DNA from: Gnetum montanum | Lineage: Eukaryota > Plantae > Gnetophyta | Direction: 5' to 3' | Length of the DNA: 64,000 nt | NCBI GenBank assembly: GCA_015680685.1 | Contig: MNCI01000651.1 | Coordinates: 1,727,832 to 1,791,831, forward strand | Shown: in pieces, positions 1 to 64,000 of the stretch | Position numbering within the stretch: the stretch's first letter is position 1 | How the letters are laid out: the number at the start of each line of letters is the position of its first letter | Made by a program: the position numbers and the translations under genes | Notes under the pieces: model-generated | Told to the model about the DNA's origin: nothing | The model's input: the letters and a program-made list of their open reading frames with translations, nothing else | Database searches by the model: none

Positions 1-249
1 TTTAGGCCATTTTCGATAGTGGGATGATGGTAAGGGAAAATTTTGCTAGTTTTAGGCCTTAGCAGGCCATGGTGTAATGCAAATGGAGGACATGTGAATG
101 ACTTAAAGAATAAGTTAGACACTTAGCGTAAATGAGTAAATGTGAAGCAAATAGGGAATAAATGAATAATGGACATTAATTAGATAAGAAGAAATGGAGT
201 TGTTACGCTACACTAGTAATGATCATCCTTGCAACTGCTTCCTAACCCA

Positions 250-3200
250 TCATGGGCTTGGCGACACGTAAGGCTGAGAGGCTTTGTTGCAGCATTCTTC
301 TACGTCATCGTCTACCACTTGAAATGGCAACTCAGCCCATGCAGTTTCATTTTCTAAACCAGCATTTTGGACCAGCTCTTTTGTCAAACAATTAGTATCG
401 AAAAAAATAGGTGCCTCATTCTTAGAGGTTATGACCTTTAAACCCTGCTCTATATCTATGTTATTTATTTCCTGGGTTGTCACTTTATCACAATGGATCA
501 CCACCTCCTTACCTGCATAAGGTAGATGGATTTCCTGATGTATGGATGAAGAGACAGCCCTGAGTTGGGCTAACAACGATCTCCCCAAGATCAGGTTAAA
601 CCTGGGCATCTCTTCCACCACAATAAACATCACACTTATGGGGAACTAGTCCTACAAAGTCAATGTGGATAGTGCCTTTCACTGCTACCCATGCCTCGTT
701 GAATGACTTCAGACATGACGTTGTCGTGGGTTTGATTTGGTCTACCAAACCTAGTTTTTCCACTATGGGGAATGGGATGCCATTTGTAGCAGCCTTGTCA
801 TCAATGTGTACTCTTTGGATCTTATGTTGGCTAACCCGAATTGTGATGAATAGGGGTGCTATCATCACCTAACCCTTTTCAGGGTCTTCCTTAATGGACT
901 CATCACAGAATGTCAATTGGGATGGTTGTGGTTCTTCAGGCATAGAAGGAAGCATGATCGAATGTATTACTTTATGCTCTGTTGGCATGTTCTTGTCAAT
1001 TGGTATGGACATTAGCATGCGAACCAAAACCTCACGGTATGCAATGGAAGTCATTACCAGGTCGTACAGGCTCAACGTTGTGTTCTTTTTTTAGAGCTGA
1101 TTTTACCTAAGTAAGAGCACTTAGGAGGTCCTGTTCACCTTCCTATTGTTTACCAACTTTCTCTTCCTCCATTCATCCTAGAAGACAAATTTCCCGAGGA
1201 GGAGCAGTTTTGGGTTTGGGGCTAGACCCTTTCGGGTGAGGTGGCGATGACCATGTGTGCATAGTGACGTTAACTTTTTGTGATGAGGTGGGCGTAGATA
1301 CAGAGGACGAAGGAGTAGGCTTGGAAGGACCTGGGGTGATATGTTTCGTAGCTATTTCACTTGTCAGAAGCTCTTCCTGTTTCCTTGAATGAGAAGGCTC
1401 TGATGCCTTCATATGTTGGTTTTGTGGGATGGGGGCAGTTGAGTGGTTTGGGCCCCTAATGATGAATGGTGTTTTTGGAATTAGTGTGGGTGGTGGTGTA
1501 GTTTTGTTTACAAAGGGTATAGGGGCAGACGTTCGAGGAGGAACCTTAAGGACAAATGGTTGCTATGGTATCTTTTTTGCCATTATTGGTGTCGCTATGC
1601 TACGTTGAGGTATGCGAACCAGAAATGGCTGCTATGGCAGTTCCAGATTACCATCTACGCCAATCGTGTTGATGATGTACCTTGAATCGTTAGCATTGAG
1701 GGGGTCCTTGTAAACATGCATGGATTGATTTTCAGGGTGGATGATGTTGCTTTCTTCTAGCACCAGCTTTCCCTGATCGATCATCTATTGAATCTCATCT
1801 TTTAAGGCTAGACAGTAATCCGTGTCATGACCACAAAGTTGGTGGTAGTCACAGAACCGCTCCAGCTTGAAGTTCTTAGGAACTGGGGGCTCGTTGGGCA
1901 TAGCCAAGGAGGGGTTCCTAAGGAGTTCACAATATCACTGATGCCATTTGGTCACCTCCTCTGACATCCACTTATGTTGAATGTACCCTACCCCTAGCAC
2001 TTGCTTCAGAAGTTTTGAAGGCTTGACAGGTAATGGGGTATACTTGGAGTGATATTTACGCTCAAAATTAGGTTTAGGCAGGGTGGGTGCCTTAGGCGTT
2101 GACGTGGAGGGTTGAGTAGCGGTGCTTGGGCTAGGTGCGGGGTTAGTTGATGTTGTGGCCACTTTCTTATTATTATTGTTGTTGGGCTTGGCCTTGTTTG
2201 CCAAGGCGGCCACCGTGGCCATTGCGGCCTTGCCCTTTTCTTTGTCCTTCTTAGTATGTGCATTTTTATACGCAACATAGGCCAGGTCCTTACTAGCTTC
2301 AGCCACATCTTGAATGATTTTTTTCTGTGCAAAAACTTGACTGAGGGAGTGCAGGGCTAGGTAATATAGCTTGGATTTGATGAAATCATTCATCGCCCCC
2401 TTGAAGATGGCTAGCAAGTGGGCCTCCGCGATAGGCTCACGAATCTCATTCAAGATGGCGATCCATCGGTGTATAAACCTCTGCACTGACTCTAGTGGGT
2501 CTTGCTTAACTCCCATTAACTAATCTAGCATGACTTCGAGCTTCAAGTTATACTTGAAGCGGGTCATGAACTGGGTCAGCAACTACTCTAGTGTTGAGAT
2601 GGAGGTGCACGGGAGTGTGTGGTACCAGTCTAAAGCTTTGCCTATTAGAGACATAGAAAAGATGTGAATAATGGTGTGTAGCCATTGTTGTAGTAATAAA
2701 GATTCAGATCTAAATGTAACCAAATGTGTGTTAGGGTCATCCTCCTTGTTGTATTTTGTAAATTGGAGGAGCGGCATCCCAGGGGGTAATGTAAGCCTAG
2801 GAACTGCTAGGCTGATGGGGTCATCATGGTAGAAATCCATGATCTGCACCATATCAGAACTGATGGCTTTGAGGTGACTAACCTCCTTAGTAAGGGTTTG
2901 GATAAGCTAAAACACTTGATCCAGACTCGGAGAGGATGTAGATAGTTATGGGGTTGTGAGGGAAACCATCGTTTGTGGCGTAGTAAGGGTAGCAGCTTGG
3001 CTCATAGGGGGGGCCGTTGGGGCTGCCCTTGCAAAGGGTGCTACTTGTGTGGTCCACCACCTAGTGGGTGGTGTTGCTAGAGTAGTGACTACTAGTGGTG
3101 CTGTGGGGTTGGTCATTTGCATGATCGATGGGATGGGCCACAGTCCCGCATTTGGTCGCGATACCTACGGGACTTGGTATGCTTGGTGGTAAGGGTGCTG

Positions 3201-4025
3201 TGACATTTGGTGGGGCTATGAGGTGGGGAGAGAAGTGGCTAGGGTCCACCACATGGTTGAGGCTAGACCTACTACTGATGATGGAATGGATGCAAATGAT
3301 GAGATAGGAGTAGAGGCTCTGGGCAGCTGTGAAGTAGAAGCGGTATGTATGTAGGGCAACGTGGGTGTAATCGGTGCTTGGTACAAGGATGAGATGGAAT
3401 GGGGGGAAAGAGTGCCTAGATACAAAACTGAGGGAGGCGCTTGCTGATACGCTAAGGATGTGGGATGGTTGCCCATGGCAGATGAACATGAAAATTGAAG
3501 TGGATTTGTGGTAATCACAAAGGGAGCTTTTGCGAAAATGGGGTTTGACCTGAAGGCCATGGTAGAAGGGATGGTCATAGGCTAAGTTTGGCCATCCCCC
3601 TCAGACTAGGAGTCTAGATCTTCCTGCCCATCCTAGAATGCTTCATCAAAATGGGATACCGTGTCCTGCTCCCTAGGCCTACTGACTCATAACAACTGAT
3701 CAAAGATCCACTAATACGTCTCCATCAGGGGGATGGCATCATTAGGGTTAGGGATAAAATCCCTCCCATTATGATAAAGGAACTCGAAACTACGTTTATG
3801 CTCAAGTTCTTGGCGATCTAGGGGCAAATTTTCCTAGACCTTTATGCAAATAAAGTCATAATGCTCTACGTCTTGTGCCAAGGACTTAGGTGACAAGTGT
3901 TGAATCCTAAGGGATTGGCGTGGCACCAGCATCAGGCTAGGTGGCCACTCAGCACCCATGGTACTTTGGGCCAAGAAAGGAGCCTCAAGGCTTGAGGTGG
4001 AAACAATGGTCATTGTCGAAATCAT
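250..4025 (-). pseudogene. gag: gag-aspartic protease polyprotein remnant of Tat-1
   Basis: Retrotrans_gag-like DPNTHLVTF...SLIGKALDWYHTLP and QDPLESVQRFIHRW; knuckle FCDYHQLCGHDTDYC (~1810-1860); protease-like VHIDDKAATN and FNLILGRSLL; many stops and frameshifts. Confidence 0.85.
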
Positions 4026-4250
4026 CTTGCATAGTGAGAAAGGAAAAATCGCAAGCTAGGAAACATGGAAATCAAGAGGAGATCAGAGGCTTTTTGTCCT
4101 GCTAGATTCCACAGGAATAGTCGTCATGACCAATTTGCACCACATGATGCGTAAACAACCACAAAAGGGTGTCATGTTTACGCTAGTGCCTGATGGGGTA
4201 CAGAGAGCATGCAGGACTACCTATAGGACATAGAAAAGGCACTGAAAGGG

Positions 4251-4267
4251 CCCTCCTTCTAGCACCA
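4251..4267 (-). promoter_or_regulatory. primer binding site, tRNA-Asn(GUU) type
   Basis: Minus strand TGGTGCTAGAAGGAGGG, 5 nt from the LTR end; near-complement of the plant tRNA-Asn 3' end (CCCTCCTTCTAGCGCCA, recalled rather than searched). Confidence 0.8.
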
Positions 4268-4272
4268 AAAAA

Positions 4273-5062
4273 TGTAGCAACCAAAAAAATGTTGGTGGCT
4301 GGAACACTAAGAGGTTTTCAGGCAAATAGTTTAACCCTGGATTTGTGCGAGGGCCATGCTGGAGAGAAATGGAAGTGGGGCACCCTGAACGGTCTGGTTA
4401 ATCAGACAAGGACTTAGTCGGTGTATCTTAACCTTATGTAAACATTGTTTTAGAGGAAAGACACACGAGGTAAATCGATGATTAATAAATTTAGAATGGA
4501 GAAAATAATGCAAAATAATGATAATAGCAAAGAAATATCAGAACAAACTAGGTAAGAAAATGCACCACCCCAAGGTCACGAATTCAATTCCTTGCCTTGT
4601 TTGAAAGGTATACAATAGGTTATGCAATGCCAGAGATGCACCGCTTACTTAGAGGTAACTAAAGTGCTCAAGAAAGATCCCAACTATGCCTTATGAAATC
4701 CAAATTAAAAGCCAACTGTAGCAAGAAGCCAACTCTATTTTCTAAGAAGCCAATCAAGAAGAAGACCAACCTATGCAAAAAAGCCAACAAGCCAACTGCT
4801 CTTGTTGATGTAAAAAAATGCCAACTCTTTGAATGAAAAGCCAACCCTTTGAGCATTGTTTGCCGAGGTATTTATAAGGCCAAGAGGAGGTGAGAAATGG
4901 GGCCTAGATGCCACGTGTCATGGACCCCACAAGATGCTAACGTGCCTGTACTATGTAGGTGTGCAATGCTAGACATGAACTTGGCTATACTGTGACTATG
5001 CCTCCGGGACTACATGTGCTGAGATTAGTGTGCTAAAAATGTAAACAAAAATGGAGCTTACA
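4273..5062 (-). repeat. 5' LTR of Tat-1
   Basis: TGTA...TACA termini; adjacent PBS; minus-strand TATAAATA at 4869-4876; G-box CACGTG at 4912-4917. Confidence 0.7.
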
Positions 5063-5104
5063 CTCTGAGACTACGTCTTCCCTACTCTTACGAGTGGGGC
5101 CAAG

Positions 5105-6029
5105 TGTAGGAACAATGTTTTGGGAGCTAACTAGGGAATATGCAAAATGAATTAACATTGCTAATTCTGCCAAAGAGATGCCAAAGTGAGGGATATTGCT
5201 ATCAACAAGTTTTAGAACTACCCAAAGATGTCTTGAGGCTTTCGTACCAATGTTGTGTTACTCATGTTGTTGAGTACATTGTTGTAGCATAAGTGGCTAC
5301 TTACTACGCTGTGCTACACTAGGTAGCGTAGCCACTGGTCTTAACTGAAACTTGTGTTGGAGCTGAAAGCATTTATCTAAAGCTTGGTCATGCTAACAAT
5401 GACAACTTTTGTCCTTTGTGTTGGGAATCCTTTGAACCTAGTAAACTCATGTTTGAAACACCCTTACTACTTTTTGCATTGTTGCTACGTTGTGCGATGC
5501 TATGTAGTGTAGCACAACGTAGTAGTCAACGTATCCTGCTTTTTCGTTCAATCTACCATTTTCTAGTAAGAAACTTTGCTCAAGGCCTAGGGCTAAACAG
5601 GGCAATCAATTTTGGAGGCCAAAGTGTTTTCCAAGTGCTATTTTCTTATTAGGATCACTTGGCAAGCTGGGCCTTTCTACTCTACCTTTACTACGCTGTG
5701 CTATGCTACGTAGCATAGCATAGCGTAGCACCTTGTGTTGATTAAATTTTGACTTGTTTTGCAATCATTCCATCAATTTGCACTTGAACGCTTAAGAAAC
5801 TATCTTTCAAGGCTTGCTACACTGCATAGCATAGCAAACTTTCTTCACTAGAAAACTTGCCAAACTACTTTTCTTATCCCAAACACTTTCGACAACTCCC
5901 AACATAGTTTCTGAGTAGACTGTCAGCCAAGTGAATTGTCCAGGTGGGCAAGCCAGAGGGTCCATCGGGCTTGTTAGCTCTAGAGATAGAAAACTTGCTA
6001 GACTGGATAGTCTAACCTCAATGCCTACA
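5105..6029 (+). repeat. probable 3' LTR of a separate plus-strand gypsy element (the target Tat-1 inserted into)
   Basis: TGTAGG...CCTACA termini; preceded by PPT-like GAGTGGGGCC (5092-5101); contains repeated CTACGCTGTGCTA/GTAGCGTAG motifs. Confidence 0.55.
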
Positions 6030-6224
6030 TTTTCCTACCGAACTATCATGACGCTGCACTTGTGGAAGTCCTTGCCTAAATTTCAAGACCTTATTAAGGT
6101 ATGAGGATCCTAAAATTTTATGGTGTTTTAGGGTTGATGGAGGAGATTAGGAATCTAGGGAGGTCATTTTAGGGTTATTTGAAAGCAAAAATGAAGCCTC
6201 CCTCTTGCATCTATGTTGGATCCA

Positions 6225-7715
6225 AATTGGCTAGCATGGATGGGGTAAGCTCCAACATGGTTAGTACCAAAATATGAGTTTCTAGGTTCACTATGACTAG
6301 TTAGGATTTTGATAGTCTATATTGTTAGCGTGGTGGACTACGGATGAAGATTGGTCAACTCTGGCATCAATTTAAACCTCTAGAAGTTACAAATGCTACC
6401 AAGACTACCAACCACACTGGAACTATATTGGCAAATGTGGTTGCAACATTGGTCCATATGAAAAATGAGTTTATGGCATCCAAAGATCAAATTTGATGTT
6501 TTGTTGGCTTCCCAAGTTAGCGCATGGGCATCATAGTTATGAATTGATAATTTGAAGGCCAAAACATAATATCAAATGTGGGTTTTTAGACCTTAATGCC
6601 TAGAGCAGCGCTAGCTAGTGTGGATGATCAAAACATGGCATTTCCATGGCTAAATAAGCCAAATTACAACTGGTTTCAAGGTCTAAGGATTCTAGGATTC
6701 CCCAACTAGGTTTTAGGCCATTTGAAGTGAGGTTATGCATGCAAAACTTGTTTGGAACCTCAACCATGCTAGAGCCATGCTAGCCAGCATGGCTCTAGTC
6801 CTCCCTAGTATGGTTGCACTTGAATCTTGGTTTCTTGTGAGTTCTAGTATTAAATCAATCATGTTTTCAAGTTCCAAGTTTGCTGGTGATCATGCTAGGG
6901 ATTTGGCTTAGAATTGTCAATTTTAAAGGCTATTTAAGTCTTAATATGACCATTTCACCTTGGACTATACTTGCTAGCATAGTTCCCACATGGATGGAGG
7001 GTATGATGAATTTTTGACAATTTTGACTCAATTTTTGAGGTTTTTTGATGTCTAATGCCTCCAGTAGGGTTTTGGGGTTAGGATGATCCATTGGGATGTC
7101 AATTTGGTTTATTTATGAGCTATTGTTTAGTTTTGATTATGGAACCACACTAGGACTATGTTGGCCAGCATAATCTTAGGCCTCCTCAATGTGGCTCTAA
7201 GGTTGAAATTGGTTTTAGCTTGTTTTTACATAGTTTTTGTTAGTTTAAAGTTTCTAGAGGTCTTAAGAAGGTGTGGAGGCTAGGATGCATTGGGATAGGG
7301 TGCTCTTTAGCATGGTTCCAAGGTCAAGATGGGGTTTTACATGATTTTTCTTGGTTATTTAACATTTTAGGGTGCCTGAGGACTCCAAGGAGGTTTAGAG
7401 GTTAAGAAATGCAACCTTGAAATCTATTTTATGTCATCTTATGATCAAATCTTTACCAAACATGTAGGGACTATGCTAGATAGTGTGGTTGGAGTGCCCC
7501 CATAGTGGTTCACCCAAGACAAGCGATTTTCAAAAACTTTTGTTGGGTTTTAGGAGCTTTTGAAGATACCAAAGGATTTGGCAAGGGTTTAGGATTTGGA
7601 GTGACCATCCTAGAGTTGATTAGAGGTTTGACTAGTGGTGGAAAGTCCCATATCCCCTAAAGAAATGATGGCCAACATGGTTGGGCATTTGGCTAGCATG
7701 GCTGCTCAAAGTAGC
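6225..7715 (+). repeat. dispersed degenerate motif array (approx. GGACTATGCTAGCCAGCATGGTT) upstream of the antisense gene
   Basis: Variants near 6230, 6325, 6610, 6775, 6962, 7153, 7468 and 7690. Confidence 0.5.
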
Positions 7716-8331
7716 ATGTTCAATTATGAATTTTTGCTTCTTTTGGGGCTTGGTACCTTCTTGAGTTAACATCTAGGTTCTAAATTTGACATGGAATTTC
7801 TATGGTTTCAACATGTTATGGGAGGGTGGCTAGGAGGCAAGGTTTTTGTAATGGTTAAGGTTGGGAATCCATTCAAGGATTCTTGGGTGTTTAACCCCAC
7901 TGTAGATGTGGGTGGGAATTGTAAATCCTATTGTATTGGGATTTTTGGTGTTATGATTGGGAGGCACTTAGTGGGACCCATCCAAGTTTAAATGGTTTCT
8001 TTGTTTCAAACTTTCCAAGATCCCAATGTGATTTCAACTTTTCTCCTTTAAACTCACAATTCACTATGGGTTGAGTGAGTGTTTTTGGAAAGATGTTTAG
8101 GTTGAGGGTGCATAAGTGTGGAATTCATTTTCACATATCAGTTTTATAAGATTCTTTCCTAAAACTCATTTCTCATAGGAAATGCCTAGCTTCTAGGCCT
8201 TTTAGCAGTTTTTGATTCAACTCCATCAATCCTCAACATTGATTGGCAAGAATTCACCAGGGAGCAACACAATTATGAGGAGGTTGATAGAAGAATTACA
8301 GATTTTGAAGGTTTTGCATTGTCCATTCAAG

Positions 8332-9134
8332 ATGTCAACAAGGAGATATTCAACAAGTAAGAAACTAACCTTGGAGGAGGTAGAAGTAGTTGTGAAGGGA
8401 CTCTCCACCCTATCATAGCCTCTACTTAGAGAGGGTTCATCCATCATGATTGCCAAGTACACTTCTCTAGCCATTTTTCTATGAATTTTGGCTTTGAACC
8501 TAGCATTTTTCTTGATGTAGAATTATTTCTTACATGGAATTTAATTCCTGTAAAATTCCTATGCTATATTTAAGTCATGGTTATGGATTTGTAACATTGT
8601 TTTGATTTTAGTATTTTTTTATGCCAAGTTTTAAGTTTAATTTTGCTTTATTCAATGCATATTTAATGCTTCCTAACAAAAAATGTAATGCCACTTTCCA
8701 ATTCTTTTGCTAGAAAATAGTATATAATTTTTTTTCTAGGGCCATAAGAATTTTTCTACTATTTACGAGTTTTTTTGGTTGTAAAGTCACTAAATTATGG
8801 TCTATGGTTAATTTTTTATGAATTTTTTGGTAGACCAATGCATAGTGGAATTTTGGGTTTTCATTGTTTTACCTCCTCGAAATAGGCAACATTGACATCA
8901 TAAGAAACTTTTTCTACCAACATCCTAGCTTCCTAGGGATGCTTAGGGTTGTCTAAGAGGGTTTGACATTAGTTCATGAAAATTTAAATTCTTTTTCATA
9001 TTGTTTTTAGCCCTGTACTATGACCATTTTCTACTATTTAGTTTTTTTCTGTGAAATTTTAAATTTCTTTTAGACAACCTTGTGAATTTTTTTACAACCT
9101 CAAAACTATAGCATTGATACCAAATTTTGATAAA

Positions 9135-9166
<32 letters not shown>

Positions 9167-12100
9167 ACTAGACATTAGAAAAAAATTTTAGTACAAATTT
9201 TTCATTTTTTGTGTATGTGTAAATTGCCCTGTACAGTTCTAATTTTGGTTGTTGGAACTACAAACCTTCCTAGCTATACATGCAATGTTGGCCTATTTTT
9301 TGGGAAATGTTAAAAATTCCTATGGTCATTTATGTGTTGTATTTTAGTTCCCAAAAGTCATTTGAATTTCTCAAAAATTTAACTAACTCCCTAGAGTTTT
9401 TACTATAGTTAATTTCACTATAAACTATGATTTTTAGTTGAAATTTTGTCAAATTAAAATTGGGATTTTAGGGTTATTATTGTGGGTTGTGTTTGGGTAC
9501 AAGCTAATTCTGATGATTTTGATTTCTTTACATAAAATGTTTATAATTTATGTATATTTTCACCATGAAATTACCATTGGTGTTAATGGGCTACTTGGTT
9601 TTTCTTATTTTTTTGGTTAAATTTTACTTTGGCTTCAATGTTTAAGATTTGTAAATTTTTGTATTTGGTATAGTGTAGAAACATTGACATTATGGTTGTA
9701 ATAATTTTGATCATTTAATAGTTGTTAAATCTTTAGTTATGATCATTCATGATTTCAATGGTTATTGTTGGATTGTGCAGGGCCTTCTTGAAGCCCATCT
9801 TGGTGGCGATCAAGCTTGTTGGGCTCTTGTGTTAAATTCACACACTAGTATCCAACACAGTATCTACTAATATGGTGTTGGATTAGGGCTCTCTTTGGTT
9901 TAGGGTCGAGAGCTAAGGAATTTCTAGCTTACCTATTATAGAATTTTAGTGTGATTATGTGGTCACACTTAGCATTCGAAATAGTGGCTATAATTGTGAA
10001 AACCTTACTGCCTCACTCCACCATATTGATCATCAAGTTCATAATTGATGATCTCACTACTCATGTTGAGGGTGATCAATTTGATGGCATATACACCAAG
10101 GACACACGTTAGTTGTTCAAAGTCTAGGATATGCCTAAATTCATCCAGTATAACAACAACAACACTTTGTTGGTTGGCCATTATGCCAACACATCATTCT
10201 AGAATTCTCTTGGTACCATCTACCATGTGGAAGGGCAAGTGTAATTTTAAGTTTTTGGTTTCATTAGGCTACTTGGGTTTAACAATTTTTTGCTTGGGTT
10301 GGTATGTTTGTAGGTATAGGGTAGATGAACAAGGGTTGATCAAGAGCAACCAACTCTTGTCCTTGGCTCAAATAGCACTTGAGGTCTTTGACAAAAGCCC
10401 AGCAGTGAGGCTTGTAGTGATGGAACAACTCAAGGATGAATTTGGTAGGTATACCTCACACTATTCTCAAGCCTACCGTAGGTTGCTTAATGAATGGGAC
10501 AACCAATAGTTGGTGGGGAATCCCTAATTTGGGTGCACAGACATGCATATCCCTTAGGTTTTTCATGTTTCCTTCACCAAGTAAGCAAAGTAAGAATTTT
10601 TATTTTTTTAATTATATATATATTTTTAATTTTTTATGCAATATCAACATTTTTCTAGTTACATAATTGTCAAGTTTTTAAGGCTTTGATTGTTTTATTT
10701 GTTTTGTGTAATGTGCCTATGCCAAAGCTAATGAGTTATCTTCATTGTGTTGTAGGGACTGCAACATCATCCATCATAGTTGTGATTACTTCAGGATGTG
10801 TAGAGGAGACACTTATCATCAAGTTTAATGAGGTGGATGCGATGTAGCATCAATTGACTAGCCAAGCATCCAGGGAGATCTAGGTGAGGATCACCAATGT
10901 AGGCTTACTTGACTTGTTCATGGTTCCTATCCCAATCATCCCTATCCCTAAGATGGTGAATGTCATAGACTCCTTTAACAAAGGAGTGAAGAAATTTTTT
11001 ACTCAAGTCCATGATGTGCCTATCAAATTGGCCATCAATGAATCCACCTTCAGTGACCTCTTTGGCATTCCTAGTGAGGAGGTAAAAGTTGCCACAAAAT
11101 CATGGAAACATGTGAGCCATAGGAATAAGGTGGAAGGATGGCTAAATAGTCATTGTAGCCACTCCAGATTGACATTAAATGATTGCTAGGATGTAGAGGT
11201 AAACAAGTTGTATCCATTGTTTTGGTCCTACACATTTCCAAAGTTGCTATCATAGAAGAAGATCATGGGCATTAAATAGGCATGGACTATGAACAAGATC
11301 CTCATTAAGGATGCTCAATTTAATTAGGCTGTTCATTTGGTTTCTGGGCTATGATAGAAGATTCTTAAACTTTGGGACAACCTTGATAAGATATGCCACA
11401 TGTAGTATTTTTTGCAGCATACCTAAGGTGGTTTGTGGAGTTCCTAGTGGTGAGTAAGGATGGATGATGGGTAAGTCGAGATCCATCCCAACTATCTAAG
11501 CCTTGGATGAAAGATATGTTTCCAACCATGTAAGCATAGAATCCACTAGAGGATTTTGGGGAATCACTATCTATTACTACTAAGCACTTTAGTGGTAGGC
11601 ATTATTCTTTCCCTGATAGCATGGGAATTGAATCCCAAGTTGCTTGTGGAAATGTTTAGAAGGATAAGAAGTTGCATGTTGAAGTTGATAGAGTAGCTAG
11701 AGAAAAACTGAAGAGGCCTATGGTTAAGGAAGTAGCACCAATTGTTAAGAAACCCTTGAAGAGGAGGCTTGTGGTTATACTTGGCTAAGCACAACATGTG
11801 GTTATAGGTATGTCTTATTGTAATTTTAGTTTAAGTTAGTTATAGTTTATGTTATATGGTCATGTTATTGTTTTTGTGTTAGGAAAAATATGAAAACTTG
11901 TTCTACATTATGTCTTCTTTGTTCTTGCAGGTAAACAACAAGAACTAGTGGTCCTAGTAGCAACAACAAAGGCTAAATAGAAGTGCCTAGAGGAGGAGGT
12001 GCTACAATAGCATAAGGATGAGAGACTATACAATGCTACATTGGATGCCTTTGATGCTCTATTTGATGGTTCACAGCTAGGAGAATGTCTTGTTATTCAC

Positions 12101-13505
12101 CTAGATGATCTTCTAGGTACTTATGAATTTCATTTTGCACATTATATTTTGTAGTTTCATGTTTGAACCTTGTTTTAGTCATTGGACTATGTTCATGTTT
12201 ATTGTAGCTCTTGAACCTTAACTTGATGCTTCCACATCTATGTTTCTTATGAAATCATGGCTAGAGGTTCCAAACAAAGTAGAGTTCATGTATGGGATGG
12301 CCAAAGACATGATTAATTGGTTGCAACAAATTGCTACCAATGTTGGTAAGAACTTTAGCTTATTTTGATTTTACTTATTTTTATTGTTTATGTATATTTG
12401 TTTTGTATTTGTTGTATGTTTATATGGTATTATTGGTTTGAAGTGTTTTTTGGTTATTTTGTTATTTTGTTATGTGTTTTTCACATGGTTTTATGTGTTT
12501 ATGTTTTGTTGTTTGTAGTGTTAAAGGTTGGATGGGATTTCAATAGTTTTGTTGAGATTGATAAACTACCCAGCTTGTTACCTAAAGTGGAAAATGTTCC
12601 ATGAAGGTTGTATGAAAGTTCCACTAAATGTGCACTATCATATGCTAGAAACTTATGGTAATTCCAACATTCAAATGAGTTCCTATGGGAATGAGTTTTA
12701 GTGATGGAAAGAGAATATAAGAAATAGGTTGAGGAGATTAGAGATCTCAAGGATCGCAACGAGTTTGTGGAAGTCAAAGTGGCTAACAAGGATTCCTTGA
12801 TAACTAAAGAGATTAAGTGGGCATGGTATTGGAATTCCATTCATGGAAAGGTTACCCTTGTAATGAGTCTCATGGAGCAAAAGCTGCAGATGGACCTAGT
12901 GGCTTGAAAAGCTAGGAAGTGGAGGGACTATTGTTCTTGGGGTCCTTAAGTGGGATAGAGAACAAAAGGATCATATGAAGAAGTATAAGGCTAAACAAGA
13001 GAGCTACCTCAAGTGGCTATAAGAGGATATTTGGAGCTATTCATGAGGGAGATTAATGCTGGAGATGCCTTCAAGTTGTTTGAAAGATCTCTAGTGGTAG
13101 TTGATTCTCTAACTCCTCATGTAACTACCACTTCTTGGAAGGTGACTAATGCTACATTTTCATGAGAGCCACTCATATAGATTGATGTTGATGAGAGCAA
13201 CATCCTGATTAACGTTAATCTTGGGGAAGTGGATTGGACCCACATGACCAAAGATTAAATTCTACATCATCTAAAAGTTTGTATTCAAAACTTTCCCATA
13301 GAAGATGTTGTTCTAGAACCTTCCTAGGTTTGTTTACTTTTTAATTAATTTCTTATATTTTAGTTTTGTTTTTTTTGTGATTTAATTGTATTGATTATTG
13401 ATTAGACCTTTGTTGTTATGATTGGTACAAGTATCAAGTGATGGTAGCAGCCCCAGTGATGATCACATTAGAGATGGTCCTCCTTTACCTCTAGTTGGAC
13501 CCTAG
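8332..13505 (+). pseudogene. 8-exon accessory gene (~1000 codons), antisense to Tat-2; central region resembles plant-transposon/env-like accessory domains, with a coiled-coil-like C-terminus
   Basis: Exons ~8332-8456, 9781-10234, 10314-10580, 10756-11807, 11931-12116, 12208-12345, 12519-13327, ~13431-13505; T-rich introns, mostly GT..AG (intron 2 donor GC, last acceptor degenerate); phases match across introns 1 and 2; includes ORF pieces 10045-10509 and 10884-11189; many premature stops. Confidence 0.7.
9135..9160 (+). repeat. (GT)13 microsatellite in intron 1
   Basis: Read directly from the sequence. Confidence 0.95.
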
Positions 13506-14842
13506 TCTCATCTTTTTGATCATCTCTTTAGTTATCTTGTGGTTGATATTGTTTATTCTTATTTTTGATACTGTGATGATGTAGTGGCTAGTCTTAGCCA
13601 TTTTTATTATGAGAGACGATTATTATTATTTTGTAATTGCTACATGATGTAGCTATGGTTGTTGAGACACTTATCTATATTTTTATATCATTGTTGATTG
13701 GGCTTGTGTCACATGATGTGACTATGGCTATAGGTTATGGATGCTTTATCATTATTTTTTTATTTTTTGTTTACATATTATAACATTTCTAGTTTTATGC
13801 ATTTTAATATCCTACATTTTGTTTCATGTTATGAGGCTATCTTGTGCTACGCTGGTTAAATTATGTGATAAAATTTCATAAAGTAAATGCAAATTAACTA
13901 GGCCAAAAAAAGGGTAGAATAAGGCATAATGGTTGTAAACAAGTTGTGAAAGTGTTGCTAGTTTTAGGCCATGATGGGCCATGACGTTTTGCCAGTTTTA
14001 GGCCTTAGTGGGTTGTGAGGTTTAAAGAAATTTTTTTTTGTAAGTTTTTAATTTTAAAATTTTTATAGTTTTTTTTCTTTGTTCATCCATCTTAATTAAT
14101 TAATATAGGATGCATGTGTGTATGTATTTTAATGGTATTTTATTGTATGGTGAAGGAATGTACTTCTTGTTGTGATGGATAAGCTCATATTCACATTTGG
14201 ATTTTGCCTCCACATGTGGGATGAATAAACCATCCTAAATTTTAACATAGGTGAAATTATAGTAATTTTCATGAAAGATGATAAAGTCTAAGCTTTGCTC
14301 CCTTAGTCTATGCAATTGCCTATGCTTAGGCACAACATGTTCTTTTAGATCATAAAACTTCATCGTAGTTTAGCTTGATGCCATGTCTGTCAAGTTAAGG
14401 GGCAAACATATGGTCTAGTTGAAAGATGTTATCAATAATTTTAATTTTGTTTTAATAATTTTTTTTGATTAATTAGAAAAAAAATTCTAGCAAGTGGAAT
14501 TGTCCAAGGTGCAAAGGAGTATGGCTAGAAAATGATGGAAACTGCAACCATAGGTGCAATGCAAGTTACAATGATAGGGGTGTGCACTATAGTTGGAAAG
14601 ATGTGATAGCTTTAGTGTTGGTAAAACTAACTATGATGGCTTTGCTAGTAGGGGTTACACTTAGAGGGGGGAAGGGGGTAAGTAATCAATGATTATCTTT
14701 CCTAACAACACTATGTTGGGGTACCCCCTCTTGGTAAAGAATAGGCTTATTTTTTGAAAGAAGTGTAAAACTTTGGTTTCTTAAGGGTTGCATTGGAGAC
14801 TTGGGAGGGACCAATGTTGGCTTTGCCACAAAATTTCACATT

Positions 14843-14952
14843 TGGGGGGGGGGAGGGGAGGAGGTGGGGGTGTGTGGGGAGGGCGGGGTTGGGGGTGTGG
14901 GGGCGAAGTGTGGGTGGGGATGGGTTTGAGGAAGGAGGGTTGGGTGGTTGGA
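14843..14952 (+). other. G-run tract, potential G-quadruplex
   Basis: More than 12 runs of >=3 G, starting with G11, in an otherwise AT-rich context. Confidence 0.75.
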
Positions 14953-15230
14953 GTAGAGCAATGCTGGCCTTTGGAACACATAAAGGTAGGTTCAATTGGT
15001 AACCATGCTGGCTTTAGAGAATCCAACAACTACTATGAAAATTTTACAAAAAACCAAATTACCTGCAACCATAATGCTAGGTTTTTGTTGTAAGAAAATG
15101 GATAGCAATGTTGGTTTTCTATGGTAGGTTTTTAATGTGAATGTCAAGAGTTTAGAATTATGAGAAAAGCAAGAAAAATAGCTATTTCAAAAGGGGAAAA
15201 ATAGGGTTTGACAACAAGCTTGGGTGGAGG

Positions 15231-15247
15231 CCCTACTTCTAGTGCCT
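15231..15247 (-). promoter_or_regulatory. degenerate tRNA-Asn PBS of Tat-2
   Basis: Plus strand CCCTACTTCTAGTGCCT versus CCCTCCTTCTAGCACCA in Tat-1. Confidence 0.7.
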
Positions 15248-15373
15248 AAAAATTGTTGCACTTGAAAAATTAGATCATTAGAAAACCAAAAATTTTAGAT
15301 GTAGAATAGTTTAAACCTTGGATCCGAAGGGCCTTTGAGAAAGAGGATCCAAGGAACCTTGGACTATCTTTTT

Positions 15374-16462
15374 TGTTGACCTTTTATTATGTCAAAACCT
15401 TAAGGAAAATGGAGAACATAGGATGTTTATGTGCTATTGTGTTTATAGGGTAGGATTGTGTGTGGACAAGGACTTCATAGAGACATCATCAAGAACTTAA
15501 ATTGAGAGAAGAAGGTGTATGGAAGTTCAAGAACATCGATAAGAAATGTAGATTTCAATAGACAAAGTGAATTGAAGAAATACATCTCCAAGAAATATAA
15601 GATAGCATGACAAAGTTAAAGGTAGCATAGAAGAAGACATCCTTGGAAAACAAAAGGTGTCACTTGGGATAGAAAGACATCTTTCATGTGAAGAAGTTGT
15701 CTTTATAGAATGAAGGTCAAATGCAAAAAGACATCTTTCCAAAATGAAGGTCAATTACAGAAAGATGTCTCAATCTTGGGAAAGATGTCTCTAGTGAGTG
15801 TTAGTTAGTTGTTACATGAATTTTGAGGTGACTTCGAAAACATATTAGCTATAAGAAGACTTCATTCCCATTAGGAAATGTGCAAGCTTTGGTACTATCA
15901 ATTGTAAATCGTCTAACAATCATTGTAATCATTATTTTTTCTCATTGTACAATATTTTGTCTATTGTAATTGGTCAAAGTGAGTTGTGCCTTAAAGTACA
16001 AGGATTAGAAGAGTTAGTTGCATGCATTTCTTATAATTTTTTCTCTTTTATTACCCTGTGGGGTTGATGTTCTTCTTATAGGAAGGCATCATTCTTAAGC
16101 TTGTTGTGATCATATGGGATTGAGTTTTGCTATAGCGTAAGAATACTTCTGAGTTGAGCTCAAGTTGTAAAGGTTGTGGGATCCTAGAAACCATATTCTA
16201 AGCTTTTTGGAACCTTGTATGTTTGATAGTTATCATAGCAATGAAAATATCCTTAGTGAAGCTTAAACTTAGGAAAGGTTGTGGTTCCCCTCTAAATCAC
16301 ATTTTTGAAGGAACAAATTTTGGAGGTGTCCAAGCAATCTACCCTCAGAGTATGGACTACCTAATTTGGGGAACCACATTAATATTAGTTGTGTTCTTTG
16401 TGTTGGATAATTTTTAATTTGAATAACTTATTCATCCCCCCTTCTAAGTTCAATGATCCTCA
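15374..16462 (+). repeat. 5' LTR of SIRE-1
   Basis: TGTTGACC...CCTCA; homologous to the other four copia LTRs; followed by a Met-i type PBS. Confidence 0.85.
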
Positions 16463-16919
16463 AGTGCTATTAGAGCCTGGTACTCTTGCGCTTTTCATTA
16501 ATCTCCAAGAGTGAACAATGAAAGGGGCTATCAGTACTAGACATAATTTGTCAAGGAGACTGATTCTCTTTAGCAACTATTGTATTCAATTTTTGTATCA
16601 CATCTGTTAGAAATAAAAGTTTCTACTCTTGAAAGATTAATAGTGATTGTGATATTGAAGAAAGGTATGGATATTTTGTAATGAGATTCTTTCTTTCCAA
16701 AATCTATGTATTGAAATAAAAGACTCTTTACATGTCAAGAAAATGAAAATTAAAGTTATGGATGAGGAATGTTCTTATCTCAAAAAGGAAAATTCAGACC
16801 TTAGGGTTGAGACTCAAAAACTAAAAAATGTAATTGAGCAAATGACCAATAACTCTATGGAGAAGTCTAAAGACCAAAAATAGCATTTATCTAGGTTTGG
16901 TAAATCTTCTAAACCAAAA

Positions 16920-18370
16920 ACCTTGAAATGCTTCTTTTGTGGTAAATATGACCACATTCAAGCCTTTTTTCTATCTTAGATTACATCACTACTCTTGGTC
17001 TTCGCAAAAGAATCCTAGAATGGGAACCATGCAGGGTTGGAAAAGAAAAGAAGGAAAGTTTGAGAAGAAATTGATGGCTCAAATTACTCTATCCAATGAA
17101 AAATCAAGCATGTGGTATATTGATAGTGGGTGTTCAAGGCACATGACAAGTAAAAAATCCTACTTCATGGAATAAAATTATCGAATAGTCATGTTTGGAG
17201 ACAATATGGAACCACCTATAATAGGTATTTTTACCATAGGAGGTAAAGGTAAGTGATTACCAACTATAAACAAAGTGTTTTTCATTGATGAATTAAAACA
17301 TAATCTTCTTAGTGGTAGTTAGCTTTGTGATTCAAATTTTAATGTTGCTTTTTCAAAAGAAAATTGTAGAATATAAGATTTATCTATTGGAAACATTGTA
17401 ATAGAAGCAACTAGAAAAGAAAATGTGTATACCACTATTTTTGGAAATTGTACAATCCTTGAATTCAGGTGCTTAGTAAGTCATGTAGATGATACATGTC
17501 TTTGGCATATGAAGCTAGGCCACATAAATAAGGAAATTCTTCAAACCTTGGTATCAAGGGAAATGGTTTGCGACCTCCCCAAGCTCAAATATTTCAACCT
17601 AAATACATGTGAAGCTTGTCAGAAAGGGAAAAAATGAGGGTAAGATTTGGTAAATGTATTTTTACTACTTGTCCCTTAGATCTACTTCATTTGGATGTGG
17701 TTGGTCTAATTCAAACACTTATTTTGGGAAAGAAAAGATATTTTTTGATCATTGTTGATGATTATTCATGCTTTAATTGGGTTGCATTTTTATATCACAA
17801 AGATGAGGTATTTGATCATTTTTTGAGAATTAGCAATCAAATCTAGAAAAAAAATGATATGGTATTAAAGTTATCAGAAGAAACAATGGAGGCAAGTTCA
17901 AAAATGCAAGGTTTGAATAGTTTTGTCAAATGAATGATATTCTTCATCAATTATCTATTGTAAGAACTCCTAAACAAAATGGGGTAGCTAAATGAAGAAA
18001 CATAATCTTAAATGAGATGGAAAGAACCATATTAAATGATCAAAGTCTTCCTCATCACTTCTGGGCTGAAGCCATCAACACTACTTGTTATGTATCCAAC
18101 AAAGTCTTGGTAAGAAGATTCACTTCTAAAAATCCTTATGAATTGTGGATTGGTAGAAAACCATCAATAGCTTATTTTTCATGTTTTTGGTTCAAAATGC
18201 TATATTCTAAATGATAAAGATAACTTGAGAAGATTTGATGCAAAAATTAATGAATGAATTTTTAAAAGGATATTCTCTAGTTAGCAAGGCTTATAGAGTG
18301 TTTAATAAAAGGATGAATGCTGTAGAAGAAACCATAAATGTTAAAATAGATGATCATGATATTACTTGTT
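16920..18370 (+). pseudogene. pol: copia knuckle, protease, GAG-pre-integrase and integrase remnant
   Basis: WYIDSGCSRHMT, LWHMKLGHIN, CEACQKGK, LDLLHLDVVG, IVDDYSCFNWV, FWAEAINTTCYV, GYSLVSKAYRVFN. Confidence 0.92.
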
Positions 18371-18379
18371 CTCAAGGTC

Positions 18380-21109
18380 TTGGGTCATTTAGAAGGCTTG
18401 CTCCAAGGCTTGGGGCATTCTTGTAGGTTGTGGTATTTCATTGATGGTTGTGAAGGATGTTGAATAGCTTGGGAATGTGCAATTGGCATTAGCATATATG
18501 AGAGAGTTTGTGTGACCACCATCATAGGAGGGTTAAATAGGGAGAATGAGGTTTGAGTTGACACATGAGGGATAAAGAAAACAAACAAAGTGTAAGAAGC
18601 TTGTGAAGTTTGTTTTCTTGAAGAGGGGCTTGCAGGTATGATGAAAGGATGGGATGTGATAGATACCATAGGTAATGATCATACTAAATGAGGTTGTGTT
18701 ACAAAATGCATTAATGTAAATAATGAGATAGAGTGAAAAACTTGTTGAAACTAGTGTGTTATTACAAAAGATGTTAAGGTGATCATAGATGTAAATAAGA
18801 AGGTAGGTTGAAGAATTTGATCTATAGAGGAGATAGGAGGTTTAGAGTTGGAAATGGTATTCTCAAGAACCAAACGTTGTCAGAGGTTCCCTATGAATGT
18901 GTTTGGTTCATACATTGCTTCAACTCATCTTATTCCTTTTGATTTTTCTCTAAGATATTTTCTTTACTTACTTCCTCCATTTCTACTAGTTGTGCTAGCA
19001 TCGTGTATGAAAATATGTTATCTTGATATGGTCATAAGGGGAGGGGATATATTCCTTCTTGTTTTTGTGAATAATTTCAAATCACCATTTATACTTCGAT
19101 TCTATGCATGAGATGAAAAGGCCAACTTGAATCTTAGCATGAATGAAGTTATAATTATCTTTATTTATTTTTGTATAAGATGGGTTCAATCCCATCCATC
19201 AGAGCGATTTCCTACATTTTACCACATCAAGATCCTTGGGATCATAGATATAGACAAATTCTTGGTTGGAGGCCATGTGTGTTATGTTCTGAGATAAAAT
19301 TGTGAAATGATGAAAAGGCATAAAAGTTATAAGGAAAATGTGTGAAATCTCAACTCGTGAGAAACCCCAACATATAAGTTAACTTGTGGAAATCTCAACT
19401 TGTGAAAAATCCCAACATATAAGCTAACTTATGGAAATATCAACTTGTGATAAATTCTAACATATAAGCTAATTTATGGAAATCTCAACTTGTAAGAAAT
19501 CCCAACGTATAAGCTAACTTATGGAAATATCAACTTATAAGAAATTCCAACATATAAGTTAACTTGTGGGATCTCAACTTGTGAGAAATCTCAAAGTATA
19601 ATTTAAATTATAAGATTTCTAGTTTATTAAGATGCCAACGTATTAAGAGTTTCAACTTATGAAACTCTAATGTATTAACTACAACTACAATGGAAAACTG
19701 AAAATTTTTTTAAATTTTTTAAAACATATTTAACTAATCCTATGAGAAATATTAATAGGTTTCAATGTATATGATATTTCCAAAATAAAAATTGGTAGCT
19801 TGCAAGTACATAAACAAACAAGATAATATGCACTCTAACCATAAATATGAAAAAAATTGTAAGCATATGAATAGGGGTAACACTACATATTGCAATAATA
19901 GAAATTGAAATTAAGTTTTTTGGTTACTAATGTGCGGGGCCAAAGTAGCAGAGTGCACTATAATGGTCAAAAATCAATTTTTCTTTGGATTTCTAGGTGT
20001 AGGTTATTAAGGTAGAGCTATGTGTTATACTGCAAAAAGTAGTGATGGAAAATTTTGTTTGTTGCTAAAAAATGGTCGTAGTTCTACATGTTAGGCTTTG
20101 AAAAAAACCTTTTCATAGTAGATACTAGTAAATGTGTTTTGGTCTAAGAAGTTAGGTGGAGGCCCTCCTTCTAGCATTAGAAACTGTAGTGATGGAAAAA
20201 TTCGGTGCTGGAAGACAAAAAATTCTTGTATGAAATAGGTTAACCTTGGAACCAATGAGCCTTGGAAAAGATCCAGAGTATCTGAAAAGGTCTTGCTAAT
20301 CACTTGATAACTTGGAGGATCTGTTATTGGAATGAAATTACAATAAAAATAAAAAAGAAAATGCAGAAATACTAGAACCTGTGCTGAAATGTAGTTGTAG
20401 AAAATAATGAGTAAATGAACAAAAATTCTACAAAATATTTGTATGAATGCTATGAAAATATAAGGTTCAAAGAGTATACAATTTGGAACTAAAATTTTTC
20501 CACAACTCCTTAAAAATGGTGGTGAAAATATAATTTATGGATGGGTAGTGTGTGTCTTGTAGTCCTTCCACATATGCCTATTTCATTCATTCTACAACAA
20601 GATCTCGGTGCTTCTAGTGATCTACTCTTAAAGATGTTACAAATTCTTAGATCTTCCTCTCTCTCAAAAGTATTATGTTAGAAAGAATTGCAAAAATTAA
20701 AAAGTCCTTAAATTGAAGCAAAGTTTAGTTTAAATAGGCTATGGATATCTTGATTTATTGCTAGTAAATTTTTCCATGATTGCTACCAAAGTTTTGACAA
20801 ATTATGAACATTTTGAAAGATTTTGGTAGCCAAAATCTATAACATATGATGCACAAATGTTTTAAATATTTTGAGCATGCAATACCAATGTATTTGGCAC
20901 TTGGAGCCTATTAATCACTAACGTTTTTGACTTTTCTTGCCAAATTTGATAGCATATTTGGGCTATTTTCATAGCTCTAACTTCAACTTATGTGCCACCA
21001 ATATTTTTGGGTTTTGCTACTAAATTTTGGCATTGTATTTACATTTTAGGCTCCATAAGTTAGCTTAAATGAAATTCTAGCATTGTGGGCTGTAAATTTC
21101 ATGTTTACA
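18380..21109 (-). mobile_element. Tat-3: 5' LTR (20185-~21109), PBS, leader with tandem array and a degenerate gag 5' end
   Basis: PBS CCCTCCTTCTAGCATTA at 20163-20179; LTR start homologous to 4273-4390; minus-strand TATA-like at ~20730; Pro/Ser-rich minus ORF 18385-18669. Confidence 0.6.
19344..19612 (+). repeat. 45-bp tandem repeat, ~6 copies, decaying to ~19680
   Basis: Unit GAAATCTCAACTTGTGAGAAATCCCAACATATAAGCTAACTTATG starting at 19344, 19389, 19434, 19479, 19524 and 19569. Confidence 0.92.
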
Positions 21110-22763
21110 CATGAAGAAATGTCCAAAATTTTGCAAAAATATGGGAAAATAGGTAGTTTTTTCTAACTTTAAATTCCCATAAAATTACAATGTGAATTAT
21201 TGGTTTTTATACTTTTTATATAAAATGTAAAATCAATTTGGGATGTTTCAAGTAGGATCTTTATTGTACTCTTTAGTTAATTCTCTTTTACATAGCTTTT
21301 TCTCTTCTTTTACTACTTGGTCTAGTAACTATTGAATTTGATGGGCCATCATCTTAGACAATCTTCCTTGGGTATATCCTCAAAGGATGTCTTTTATTTT
21401 ATTTTTCAACCCATCAAAGATATGCCACAATTGTTTCCTTTGAGAAAATCCATGGCTTGGGCATATATGGAGTAGTGAATAATATCTATTCATTACTGCA
21501 TTAAAGTATACAGGTGTCCCTTATTTTCATCCTTGGATTTGTTTTGTTATGTTTGATGCTCTAGAATAGGTTTGATTCATATCATTGAAAAGCTCTAGCA
21601 TAGTACTTCATCTTCTAATAGATTCTAGTTTGAAGAATCTATATAAACTTTTTTCTTCTTTTATGAATGTTCTAGAAAATAATTTTAATTTTTTCCAATT
21701 ATTCTCTATGTTCTATAAAGCATACACATCATGGAAATCTTCAATTTCAATTATATCATTCTTTAAATTTTGAAATGTTATTCATATCAAGTTTCTTAAT
21801 GTGATTGTCCCTTAGGTGCTTGGTAGATATGTACATTTCTCTGATGTTGATCATGCTTTAAGTGGCTAATATAAGTTCTTCATAATCTTCGAATTCATAC
21901 TCTTTTTTGTAATGATGACTCCTTCAATGTTCATAATGTTATCTTCTCTCATGTATTAATTCTCTTTCTTTATTTTTTCATCATTAGAATATCTCCTTCA
22001 TGTTTTGTATCTATCATGATCCTTTCTCATTTCCCTATTATTATTCCTTAATCTTCATCCTCCCTTAGTACATTCTATTAATGAGTGTGATGAAGAGGAT
22101 GGAGGACTTGGAGAATAATAATGGTTGGTTCTCCATCTGTGACTTCTCCATTCATCTCTTTTAGTTTTGTTAGAGGTCTTAGGCATTAAATTCCTCCTAA
22201 GTTTAGAGTCTACATCATTCTTTCTAGGAGTTTCTACAAGATTTGAATGTAAATTTATCTTCATAGGATGTTCAATACATAGAATAGGTGACTAAGAACC
22301 AGATCTATAAGAATGATAAGAATTTTTAGCTTTATGTGACACATATTTCTTTTTTGTAAGGATAATTTTTAGTGATGATTCTTTCCTTTTACTTATTCAT
22401 ATCTTACCAACATGACAGCATCTCTTCTTACTTGAGCATTTAATGATTGATATGGCTTGTTCATGTTGTTAGTAACTTATTCCCTTTGTGTGCATGGCTA
22501 GGATTTGATCTCAATAGAGCTGCTTTGAACATAGATGGTGCTGAGCTTTCTAGTGGAAAAACCATTTTGCCTTGTAACTCTTTCCATCTGAACTGTTCAT
22601 CCTAGTAGAAAATGAATGTGAAATCAAGATAATAAGGATCAACATGAGCATATGATATTCTTTCTTATGTTAGTCCACTCTAATTTTCTTCATTATAATT
22701 CCTATTATTACTTTTATGAAGATCAATAGTAGATGAATATTTCACTTTAGGTATAGAAGCCAT
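21110..22763 (-). pseudogene. gag: Athila gag remnant of element C
   Basis: Hand translation YYSLLHICPSHGFSQRKQLWHIFDGL (~21410-21490) matches element A YYTLLHRCSGHGYTKQDQLRHIVDGL; the MAS start at 22763 parallels 62837. Confidence 0.8.
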
Positions 22764-23326
22764 TTTAAAAAATCTATTAATTCTCAAGTATGTATGTCTT
22801 AGAAATAATTTTAAGTATAAAAGACAAGTTTTATAATATTTTATATAACCAATTGTGATAAGATCAACTAACTAGCAAACATTGACACATCCTCGATAGT
22901 GGCATGAATGATGAGTGGTAGAGAATTCCAACACTTAACAATATAATTCACAAGTATTCATGTGTGATTAGATCATAATCCATGGATGGATAATATAAAT
23001 ATACAAGTGAATTAATAAGAAGTTTGTCATTGTTATCTTCTCACTAAGGTGCAAAATGTATGGTTTAACTCTTACTGAGATACATGATAAATATGATGTT
23101 TTTGGCTCTTGAGTGTGCTAAGGATAAATATAATGAGAGTTATTATAAATTCTATTTATAAGTACAATGGAAATGTAAACCTACTCTAGTCTATCAAAGA
23201 TAAGTGTCCATTCCTGATTTTCCATTCACATCCTAGGCTAATGTAATGGTTACTAGGATTACCAAGTAACTTTACCATTGAGAAAATCAACTAAAGTTAC
23301 TAATAGATTATCAAATAATTATACTT

Positions 23327-24417
23327 TCCAGATCAAGAACATAGAAGGTAAGTTAAATAAGTTTCCTAGTTAAAATTGAACTAGCCACATGAACACACCA
23401 AATTTTATGTGGTTCACTAACTTGGGTACATCCACACTCAGAGGGTAGAATCTATGCACACCTTTGAACTTTGTTTCTTTGCAAATGTGGTTTGAAGGAC
23501 ACCACATCCTATACAATCTTTGAGATCTGCTTTAGAGTGTTTCATTATTGCAAAACCACTCAACCCTATTAGGTCCCAACAAGCTTAGAATGTGGTTTCA
23601 AGGATCCCACAACCTTTACACGATTAAGCTCTGCTTTGAAGTGTTTTGACATTGTAAAACCACTCAATCCCACATGATCCTAACAAGCTTAATATGAATG
23701 TCTTCTCACAAGAAGCACATCAGCCCCATAGGGCTACAAGAAAGAAAGAGAAAAGAAAAAGGAAAGAATGTAACTAAATTTATAGGTCCTTGTACTTGAA
23801 GATTAGTACAAATTATAATCAAGTTAATGATGTTATAATGAGGAGCAAGAATAGAATTACATAGAATGGACAATGATAGATCTTTTTTTTTGAACAAACG
23901 CTTGCATAATTTCCAAGATTTGATATTATCTTATAGCCTTGAAGTTTTTGAAAACTTCTTAGAATTTATGCAACAACTACCAAAAGGCTAGTGTAGACAT
24001 CTACTTTGAAATTAGAATGTAACTGAGATTGGCCTTGATGCAAGTGAGCTGTCTTTTTGGCAGGTGGGACGTTTACAGTGGGATGTCTATAGTGAGATGC
24101 CTATTGTTAGAGTTAGAGTTTTGCTATTTTTCTAAGATGTTTTCTCATCTTTTAAACTTTAACTTCTAAGGCTTTTTCCTATTAATTTTCCTTCTTAGTA
24201 GTCCTTGGAGAATCTTCATTTGATCTGTAAACTTCATTTTCATCCATGCTCTCATGTTACCCATATTTTCATTTCAACATTTTGTCATAGATCTCATTTC
24301 CTTGAGTTCTCAAATCTCATTGTGGAATTTTTGTTCATGTCTAAAAAATCATCATACATCACAAACATTCTATATCCTTAATGTTCCTTAAGGTTTTTCC
24401 ATACCAAAATTTCAATA
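23327..24417 (-). repeat. 3' LTR of SIRE-2
   Basis: Direct repeat of 28537-29548; internal ~105-bp dimer at 23486-23690. Confidence 0.9.
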
Positions 24418-24649
24418 ATTCCCCCTTTTTGATGATGTGCAAAACTTAAGAAAATTGGTTATTATGGCTCATAAAAAATTTAAAATAATAGTTTTCTCCT
24501 CCTTTTTGGACATAACCAGAAAGGGTTAGAAAAAATCCCATAAAATATATGTAAGGTAAAGAAAGAATAATAAGAATTGTATGTATGTATGTATATGAAA
24601 ATCTAGAGTAGCTATGTATTATTTGCAATAATAGGTAAAAACCTTACTT

Positions 24650-27600
24650 GATAGGATAAGGTCTTATCTACATGTCTTTATAGAGAACAGTAAGTCACCA
24701 TTCATCAAGAGGTTTGGTAAAAGCATGTGCAAGTTGATTTTTTGTTCCAATGAATTCTAGTTTTACATGTCCAAGTTGAGTCTGTTTTTGTATAAAGTGA
24801 TGATGAATTTTGATCTATTTTGTACAAGAATGTTGGATAGGATTCTTGTTCATATTGATGGCATTACTGTTGTCATAATAAATTGGTGTAGATTGGAGTT
24901 TTACCCCTAAATATTTAAGTGTTTAATTCATCCATATAATTTGTGCATAACAACTTCCAGCTAAAATGTACTTAGCTTCTATCATAGAGAGTGCTTTAGA
25001 AGATTTCATTTTCATTGGCCAAGAGATAAGACTCTTTCCTAGGAAAAAGTAATTTTCACTTGTGCTTCTACAATCATCTAAATAACTTGTCCAATCTACA
25101 TCATAATATCCAACAAGATTAAGTGGGGAATCATTTCGATACCAAAGTTTCCAATTAGCAATACCGTTTAGATAATGAAAAATATGTTTAATAGCTTTTA
25201 AATGGGATTCTTTAGGATTTGCCTGATATCTTGGAAAAATTCCTATACTTAATGCTATATCTGGTATAGTCATAGTTAAACAAAGTAGGCTACCTATCAT
25301 ACCTCTATAAAGCTTGAGATCAATAGGTTTTCTTGATCATCTTTAGTGAGCTTAAAGTTTTCTGCCATAGGAGTGTTTTTTACCTTTACTTTTGTCAAGT
25401 TGAATTTGAGTAGTAGATCCTTGATATACTTAGTTTGACAAATAAAGGTTTTTTTTTTGTCTAATTGCTTTGAAAACCAAGAAAGTTGTTAAGCTCTTCC
25501 ATTATGCTCATTTCAAATTCTGATTGCATAAGATCTAAAAAAGTCTACATAGAATATCATTATTTTCATCAAAGATAATATTATCAACATAGATTTGAAG
25601 AATAAGTAAACCATTAAATTATCACTTGAAAAATAAAGTGACATTAGCCCTACCTCTTTCAAAGCCACTAGATGTAAGGTGTTGGGAAAGTCTTTCATAC
25701 CAAGCTCTAGGAGCTTATTTGAGCTCATAGAGAGCCTTCTTGAGATGATCAGGATTACTAGGATCTATAAATCCTTCAAGTTGTTCAACATATATCTCTT
25801 CTTAAATGGTCCCATTTAGAAAGGCACTTTTCACATCCATTTGATATAGCTTGATGTTTTCAGTGCTAGCATATGCCAAAAGAAGTCTAACAAATTCAAG
25901 TCTTGCAACAAGAGAAAACATTTCCTCAAAGTCAATTCCTTCTTGTTGATTATATCCTATTGCAACTAGTCTAGCTATATATTTAATGATATTCCCATTT
26001 TCATCTATTTTATTCCTAAAAACCTAGTTCGTGCTAATAATTGGTTTATGATTTGGCTTAGGTGTCAATTCCCATACATCATTCCTACTGAATTGATTAT
26101 GTTCATCTTGCATAGTAGAAATCCATTCTTCTTCTTCTTCTTCTACTTCTTTGAAGTTATTGGATTCTAGTTGTGAAAAATACTAAGTATAAGCACAAAT
26201 TTTCTTAGTTTGGCTTCTAGTGCTAATTCCATCTTGTACATGTCCAATTACATCATTAAGAGAGTGTTTTCTACTAAGTCTAGGTATTTTAGGTAGAATT
26301 AATGATATGTCCTCATTTTTATTCTAATTCTCTTCCTCATGTTTACTATCTACTTCTGAATTTTTATCAATTTGAACTTGGAAGGTACTAGATAATTTTT
26401 GAATGTAAACTACTTCATAGTCAAATTATGGAGAAGTAATGTCACTATAATCAAATTTAACATTTATAATTTCTTCTACAACAGTTGTTCTTTTTTTGAA
26501 GACTCTATATGCTCTACTAAGAGAAGAATATCCTAAGAAAATTCATTCATCAGTTTTAGGATCAATTTTTCTTGAGACATATTTATCATTAGGAATATAG
26601 CATTTAGAACCAAAAACATAAAAATAACCAATGAAAGGTTTTATACCAGTCCATAATTCATAGGGAGTTTGGTAAATTTGCTTACCAAAACTTTGTTGGA
26701 GACATAGCATGCAGTGTTAATTGCTTTAGCCTAAAAAGGGTAAGGGAGATTTTTTTCATTCAATATGGTTCTCTCCATTTCATTCAAGATCCTATTCTTT
26801 CTTTAGGCTACACCATTTTGGTAAGGAGTCCTTGAAGTAGAGAATTTATGAATAATGTCATTCATTTGATAATATTTTTCAAATTTAGCATTTTTGAATT
26901 CTACTCCATTTTCACTCCTGATGAATTTGATACCATAGCCTTTTTCTTTCTGAATTTGATTACAAATTCTTGAGAAATGATCAAATACTTCATCCTTGTG
27001 ATATAAAAATGCAACCCAAGTAAAATGAGAGTAGTCATCAAAAATGGTTAGAAAACACATTTTCTTTCTCAAACTAAGTGTTTGAGAAGGACCAACTAGA
27101 TTCATGTGAAGTAAATATAAGGAATGAGAGGTAGAGATGTAGTTTTTCTTACAAAACCTTACCCTTATTTGCTTTTCCTTTTGTCATGCTTCACAAGTGT
27201 TCAAATTGAATTCTTTGAGTTTGAGCAATCCAAAAATCATTTTCTTTGTCACCAAAGTATGAATAATTTCATTGTTTATGTGGCCCAACTTCCTATCACA
27301 TACAAGCATCATATATATTATTGATCAAGCACTTGGATTGTAGGTTAGAGTTGTCTTCAAATACACTGTTGTAAACATTTGCCTTTCTAACTCCTTCTAT
27401 AATAATGATTCTAGAGGTTAAATCTTTTATTCTCCAAGTTTCTTTTGAGAAAGTAACATCAAAATTTAAATCACAAAGTTAACTAACATTGAGAAGATTA
27501 TGCTTTAAACCTTTAACAGAGAGAATTTTATTTACAGTAGGTTGTCCCTTACATTTCCCTCCTATGGTACCAATACCTATTATAGGAACTTCCATGCCAT

Positions 27601-27900
27601 CCTCAAATGTGATGGTTCCATAATTTGGTTATGAAAAATGTATGAATTAGGATTTATCTCTTGTCATATGTCTTGAATAATTTCTATCAATATACCATGT
27701 GCTTCTTTTGACTACAAAGAAAGCAACTTGAGCCATCATGTTTTGTTTGGGTTTCCTCTCTTTTTACTTCCAAACTTTCCTTCCCTACAAAGCATCTTGT
27801 CTAGGCTAGTTTTGAAAAGACCAAGTGTAATGTTTCATCCAAAGATATCAATAAGCCTAAAAATGTCCAAATTTTCCATAATAAAAATAATTTAAAGTCT
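24650..27900 (-). pseudogene. pol: copia pol (PR-INT-RT-RNase H), disrupted
   Basis: WYIDRNYSRHMT (~27665-27700); integrase ORF 26803-27105; RT QMDVKSAFLNG (~25815-25845); ORF 24923-25300 MIGSLLCLT...YQANPKESHL. Confidence 0.93.
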
Positions 27901-28536
27901 TAAATCTTATTATATTACCAAACCTAGAATCACTTCCTTCTAAATAAACTTTGATGTATGCATCTTTTTGCTCTTGGTCTTTGGGATTTTCTAAAAATTT
28001 CTTATTCATCTACTCAATTACCTTCATTAGTATTTAAATCTTAAATGTTAGGTCTGATTTTTCTTTCTTAATATAGGAACATTCATCATTGAGAGTTGCA
28101 ATCTTTGTCTCTTTGTCATGTAATATTTCTTTCATTTTAAAGCATAGACTTTGAAAAGAAATAATTTCATTGCAAAGAAACTTATACATTTATTTTAAGG
28201 AGTTTTCATCTTGTTTATGATAACATCTATGATTATTTGGAATTCTTTTCTTGTCCAAATTTTCATAGATATTATTGGACCTACACTTATAGTCTCTTTT
28301 GGAGGCCATATGGTCTCTTCTATTACATATTTAACTAAAGGTAGATGAGTGAATAAAAATATTACCTTTACTAATGCAGAAAAGTAATTGAATACAACTC
28401 TTAAAGAAGAAATTGATGAAGAATATCAGTCTATTTGTCCAATTGAATTTAATAGCTACTGATGATTTGATGTTAGTTGCCCCATCCATGTTTGCATTGA
28501 GTTATCTATGTGAGATTACTGAGCTTTGATACCACA

Positions 28537-29548
28537 TGAAGATTGAGAGCTTAGAAGGAGGGTTGAATAGGTTTCCCAATTAAAATTACACTAGCCACAT
28601 GAGCACACCAAATTTTACTTGGTTTTCTAACTTGGATATGTCCACATTTAGAGGGTAGAAACTACGCACACCTTCAAACTTTGTTTCTTCGAAAATGTGA
28701 TTTGAAGGTAACCACACAATGTAGAAGCTTTGAGCTCTTCTCTAGAGTGTTTCATCACTACAAAAAAACTCAATCTTAAAAGGTCATAGTAAGCTAAGTA
28801 TGTGATTTCAAGGATCCCACAACCTTTAAAAAATTGAGCTCCAGTCCAGAGTGTTTTGATGCCATAAACTCACTCAATCCTATAGGATCTTGACAAGCTT
28901 AACATGGATGTCTTCTCACAAGAATCACATCAATCCTATAGGGCTACAAGAAAGAGAGAGAAAAGAACAAGGAAAAAATGTAATTAAATTTATATGTCCT
29001 TGTACTTGAAGCTCAATAAAAATTACAATCAAGCCAATGATGTTTCAATGAGGAGCAAGAATAGAATTGCATAGAATAGACAATGGTAGATTTTTTATGA
29101 ATAGATACTTGCACAATTACCAATACTTTGACATCATCTTATAGCCTTGGAGTTTTTAAAAACTCAGAATTCTTACAATGGCTACCAAATAGCTAGTGTA
29201 GACATCTACTTCAAAATTGGGATGTATAACTGGGGATTCCCTTGATGCAGGTGAGACATCTTTCTAGTAGGTGGGATGTATATAGTGAGACATCTATTGT
29301 TGGAGATAAATGTATGGTATTTTTTTAAACATGTCTCCTCATCTTTAAAATTTTATCTTATGAGGCTTTCTTCTTTAAATTTGTAGAAGTCCTTTGAGCA
29401 TCTTCATTTGACTTGTAGACTTTATTTTCATCCATGCTCTCATCTTGCACATGTCATTTTCATTTTGACATGTTGTCATAGATCTCATTTCCTTGAGTTC
29501 TTAGATATAATTGTGAAGTTCTTGTTCATGTCCTGCAAAATCATCATC
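28537..29548 (-). repeat. 5' LTR of SIRE-2
   Basis: TG...CA termini; adjacent PBS; followed by the TSD. Confidence 0.9.
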
Positions 29549-30042
29549 CACCACAGACATTCTAAATTCTCCATTTTCCTTAAGGTTTTGACATACCAAA
29601 GGTGAACATACTTTAACATACTTTATGCTTTAAACAAATCATACTTATTCTACTTTTACTAATGAACATGATAATGGTAAATGACATGAAAAAATGTAAA
29701 TGATATTAGAAAGTAAATCTATTTTATATGAGATGCTACAATGATGAAGAAAAATATCAATATTTATTATCATTTATGAATTATTTCTAAGAATAATCCA
29801 CTCGACTAAAGATATAATGCAACTGTAATTCATCATACTACAGGCATTCATAGTTAACTCTAACTTCAAGAAAACAAACTATAGGAATTTTGCTAAGTTC
29901 TGGTAAAACATCATTCATTAACATAATGGTGGCTTAAATTGATAGGAATGACCATGACCCGCTATATCATATCTATGGCATTGTATACTAAGCTACGATA
30001 TCACATCTATAATATCATAGTTTCCTATAAAATATGTCATCA

Positions 30043-32940
30043 CTTTCTAATACATGAAAGGAAATTCACCAATTCAAAGTTGGTGGGATGTCAACAAATT
30101 TTGCTACTATGATGAAGTTGTAGGTCATGATACAAATGACTACAATGCACTTAAAGATGACATCCAAGATTTGATTGAAAAATATGGAATGGTCTTCGAT
30201 ACTCTTAGCCAACCTAACAATCAAGTGTTTGTATTTCATCTTAAGCATAAAGGAAATCATTTGAAAATCCTATATTTCATCCACATGAGTCGCTCTTAAA
30301 ATAATCCTCCTAAGTTTAAGAAACCTTTTATCATCAAACTCATTACGAAAAACTCATTCACTCTAGCTACCCAAAAGATATGAAGAGATTCTTTTATCAT
30401 AGATCATACATAATCATTTAATACTCCTCTAAATTCAAAATTCTCCTTTGCCTACTTCATCTTCTCCATTGCTTTCCTTATCACCATCAATTTCACAAGA
30501 ATCATTGTTGCTTCCTATACCTATTCATGTAGTTTGCATCCTTACCCAAGGACAGAAAAGGTCACACATAACAAAGGGAAATGAAAAAACAAGTTAATAG
30601 GTAATATTTCCCACTATGAAGAAAGAAAACTACATCTATGACTATAATAGCTACTTCAACTCCTTCATTAATAATAGTCCCTTCAATGCCCTTACCTTAT
30701 GAGGATTTCACATCAAAGAATCATGCTTTGCCTCAAATTGTTGTAGTAATAAAATCAAAGAGACAAATATTTCTCTCTTTAACCTCATTTACACATCCAA
30801 AAAGCATTGTTTAGCATTGGATGAGCTTATTAGGTTAATCACTATGCTTGTAGACATCTAGTTTCATGTTCAAGCTATCTCATTAGTGCTTAGTAATCCA
30901 AGGTGTCAAGTAGACTACTTGGTGTTCAAAGGTAAAAATATTAAAATTTATCTTATCATGGGTGTTGTGTGCTTGCTTACCATTTACATAATGATGCAAA
31001 TTAGAGACAACATGTTACTCTCACTCATGCACATAGACAATATAGCTAGATCAATTGTCATTTCATGGATTTTTATTAAGTATCTTAGTCTAAAAAATAA
31101 GTAACATATTCCAATTGAAACTCTACTATAATTTCATTTAGTAGAACCAGAGTAGAGATCTTAGACTTGATCAAATTACCTTTCCTAGTAGAAAAGTGTA
31201 TTGCATTAGAAACAACTTTTTTTAGGTGATTAGAAACTCCTTAGGAATACATGCTATCTTTGGAAGGCCTTGGTTAGGTTACCATCATGTGGTTTTCTCA
31301 ATTATTCATCAAGATATACACTTTTCATGCAAGGATAAGGAAGTGATTATTTGTGCCAATCCTAAAGTCCCTATCATATTCCATGTAGACATCCTATATA
31401 AAAATATGCTAGGATTCCAACCCATTACATGGATCAAATGTCATCGTTGCAAGAAATCAATGAGTCCAATATTAGCATCCCGTGGTCTTCTAATCCTTAT
31501 AGACTAGACATTGTACACTTTAGGCTTTAATGAACTAGACATCATTGAATCCATTAGAAGCATTAAGGATCCTACCTATTCATAACCTAAGAAAATCATT
31601 GCTAATATATCTCCTCCTAGAAAATTATATGATGTTTACCTTATCATATTCATGCATTTAATTCTTCTTCTGGCTTTAGCAAAATTTCTATGTTATCTCA
31701 TTTAAATTGCTTTACACTATTTTATCTTGCATTTTATAACTTTTCTATTAGCTTTAACTTTGAACATTATGTTCAGATACGATGTTATTTTGTTTTCTAA
31801 CTATAAAAAAACTCAAAAATATCATAACTATAGAAAACCATTAAGACATAAACACATAAAAAACAATGTCCATATGCAATAGTTCCTTGTACCATAGTTC
31901 TCAATATTCAAAACATCTATAAAAATATATATCATATAAAACACATCATCCATAAAAAACATAGCCAAAATTATCTTACTACTCTATTTTATCCTCTTTT
32001 TTCTTTCACAAGTATCAGTTCTTTAGTTCATGTGGCTTCCATCTATCTTTTCTCTATTTATATATCATGCATTCATCATCATTTCCTAATCCTATGAGTA
32101 ATTTAACCCTTTATCAACCATAAACCTAATCATCATCATCCTACCTATCACAAGCCATTATCAAGCTTAACCACCATTAAGTCAAAGCACTTCATCTATA
32201 CCCAATTGAGGATAGTCTAGCTAGGGGTACAATGTTATCTATAATTAACATTTAGAATCATCATGGAGCTACAAAACATTACTAGTTTCAAATTATTTAA
32301 AAATCAACAATAGAGATCAAGCATCATTGAATTTGCTCCAACTCTTTTCTCATTTTATCTATATTTTATTGCATCACTTTTAGTTTTCTTCTTATCTTAC
32401 TTGTCCTCTCTTTTTCTTTCTTTGTTTCTATTTTTGGGTATTTACTTCAAACATTCTCATGAAATTTCATCTATCTCCCCTAATCCCTCATTGCTTCACT
32501 CTACTAATATTTCTCCTTATTAGAACACTATAGTGAGAATTTTTATTAGTGATCTACATCATGAAGAGAGTAATGAGTGTTTTGTTATTTTTACCTTATG
32601 TGAGAATGTGTTAAGTTAGAGTAGGATAGAGAGGGAATTTATTAATTTATCAGCATTAACAATCATTAGAGTGTGGGATCTAGCCATGTCCCACTTTTGT
32701 GGAATAACATCTTATCTTGGTGTCTAGGCAATGTCCATAATTTATCCCCCATTTTATTAATTTTCTCTTTTTCCATCTCTCTACTTCATCTTCTTTATCT
32801 CATATTTATTCATTCTTCTTCTAACTTCCTTTTTCTCTCTCTTGTATTTTCCTCTCATCAATATGTCAGTAAGGACTAACCGATTCCCTTTTAATTTGGT
32901 AAGAATGTGTGATGAGCATGAGTGGGATAGGGTGTGAACA
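30043..32940 (+). mobile_element. Tat-like element Tat-4: gag C-terminus and protease, no RT/INT, PPT and probable 3' LTR (~32233-32940)
   Basis: KFCYYDEVVGHDTNDYNALKDDIQDLIE parallels the Tat-1 knuckle; IHAIFGRPWL...HQDIHFSCKDKEVII parallels the Tat-1 protease; AGGGGTACAA then TGTT at ~32223-32236. Confidence 0.65.
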
Positions 32941-34883
32941 TTATTAAATGAATCCCTGCAACCATCCTATGTGTAGGATCTAGACATATCCCCTTTCTAT
33001 GGTATAGCATTATCCTTATGATTGGTGTCGTAGAGATGTCATACCATACTCCTATTTTTGCACTTTTTTCTCCCCACTTTTCTTCTTGTAGGAACATTAA
33101 TCATCCTTCCATTCTCTTCTTTATGGATCCTCCTTTAGTACCCCCAATAGCATCCATTAAGAGGAGGCAATGTTATACCCACTTTTTCAGTTCATCATAG
33201 ATCAAGACTAAGTATCATCTTGACATTGTTCCATGTAGGTTGTAGCATCAAACATCCTAAATACATAATCATGAGGCATATACTTAGCTCCTAAAAATCT
33301 CTAAGGATCATTTGAATTTATAATATGGCTTATGAACATCATTGTTCATACTCTAGAAAAACTACAAAATCAAAAGTTTTCTAAGCGTTGGAGGTGATGT
33401 GCATTTTTAGTTAATCTCTCTTGGACACTAAAAGATAAAAAATCCCAAAAAAACTTTATAAGATATCTATTTTTAGAGATCACTAGTGATTATTTGGGAT
33501 CATATTTCAATATTTGGATCTTAATTTTGATGATTTTGGAAAATGTCATGAAAATGTATAAAAACGTTTTCTAAATTAGAATTAAAATTGTAGGTCTATA
33601 AATAAAAGTTCAAAATGAAATTGTATTGGTTGGTTTTTTTTAATATTTAAGAGTACTTGTTAGATTTCAAAAGATTAAAAGTATGAGCACCTACCATCAT
33701 TGTAGCACTTGCATGCTCCAGGACCACCTTAGTGTCACTTTTAGAGATAGAATTTTAAGGATTCTATAGCACATTCCAAAGTTGAAAAATTTTAGCTCTA
33801 GTATTAGTAATGGGACCCTTAGACAAAATAGCCCTATTCTAGCCTAAAATTGATTTGGGATCATATTTACAACTTTCCCATCCACATCTTAATCCTCCAA
33901 AGGTCCAATTCCATTCTTAAAATCCATATTTCTCTCAAGATTCAAACTTTTATAATTAGCTCCGAATCACTTTCATTTTTTATTTATCACTTGTAGTTTT
34001 GACCCTCCATAGGAGATGAATACTTTGTTTCTCATTAATGAGGTATTTTATTATTTGAAAAGGGATGCGAGATACTTTCTCCCATATCATAGTCTTAATA
34101 TTTTAATATTTTATGCTTTTATAATTAGATTTAATTCTTAGTTTTTATTCTATCGCTCATAGTCTATTCCTTAGTGTATTCTTTGGCAGTTTATACTTAA
34201 TCATTTTTAGTGATTTACGCTTATTATTTTTAGCATTAAAATTTTACTTTTCCATAATTTTACTGCCATTATAAGTTTGTGTGTGATAGGCTGAGTTTAT
34301 ATTTAATTAGAGGTACTTTATCCCTTCATTTTATAATTATTGATATATTAAATATTACATCAATTTAAAGACCATTTATAATACACTATGTGTTTTTCCA
34401 ATTGATCCATGGAGGTTTCCTTATAGGAGTGTGAAGAATATTTCTATAGGAACAGTTGGAAAGTCCCAAGATATCAAGTAGAAGATGGTAAAATCTTTAA
34501 TATTCATAGTCACATATTTTTAGTGGTTATTCCAAAAGATATACATATCACTAAAGTATCATTCTTCATTAGTTGATATGATGGACCATAGTGGTAATTC
34601 TTATAGTTGTTCTTGGATCTCCTAGGAAGTGAACTCCATGAAGGATCCAAAGTTTGACTCTTATAGGATAAAGCTATGGATTTTCTTCTTATCGTCTTTA
34701 TGTAGAACTTTGTTAATGTGACTTCTAGGCTTCATCTAGGTCTAGGAATTTTTTCCTACTTATAATCTTCTATTTTTGTAGTGGTAATCTACCTAATAGA
34801 TTCCACTTTGGGCTCTATGGGCCTAGTTTTGTGTATGACTTATTTTCCTAGTCTTGGTTACCAACATCTTTGTTTGCATCCTA

Positions 34884-35971
34884 TGTGGGCTAAGAACTTA
34901 GAAGGGGGGTTGAATAAGTTCCCTAATTAAAAATGCACTAGCCTTAAAAAGATACCAATTCTACATGGTTCTCCAACTTGGGTACATCTACACTTGGAGG
35001 GCAGAATCCATGCACACCTCCAGACTTTGTTTCTTCAAAAATGTGGTTTGAAGGGCATGACTTCTTATATAAGCTTTAAGCTCTGCTTTGGAATGTTTCA
35101 TTGCTGTGAAACCACTAAACCTTGCAAGGTCTCAACAAGCTCAAAATGTGATTTAGAGGATCCCCTAACCTTTACAAAATTGAGCTTCAATTTAAAGTGT
35201 TTTGACAGTACAAAACTACTCAATCCCTCATGATCCTGACAAGCTCAATAATGATGTCTTCTCACAAGAAGCACATCAACCTTGTAGGGCTACAAGAAAG
35301 AATGAAAAGAAAAAGGAAATAGTGTAACAAAATTTATAGATCCTTGTACTTACGGCTTAGTAGAATCACAATCAAGAAAATTATATTACAATGAAGAGCA
35401 ATAATAAAATTGCTTAGAATAGGCAATGATAGAACTTTGTGTGAATAGTGCTTGCATAATTCCCAAGAATTTGACATTATCTTATAGCCTTGAAGTTTTC
35501 AAAAATTCCTCAAATTTCATGCAATAGCTACCAAATGGCTAGTGTAGATGTCTGCTTTGAAGTTTATATGTCTATTTAAGATAGCCCTCAATGAAGAAGA
35601 GATGTCTACTTGAAAGTGAGAGGTCTATTGTGAAAATCTTACCATAGACATATACTATGAAATATAGATGTATGTTATTTTCTAAAGACATCTACTCCAC
35701 TTTTATACTTTTAAGTCTAAGATATTCTCTTATCAATTGTCTTCTTGGAAGTCCTTGGAATACCTTAGTTTGATTTGTAGACTCCATTTTCATCCATGAT
35801 CTCATCTTGCCCATGTAGTCTTTGTTTTGACATGTTGACATAGATCTCATTTTCTTGAATTCTCATATCTTTTTGTGAAGTTCTTGTTCATGCCTTGAAA
35901 AATCACAATCACACACACACATTCTATATTCTCAATTTTTATAAAGGTTTTGATATAACAAAAGGTCAACA
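34884..35971 (-). repeat. 3' LTR of SIRE-3
   Basis: TG...CA termini; direct repeat of 39248-40333. Confidence 0.9.
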
Positions 35972-37519
35972 ATCACCTCCTTTTTGGTGATGCTCAAAAC
36001 TTAAGAAAATGGGATAGTATATTCCAAAAATTTATTGAGCTAGGTATGATGAGATATGAATGACTATGAAAATATGCATCCTTAATTCAACACAAATCCA
36101 TCAATCATAAGGAGATACATGTGAACTTTGAATAAAGCCATTTATGATAAAAGGCTAAGCAATGAAGATTTATTATCTTGTCTCTATACCATTCACTATA
36201 CAGAAAGCATTAATAAGCATCGATAATATCATAAGGTCATAATTGTTCAAGATATTCACGAGTTATTATTATCATTCAATGTCCATGTTTCACATGACTC
36301 TTTATATCAGAATTATGTCACAAGTTACAAAATTCTCACCCTTTTTAGACATCAAAAAGTAACTTGGGCCTTACTACAAACAATTAGAATAAAAGATTAA
36401 AAATAAGAGAGATCAAAAGATTGTTAAAGATAACATCAAGAAACATTATAAAATATTCATCTAAGCTAAAGCTCTTAGATTTTTCTCATCACATTTTCAT
36501 ATTTAAAAGATAGACATAGTAATTTCATGTCAAGGAGAATAAGTATATATACATCCAACTTTTAAGCTATAGATTAAATTCTAGAAATAGATCGAGAGAT
36601 CAAACAAAGAAAATTGTAAGAAAGATGTTCATAAAGTAGTATTCATGTATATCTCAAGGAAGCTTAAAATATCTCACAACTGATTTTCAAAATTTCCTAA
36701 GAAGCTTTATCACAGAAAAGTGTTAGTACCTTTTCTTACACTAGTATGCTTGAGATGTCCTACGTAAGAATTGTTTAGCTCATATCAACATTAAGGGACT
36801 TAAATACTTAAAAGAATACATTCTTAGTACATATGAGATGCAACATAAATATCTTATCATAGTGATATAACAAATGAATTCTCAAATCTTGCCCAATTGA
36901 AGAATTTAGATAAAATATTTTTAAGAACTTGTTCTTTTACCTTCAATTTTTTTCTAGATGAATATGATTTTTGTTACCTATTAGAGGTTGGTCATCTCTT
37001 GAAGAAAATCTTCCATAGACTCCCCTTACATTGATGCTCCAAAATATTTTATGAGGAGCAAGCTCTCCCTACATGTGTGCCTTAGCTTCTTAATTCATTA
37101 GTTGTGAGGAGAATGTCAATATCCCCTTTGACTCTTTTAAGATTTGCATGGTACTTGATTAAAATCTTGATTTTTCAAGAATATAGAATAAACTAGAAAT
37201 GTTTATAGAAAAACATTAATGCTTATAGTAAAGAAAATTAGTAGGTACAAATCATAATAATCTTTAATTTTTGTATTACTTAATCATCCAATCATGGCTC
37301 ATCTTGTCATTTTACTTCAAGGGTATCTGCAATGGTAGTCTAATTATCTCTCATGATCATCAAAGAAAATATATCTTGATCATCCAATGTATGATATTGT
37401 AGAAAAGGATTTCAAATAAAAATCAAGGTAGTCTAATTATCTCTCATGTTCTATATTATCTCTCATGATCTCTTTTGTTATGATCTCTCATGATCTCTTT
37501 TGTTAGTGTCCTCAATCTT

Positions 37520-39191
37520 GTATGGGATGCCTTCTTGTCTAGATTCATGGTCCTCAAGATAGGAGGATTCATAATTTTTTATAGTTAATGGTTTGGATTC
37601 GTTCAATATTTTTGAAGTTTCTTTAGCTTTTTTTTTCATTCATTTTCTATCCTACAAGATACACTCACTAGATTCCTTTTAACAAGACCAAGTATTTACT
37701 TTATTTTTTTCTATGTGAAGATTATAATAATATTTTTTATGACCACAATTTTTACAAGAATATAAAGTGTTTCTTACATGAATAGGATCATCAAACTTAA
37801 TTTCATTTGAGACTGAACTAGTGCAAGTATCCTTTTAAGAGGTTTCTTCCAAGCTTTCACTTTCATGCTAATTTTTAGTCTTTTCCTTATTTTCACTGAT
37901 CCTTTCTTCTTGATTATCCCTGCATTTCTTTTCATTTGAAGGGGTTAGTAGTTGAATCTTAGCTTTTATGTCTAAGATTTCCATTTTTAACTTGTAGGAT
38001 AAGGTATAAATTTTAGAAATTTTCTTTGCATATTTTTCTTTACCTTTTTTAATAGATAATGTAAGATAAAAATTTCTTCATGTAACTCATTGTACCTTTC
38101 ATCATGTTTACCTATTAATTAATTAGATATTTTTTATGAATCTTCATTTGTGAAGACCATACATATGAGATGTGAGTCTTTCGTAGTGTCATCAACCTCT
38201 TTTTCACTTTGTTCTTCATCATCCTAGCTAGTGTAGAAGTTTGACGTTTTTGTATCTACAATCTTATCTCTTCATTGCAACTTGGTAGTGCTAGGACATT
38301 TAGATGCCACATGGCCTCTTCCACAACATACCCAACATTCTATGGAAAATGTATCAAAATTTAAATTTTTAGGATTTTTACCTTTTTCCTTAACTTTGGA
38401 TTGATTTGGTCCTAGATGGTTGAAGCTTCTTCCTTTCCTTGCAAGGAGTCTTTGAACTCTACTTGATAGAAGAGTTATTTCATCTTCATTATTCATTTCT
38501 TATTCAACTTGCTTCTTTTATTTTGATGCTAATTTTAGAGCAATATATTTTTCCTTAATTGCTCCTTTACTTATGAGATTCATCTCATAAGCAGTTAGAG
38601 CACTTTGAAGCTCTTCAATTTAAGGATGGAAAAATCTCTGATTTCTTCAATACCTATGATATTAGGTCTGAACTTGGGTTGTAGTGTTCTAATCATTTTT
38701 ATAATTACATCACTTTCAGGAAAGTCCTTGCCTATATCCCTAATTGCTATAATAAGATCATTTTCCCTAGAAAAATAATCCTTAATCATTTTACCTTTCT
38801 TCATTTTAAGTTATTCATATTCACTTTGCAAAAATAACAATTTTGATTATTTAACTATAGATGTTCCCTCATAGATAGCCTCTAAGCTTTTCCATATTTC
38901 CTTAGTAATATTACATCTAGTTATTCTATTAAATTCAAATTTATTTGATGCACAATATAAACAATTTTTGGCTTTAGAATCATGCATAAACTTATATTTT
39001 TCTTTAGTTGTCCATTTGTTCTATGACTTGAGAACTTTTTAGGTGTTGTCAATAGGTGGTGTCTAAACTTCAAGGATTGAGATACATTCTTCGAATTCCA
39101 TGAAATCAAAGAAGCCTTGCATCCTTACCTTTCAATATGAAAATTCAAACCCATCAAACATCAACGTCTTTATATAGGAAGTCCCCTCCAT
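37520..39191 (-). pseudogene. gag: full-length Sirevirus-type gag (UBN2-like capsid, CCHC knuckle, coiled-coil extension, degenerate second knuckle)
   Basis: MEGTSYIKTLMFDG start; KEIWKSLEAIYEGTSIVK; MKKGKMIKDYFSR...IRTLQPKF; CWVCCGRGHVASKC; YSCKNCGH at ~37750. Confidence 0.88.
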
Positions 39192-39247
39192 AATTCAGTC
39201 TTGAAAGTTGAAGCATAAACTTGAGAGTACTAGGATTTGATACCACT

Positions 39248-40333
39248 TGTGAATGGGGAACTTAGAAGGGATGTTGAAGAAGTTTCCTAATTTAAAATGA
39301 ACCAGCCATAAAAACACACCAATATTATGTGGTTATGAAACTTGGGTATGTCCACACTTGTTGGGTAGAATCTGTGCACACCTTTGAACTTTGTTTCTTC
39401 AAAAATGTGGTTTGAAGGACACCACTCCATGTAGAAGCTTTAAGCTCTACTTTGGAGTGTTTCATCATTGTGAAACTAGTCAACCTCGTAAGGTCTTGAC
39501 AAGCTTAAAATGTTGTTTAGAGGATTCCCCAACCTTTATAAAATTGAGCTCTACTCTAGAATGTTTTGACATCATAAAACCACTCAATCCTAAAGGATCC
39601 TAACAAGATCAACAAGAATGTCTTCTAGCAAGAAGCACATCAACCCCATAGGGCAGCAAGAAAGAAAAAAAAGAACAAGGAAAGAATGTAACTAAAGTTA
39701 TAGATCCTTGTAGTTTAAGCTCAATACAATCACAATCAAGAAAATGATGTTACATTGCAAAGCAAGAAAAAATTTTCTTAGAATAGCCAATGATACAACT
39801 TTATGTGAACAGTTCTCACACAATCCCAAATATTTTGACATTGTCTTTTAGCCTCAGAGTTTCCAAAAACTCCTCAAAATTCATGTAACAACTACCAAAT
39901 GGCTAGTGCATATGTCTACTTCGAATTTTAGACAACTATCTGAGATAGCCCTCAATGTAGGAGAGACGTCTAGCTAAAAAGTGAGATGTCTATTGTGAGA
40001 GGCCAAGGATGTTTACTATGGAAGATAGATGTCTACTATTTTTTGAAGATGTTTACTCCACTTTTAAACTTTGAATTCTAAGGTATTTTCTAATCAATTT
40101 ATATTCTTGAAAGTCCTTGAAATACGTTAGTTTGATTTGTAGACTCCATTTTCATCCATGCTATCATCTTGCCCATGTAGTCTTAGTTTTAACATCTTGA
40201 CATAGATCTCATTTCCTTAAATTCTTAGATCTTTTTGTGAAGTTCTTGTTCATGCCATACAAAATCAAAATCACACACATACATTCTATATTCTTCATTT
40301 TCCTCAAGGTTTTGACATATCGAAGGGTTAACA
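39248..40333 (-). repeat. 5' LTR of SIRE-3
   Basis: TG...CA termini; adjacent PBS; followed by the TSD. Confidence 0.9.
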
Positions 40334-41169
40334 TCCTATTCTTGATTATTTTTTCCCTTCTTTGGAAAAGAAGACTCACCTCTGAATATCTTTTGAATGC
40401 CATTTGCAATCACATGAATGATCATTCATTATTTCTTAGTTACTATATTTAGATATTATTATCTTTGATTGTCCTTGAGTTTTTTCTTAAATTTGAAAAA
40501 ATATGTGTTAATGCCTCTAAGTGATTGCAATCTATGATCTTGGAGATTCTAAGATAGTTAATTATTCTTAAATTATCATTATTTCAATCATTACTAATGT
40601 TCACTACCTTAGTCATTTAGAATTTGGGAGGTTTTTTAAAGTATTTAAAATCATAGGTATCTTTCTTCCATAATGTAGATCTTAACTTTGATAGCTCATA
40701 GGTCTTTGAATAGCTTCGATTGGATGCTTGGTTCACAAGATATCAATTTTGGAAGGTCTCGGTTCTCTAAAACTATAAAATATCCTCCAGAAAAATGAGT
40801 GAAATATGATTAAGTATTGTGGTAATTTATAGTATTTTGGTCATGTGTTAATGTTGATGCATCGATGGGATTATAGTGGATAATTTTATTTTGTTTTCTT
40901 TGAAATTTCACTAATTCTTTGTAAATTCCTAGCCAAATGTAGGTTTGAATAAGAGTTGAAAGAACATTCAACATGTAAGAACACTATGGTTAAGTAGATG
41001 ACAAGTTAGGTAGATTAGCAAATCATAAGTCATAATTGTTGATGTGTTTAGCTGTTATTTTATGAACTATAGAGAAAATGAGAAAAATAGTGATGTAATT
41101 AATTAATGAAACTATTCTTAAATGACTAGGGTATGTGGAAGTTGTGCATAGACTAGATGTTTAAGAGTT

Positions 41170-42500
41170 ATATAAGTGGATCCTTCCCAAAGTAGGCTCC
41201 AGCTTGAAATGCCCTTGCATTGGCATCTTACAAGGTGTTTGTGGGCATGTTGAAGATTTAATATCAATTAAGGCTATGTTTCATACTCACATAATTGTTC
41301 TTATTAGGATCCTATGCTATACTAAATAAACCATCATGCATGTAATCATATGCAATAGTGAGATGAAAATAAAATAAGAAGGGATTGCAGAGATCCAGAC
41401 ATGAGATATTTTACCATGTTTATGATAGATTTTTGTGTCAATTTTGATTAAAATGATAATTATACCTATTCATACAGGTTTCAAACAAAGTTGATATCTT
41501 TCCTAGTGGTATCACATAATGTCATCCTAGACTCATTACCATGAGACTAACTACAATCACATGAAAACACCACTATAGAAAAGAAAATGAGAAGTTAGTT
41601 AGAGCATTAATTTTAAGGACTTTTGGCCATTATTTATAGGGGTGTCTTCAACCATGGATGCATGTCTTTTTGGCCTTATAGCCAATGCTAATCCCATTAG
41701 CATTGCACATTCATACATGTATAACACATCTTGCTCGTCATATGATAATGCTAATCTAAGAGACCTTGAGATTCTTAGAAGTAGCCTATCTTTAGACTTG
41801 GGTAACATGCCTTTTCAGTGGTACCTAAGAATATTTTTAATGTTAATTAATTAATTATTATGTTATCCTTACTAGAGGACTACACTTAGGCATTGATAAC
41901 ATGTCTTTCTAGTGACATAGTAAGGAAACAATGTTATTAGAAAATATAATTCTATTAAAATTAAAACATGAGTAATGGTTAAATACATGGAGTGGAAATA
42001 CCCATAGAGTAACGACAATGAATTAGAAAATCCCTTTGGTACCATACACTTTTTCATTCATCCTTGCTTCTTTTCCTTTTCTTCAAGACATAATGATTAT
42101 GAGTTAATTTCAGTTTCATGTGTGACTAACAATATTACTTTCATGATGAGAACCTTTTAATTCATACAAGTGAATGGATAGATGACAGGGTCTTACTTTT
42201 TACATGATTACTGAAAATATATCTTTATAGCATAGGAAATTATCCAAATAAGAAAGTTAATTTCTACACAAAAATAATATTTTTTATTAAAAATTTATAA
42301 TATGATTAAAAGAAATACAAAACATAAATAGCAAAACATAACAAGACTCAAATAAAAGGTGTAAAATGAAAGAAAATTATAAAACAAAAAGGTATAAAAT
42401 GGAACCTCACTAGGTATTAAATTGGATTGGTACCTCCCCTACAAATAGGTTGGAAGGTGGAGATACAAAGATTAGAATAAAACTTAGAAGTGGTATGGTA
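41170..42500 (-). mobile_element. degenerate Athila internal non-coding fragment (D)
   Basis: Colinear similarity to element B 48690-49800, e.g. GTGGATCCTTCCCAAAGTAGG versus GTGGGTCCTCCCCAAAGTAGG and AGAAGGGATTGCAGAGATCCAGACATGAG versus AGAAGGGATTGTAGAGATCGAGACATGAG. Confidence 0.7.
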
Positions 42501-42699
42501 TCTATGGAATACATAACAACTCAAGAGTCATTAAGAGGTTTAATTTTTTGTATGTTGACTAATATGAGACATTGTGAGTAGTTAAAATGGTATTTTTATG
42601 GTGTTATATTTAATGGTAGAATGTTGTAGGATTGTTTTCACATTTTTTGAAATTTGGTAAGTTGAGGTACATGAGTGGGGTTTTAATAAAGAACCATAT

Positions 42700-43560
42700 C
42701 TTTAGGTTAAAATTCTACTTGTCTTATCTTATCATTAGATCATTGCTTAGTATAGGTCTTATGCACTATGTTCATCATAAGGGCTACTTTTTAGTTCTCA
42801 TTTAGTACTTTGAGATTCATGAGTTATTCTTTCTATTCTAGGATAATGTTGAGGTTAAGCTCATAATATGTGTTAAGTGTACATAGCTTAGATTGAATAT
42901 GAAGTTTTGGTAGCTTGTCATACACTAGTTCAAATGGGAAGTAGCCTATAGGAAGCTACTAGATGGAGTGATAAGCCCATAAGGCATCATTGAGTTTTGT
43001 GCTATAGATTAGCTATATCTACTGATTCTCTTAGTAAGGGTTCATGTGATCTCCCTATTGGTTACTTTGACTTAATAGTTAGCTTGAGGGTGATAAAGAG
43101 TAGTGGGATACTATTGAGGATAAGTAGTAAGTTAATATTGATTTAGTGGTATGTTCAAAGAATAGATAGAAATAATTAGAGAAAAATTGAAGATTGAATA
43201 GGATCACTATGTTAAATATGCTCATTTCGAGTGTAGACCACTGAAATTTATTATTGGTAATATGGTATTACTAAAAGTCTTACTATTGAAGATATTAATG
43301 AGATTTTATTGGGAAAAAAATTTAATGTCAAGATATATTGAACAATTTAAAATTTTTTAATGAGTTAGTAATATACCCAATTAGCTTAAGTTACTACCAT
43401 AATTGCAAAAAATATATGATGCTTTTCATGTTTCTATGTTAAGAAAGTATATTTCATATCTTGAGCATGTCAGAAAATGATAGAATTTTTAACTATAGTC
43501 AAATGTCATATGTGAAGAAATATTAGTGCATATGATAGATTGAATTATGAGAAATCTAAA
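42700..43560 (+). pseudogene. chromovirus (Tekay-like) integrase C-terminal remnant
   Basis: RPLKFIIGNMVLLKV...SRYIEQFKI...IYDAFHVSMLRKYIS, the GPY/F-module region. Confidence 0.75.
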
Positions 43561-43619
43561 AAGCTTATTTCAACAAAATGATATTGGGTACAAGAGTTCT
43601 TTTTCATCATTAATATATA

Positions 43620-43929
43620 TATAGAGATAGATATTTATTTATTTAGAATTATTCGAATCATCTTCAATCAATTTTCCATGTCTTTTTTAGTCTTCTTTTC
43701 AAGGGCTTTCCTTGAATAGTGATGCAGTAATCTTTATTTATAGGCTCATTATGTCATCCTTTTTACACATGCCTAAATCATGTAGTACATTATTTTAATA
43801 ACTTATCTAAAATAGAAATCATTCTAAGTCTTTCTCTAATGTATCTAATATTCAATTTATCTCATCTAGTAATGGTCAACATCCATCTAAGCATTTGCAT
43901 TTCTACCACATTGATTTCTTATTCATGCC
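43620..43929 (-). mobile_element. RTE-clade LINE, 3' part (split by element B)
   Basis: INVVEMQMLRWMLTITR-DK...YIRERL...FRHV matches plant RTE VAEMRMLRWxxGxTRxD...WFGHV. Confidence 0.8.
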
Positions 43930-44793
43930 TGATGAGCAGTAAGGTACCCCTACACTCAACCATATGAATACAAACATGTATGCATGATCTGGTCAAAATC
44001 TACAGACAGAATAGTTGTGGTATCTAGATAGTTACACGTTGATTGTAGTTCGCTATCTTCCCACTTGAACTAGTATTTGCTTTGTCACATATGGTTTAGT
44101 CTAAAGTGAGGTGAATAATGGGATCCTAAAATAATGCTACTCCTAGATACGATGGGAATAATCTTAATTAAGCTAATGAACAATGGAAAATGAAATCTAT
44201 GCTAACCCTAAGTGCAATGAGCATCTGTTCTTAATCATCCACACCCATCTTGAATCTCATGTACTACTTTTGGGATTACCAAGCACACATTACTTGAGCA
44301 CTTCTAGATACACTAGTGGGTTACCAAGTAGTTACACTTAAATGTTCATGATTATGTTGTACTCATTCCATGTTAATCAATAGGTAGTGTAAATGACAAT
44401 AAAGGAAATATGTACTAAAAAGACAATAATAAATAATTAACAATTAAAGTAATTAAAAGCTAAGTGAATGCTGCAATGATGGAGTAATATCAATCTTTAC
44501 TGTCAATCATGTGCGTGTCCAAGTATGTCACACTCGAACAAAGGTTTTGTACAATTACAATCATCACACTACGGGCATGCACTTGGGAAAGAATTGAAAT
44601 TAACTGAAAACTAACAAAAAGACTGTACCCTTAGACTTACCAACTCCCTCTCTTCCTATGTGCTTGAATGTTGTATTTACAGGCCTACAAAAGAATCAAA
44701 ATATCATGTATTCGATATCATTATCTAGGCTATGATATCGAGTACCTGATATCGAGGATCCAATATCTAGGCATGGCAAACCATAATTCATCA
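43930..44793 (-). repeat. 3' LTR of element B
   Basis: TGATGA...TCATCA; direct repeat of 52233-53104. Confidence 0.95.
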
Positions 44794-44897
44794 TACCCAC
44801 ACAACTGAATATTAACTTGTCCTCAAGTTAAACAAAATGAAAACGAGTTCAATTGATTACATAGTGGATAGGTATGAGATTATTGACTAACTAGGAA

Positions 44898-47783
44898 TTA
44901 CTCATGCCGCAGTGTGGGATTGAATAAAACAAAATTGAAACATAAACAGAAAATTACAAAAGGAAAAATTTGTTGGAACTCATGTGGTTCCTGGCGGTGG
45001 TGGCTCCTCCATGGCTCCCTTTCCATTCTCTTGTGCTCTAGGATTTGGAAATGGATGTCTTTGAAGAGCACTTGGAGCTTTTCTTCTTCAGTCTGGGGAT
45101 CTTGTGCCATCCATGCTAATGCTCCAATGTTTGATGGAGTCGGCACCTCCCATGGGCATAGTAGTTGCAGGAACATCTGATTGGCCTTGAAATACCAAGC
45201 TGCAAACAACCGTCGTTCCTCTTCATAGGCTCTTTCTTTATCCTTGCATTCTTGATAGTTCATGAGCCATCAAGCCAAATCCACTGTGACATCTTTTTAT
45301 CCTTGGTAGTTGGTTTTGGCCACCTCTAATTCAGAATTTGCTACTTCTAATCTTTGTAATGTCTTCTTGTATTCAGAAAATTCTATTTCATATTTAGCGT
45401 AGGTGGTTGCTACTGGCTTCTCCAATTTTGTTCTTGAGTGTCTTGTTGTCAACATGGCTAAGTTGGCATACTGCAAGTTTGCCAACTCCATGTCCTCTAT
45501 GAGATCTTATATCTACAGATCCTAGCCTTTTAGTTTTGCTTGGTGGACGAAGGCATAAGTATCCAATATGGCCCACCAATTAATGTTTTGAGCACTGAGA
45601 GTGTTAATATGGGCTTTGGCCATATGAATTTCTTTTTTAATTACCTATTTGTACATCCCCACCTAATCTTTGAAATGCTACTTGAGCTTTTCATGCTACT
45701 TGGCCTCATTCTGCTATGTTCTTACTTCAATCGTCGTCTTCTGGTGGATCGTGCGTACCTCCTCCATTGAAAGGGTTCTATTTTCTTTGGCCAAATGATT
45801 GATATCCTGGTTGACACTTATTAATTGTTCTCAAAATTGCTGAAAATTTTTCTTGAGAACATTCTTTTTTTTTTCTACTATGGTCTACTGAAGATTTTCG
45901 ATGGCAAGGTGTTTATTTTCTTCTTCTGAGGCCTTAAGTGCTTTTTCATGTGCATACGTTTGAGCTTGTGCCTTAGAAGCATCCCAATCATCCTTCTCTT
46001 TTTCCTCTGCCATTTTTTTATTCTCTTATAATAATTTAGTTAGTTGCTTGGTCTAAAAGGATTCTAGCTAGTCTACAGGGATAAATTGGGATGGATCCTG
46101 CTATGCAGCTTGCAGGATGATGAGGTTTTCTTCGAGTCTTTTTAACTACTCCTCTGCATGTTTAGCCCTAAGTCTGCCATGACTAGCTTTCCTTTTGTAG
46201 AGATGAGGTCTGACTATGTTGCTGTGACATCTTGAGGGATTTCAAACAAGGACGTCATTACTTATCCTATTTGCAACAACCGATCTAGAACATCCTCATT
46301 ATCTATAGGAGTCATTAAGGGACCGGCCAAGGTTTGAGCATTGCATGCTCCTATAAAATCTATCAGTGGCATAATAGGGACATTAAATGATTATTTTATG
46401 TGGTCTATGACCACTTCTGTTGCTCCCATTGCATCTTGGTGCTGCATGACCACTACTGTCATGCCTTCACCAGTTTCTAGTTACACTTGAAAGGATAGGA
46501 TGTAGCATTTCCAGAGATCTGTTGTGACCAGTGTGATTTCCTTCCTTCTGTTTGGATGGACACCTTGCCCCATGCGTAATCAATTGAGACTATGGATTGT
46601 ACAACATCATCAATGATCTTGAAGATATTGGCTTCATCATGGCTTCCCCAACTAATCAATTTAGCGATGGCCTTGAGATGGCTCATTGACGGTTAATAGT
46701 CCTATGACAGTGGTGGTGATTGGTCTTGCTAGCCTATAGTTTTGTGCTAGGCCCCACTTCCTATTGTTGACTAGGCCTTGTTTCTAGAAGTTAGCTAGGC
46801 CCTACAGTTTGAGGTGCAATGGGCCCCATCATCTATTCTTGCTCAGGTTCTAGTGTCTCACCAGCACTTTTCCTTGGGGTTGGTGGCTTCAGTAATTCAA
46901 AAAATGAGGCATTTTGAGCTTTTTTTGGGGACATCATTGGTATACCCAAAAATTCTAGCATGTTAGCTTAGCTTCCTAATTAGGTAAAGAAAAGGCAATA
47001 AGAACTTCCCTGTCTTATGTTCTTCAAACTGCCTTAAAATTTTTGTGATATATAGATGGGGTAGGTTGGCATCAACCTTGTCCATCGAGATGGTACTTTC
47101 TCTAGCTACATAGGTGAAAATGCTATTCAATCCTTTTGTTGGGAAAATGTGATATGTGCCAATTTTGAAATAAATCCTCTCTTCAAGTGTGAGCTCTCCA
47201 TATGCTTTATCCTCCTTGCCGTATGTCCTCTTTAACCATATCTTGCGTGCATTTGCATCAAAGGAAGTGGATAGGTGAGCAACCTTGGGCCTTGTATTCA
47301 GAAGATTCAACACTTCCAAAATGGCCTTGGTAGAGAAATCAATAAAATCCTACCAATATCAACAGTCGTGGCTTCTTCCTTGTTGTGCCAAAATTGGTAC
47401 ATCTCCCCTAGGTACCAATCACCACTCTCAGAGAGAACAGGCCACAGTGGAGATCCTTTAAGTTGGTCTCTAATTGCCTCAAGGGAACATTTAGTGAAAG
47501 GTCTAAAATTGAGTTCCACAATCACAACTGCTGATTTGGACCTTTCATGAATTACCTAAACACATTTTGGAGACAACGTGAGATGTTGTCCTTGTTCAGG
47601 TGCGCTACTATCTCCACCTTCGGCATGCCTCAATTGTGTAGTGATAGGAGGTTCTTGATGAATGCTAAATGATTGTGCCTCCTTCTCTGTGTGTTCTTTG
47701 GGAGGTGCTTCATCTCTACCTCTCCTTGGTCATTTGGATGCACCCTAAGAGGGTTCTCCTTGTTGTCCTCTTTTAGGGGCCAT
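44898..47783 (-). pseudogene. Athila ORF2 (env-like/accessory protein), ~960 codons, disrupted
   Basis: Starts MAPKRGQQGEP at 47783; fragments 47307-47525, 46963-47319, 46477-46686, 45297-45491 (coiled-coil-like) and 44898-45263; sense to gag and just before the 3' LTR. Confidence 0.75.
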
Positions 47784-48284
47784 TTGCAATCACGCATGAT
47801 TGATTATTAGTAAGGTTATTTACAAAATTAGATTAATACCTTACTCCTTGCCCTTAATAGATTCATTTCTTTCTTAGTGTGATTCAGAGTTAGAGATTTT
47901 CATGAAAATTCCCTTAAAATTTTGATATTGGGCCCAATTTTGATTATTTGACTTCAAAAAATAATTTTCATGGTCTGGGTGAAGAAATAAAATTAATTTG
48001 GCAAAACTTTTTAGCATTTTTAAGGTCACTTACACTTTGATAATATTCTTCGGGCAACAAAAAATTTCAAAAAAACTACATGCAACTTGAAGTGTACCCT
48101 TCTTCCATGACCAAGTTAAATACTCTAGGTTTAAGTAAGTTCGATCGGAATAAGAATTGGAGCATTAATGAGCAAGTTATTGATGTTTGAATGATAGGAC
48201 TGCAAGCTATAAAATTTGTGGAAGAAAATTTCAACAACTCCCCTTGCATGAACAGTGAAAAATGACCTTGACGTGTGTAGGGGG

Positions 48285-48380
48285 ATCCATATATATAGTT
48301 TTTATAGACACAATATCGTGTACCCGCTAGTGTGGACCTGATATCTCATTGGATTCGATATCAGGTACTCGATATCATGT
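48285..48380 (-). promoter_or_regulatory. putative internal promoter of ORF2 (TATA plus GATATC array)
   Basis: TATATATA at 48290-48297 with a GATATC cluster upstream; 48355-48378 is the exact reverse complement of LTR 44732-44755. Confidence 0.6.
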
Positions 48381-49769
48381 CCCTTTGAAAATAAGGTACT
48401 TGGCAAAATTTCTGAATTTTTGAATTTCCAAGGTCAAAAATGAAGGATAAGGTTAATTTGAAAGATCTAGGGTAACATTGAAGAGACCTAAAGGCACTAG
48501 AAGTGAAATGAAGTGGAATTTTACAATGAAGTTCATGAATAGGGTAAGGAAAAAGTACATGTAGTGGTGCACAATAATGTTTGAATTAAAGTGACGATAA
48601 AGGGAAAGATAATTGTAGCAATGCAATACTTGGAGGGTGTAAGATGATGTGGTGATTTGCAAAGAGTGAAAATTACAAAATTTACGCAAGTGGGTCCTCC
48701 CCAAAGTAGGTTCCTACCTATCATGCCCTTACGTAATGACACCTAAAAATGTCCGTAGGTAGTAAAAGGGTTAAATGAAATCCACACTAGTGCAACAAAA
48801 CACACACATGCAGATACCATTGTGATGAGGTATGAATTCTATGTTACACAAGACACAAGTCAAAACTACATAAATAACAAGATGAGATGAATCATAGAAG
48901 GGATTGTAGAGATCGAGACATGAGGTAACTGACCTTGGGCACAATGAATCGTGAGTGTAGTGTGTGATTAATGTATCATTAGATCATTTCTCCAAGATCA
49001 AGACCAAGTACATGCCTCTAATCAGTGACATCACATTGTTTCATCTAATGATGGATAACCATAAGAGCACCATAATAGTAAGGCATACAATCACTTGGCA
49101 TTTTGTCCAAGGGAGCAGTGAGTTGGAATTTCTTTATGGCACATTTGTCTTTGGTCTTTTCTTTGATGTTTTCTTTTCTTTTCTTCTTTTCTTCTTCTAG
49201 TTGCTTTGGCACTTTGTCCTTTTCAAAAGTAAATCAAAGAAGCCACCAACCTTCAGGCATGGGTGCATGTCTTTCTAGTGGGATCCCTAGAACAACATTG
49301 AGTTTCTTTATTGAATGCCTTTATTACTCTTACTTTCATTTTTTGTTAGATCTACAAGGACCTTAGTACAACCAAGCTACATGATAGCACCAACAGATGT
49401 CACTTAAGAGAATCCACAAATCCCCTTGATGTTACACCTTGGCCATTCCCTCTTAGTCCATCATTTTTTCTCTGGGCATAATGAGCACAAAATTACTTTA
49501 AGTTTTAATGATGACAAGAATTTCATTGTACCCAAAGTGGAACCTCTTATTAATAGAATGGATGGGTGGATGTTATGGGCTCACTATCCAAATAATTAGT
49601 TTCCTGAGACTTGATAGCATAGAACAACACCTCACCTGACAAGTCACATGAGTATTTTATTCACCGATGAGATTACCCTTTAATAAGATAAAACAACAAA
49701 TTGGAAATGAAAAAATAAAAAAAAATTGTAAAATAAAAAAAAAGGAAAAATGTTTACTAATTCTACTTG

Positions 49770-52100
49770 TTAGAATGAAGGATATGCCCCATAACTAAAC
49801 TTTTGAGCATGGCTAGAATTAATAAATGGAAAATGCAGATCCATGCATGTTGAAAATATTGGAGTCAGGTCATATCCAAACCACTGGGTGTCTTTTGATG
49901 TGGTTGCTAGAATGTACCCAACTTGGGGTTCACACACTTGGTTAAAGTTGGCATAGTGGGGCAAATTATAAGATGTGGTCATGTGATAAGGAGTTGACCC
50001 ACTACGACACCCGTGACCATAAGATGGTATGCAAGGATCAATATGTCTCCCTACATGGTTATATTCACTCACCCTCATGGTTGTTGGAGTATTGATTGGT
50101 GGCCCTGATAAGGTAACTAGAGGCATTGAGTTCAAGGGAGAAGATGCATCACAACATTGGACTTGTGTTGAGTTGTTGGATGTAGTGGTTTTATAACCAT
50201 GCTATCTCTTTCTACAGTCATGCCTAAAGAAATGATGCTTTCAACATTGTGGAGGACCTCCACTGCTATTGATAGTAGCAACACAAGTAACGTTCGTGAG
50301 TTGGTGCTATGGTGTAAAACCTTTTGGCACAATTGGTGGTGATGTAGAAGAAGGCGAATGATGAGAATATTGAGGGCGAGGAGAAGTGTAAGAAACATGA
50401 GGTGGTGATCTTGTTGGAGAGGACATGGGTTGATAGTACTTAGGAGAATGATAATGATGTGGTGAAATAGAGGATGTTGACATAGTTGGGGAAACAAGAT
50501 GCTAAACATAATAAGCACTTGGGCTCAAGTGGTATGAAGGGTGTGACTAGTTTGATGGTGGCCTCCCCCATGATTGGGGTTTTTGCCATTGTGGTTGAAC
50601 ATGGTATTTTTGTACAAAATCTGGATGTAACATTCCTCCCCAATGCTCATGTAAATGTGACAAGATTGGGCATTGGCCTTTAGGGTGATCATATAGGAAA
50701 ACATTACATTGATACGAGTGATTTATAGTTGAGCTCTTATCCTTATTTTCTTCAACCCTTCTTTTCGATTGTCGAGTGGTGTCTGATCTTGTTTCTTGGT
50801 TGGGCATGGTTCCACCTCTAATAATGTTGGCATATTCTCCACATTTTTCATGTACCCATTCCATCATCTTATTGACCTTTGCCTTAATTTCATCTAGTGA
50901 CTATAGTGTTAGCAAAGATGGAGATTCCACCTTCTTGGGATGAGTTGATTTCTCCTCTTCATAATCATGGACCTCTACTATTTTGAGATTTTGGTCCTAT
51001 TGAGAGCTTTCAAAATTCTCCCATTTAGCTATTTCTCCTTATTCTCTTGCTACATGCTTAATAAGCTCTTGGAATTGGTGGGTTCATAGTTCATATAGTT
51101 GACATGAGGCATACATCCCTAGGGTCTCCCTTGTTTCATTACCAAGCCCATCCATGATGTGATACATTAGCATTTCCTTAGAGAACCCATGGCCTGGGAA
51201 ATTCTTTAATAATGAATAATATATTTCAAAGGCCATGTCCAAGGGTTCATGCTGCCCTTTTTTCCACTCTTGGATTTGTCTCCTCAAGGTTGACACTCTT
51301 GCATAGGTTTGATATCTTTCAGTGAAGAGTTCTATCATTGTTGGCCAACTACGAATTGATTTTGATTTTAAGGACATATACCATACTTTTGCTTGGCCAA
51401 CAAGTTTCATAGGAAATGGCTTAAGTATTTTCCACCCATTATCAATATTTTTCCATACACAAGCATCCTGGAAGGCTTGTAAATGATGTTGTAGATCTAA
51501 ATCATAGCCTCTTGAAAACTTGGGAAAGTTATTTAAATCAAGCCTAGGTACATGACTTTCCTTGTGATGCCTATGGAATATTTGAATACCCTCTTGTATA
51601 TGCATTAGGCTCTTAGTGGCCAATAGGGGTTCATTGTCACTAGGTAGGTTATGAATTTGTGAGTTGGAACGATGTCGTCTTTGTTCATGTTGGTGTTCTT
51701 AACCTTGCTTGTGGGCTCAATTTTTATTTCTACGCTAACCCCTTGAGAGATGGTCATCCATGTCATGACTTAACATCAAAGGAGTAGATGAAGAGAAAGA
51801 ATTGGAAGACTCATCATGAATTTCTTAAGTCTCCAATCATCCCCAAATAAATTCTTGTTAACCATTGAGAAGGTCCTAGGCCTTACAACCCCCCTCATTC
51901 TATGGGATGCCCCATCCTCACTAGAGGTGTTAGAGTTGGATGATAAGAGTTCTTGAGTATTGTTGGGGTGTTCATGAACATAGGAGACCCCTACATGAGA
52001 TTGAGTACACCAAAATTTTTCTTCATCATCATATATTTCATTGGTTCTCCAATGAATTGCCTCACTAAGTGTTGCGTTATCAGTCTTGTGAGAGAGACAT
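49770..52100 (-). pseudogene. gag: gag of element B with a Pro/His-rich tail
   Basis: ORF 51084-51623 (DLQHHLQAFQDAC...GQAKVWY...GHGFSK); degenerate knuckle CNVFLYDHPKGQCP. Confidence 0.88.
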
Positions 52101-52232
52101 GGTTGTGAATTGTGTGTGACTTATTTGCAATTACTTTCTTTCTAAAAGATATATCATCAAGGATTTGTTACAGTAATCTTGGATGATGTAACTACTCTAA
52201 ATAACTAGCACCATCCCTGAAAAAGGCACCAA

Positions 52233-53104
52233 TGATGAGTGGTAAGGTACCTCTACACTCAACCAATCGAATACGAGCGTGTACGCACGATCTAGTCGAA
52301 CTTCGCAGATGGACTAGTTGTGGTATCTAGATAGTTACATGTTGATCACAATTCATTGTCTTCCCACTTGGACTAGTATTTGCTTTGTCATGTATGGTTT
52401 AGTCTAGAGTGAGGTGAATAATGGGATCCTAAACTAATGCTACTCCTAGATTCAAGTGGAAACAATCTTAATTAAGCTAATGAACAATGGAAAATGAAAT
52501 CTATGCTAACCCTAAGTGTGATGAGCATCCATCCTTAATCATCCGCACACATATTGGACCTCATGTACTACTTTTGGGATTACCAAGCACACATTACATG
52601 AGCACTCCTAGATACACTACTGGGTTACCAAGTAGTTACACTTAAATGTTCATGATTAAGTTGTACTCATTTTGCGTTAATCAACAGGAAGTGTAAATGA
52701 CAATAAAGGAAATATGAACTAAAAAGACAAAAATAAACAATAAATAATTAACAATTAAAGTAATTAAAAGGTAAGTAAATGCTATAATGATGGAGTAATC
52801 TCAATCTTTATTACCAATCATGTGTGTGTCCAAGTACATCACACTCGAACAAAGGTTCTGTACAATTACACTAATCACACTAGGGGCATGCACTTGGGAA
52901 AGAATTGAAATTAACTAAAAACTGACAAAAAGATTGTACCCTTAGACTTACCAACTCCCTATCTTCTTGTGCACCTGAATGTTATATTTATAGTCCTACA
53001 TAGGAATCATGATATTGTGTATTTGATATCATTATCCAGGCTATGGTATTGCATACTCGATATCAAGGATCTGATATCAAGGCCTGGCAAATCACAATTC
53101 ATCA
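52233..53104 (-). repeat. 5' LTR of element B
   Basis: TG...CA termini; adjacent PBS; followed by the TSD. Confidence 0.95.
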
Positions 53105-53420
53105 ATGCCTCTTTTGTATTGCCCAACATTCATCATCATATAAGATAACAAGCTTAATTACTATTTTATAAGATTTTTCATTTAGTTTTATCAGGCTTCT
53201 TTTATCACATAGAACACTACTAGTCTACATTTTGATCATCTGGACTCAATACTATTTTAATATCTTTATCAATTTCACGATTTGATTGAAGAATTGAACT
53301 TAGGCACTAAAACTATTTATAATGGTGGAATTTTTGCCTTAAATTCATACTTCTATTTCATCATTTTTATGTTATTATTAAAATATAAATTCATGTATTC
53401 TATATTAGTTCTACTATATT
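53105..53420 (-). mobile_element. RTE-clade LINE, upstream part
   Basis: LSSILQSNREIDKDI...VLCDKRSLIKLNEKSYKIVIKLVILYDDECWA, contiguous with 43620-43929 once element B is removed. Confidence 0.8.
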
Positions 53421-53882
53421 GATGATTATGGTAATGGAAAAGATGTGATGCATAAGAAGATACATGAAAAATTCATATGGATATGTGTATCACCCACCTT
53501 GAGATCTTTTAAGATGAATATTCTTGATAAAGGAAGTATATAATACTATGGATTTAGTTGATGTTAGTAATTGCATTATGTATTATGAAGTGTTGAACTT
53601 GTGGTTACACACATAGTTGCTATTGATGTCTTCATAAATAATCATATATTTATTAGCTTAAATCTTAGCTATATTTTTTTTATTTTTATTTAATTTTAAA
53701 GTATAAAAGGTTTGAATATTTATTTTAATTTATTCATTTTTAACTAAGCCAATTATTGTGCACACTAAGCATGTTACATTCTTAGGCTAGGTACTATGGT
53801 TCAACAAATTGTAGATGCATGGGATGCATTGACATTATATTTAGATAACACTATCTACAATGTGATTAGTTAGTAACACTAT

Positions 53883-54826
53883 TAATGAGTGGCGAGGTAC
53901 CCCTACACTCAACCATACGAAATGAGCGTAGCACGCGCGATCCAGTTGAACTCCGCAGACTAAATGCCTAAACACCACAAGGAACACTTGGGGTTAATTA
54001 ATTGTTGTCTTCCTAGACTTACTTGTTGTTGTCACGGTGTATGGTTAAGTAAGTCCGAGGTATATGATTTTTTTGGTCTTTTCAGGTTTATCTCCTATGC
54101 TAAAGAGTGAAGGGTTGAGAGACTAAAACTAACTCTAACTACAACACTAAGTCCTAGTGTCAGCATCCGTTCCCACTTTCCCTACACACCCTGAACTGTG
54201 CAACTGTGGCTACCAAATGCTAATCATTACTGGGATTACCACACGTAACGCACGTGCTCGAAGCAGTCGTATTGAGGCACCTAACTAGCCTAAGTATGAT
54301 GAGCAGTCGATTCCTTAACTAGAAGTACACATCCGTAGATGCTCGTAATTAAGTCATACTCGTCGCACGTTCTAGGAGATAAGGGTAAGAGAATTTAATC
54401 TCGATGAGTAGCCGATTCCTTAGCTAGCTGTACACATTCGTCAATGCTCGTAACCAAGTCGTACTCATGCCGCGTTACTAGGAAAGCAATAAATAACATT
54501 AAATAAACCTATCCATGTACTTCAAGGTTTATCCACAAAGCTCATCTTTATTTCCGTACACAACTTGCGTTCAGGTACAAAGCTGCTCAAATAAAGAACC
54601 GTTCACTTGGGGGACTCCTACTACAGGCACATGGAAAATATTCTATCTCTGGAGTGATCAATCCACCAGAGCTTCACTACTTCTAGCCTAGGATGTCAAA
54701 TGAGGGGATTGTTGCCTCTTATTTATAGATTTGGCAGTGGACCATGATATCGCGTACGTGATATTGCAGGGGATGATGCGATATCACATACGCGATATCG
54801 CAGCTTGTGCATATCGTGTCTCATCA
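53883..54826 (-). repeat. 3' LTR of element A
   Basis: Direct repeat of 62979-63939; ~13 mismatches in the first ~170 bp, mostly at CpG. Confidence 0.97.
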
Positions 54827-56478
54827 TACCTCCATGACTGAATGAAAACTGGTCCTTGAGTTCCTTACAATAATATCAGGTAGGTATGGGATTATTGAGG
54901 GGAATGGAACTAATGGGATGACATGTGAACGGATCATTATTACAAGACTTGACAAAACTGGTGTTCGTGACAACAAAGGTGAACACCTTATTACAATGAC
55001 ATCAGGCCACATTTGGCAGCTGAGAGAAAGGAGGAGAGAGAAGAGAAGAGAAGAAGAGAGAAGAGTCTTGCTGCTGCCAACGCCAAGATTACGCTTTTCG
55101 TTGTCCATCCATAAGCGCGTCATCGATCTTGCTCCTTGCATAGCTGCTTCAACACTGCTCCATTCCAAGTGTTTGCTCCAGCTCCAGATCCAATCCGTTG
55201 TTTATTTAATTGCCACCTGCACACACAACACAATCATATATTAGCAAGGGTAATTGAATCATCATGTAATTGATACCTTACTTCGGTGTAGGTTCATTAG
55301 CTAGGTTGTGGTATGGCTGATATGGACCTGGGAAGATGTAGTAATGATGACTACCGAAGGTGTAGGGGTTAGGAAGATGATCAAAAAATTTCAGGGCTAG
55401 GAGAAAATCGAAAAAAGCAAGCCCCATACCCCCATGACTAATTGTGAACCTCCAGTAGCATTAGAATGGAGAAGAAAAGGAGTAAGAAAGATAGGTAAAA
55501 AGCGACAACTATGGCATCAATGAAGTGGATGTCAAGATGGAAATGAACAAAAATAAAATTAATTACAAAACATTAAGGGAAAGAAGTTAACAAATGTTCC
55601 AAATAGGAATGTCAGTGGGTCCTCCCCAAAGCAAGCTCATGCTGTTAATGCCCTGACAAACCCACATTCAAAGAGTTCGTAGGCTCTGGGAATGTCTTTT
55701 GGAACAAGAGTTAAAGTCTTAACCGTAAGAATTTACTGACAAGAAAACAATGCATCAACCAAAATATATACACTAATGATACAACCAGAAATGAGGTGAA
55801 CAATGGAGAGAAGGGTGGATAGGAGAGAAGAGAATGGAATGGAATCTCAAGAACAAGGTGGTGTACAGCCCCTTGTGTGTTTTATGGTTAATGTGACTTA
55901 GCAAGTCTCATTCCAAATCTGGCCTCAAACCAACCACTTCTAGTGACTTCGCATCAATGCATTTAGTTAAACCATCCACTTGGATAACGAGGATGCATCT
56001 TCAAAGAGCCACCACCATTCCGATGAAACAAAGGAGAGAACGGGAAGTGAGAAGGGCCTTAGTTAGAGGGAACACTTTTGGTTTCATAACCAGTGCTTGT
56101 AGCCCAAATTTTATTTCGTCTAAGGGGTGTGCTTTGAATCCTCACTTTGGTTGTTTTTTTTTTGTGTTTTATGTTTTTATGAGTGGGGACCACACCATGC
56201 AAAGACTTCTTATTTTTATTGTCTCAGCTTTCGACAATTGGGTAACATNGTTAAAGTTCTTATTAGAAGGGAACTGTACATTTCCAAGCTAGGAGAAACC
56301 ATAGAAATTGGTGGATGGATGGATGAAGTGATCTCATTGCCTGCCATATCAAAAGAAACATACCTTAGTATCAACATTGTAACTTAAAGGTAAAAACCAA
56401 ACATTAGCAATTAATATGAAAATAGTTCATACCATCAGTCTGAACACTTATTAGGTGACGAACTTACATGGTGGATGG

Positions 56479-56500
56479 CACACACACACACACACACACA
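56479..56500 (+). repeat. (CA)11 microsatellite
   Basis: Read directly from the sequence. Confidence 0.95.
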
Positions 56501-56689
56501 AAATAGAAAAGTATAACGATGGTGTAATTCAAAAACAGAGAAAGTTAAAGAAATTTGTAAAACAAAAACGTGTAAAAAAATGTGTAAAACAAAAAATGAA
56601 AAAAGAACTAAGGGTCCCATATGATTAGCATAGGTGGCCATCTCCCCCATGACTAAGTTGTAAGGGAGAGATCCAAAATAATGAGCATG

Positions 56690-59600
56690 GTTGCCTGCTG
56701 GTGGAGGCGTAATTTTCACTAGCCTTTGCGGCTTCACGGAAATGTTTTGTCTATTGCACATTAACCAATAACCTTTTATCTGGGCTGTTAGGCTTATATA
56801 TCATCATGGCTCTAGAGGGAAAGGTAGTATGAATAATATAAGGTCCTTCCCAAAAGGTTTGAAACTTTGTACGTTGGGGTACATGCATGGGGTTCCAGTA
56901 AAGGACCTTATCTCCTAGTTGGTACTTAAACTTTCAGATCCTTAAGTCATGACATTGTTTACTGTGTGCCTTGTGCAGCTCATTTAACGATAGTGCAACC
57001 AATCTATTCTCATCTAACACATTCAAAGTGGCTAGTCATTTTTTTTGTGCTAGGTTAAGATCTAGGTGAAGTTCGCAAGCCATGGACAGTGTACGGAGCT
57101 CACTCTGTATAGGGAGTTTTGGAAGTTTCCCATACACTAGCTCATAGGGAGAATATCCTGTAGGGAGCTTCCAAGTGGAATGGTACACCTAAAGAGCATC
57201 GTTCAGTTTCGTGCTCTAGTCTCGCCTAAATTTGCTAACTGTTCATGTTAATATTCTGGTAATCTCCCTATTAGTAACCTCGGCTTGACCATTAGCTTGG
57301 GGGTGGTAAGGTGTGGTCAGTTTATGCTCAACCCCTAAGCGTTGCATCAACTTTCTGAAGGTTGCACCCGTAAAATGTGTTCCATTATCAGAAATAAGTG
57401 CATGTGGCACACCAAACCTGTTAACAATTTGTTGTTGTATAAATCATGTAGCTGTAGATGATGTGCAATCTGTTACAGCACCTACTTCAACCCATTTGGT
57501 TAAGTAATCAACAGCAACGATTATATATGCTTTTCGTTGGACATTGGTGTAATCAGTCCCATAAAATCTATCCCCCAGATGCCAAAGGGTTCTAAAGGCT
57601 GAATCCATTGTTGCAGACCCTCCATCCTAGCAGTCATTCCCCCATCACGTTGGTAGCACTCATAGGATTGGGAAAAATGATGGGCATCTCGAAATAGTGT
57701 TGGCCAATAATATCCTACAAGCAGGACTTTAGTGGCCGTTCGTCTCCCGACATAATGACCCCCACAGGGGCCCTCATGAGCATCTTGGAGAACTTTTAAT
57801 TAATCTTGATTAGGTACACACCATCGAACCAAGCCATCAGGATAGACTTTATAAAGTTGTCCCCCGATTTCCATGAAGTATTTGACTTTGTGAAGAAACT
57901 ATTGTTTCTTCCTAAAGTCTAGTCTCTGTGGTATTTGTTGCGAAGTGAGATAAGTGAAAATGCTACTATACCAGTTTACTTTCATGGGTTGATTATTTAT
58001 TATAGTAGCAAAGAGGGTTTCATCAGGAAAATGGTCAGATACTGCATATTCATCCTCTTTGTTGTCCCAACGCAACCGAGATAGATGATCGGCGACTACG
58101 TTCTCGGTACCCTTGCGGTCTACAATAGTTAAATCGAACTCCTGAAGAATCACCAGCCAACGTATGATACATGGGATAATCGTTGGCTTATTCATAAGGA
58201 ACCTAATTGCACTATGATCTGTATGGATATATGCCTTGTAACCCAATACATAGTGCCTAAATTTATCCAATGCAAACACAGCAGCCATTAATTCTTTTTC
58301 TATAGTCATGTAGTTAAGTTGTGCACCGATGATACTCTTATTGGCACAATGGATGTAATAAGGTCATTTTTGTTCATCTAGTTGTGTCAGTACAGCTCCT
58401 AAAGCATAATTGGATGCATCGGTCATGATATGGAATGGTCTGGACTAGTCAGGCGCTTGTAGAATGGGAGTTTCCACATGCCTCTGTTTGAGAGCTTGAA
58501 ATGCTTATTCACATTCCCTGGTCCATTCGAATGGTGCATCTTTTTTTCTGAATTCTACCAATGGTTTGGAAACTTTGGAAAAGTTTGCAATAAACCTCCT
58601 GTAGTAGCCAATGTGTCCAAGGAATGACCTAACGTCTTTAATGGTTTCTGGTTGTCAGGTGATTCCTTGGATGACTTTAATTTTTTCTAGATCTACCTCA
58701 ATTCCTGATTGCAAAATTTTATGCCCTAGCACAATGCCCTCTTGAACCATCAAATGGCTCTTCTACCAGTTGAGCTTGAGGTTGGTTTCAACACATCGTT
58801 TCAATACTTGCTCTAACCGGTTGAGGGCTTGATCAAAGCTTGTCCCATAGGTGGAGAAGTCATCCATGAAGACTTCTACTCCATTGCCTATTTGTTGTTG
58901 AAAAATGCTTAGAACTAAGTGTTGGAATGTGGTAGGTGCATTGCACAAGCCAAAAGGCATTTTTTTATATGCGAACATTCCCCAAGGACTAGTGAATTTT
59001 GTTTTGGCTTAGGCTTCTGGCGTAATTCATATTTGGTTGTACCCACTATATCCATCCAGAAAGCTGTAATAGTGATGCCCTGCTATAGTGTCTAAGACTT
59101 GGTCCACAAATGGCAATGGGAAATGGTCTTTGAATGTTGCCATATTTAATAGCCTAAAATCTATACATACCCTCCATTTACCTCCCTTTTTTGGTAAGAT
59201 GACAAGAGGACTAACCCATTCGTTGTCAGCGATAGGGTAAATGAACCCTGGTTTGAGAAGTTGCTCTAGTTCCTCTTTCACTATTTGTTTTAGTTTCGGG
59301 TTCAATCGCCTCTGGGGTTGCTTGCGAGGTTTCATAGAGGGGTCTATATAAATCCTATGCTAGCATATCTGAGGATCTATTCTGGTTAGTTCAGGGTATG
59401 ACCAAGCAAAGGCGGTTGACCACTTGTTTATCACCCTTAGCAAGCTTTCTTTTTGTGTGGGTACGAGCTTTGCGTTGATGATCACCGATTTTCTATTTTT
59501 GAGGGTCACATATTCCAGATCGGTGGGTAACGATTTTAACTCTAGGGGCTCTTGTTTAAACTCCTCAGGAATCACCAACTTCCCCCAATTAATATTTTCA

Positions 59601-60520
59601 GAGTTAAAGGCTGGAAGTTGGCAATGGACTTGCTCTAATATGTCTGCATTTTTAAGGTAAGCACTAGTTATTCCATCAGCTAGTTTCATGCAGGTAGTTG
59701 GGTTGTTATCTTTATCAGCCATTAGCCACTGGGTGTTTTCTTGTCATGTGGCTGTTGCATATAGGCACTTTTGTATATCAATGTCCTGTGCACACCGATC
59801 ATATGCAGGCAATGTTAAACTTCGCATTACCCATGATTTCTGCACGCAATGACACCCTGTGTCACTCTATGTGATGCATGGAACTCTTTTCCTCTCAATT
59901 TTTCCAAACATATTTGTCTTGGATATTTCTAGGGAAAGGTTACGAATTCCTAAGCGTGCGTCGATTATATTTATCCATGCCCTTCCCATGATAATTGGGA
60001 AATCCCCTTTGTCATTGTTTATTTGGATCACTAGGAAATCGGCTGGATATGACCATCCACCGACAGTGGTAATAATGTCCTCAACCTGTCCCAGAGGAAC
60101 AGTGATGGATTGATCAGCTAGCTCTAGGTGAACATTGCTCTTCTTGAGTGGAGGCAGGTTCTAGGTTTTATACAGTTTTTGTGATATTACGTTGACCCCG
60201 GAACCTAAATCGAGGAGAGCCTTATGGGGTTCATTCCCAGTGACTTGGAGGTAAACTAAGGGGACTCCCGGATTTGATAATTTCTTTGGAAGGTGGCTGA
60301 CCTTGATCAAATCAGTTACTATATGTGTTAACATAACTGTATGCATTGGACGTGATTTCGCTGCTGGAGGATTTTCCAAAATCGTATTGGGTATGGGGGT
60401 GTTAGGATGCTCAACTGCTTGTGAGGGCGAAGGCTTCGTTGGATTGTTGGTCCTAAGGAAGGGTCTTTTTGATGAACGATTGTTAGGACCAACTGATATT
60501 GAAGGCTTGGGAGCCCTCAC
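56690..60520 (-). pseudogene. pol: gypsy pol (protease, RT, RNase H, integrase), disrupted
   Basis: ALLDLGSGVNVI; WRVCIDFRLLN; FLDGYSGYNQI; MPFGLCNAP; VFMDDF; EKELMAAVFALDKFR; ENVVADHLSRL; GIDFMG; ISDNGTHF. Confidence 0.96.
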
Positions 60521-60529
60521 AGTGTTAGG

Positions 60530-62837
60530 TTGTCATGGTTGAGTGGAATTTACTCTAGGCTTTGTTGGAGCTGTTGGTGCTGCGGCCACAGACGTGAGAG
60601 GTGCGGATGGATTTGGAGGATAACGTGGGTATGGGGCATTTCCCGAAGGAGAAGGAGTCCTAAAATATTCCTGAACTTGGTAGTAACATGGAAGTTTTAT
60701 GTGACCCGTAGAGTCACCTGGGAAAATCGGCCGCTGCACATAATATCCATGAGGGTCGGGCTGCTGGTAAGGGTACTAGTGTGTTGGTGGTGGTATCCCC
60801 CATGACTGTGGGTATTGCCACTACTGGTGTTGTCCAATAGGCTGTGGAGGTGTTTCACTTGGGTAATATGTTAAGGGTTGGTGGAACTGCCTTGGGTTAC
60901 CTTGTGGATAAGGTAACCTTTGGGGTGTTTGTTGTTGATTAAGTCTTGGATTTAACGCATACACCCCAGACTCCTACAGATGTGAGATAATTGGGCAACA
61001 TCCCTTAGGATGGTCATAGTAGCAGACCTCACATCCACTATCATCATCTGAATCAAAATTCACAGCCTCATCGGAGATAGGAATTTTCCCCTTACCATTT
61101 TTACGTGCAGGGCTTAAGTTTCTCCACTTGGTTTTGCCTTTGTCACTACTTTGTTCTACCTTAGACTCTTCTACGATTTTTAAGACTTTCTATTCTTGAT
61201 TCTAAGGAATCCCACATTTGGTCTACCTTAGCCGATACCTCGATTCTTAACTTTTGGATCGGCATAGTTTTCTAATTCACCAACTCTTCGAGTGGTGACT
61301 CATCCTCCTCATCACAGAATTTCACTCTCTTCTTGTGAAGGGAGGGATCGCGGTTGTATTCTTCTGCACTTTCTCTCTAACATAGCTCACCCTCTTCTTG
61401 CGCTACTTGTTCCAACAAGCTTTCAACTTCATCGGCTCTTAGTTGGGAAAGTCTCCCTTGGGCGTAAGTCCCAAGAGTTCTTCTCGTTTCATACCTTAGC
61501 CCATCCACGATGTGCCGAAGTTGATCCTGCTTAGTGTACCCATGGCCTGAGCAACGATGTAGTAGTGTATAGTAATGGGCCATGGCAGCATCCAAGGGTT
61601 CATAAGCACCTTGTTTCTAGCCTTGGATCTGCTTAAGAAAATTGGACACTCTGGAGTATGTTTGATATTTGGTGTTGAAAAGTTCAAGCATCATACTCCA
61701 CCTCCTGATGGTTTCCGGTTCTAAGGACTAGTACCAGCTCTCTGCCTCTTTAGTGAGTGTCCTTGGGAAAAACTTAAGCTTCTGCCCCTCATTATCTATA
61801 TTTTGTAAGGCACAGGCATCATGGAATGCCTGTAAATGATGTTGAGGATCAGCATTGTATCCTCCTTCAAAATGTGGGATATTATTTATGTCCAAATGCT
61901 TGATCTTGCTATCTTTTAGATGCCTTTTGGGGATCCTAACTACCTCTGTGATGTTTAGCATGCTTCGGGTTGCGAGTAAGGGTTCGTCATGATCATCCCT
62001 GTCATGATGTCTATGATGTCTTCGTGGTGGTTCCCTACTCTCCCTACGTCCTTGCCCTTGTCCTAACTCCCGACCTTCCTGTTGAGGTCTTTCATCTCCC
62101 TTACTTTTACCCTCTCCGTTGTGCTCATGATGGTTGCGCCCAGAGGTGGAAGGAGAGTGTGAATGGTGAGATGAAGGAGAAGAGGAAGGGGATCCATCAC
62201 CATGGCGATGTTTCTTACCTTCTCTTCAGCTGCTTTGGCCCCGATTGTTATAACAATCAAAGTGTCTATCCTTAGTGTGAGTGGTTATTCCTGCCGTGAA
62301 CAATTGGTGTTCATGGGGATTAGAGCCTGTAGCATGTACAGTTGATCGAAGGTTCTGATACCTAACCTCTTCATCATTGTGAGGAGGAGGAACATCATTT
62401 CCTAAAAAATCCATTATGAGGGGTTCCTCATCTCCTATTTCACTAAGGACATGGGGGACCTTGCCCTTCAATAGTGAGCGTTGGCTCTCTTGCCTTTCAT
62501 CCCTCAAACGTTGCAAAGCGGTGGGATGGTAATCCCTTATATCATATTCTCCAGCAACGTATTCAGCAAATAAGTCCTGCATGCCAATCTATGCTAAGGC
62601 ACGGAAGAGCATGTTCGGAACAGCTCGATCTGGTGGTAAAACTATGTTACCAAACAAATCTCTCCAGTGCAAGTATTCATCCTGATGGAGGGTAAAAGTG
62701 TAATCAGGAATATACTCATCGGGATGAGTATAAACTATCTTATACTATTTAGGACTTGGCTGTTTTAGGTTATGTGTATGTTGCTGACTATCTTTTGTGT
62801 TATTCCGAGGTGAATTAACCTTATGAGAAGAAGCCAT
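60530..62837 (-). pseudogene. gag: gag of element A with a long N-terminal extension
   Basis: ORFs 62226-62582, 61728-61961 (DPQHHLQAFHDAC) and 61377-61595; knuckle-like CEVCYYDHPKGCCP at ~61000. Confidence 0.9.
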
Positions 62838-62959
62838 TTTAATGGTGTGCTGTTCACCATTATATATGTTCTTATTTAACTAATTAACCCAAAGGTTCGT
62901 TAAGGCTCACAACGATGTGAAAGATTTCCTAATGTTCTAATTGGTGTACAAACACTTAG

Positions 62960-62977
62960 TCCCCGGCAACGGCACCA
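62960..62977 (-). promoter_or_regulatory. primer binding site, tRNA-Asp
   Basis: TGGTGCCGTTGCCGGGGA, one mismatch from the usual Athila PBS TGGCGCCGTTGCCGGGGA. Confidence 0.92.
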
Positions 62978-62978
62978 A

Positions 62979-63939
62979 TGATGAGTGGCGAGGTACCCCT
63001 ACACTCAACCATATGAAACAAGCGTAGCACGCGTGATCCGGTTGAACTTCGCAGACTAAATGCCTAAATGCCACAAGGAACACTTAGGGTTAATTAATCG
63101 TTGTCTTCCTAGACTTACTTGTTGTTGTCATAGTGTATGGTTAAGTAAGTCCGAGGTATATGATTTTTTTGGTCTTTTCAGGTTTATCTCCTATGCTAAA
63201 GAGTGAAGGGTTGAGAGACTAAAACTAACTCTAACTACAGCACTAAGTCCTAGCGTCAGCATCTGTTCCCACTTGCCCTACACACCCTGAACTGTGCAAC
63301 TGTGGCTACCAAACGCTAATCATTATTGGGATTACCACACGTAACGCACGTGCTCAAAGCAATCGTACTAAGGCACCTAACTAGCCTAAGTGTGACAAGC
63401 AGCCGATTCCTTGACTAGTCGTACACATCTGTAGATGCTCGTAATCAAGTCATACTAGTTGCATGTTCTAGGAGATAAGGGTGAGAGAATCTAATCGCGA
63501 TGAGTAGCCAATTCCTTGGCTAGCCGTACACATTCGTCAATGCTCGTAACCAAGTCGTACTCATGCCGTGTTACTAGGAAAGCAATAAATAACATTAAAT
63601 AAACCTATCCATGTACTGCAAGGTTTATTCACAAAGCTCGTCTTTATTGCCGTACACAACTTACGTTCAGGTACAAAGCTACTTGAATAAAGAACCGTTC
63701 ACTTGGGGGACTCCTACTGTGGGCACATGGAAAATATTCTATCTTTGGGGTGATCAATCCACCAGAGCTTTGCTACTTCTAGCCTAGGATGTCAAATGAG
63801 GGGAGTGCCACCTCTTATTTATAGATTTGACGACGGACCGCGATATCGCGTACGCGATATCATAGGGGACGACGCGATATCGCGTATGCGATATTGCAGG
63901 GAATGCGATATCGCGGCTTGTGCATATCGCGTCTCATGA
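62979..63939 (-). repeat. 5' LTR of element A
   Basis: Adjacent PBS and TSD; minus-strand TATAAATA at ~63815-63822; CGCGATATCGCG array at 63838-63931. Confidence 0.97.
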
Positions 63940-64000
63940 ACTATCTTTAACATGATATTCTAATCTTATATTATTTTGATTGAGTAATAACTACATCATA

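Follow-up and report, generated by a model that had tools for sequence, protein, structure and literature searches.

A decayed, intron-bearing antisense gene beside a Ty3/gypsy retrotransposon remnant in Gnetum montanum

What is a gene of eight exons doing on the strand opposite to an LTR retrotransposon, and does it belong to that element? The first-pass annotation of the locus had read the gene as apparently the only cargo of a Tat-type element. We examined its structure, its copies, its surroundings, and its predicted product. The window is the whole 64,000-nt stretch of DNA that was analysed; coordinates are positions in it, and the exons lie on the plus strand.

Gene Structure and Decay

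The modelled gene comprises eight exons (3111 nt, 1037 codons) separated by about seven introns. Its start is uncertain: exon 1 as proposed spans 8332–8456, an in-frame ATG also lies at 8275, and a rival open frame at 8190–8357 comes with an acceptor of its own and the donor GTAAGA. Exon 2 (9781–10240), which encodes an unrecognised domain, contains one internal frame change and is followed by exon 3 (10314–10580), whose 267 nt are a multiple of three. Exon 4 (10756–11807) has two frame changes and, near its end, a basic, NLS-like stretch. Exons 5 (11931–12116, 186 nt) and 6 (12208–12345, 138 nt) are in phase 1 on both sides, and exon 7 (12519–13327), again with two frame changes, is charged and coiled-coil-like and has a TAG at its donor end. 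Exon 8 (13432–13505), with a weak AAG acceptor, is the least sure. The T-rich 3′ region that had been described after the gene is present on the plus strand at 13506–13945. Upstream lies non-coding, moderately repeated DNA of the same age class (6169–8331), the likely location of a promoter.

The plus-strand exon/intron structure first proposed is real, with exons 1 and 8 unsure. All seven introns have GT donors, and six of the seven acceptors are TGYAG. Among the 19 TGYAG sites of the region, the six modelled acceptors mark the largest steps from T-rich to T-poor sequence (drops of 0.13–0.33 versus at most 0.10), and the T fraction is 0.29 in exons and 0.48 in introns. Phase is kept across introns 2, 4, 5, and 6, and the lengths of three internal exons are divisible by three. 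A composition-only segmentation recovered six of the seven introns but is not independent, because its frequencies were taken from the gene model. Stops occupy 36 of 982 codons in the modelled frames, which were partly picked by eye, versus 171 of 1942 in the other two frames; in five phase-linked segments the counts are 16/468 versus 83/926. TAA and TGA together are depleted in the modelled frames (p = 1e-9), and TAG accounts for 21 of the 36 stops there versus 51 of the 171 in the other frames (p = 0.002).

The gene has decayed by C-to-T change. Three CAG codons remain versus the 21 TAG stops, the CpG observed/expected ratio of the gene is 0.08, and CG and CHG decay is heavy throughout the exons. 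Splice motifs, phases, and stop statistics therefore describe a once-coding gene that is now dead, with 36 stops and five or more changes of frame, a state on which the first-pass annotation had not remarked. The spliced RNA-seq reads suggested there as a check did not appear: four RNA runs, of each of which 2–26% was examined, contained no spliced joints over modelled junctions and almost no reads 95% alike to the gene. The RNA bins of high depth reflected sequences resembling poly(T) and a match of 40 bases to other transcripts. In both oligo-dT runs, exons 4, 6, and 7 received a few reads that were less than 90% alike, too few to indicate expression.

Gene Copies and the Flanking Retrotransposon Remnant

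The gene is multi-copy, and its introns are kept in copies. Contigs carrying it were found in all four DNA runs, and in one of these (X1) the summed contig depth over the exon 2–7 bins is 800–2100 versus 8–15.5 for locus-identical contigs, ∼100 times the single-locus level. Contigs diverged by 15–18% span intron 2 and exon 3 (to donor 3) as well as intron 4, exon 5, and intron 5. The upstream DNA and exon 1 have a repeat level ∼10-fold below that of exon 4, and contig depth reveals no single-copy gap between the gene and the primer site described below. No second whole copy of the gene was seen, and its position next to the element is thus observed in this one copy. The interval 6169–15228, with gene, gag stub, and leader together, is mostly at one decay level: its CpG observed/expected ratio is mostly 0.06–0.12 (0.27 in 13506–14050, a short interval with three sites), and that of 250–6168 is 0.25–0.42.

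Beyond the T-rich region, the minus strand carries the beginning of an LTR element. A 5′ LTR stub (15256–15365), cut by a plus-strand Copia-type element, is followed by the primer binding site already reported (15229–15250; the same motif occurs at 4249 and 20161), a 5′ leader assigned by position (14394–15228), and a gag remnant, ∼110 codons of the frame's 5′ end (14070–14393). The stub is alike to two other LTR ends at 67/98 and 68/91 positions (0/300 shuffles), and alignment of the gag remnant with two other copies in the window gives scores of 159 and 93 (0/2000 shuffles). Stub, primer-site motif, and gag remnant are homologous to an element of the window with a PF03732 match. By its sequence, a Ty3/gypsy LTR remnant, with LTR, primer site, and gag in order, adjoins the gene, and the gene on the plus strand is antisense to gag; to this extent the first reading of a multi-copy, intron-bearing, antisense gene stands. 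The primer site is putatively of the Asn type. Asn primer sites occur in 15% of TatII, 4% of Retand, and 12% of Athila elements; with Athila among them, and with no reverse transcriptase or extra RNase H detected in 5115–15250, Tat is a candidate label. A short repeated motif (13946–14029) also occurs in the neighbouring element (34–110), immediately beyond its protease stop. The core agrees at 21 of 22 positions; the match is short, and 5 of 300 shuffles reached its score.

The gag-protease region had been put at only ∼100 bp, but the ∼110 gag codons remain at 14393–14070. A second copy (18380–19276) extends beyond the region of this remnant into P/S/T-rich, gag-like sequence, a continuation that has no significant alignment with that of the neighbouring element. 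The remnant here and the longer second copy therefore point to an internal deletion, by which this copy lost most of its gag-protease. In the related neighbouring element, gag is identified by Pfam and protease, joined to it, by eye; the frame stops at ∼250, and non-coding DNA follows. Such a frame, ending ahead of the reverse transcriptase, is a mark of Ogre/Retand-type Tat elements, and this part is deleted in the copy beside the gene. The gene seems to be positioned directly after gag-protease, not after pol: no pol was seen, and the motif that follows protease in the neighbour directly adjoins the gene.

On its other side, the gene-bearing element is interrupted near 6170 by a younger minus-strand block (1–6168, edge approximate) containing a gag-protease element with an LTR, and because of this cut its pol and 3′ LTR are not visible. 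The LTR-like sequence of the block (5115–5904), considered as a candidate 3′ LTR of the gene-bearing element, has TG...CA ends and a junction like that of a Tat 3′ end, but it is younger than that element and does not match the 5′ LTR stub (160 of 300 shuffles were as good). Within the window, neither a 3′ LTR nor a polypurine tract or a target duplication could be tied to the gene-bearing element. Of the claim that the gene lies inside a minus-strand element, the 5′ side (LTR stub, primer site, and gag) is thus borne out, and the 3′ side is not, since no 3′ LTR is tied to it. Nor is “apparently the only cargo” supported for an element that keeps a gag 5′ remnant and whose 3′ part is cut off. 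Nested, truncated elements are abundant in the window, and another element without pol carries an accessory ORF.

Predicted Protein and Origin of the Gene

Searches with the predicted protein returned no convincing homologue. No Pfam family scored above cut-off, including PMD, Transposase_28 (PF04195), and ATHILA ORF-1. PMD (PF10536) gave no match at E ≤ 1 or E ≤ 0.1, but the query is decayed and the accessory ORF of the neighbour, too, was without a match, so a distant PMD fold is still possible. Judged by eye, the exon 4 motifs may be like those of PMD-type domains. HMMER with the first part of exon 4 against 1.84 billion protein representatives produced one match only, P0009, a 4352-residue repeat protein aligned in ten weak stretches, which we attribute to chance. 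Word searches, limited to longer proteins, found no match among 315 candidates for the first part of exon 4, 33 for exon 3, and 47 for the second part of exon 2. Two other candidates were discarded: L001 runs antisense to a frame resembling bacterial lysyl-tRNA synthetase (label by eye), and L002, in a viral contig, matches over 15 residues. A PDB sequence search gave no rows for exon 2 and two for exon 3 (best E = 0.81). Exon 7 matches JAKMIP_CC3 below cut-off (E = 0.029), and its best heptad register is 62% hydrophobic versus 27–52%. None of seven exon peptides beat shuffles against the neighbour's accessory ORF, and a single-sequence fold prediction was unusable (pLDDT 33).

We consider this a dead copy of a repeated, intron-bearing gene of ∼1,000 codons that probably served a Tat-type family as its accessory gene, with a product predicted to be a nuclear, chromatin-acting helper. 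An origin in a DNA transposon of MULE, CACTA, or Helitron type, from which the gene would have reached the remnant by insertion or deletion, would suit its many short introns (usual in accessory genes of such transposons), the nested and truncated state of the window, and the 3′ LTR that was not found. The PMD of Tat ORFs is also related to that of MULEs (PMC4408406). We regard this origin as unlikely: no paired ends of terminal inverted repeats were detected between 5115–8331 and 13400–15365, no transposase match lies around the gene, and gene, gag stub, and leader are at one decay level and all repeated. The first-pass annotation had itself named flanking terminal inverted repeats and a single-copy host gene as outcomes that would speak against its reading; no such repeats were found, and the gene is repeated.

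Alternatively, a non-autonomous family might have shed gag, protease, and pol, keeping the gene as its only cargo and supplying a helper in trans. No protease, reverse transcriptase, RNase H (including an extra RNase H), or integrase was detected in 5115–15250 by a scan that was positive in another decayed element, and the window holds the other pol-less element with an accessory ORF; such families are known in Retand (PMC11963269). We nevertheless think this improbable, as the gag 5′ remnant and the longer copy at 18380–19276 point to a deletion in this copy, and the element's 3′ portion lies out of view. More improbable still is that a common multi-copy host family left a pseudogene here, by chance beside the remnant: the gene structure is of ordinary plant type, but the first part of exon 4 lacks a homologue among the 1.84 billion representatives, the word searches with exons 2, 3, and 4 were empty, the contig depth is ∼100 times single-locus, and the exons show heavy CG and CHG decay. 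Finally, chance within decayed repeat DNA rich in T is barely credible as the source of the exon pattern. Frames were partly chosen by eye, at least five frame changes are needed, and exons 1 and 8 are weak, but stop depletion persists across the phase-linked segments, the lengths of three internal exons divide by three, and splice motifs sit at composition steps.

As the accessory gene of a Tat-type family, the gene would be transcribed from a promoter of its own, lying upstream of exon 1, and spliced as a separate mRNA. The genomic RNA of the element would come from the opposite strand, and introns would survive copying because that RNA is antisense to the gene. The gene would lie directly 3′ of gag-protease, with pol, if present in the family, beyond the cut near 6170. 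Less surely, its protein may combine an N-terminal orphan domain, a middle part distantly like PMD, a basic stretch serving as nuclear signal, and a coiled coil.

Comparison with Known Antisense Genes

Antisense PMD and PMD-coiled-coil ORFs are known in Tat lineages III (gymnosperm) and V (Ustyantsev et al. 2015, PMC4408406). As far as its available text describes them, the gene is similar in being antisense to gag and large, in its predicted coiled coil toward the C terminus, and in PMD motif likeness judged by eye. It differs in giving no PMD match, in having seven introns, where that text mentions none, and in seeming to follow gag-protease, whereas those ORFs lie at the element 3′ end (PMC4408406). 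On our best reading, introns and position are what is unusual among Tat antisense ORFs.

Maize Grande gene23 has its own promoter and a nuclear product (Vicient and Casacuberta 2020, PMC7264820). Going by the available portions of the sources, the gene resembles gene23 and the Retand TRP28 ORFs as an antisense accessory gene with a presumed promoter of its own, short repeats nearby, and non-autonomous copies (PMC11963269, PMC7264820). Unlike the TRP28 ORF, it has no Transposase_28 match; the main text on Retand mentions no introns, and in the available text Retand is reported from eudicots and monocots only (Vicient 2025, PMC11963269). Retand and Grande ORFs are placed between pol and the 3′ LTR (PMC11963269, PMC7264820); no pol is seen beside the gene here. 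In Ogre, a spliced gap separates gag-protease from pol (PMC4408406), and in the neighbouring element here non-coding DNA follows the gag-protease stop. The available Ogre text describes no gene in that gap (PMC4408406, PMC6317226), and 89% of Ogre elements have an Arg primer site (PMC4408406; REXdb table, PMC6317226).

It is possible, though doubtful, that in a large plant Tat family a whole antisense gene of eight exons, coding for an orphan chromatin factor of 1,000 residues, is nested between gag-protease and pol. If so, the gene would sit inside an Ogre-type intron: splicing would remove this DNA from the transcript of one strand and, on the other strand, join it into a helper mRNA, and surveys built on ORFs would overlook the gene.

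The proteins VANC and MAIL1 have a common fold (10.1101/2024.04.02.587720). By analogy with VANC of VANDAL and with MAIL1/PMD, the gene could encode a transposon-borne chromatin factor with a coiled coil; VANC belongs to a DNA transposon, and the likeness would be one in the way of working. We tentatively suggest that the predicted protein layout may act like PMD/VANC-type factors, with the family kept transcribed or integration aided, and the helper or anti-silencing role first proposed is a candidate in the same sense. A dead copy alone offers no functional handle.

Tat antisense accessory genes are common in plants. A repeated gene with seven introns that encodes an orphan protein broadens this class and suggests whole-gene capture at the DNA level or in reverse. 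Zhao et al. in 2011 are said to have found many exons in brtn of Botrytis Boty. In the available accounts, brtn is likewise an extra antisense gene in a Ty3/gypsy element (PMC7264820, PMC4227169, 10.1101/2021.04.13.439636), but it is fungal and lies between pol and the 3′ LTR, and we liken the two by description, not by sequence.

Exon-intron structure and decay of the antisense gene

The window sequence is AT-rich and plant-type, built of nested decayed LTR elements. The plus-strand antisense gene (8332–13505) is modeled with eight placeable exons totaling 3111 nt (1037 codons). Exon 1 (8332–8456) is of unsure placement because two frames are open in its region, one of which has a separate acceptor and a GTAAGA donor. 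It is followed by exon 2 (9781–10240), exon 3 (10314–10580), exon 4 (10756–11807), exon 5 (11931–12116), exon 6 (12208–12345), exon 7 (12519–13327) and exon 8 (13432–13505), the last with a weak acceptor; the lengths of exons 3, 5 and 6 are divisible by three. As the first-pass annotation had proposed, the splice sites are mostly canonical, with a GT donor at all seven introns and a TGYAG acceptor at six, and the boundaries are marked by steps in composition. T content is 48% in introns versus 29% in exons, and among 19 TGYAG sites it falls most at the six modeled acceptors (0.13–0.33, against 0.10 or less at the other 13). Computed from the exon coordinates, flanking frames are joined in phase across introns 2, 4, 5 and 6. 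The phase of intron 3 fits given one frame change near the start of exon 4, and intron 7 has no clean fit. The earlier statement that phases match across introns 1 and 2 holds for intron 2, and for intron 1 only with one frame change in exon 2. Overall, this first description is partly confirmed.

Stops occupy 36 of 982 codons in the modeled frames, which were chosen partly by eye, versus 171 of 1942 in the other two frames, with TAA and TGA depleted (p = 1e-9). Five phase-linked segments repeat the contrast in stop counts (16/468 versus 83/926). TAG is enriched among the modeled-frame stops (21/36 versus 51/171 in the other frames, p = 0.002), only 3 CAG codons are left in these frames, and the CpG observed/expected ratio is 0.08 in the gene versus 0.26 across the whole window. 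The pattern suggests a once-coding gene after long decay through methylation-driven C-to-T change. This copy is dead, broken by 36 stops and by five or more frame changes.

The adjoining LTR element

The gene adjoins the remnant of a minus-strand Ty3/gypsy element. This comprises a 110-base LTR stub (15256–15365, minus strand) cut by a Copia-type element, a minus-strand primer-site motif (about 15229–15250) that recurs at 4249 and 20161, and the minus-strand leader that belongs with them. The gag region had been described as reduced to 100 bp; instead, about 110 codons of the gag 5′ end remain at 14393–14070 (minus strand). These align with two other gag frame starts, at 3920–3670 in the neighbour, a gag-protease element in the younger block 1–6168 (score 93), and at 19276–18960 in a third copy (score 159), with 0 of 2000 shuffles as good in either case. 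The neighbour's frame continues into the PF03732 gag domain. All three minus-strand frame starts hold a conserved domain of ∼100 residues.

After the gag remnant lies a short repeated motif (13946–14029), whose counterpart in the neighbour is about 170 bases past the protease stop. The core is alike at 21 of 22 positions, the score of the whole was reached by 5 of 300 shuffles, and many contigs link the two copies. With a gag start and a post-protease motif adjacent here, an internal deletion has removed most of gag-protease from this copy. The 3′ end of the gene starts about 450 bases beyond the motif, and the gene appears to be placed after gag-protease.

A domain scan that detects protease, RT, RNase H and integrase in the decayed element at 53877–63899 detected none of the four in 5115–15250, and no 3′ LTR or polypurine tract was attributable to the element beside the gene. 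The CpG ratio is 0.06–0.12 across most of 6169–15228 versus 0.25–0.42 across 250–6168, and contig depth jumps at about 6170, which argues that the younger block cuts the element there. This cut hides the 3′ part of the element, with or without pol. The proposal that the gene is the element's only cargo is thus unproven, and it conflicts with the gag remnant; the earlier interpretation is partly supported overall. We consider the structural reading of gene and element probable.

Relatives, expression and predicted role

Contigs of four DNA runs were compared with window 1–15400 at 80% likeness. In X1, one of these runs, contigs identical to the locus have a depth of 8–15.5. Summed contig depth, which is not copy number but indicates many relatives, is 800–2100 over exon 2–7 bins, 150–340 over 6169–9252, about 390 over the gene 3′ end and leader, and 2,000–30,000 over the neighbour's block (1–6168). 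The gene is repeated, with many relatives. Listed contigs at 15–18% divergence cover intron 2 together with exon 3, or run from intron 4 through exon 5 into intron 5, which shows that relatives have introns in their DNA. There were no intron-skipping joints among the 15 shown of 2267 contig joints, and no contig spanning both gene and element among the 32 listed of more than 300,000 pieces. Contigs of two differently labeled organisms differ by ∼2–6% from window 6800–14600; they likely represent the same locus, in which case the insertion would predate the split of the two.

Spliced RNA reads had been put forward as a check. Four RNA runs with the same species label (26%, 26%, 2% and 2% of reads examined) gave no spliced joints over the gene; reads at least 95% alike numbered 0/37, 0/123, 5/896 and 2/498 of those aligned, nearly all of which matched the stretch only in part.

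No Pfam family scored above cut-off in the eight exon pieces or three whole frames, which is weak evidence because the accessory open reading frame (ORF) of a neighbouring element is missed too. No protein homologues were found by word searches with decayed exon pieces, by HMMER with the first part of exon 4 against 1.84 billion representatives, or by PDB sequence search with exons 2 and 3; three lone matches were rejected as chance. By eye, two motifs in exon 4 have a spacing like that of PMD-type domains, a basic stretch in the same exon resembles a nuclear signal, and exon 7 is coiled-coil-like.

Antisense introns are expected to escape removal during retrotransposition; those of the gene would be kept because the genomic RNA is the opposite strand. 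Transcription from a promoter of its own, lying upstream of exon 1, would yield a spliced mRNA, as in the precedent of Grande gene23, described as an antisense gene with its own promoter (PMC7264820). We predict a nuclear product that acts on chromatin or the integration complex. Anti-silencing is a tentative first guess at its role, based on likeness to the PMD-coiled-coil ORFs reported in Tat elements (PMC4408406) and on the common fold described for VANC and MAIL1 (10.1101/2024.04.02.587720). The whole explanation, structure plus predicted role, seems to us moderately likely.

According to supplement 3 of PMC6317226, extra antisense ORFs occur in 86% of Retand elements, 60% of Ogre elements and 18% of TatIII elements, so the class itself is not new. 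In contrast to these, the gene has seven introns, encodes an orphan protein and is apparently placed after gag-protease. A full-text search, outside which most subscription papers lie, found no paper describing a plant Tat element with a multi-intron, protein-coding antisense gene, or a gene within the protease-RT gap. The multi-exon antisense transcripts of Arabidopsis Copia elements are described as non-coding. The variant is known here from one dead, truncated copy.

Other elements in the window

A minus-strand LTR element at 43930–53104 (LTRs 87% alike) carries gag (PF03732) and no RT, RNase H or integrase matches in 48900–52230. Its decayed sense ORF (47990–45000, about 1,000 codons), which has no Pfam match, includes a long region resembling a coiled coil, making the element a second pol-less one that bears an accessory gene. 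The third copy (18380–20330), directly joined to a truncated Copia, shares the primer-site motif and gag 5′ domain; its leader contains a 45-base tandem array. In the neighbour (250–4000, minus strand), the gag-protease frame ends at about 250, followed by non-coding DNA. The LTR-like segment 5115–5904, which is bounded by TG...CA and has short inverted termini, adjoins the neighbour's LTR and may form one long LTR with it. At 5691–5728 lies a near-perfect 38-base palindrome that has relatives at 5305 and 5483; a great many contigs match it, and their flanking sequences are unrelated. The Ty3/gypsy element at 53877–63899, the positive control for the Pfam scan, is decayed but complete, with gag, protease, RT, RNase H, integrase and LTRs 91% alike. 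Four related minus-strand Copia-type LTRs, 75–81% alike, lie 4.4–6.3 kb apart in 23330–40337, and a fifth is on the plus strand at 15366–16460.

Follow-up and report, generated by a model that had tools for sequence, protein, structure and literature searches.

A Sirevirus-type LTR family in Gnetum montanum with gag-only and capsid-less copies that may have replicated as partners

Described partial elements and the Gnetum copies

Both gag-only elements (TR-GAG, Quinta) and gag-defective elements (BARE-2, mouse IAP 1-delta-1) are known from the cited passages of earlier reports. BARE-2 of barley is a Copia element with a disrupted gag and an intact pol, which receives Gag in trans and relies on the complete BARE-1 (PMC4350172, PMC9744471). 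In RLG_Quinta/RLG_Cereba and RLG_Sabrina/WHAM/Wilma of wheat, and in TR-GAG of coffee and others, gag-only elements have the same LTR, PBS and PPT as an enzyme provider and have been proposed as Gag donors (PMC11302176, PMC9744471, PMC4350172); in the same passages, no provider was found for TR-GAG1. The IAP 1-delta-1 element carries an internal deletion that yields a shortened Gag-Pol fusion, which works in cis and rides in the particles of others (PMC6466679). The Sireviruses (SIRE1, Opie, Ji/PREM-2, Endovir) are described with a typical PBS junction, a PPT followed by AT/TG, multiple PPTs, a PPT inverted repeat, a C-rich signal and a coiled-coil Gag extension (PMC2829016). The non-autonomous LTR elements described in the cited passages lean on a complete or an unidentified partner. 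Our literature search returned neither a complementary pair lacking a complete master nor a named example of a strictly bipartite retrotransposon.

The window analysed here, a 64-kb stretch of DNA, contains three dead copies (E1, E2 and E3) of one Sirevirus-type LTR family, whose reading frames are broken and hold approximately 1-3 stops per 100 codons (Table 1). E3 resembles the wheat and TR-GAG cases in being gag-only, with an LTR matched to that of an enzyme-bearing element. However, the wheat providers encode their own Gag, whereas the LTR-matched provider, E2, lacks the capsid; furthermore, the wheat gag-only cases are Ty3 elements, while E1-E3 are of the Ty1/copia Sirevirus type. E2 is comparable to BARE-2, as a Copia element with a defective gag and a pol. 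Unlike BARE-2, it has lost about 790 nt of gag relative to E3 (the capsid core, the first knuckle and the acidic stretch), selection appears to have maintained its Gag tail, and the pol-less E3 is the one source of Gag found in the window. Similarly to IAP 1-delta-1, E2 has an internal deletion shortening Gag-Pol, but 1-delta-1 is missing parts of gag and pol and depends on complete IAPs for both, whereas E2 keeps all of pol. The family is like the Sireviruses in its PBS junction, PPTs, inverted repeat, C-rich signal and extended coiled-coil Gag, and unlike them in that its coding capacity is split over two forms.

Structure of the three elements

Table 1. Features of E1, E2 and E3 (positions in the window).
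Feature	Position	Strand	Remarks
E1 5' LTR	15374..16462	+	TG...CA ends, C-rich integrase signal; belongs to a more diverged LTR subfamily
E1 LTR/PBS junction	16463..16476	+	CA/AGTGC/TATTAGAGC; decayed Sirevirus type
E1 degenerate gag-start remnant	16518..16676	+	begins at ATG; homologous to E2 remnant
E1 kept Gag C-terminal part	16677..16973	+	predicted coiled coil; second zinc knuckle
E1 protease, GAG-pre-integrase, integrase/SH3	17113..18367	+	
E2 3' LTR	23327..24417	-	TSD AAGTA at 23322-23326
E2 short linker	24418..24510	-	two PPT-like octamers (24503, 24426), left arm of PPT inverted repeat
E2 pol: protease, integrase, RT, RNase H region	24690..27697	-	stops, frame breaks throughout
E2 Gag tail: predicted coiled coil, decayed second knuckle	27850..28189	-	
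E2 degenerate gag-start remnant	28215..28489	-	
E2 LTR/PBS junction	28523..28536	-	CA/TGTGG/TATCAAAGC
E2 5' LTR	28537..29608	-	TSD AAGTA at 29609-29613
E3 3' LTR	34884..35971	-	TSD TAGGA at 34879-34883
E3 3' region	35972..37699	-	no pol; four PPT-like octamers (37070, 37027, 36342, 35981)
E3 gag	37700..39191	-	N-terminus to second knuckle; stops, frame breaks
E3 eroded second knuckle	~37756-37715	-	
E3 predicted coiled coil	~38090-37950	-	
E3 first CCHC knuckle	~38337-38296	-	acidic stretch comes after
E3 capsid core PF14223	~39029-38643	-	Pfam
E3 LTR/PBS junction	39234..39247	-	CA/AGTGG/TATCAAATC
E3 5' LTR	39248..40333	-	TSD TAGGA at 40334-40338

The initial annotation had proposed five homologous LTRs defining three elements, intact TSDs on E2 and E3, and a gag without pol in E3, and each of these points was borne out. 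All five LTRs, of about 1.07-1.09 kb each, could be aligned and delimited, and perfect 5-bp TSDs flank E2 (AAGTA) and E3 (TAGGA). The two LTRs of E2 differ by a K2P distance of 0.223 and those of E3 by 0.217, indicating an equal insertion age, as expected of the co-timed insertion that had been put forward as a check. Post-insertion decay of about 11% per LTR marks them as old copies. Distances between the E2 and E3 LTRs (0.27-0.29) exceed this decay (0.22 within pairs) by only ~0.06; the E1 LTR lies at a K2P of 0.40-0.44 from the other four.

The LTR/PBS junctions of E1, E2 and E3 each show two mismatches to the G variant of the Sirevirus motif CA/A(T/G)TGG/TATCAGAGC, defined from the cited part of PMC2829016, and are of this type. 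The terminal PPT has the Sirevirus form, AGGGGGAG followed by AT/TG, with PPT copies upstream: E3 reads AGGAGGTG-AT-TG with three upstream copies at one mismatch, and E2 has a terminal PPT at one mismatch and one upstream copy. At the PPT/3' LTR junction, an inverted repeat was read from the sequence; its left arm, beside the PPT, is complementary in reverse to positions ~10-40 of the LTR. A script recovered it with 12 of 15 matches at the expected place in E3 and elsewhere in E2, owing to decay of the E2 3' LTR start. Some 21 bp from the end of the LTR, three of the five LTRs have an intact C-rich integrase signal and two an eroded one. An extended Gag, with a central CCHC and then a predicted coiled coil, is present in E3, and its tail is kept in E1 and E2. 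No env-like frame was recognised in E1-E3, and neither RM boxes nor CpG islands were recognisable in the LTRs of these methylation-eroded copies (CpG observed/expected 0.05-0.11). A 104-bp tandem duplication inside the LTR is not an RM box.

Pfam analysis identified the Copia capsid (PF14223) only in E3 (1.5e-16, in one of nine scanned frames), while E1 and E2 alone gave the protease (PF22936), as anticipated from the earlier reading that E1 and E2 lack the capsid core. No Pfam domain was found in the 3' half of E3 in the three forward frames. Its 1.7-kb 3' region is not pol-derived, and the last ~36 nt are common to E2. With LTRs, PBS, PPT and gag only, E3 has the features of a TR-GAG and works like one, yet at 5450 bp it exceeds the <4 kb of that class and is not filed there. 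The tail sites of E3 were covered by 10-36 contigs, and a bridge from the gag end to the tail was seen in none of the 32 listed contig pieces. The gag-only form as a family is thus supported indirectly, through the TSD and the contig cover of the tail sites.

E2 has an RT (PF07727, 2.2e-43, ~26083-25418), and integrase and SH3 were also detected by Pfam. The segment that follows, which we take to be RNase H, was assigned from the translation by its motifs and gave no Pfam match. E2 is therefore gag-defective and pol-complete in the manner of BARE-2, while E1 is without RT through truncation. E1 breaks off at ~18367, where its integrase ends, and no RT, 3' LTR or TSD was found for it within the window. 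It had been presented as a pol-only element; it is indeed capsid-less, but in view of this truncation only a candidate for a once complete pol-only copy. The coiled-coil region of E1 gave a bZIP_1 match (E 0.006) that was below the cut-off.

The capsid-less leader and its recurrence

The distance from PBS to protease motif is 648 bp in E1 and 837 bp in E2, close to the ~640 and ~830 bp noted initially. The leaders of the two had been described as gag-like at the start and similarly aberrant, and both descriptions hold in part. The remnants of E1 and E2 are alike (protein p = 0.0005, DNA p = 0.008) and their gaps share a 3' edge to within about 20-40 nt, but the 5' edges are ~150 nt apart. As the junction is placed to +/- 40 nt on weak alignments (near 28215 in E2), independent deletions are possible. 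A gag-like start is present but only weakly gag-like: against E3, the protein comparison gave p = 0.051 for E2 and 0.71 for E1, and the DNA comparison, with the PBS included, p = 0.003. The gag N-terminal motif shared with a Lotus relative is evident in E3 (p = 0.0005) and lost in E2 (0.20) and E1 (0.92). The Lotus protein P0023 gave no tblastn match to E3 gag, though the pairwise N-terminal alignment was significant.

In E2, the ATG at 28489 shares its reading frame with the coiled coil and the protease, with two stops in 100 codons. An open frame from the ATG to the coiled coil was rejected for E1, with seven stops in the 53 codons of the remnant, so it is E2 that carries the case for translation from the old ATG.

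The E2 leader was compared with contigs from four runs; 32 pieces and 24 loose ends were listed, with 8117 pieces and 1550 loose ends beyond these. The junction between remnant and coiled coil is crossed by contigs under three related species labels. Among the 32 listed pieces, four contigs of single-copy depth (X1 record 6, X5 records 15 and 16, X7 record 22) cross it and cover 31 nt or more to either side. They differ from E2 by ~14-20%, one of them by 12% plus 23 gap positions. A further contig (X7 record 24) joins LTR, PBS and remnant, and shared differences inside the remnant were observed in 22-47 contigs per run at 28422 and 25-40 at 28314. Small deletions in the leader vary between contigs, with joints skipping 76-135 nt. 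At the junction, none of the listed pieces or loose ends shows the coiled coil passing into a different long sequence, and in no listed contig is an E2-like coiled coil joined to capsid sequence. As paralogous contigs bridge the same junction, the capsid-less leader is no one-off deletion; it is multi-copy and recurs elsewhere in the genome. Together with the intact TSDs, this upholds the earlier proposal that both architectures transposed as such.

The coiled coil pairs E1 with E2 at 50% identity, and that of E3 is barely alignable. Protein comparisons of the E1 and E2 coiled coils with E3 were significant in none of six single-frame tests (p 0.17-0.83), while DNA comparisons gave p values of 0.02 and 0.003. 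Between E1 and E2, the pN/pS ratio was 0.41 [0.25-0.68] for the coiled coil (67 ungapped codons), 0.37 [0.18-0.68] for the second knuckle, 0.41 for the linker, 0.51 for the protease and 0.20-0.25 for the integrase, over a long divergence (pS 0.45-0.80). An integrase row that was out of frame (INTa) and two pooled values affected by out-of-frame rows were excluded. The three codon positions of the retained Gag tail are 77, 76 and 52% identical. LTR pseudo-codon controls gave 0.69-1.25, and one off-frame coiled-coil control was also below 1 (0.58, interval up to 1.03). Judged by these ratios, purifying selection acted on the coiled coil, the knuckle and pol between E1 and E2; dN/dS below 1 on the pol half had been named beforehand as expected support.

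Proposed partnership of the two forms and its alternatives

The two forms of the family more likely than not depended on each other for replication, with particles built by the gag-only form and Pol supplied by the capsid-less one; our estimate for this reading is roughly 0.55. In our analysis, it is supported by the intact TSDs, the equal LTR ages, the recurrent junction, the shared remnant, the selection, the precedent of IAP 1-delta-1 and a discordance, in which the LTRs group E2 with E3 against E1 while the coding part groups E2 with E1. The latter suggests that the two forms exchanged LTRs. A single loss of the capsid would predate the divergence of E1 and E2, and a short Gag-tail-Pol polyprotein may have been translated from the old gag ATG. 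This could enter particles through coiled-coil contact with the full Gag of the gag-only form, and its second knuckle could bind RNA. Coiled coils tend toward unspecific pairing. The RNAs of both forms would be co-packaged, and template switching would keep their LTRs alike.

The partner forms would be a two-part retrotransposon only if complete copies are absent. That a segmented element, split into gag-only and capsid-less pol parts and loading Pol through the coiled coil, persisted for millions of years with no complete master is a tentative proposition that we consider less likely than not. If true, this mutual support of defective forms would be to retroelements what the multipartite genome is to viruses, the Gag:Pol ratio would be set by copy number and not by frameshift or splicing, and the split between autonomous and non-autonomous elements in annotation pipelines would break down.

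A three-member system is the closest competitor, possible though short of an even chance. Here, a full-length Sirevirus with the same LTR, outside the window, mobilised a gag-only (Quinta/TR-GAG-like) and a capsid-less (BARE-2-like) satellite, and the halves need not depend on each other. A complete partner exists in the described pairs (Cereba/Quinta, Wilma/Sabrina/WHAM, BARE-1/BARE-2, IAP/1-delta-1, in the cited passages), in Angela, LTRs are described as moving between partners, and a textbook complete and gag-only Ty3 pair lies in the same window. The discordance fits equally well if both forms track a complete master, and three copies are a tiny sample. However, complete gag-pol copies with this LTR number zero of three in the window and zero among the listed short contigs, which, as noted, also never lead from an E2-like coiled coil into capsid. 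The selection on capsid-less pol across the long E1-E2 divergence argues in the same direction. The gag-core bin was 3.9-5.1x deeper than the deepest pol bin in four of four runs, which is a hint only, as depth is not copy number and cannot rank parts. Even with a master, the selective retention of just the coiled coil and second knuckle in a capsid-less lineage suggests a testable role for the Sirevirus Gag extension, the recruitment of Pol to the particle. The function of this extension is poorly understood.

It is quite improbable that the capsid-less form is a reverse-transcribed spliced pol mRNA of a normal Sirevirus, arising possibly more than once, with a shared junction dictated by splice sites rather than by descent within a long-lived lineage of partners. 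Gag/pol expression in Sireviruses is described as unusual (PMC2829016), E3 has GT and AG dinucleotides close to the two inferred edges, and alternative donors would leave the 3' edge in common and the 5' edges variable. On the other hand, E1 retains sequence upstream of the candidate acceptor, and the remnant has drifted from gag alike in E1 and E2, which requires long capsid-less inheritance whatever the first event. Ordinary decay, with every copy losing once inserted the part that it now lacks, would suit the age and CpG depletion of the copies, the truncation of E1 and the variable leader deletions, but is scarcely credible, being largely refuted for E2 by the bridging contigs and opposed by the architecture and degenerate start common to E1 and E2 and by the E3 3' region.

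Word-seeded protein searches, which are weak given the decay, returned no long relatives of the E2 leader among 770 candidates and no E3 gag relatives at 1e-8 among 438. The LTR motif was absent from metagenome contigs in two scans, and a protein atlas returned nothing for the E1/E2 leader. An HMMER profile of this leader gave 28 matches, all distant and none a family member, mainly at the knuckle-protease junction; among them, the E1/E2 tail matches proteins across the coiled coil/knuckle/protease junction. The E2 RT protein search gave 2639 matches among 6790 candidates, the best with 59% identity.

Structure and decay of the two element forms

The window is repetitive DNA of plant type, with a GC content of ~30% in the E1-E3 region, and its self-comparison identified five homologous LTRs, all within 15374-40333. 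As the initial annotation had proposed, the LTRs define three elements (E1, E2 and E3, its SIRE-1, SIRE-2 and SIRE-3), and the target site duplications of E2 and E3 are intact (Table). No RT or second LTR of E1 was found within the window by self-comparison or translated comparison.

Table. Features of the window and contig pieces spanning the junction of the E2 leader
Feature	Position	Strand	Observation
E1	from 15374	+	one LTR; ends ~18367, the end of integrase
E1 second knuckle	16930-16970
Tandem array between E1 and E2	19344-19601		45-bp unit, 5.8 copies, 85% matches
Third Ty3 gag	21251-22661	-	fragmentary
E2	29608-23327	-	LTR at both ends; AAGTA flanks both sides
LTR tandem duplication	23484-23691		104 bp
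X1 rec 6	28130-28426		59 differences, 0 gaps
X5 rec 15	28065-28375		36 differences, 23 gaps
X5 rec 16	28151-28435		50 differences, 2 gaps
X7 rec 22	28064-28326		36 differences, 0 gaps
E3	40333-34884	-	LTR at both ends; TAGGA flanks both sides
E3 first CCHC	38337-38296		intact
E3 second CCHC	37756-37715		eroded
E3 gag extension	37250-37700	-	19- and 25-bp repeats; no Pfam match
Ty3 relative	43930-53104	-	no pol seen; LTR pair K2P 0.138
Its gag (PF03732)	51087-51698
Its decayed 3' frame	~47500-45000		long
Complete Ty3 element	53877-63899	-	LTR pair K2P 0.093

In a scan of nine frames spanning the 5' regions of the three elements, PF14223, the Copia capsid domain, was present in E3 alone (1.5e-16) and the protease domain (PF22936) in E1 and E2 alone. 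The protease of E2 is followed by integrase, SH3 and RT (2.2e-43). The 3' half of E3 showed no Pfam match in three forward frames, and translated comparison of the E2 interior with the window found no pol in E3. From PBS to protease, the E1 leader measures 648 bp and the E2 leader 837 bp. The proposed division into two capsid-less elements with short leaders and one element with a gag capsid and no pol was upheld.

Of the Sirevirus features of Bousios et al. 2010 (PMC2829016), the PBS junction, a PPT followed by AT/TG, additional PPT copies, the PPT inverted repeat and the C-rich signal were present in decayed form; RM boxes were not recognisable in LTRs eroded to this degree. A protein search with the E2 RT returned 2639 matches, which carry no lineage labels (best 59% identity).

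A profile of the E1 and E2 leaders matched 28 distant proteins, mostly at the knuckle-to-protease junction, and one of these, from Lotus, has a capsid region upstream of it; E1 and E2 thus retain the C-terminal portion of a Sirevirus-type Gag. In DNA alignment, the E2 leader follows E3 for the ~340 nt beyond the E3 PBS, to just before the capsid core, and then skips to the start of the E3 coiled coil, with ~790 nt missing relative to E3. The E1 leader rejoins E3 at about the same point and departs ~150 nt earlier. As these alignments are weak (p 0.003-0.02, mononucleotide shuffles; the 5' ones include the PBS), the junction between the degenerate gag start (the remnant) and the coiled coil is placed only to about +/- 40 nt.

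E1 and E2 hold the second knuckle alone. The knuckles are possibly divided between the two forms; post-insertion decay could also explain the pattern. Past its second knuckle, the E3 gag frame seemingly continues for ~150 charged residues, which may be a DUF-like tail of the kind that Quinta has.

All three elements are dead copies. Stops interrupt 10 of 297 codons from coiled coil to protease and 5 of 207 RT codons in E2, 6 of 196 gag codons in E3, and 1 of 99 Gag tail codons in E1. CpG in their LTRs is depleted to 0.05-0.11 of expectation.

Constraint and recurrence of the capsid-less leader

The retained Gag tail is constrained between E1 and E2. The pN/pS was 0.41 (0.25-0.68) over 67 ungapped codons of the coiled coil (other frames 0.58 and 1.27) and 0.37 (0.18-0.68) over 26 knuckle codons, with 77, 76 and 52% identity at the three codon positions of the tail. 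Ratios were 0.41 for the linker, 0.51 for the protease and 0.20 and 0.25 for integrase blocks, against 0.69-1.25 in an LTR pseudo-codon control, with two out-of-frame comparisons and the pooled values set aside; the E1-E2 divergence nearly saturates silent sites. Taken alone, this constraint could go back to complete ancestors. The two remnants, however, are alike (protein p=0.0005, DNA p=0.008), and an N-terminal gag motif common to E3 and the Lotus protein (E3 p=0.0005) is lost in E2 (0.20) and E1 (0.92). The simplest reading would be a single capsid loss predating the E1/E2 split, after which pol and the Gag tail probably stayed functional.

Runs with this DNA carried five species labels from three studies (9 of 12 rows), and the contigs of four (X1, X5, X7 and X8) were compared with the window. 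All 30 bins of 27480-28620 were covered in each run. Within the remnant, a difference at 28422 was common to 42, 47, 36 and 22 contigs in the four runs, and one at 28314 to 38, 40, 36 and 25. At least four diverged contigs of single-copy depth span the junction and reach 31 nt or more to either side of it (4 of the 32 pieces listed; Table); X1 rec 6 and X5 rec 16 could be a single locus recovered from two samples. X7 rec 24 (42 differences) extends from LTR through PBS into the remnant, while X1 rec 7 (0 differences) is most likely E2 itself and X8 rec 31 (7 differences) its orthologue. Contig joints inside the remnant skip 76-135 nt, so its length differs among copies, as between E1 and E2. 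Among the 32 pieces and 24 loose ends listed, with 8117 and 1550 more beyond these, none had the coiled coil passing at the junction into a long stretch of unrelated DNA. The capsid-less architecture is inherited and exists in multiple copies; loss of the missing parts by post-insertion decay is highly improbable.

Sites in the pol-less tail of E3 were covered by 10-36 contigs per run, with gag-to-tail bridging in 0 of the 32 pieces listed. In each of the four runs, gag-core depth summed to 3.9-5.1x the value of the deepest pol bin, which is a hint only, as contig depth is not copy number and cannot rank the parts.

LTR history and the relationship between the forms

The LTR pairs differ by a K2P of 0.223 within E2 and 0.217 within E3, which places the two insertions at about one time. 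Set against these values, the E2-E3 distances (0.274-0.293) indicate template LTRs differing by only ~0.06; E1 stands at 0.400-0.437 from all others. The rate of 1.3e-8 quoted in PMC9744471 gives E2 and E3 an age of ~8-9 million years; a slower host rate would raise this age, and methylation decay inflates K. The E2 and E3 coiled coils are barely alignable despite their near LTRs; the lineages probably exchanged LTRs, which would account for this discordance. Wicker et al. (PMC9744471, section 3.2) describe LTR transfer of this kind via template switching or gene conversion. The 104-bp duplication lies in the 3' part of the LTR and recurs in the same part of the others. Many contig loose ends fall there, and the unit may vary in number or sequence within the family.

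We favour, with a probability of about 0.55, a partnership of the two forms with LTR swapping. Gag-only elements would build the particles, and capsid-less elements would make a short polyprotein of Gag tail and Pol, with translation starting at the old ATG. Its coiled coil could dock it onto full Gag and its second knuckle would bind RNA; both RNAs might be co-packaged, and their LTRs then swapped. The old ATG of E2 is in frame with the Gag tail (2 stops in 100 codons); the corresponding E1 frame is not traceable (7 stops in 53 codons). The main rival, less probable though a serious contender, is a complete master element that served both forms. The initial annotation's headline claim, that no autonomous partner existed, is less likely than not in our estimation. 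A splice-derived origin of the capsid-less form is unlikely.

Either half, taken by itself, is a variation on an element type already described. Maize Grande and Zeon-1 have reportedly been discussed as a complementary pair; no such account was found in the literature searched. Nor did the search, which left subscription papers mostly outside, find a gag-only and gag-less pair lacking a complete partner, and novelty is unproven; for divided or cooperating retrotransposons it yielded a single SINE paper, on an unrelated matter. The comparison papers cover Cereba/Quinta (PMC11302176), TR-GAG with an account of BARE-2 (PMC4350172), non-autonomous families of sugar beet, for some of which no partner could be traced (PMC13570524), IAP 1-delta-1 (PMC6466679) and cattle ERV trans-complementation (PMC10924933); PMC5738225, PMC10025401, PMC9744471 and PMC2829016 were also included.

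Neighbouring Ty3 elements

The complete Ty3 element carries gag, protease, RT (PF00078), RNase H (PF17917) and integrase, and from its motifs we take it to be Athila-like. It has ~95 bp of LTR end and PBS in common with its relative (80%), and their gags are 44% identical; the two are a textbook autonomous and gag-only pair. The third Ty3 gag has 37-51% identity to the other two.
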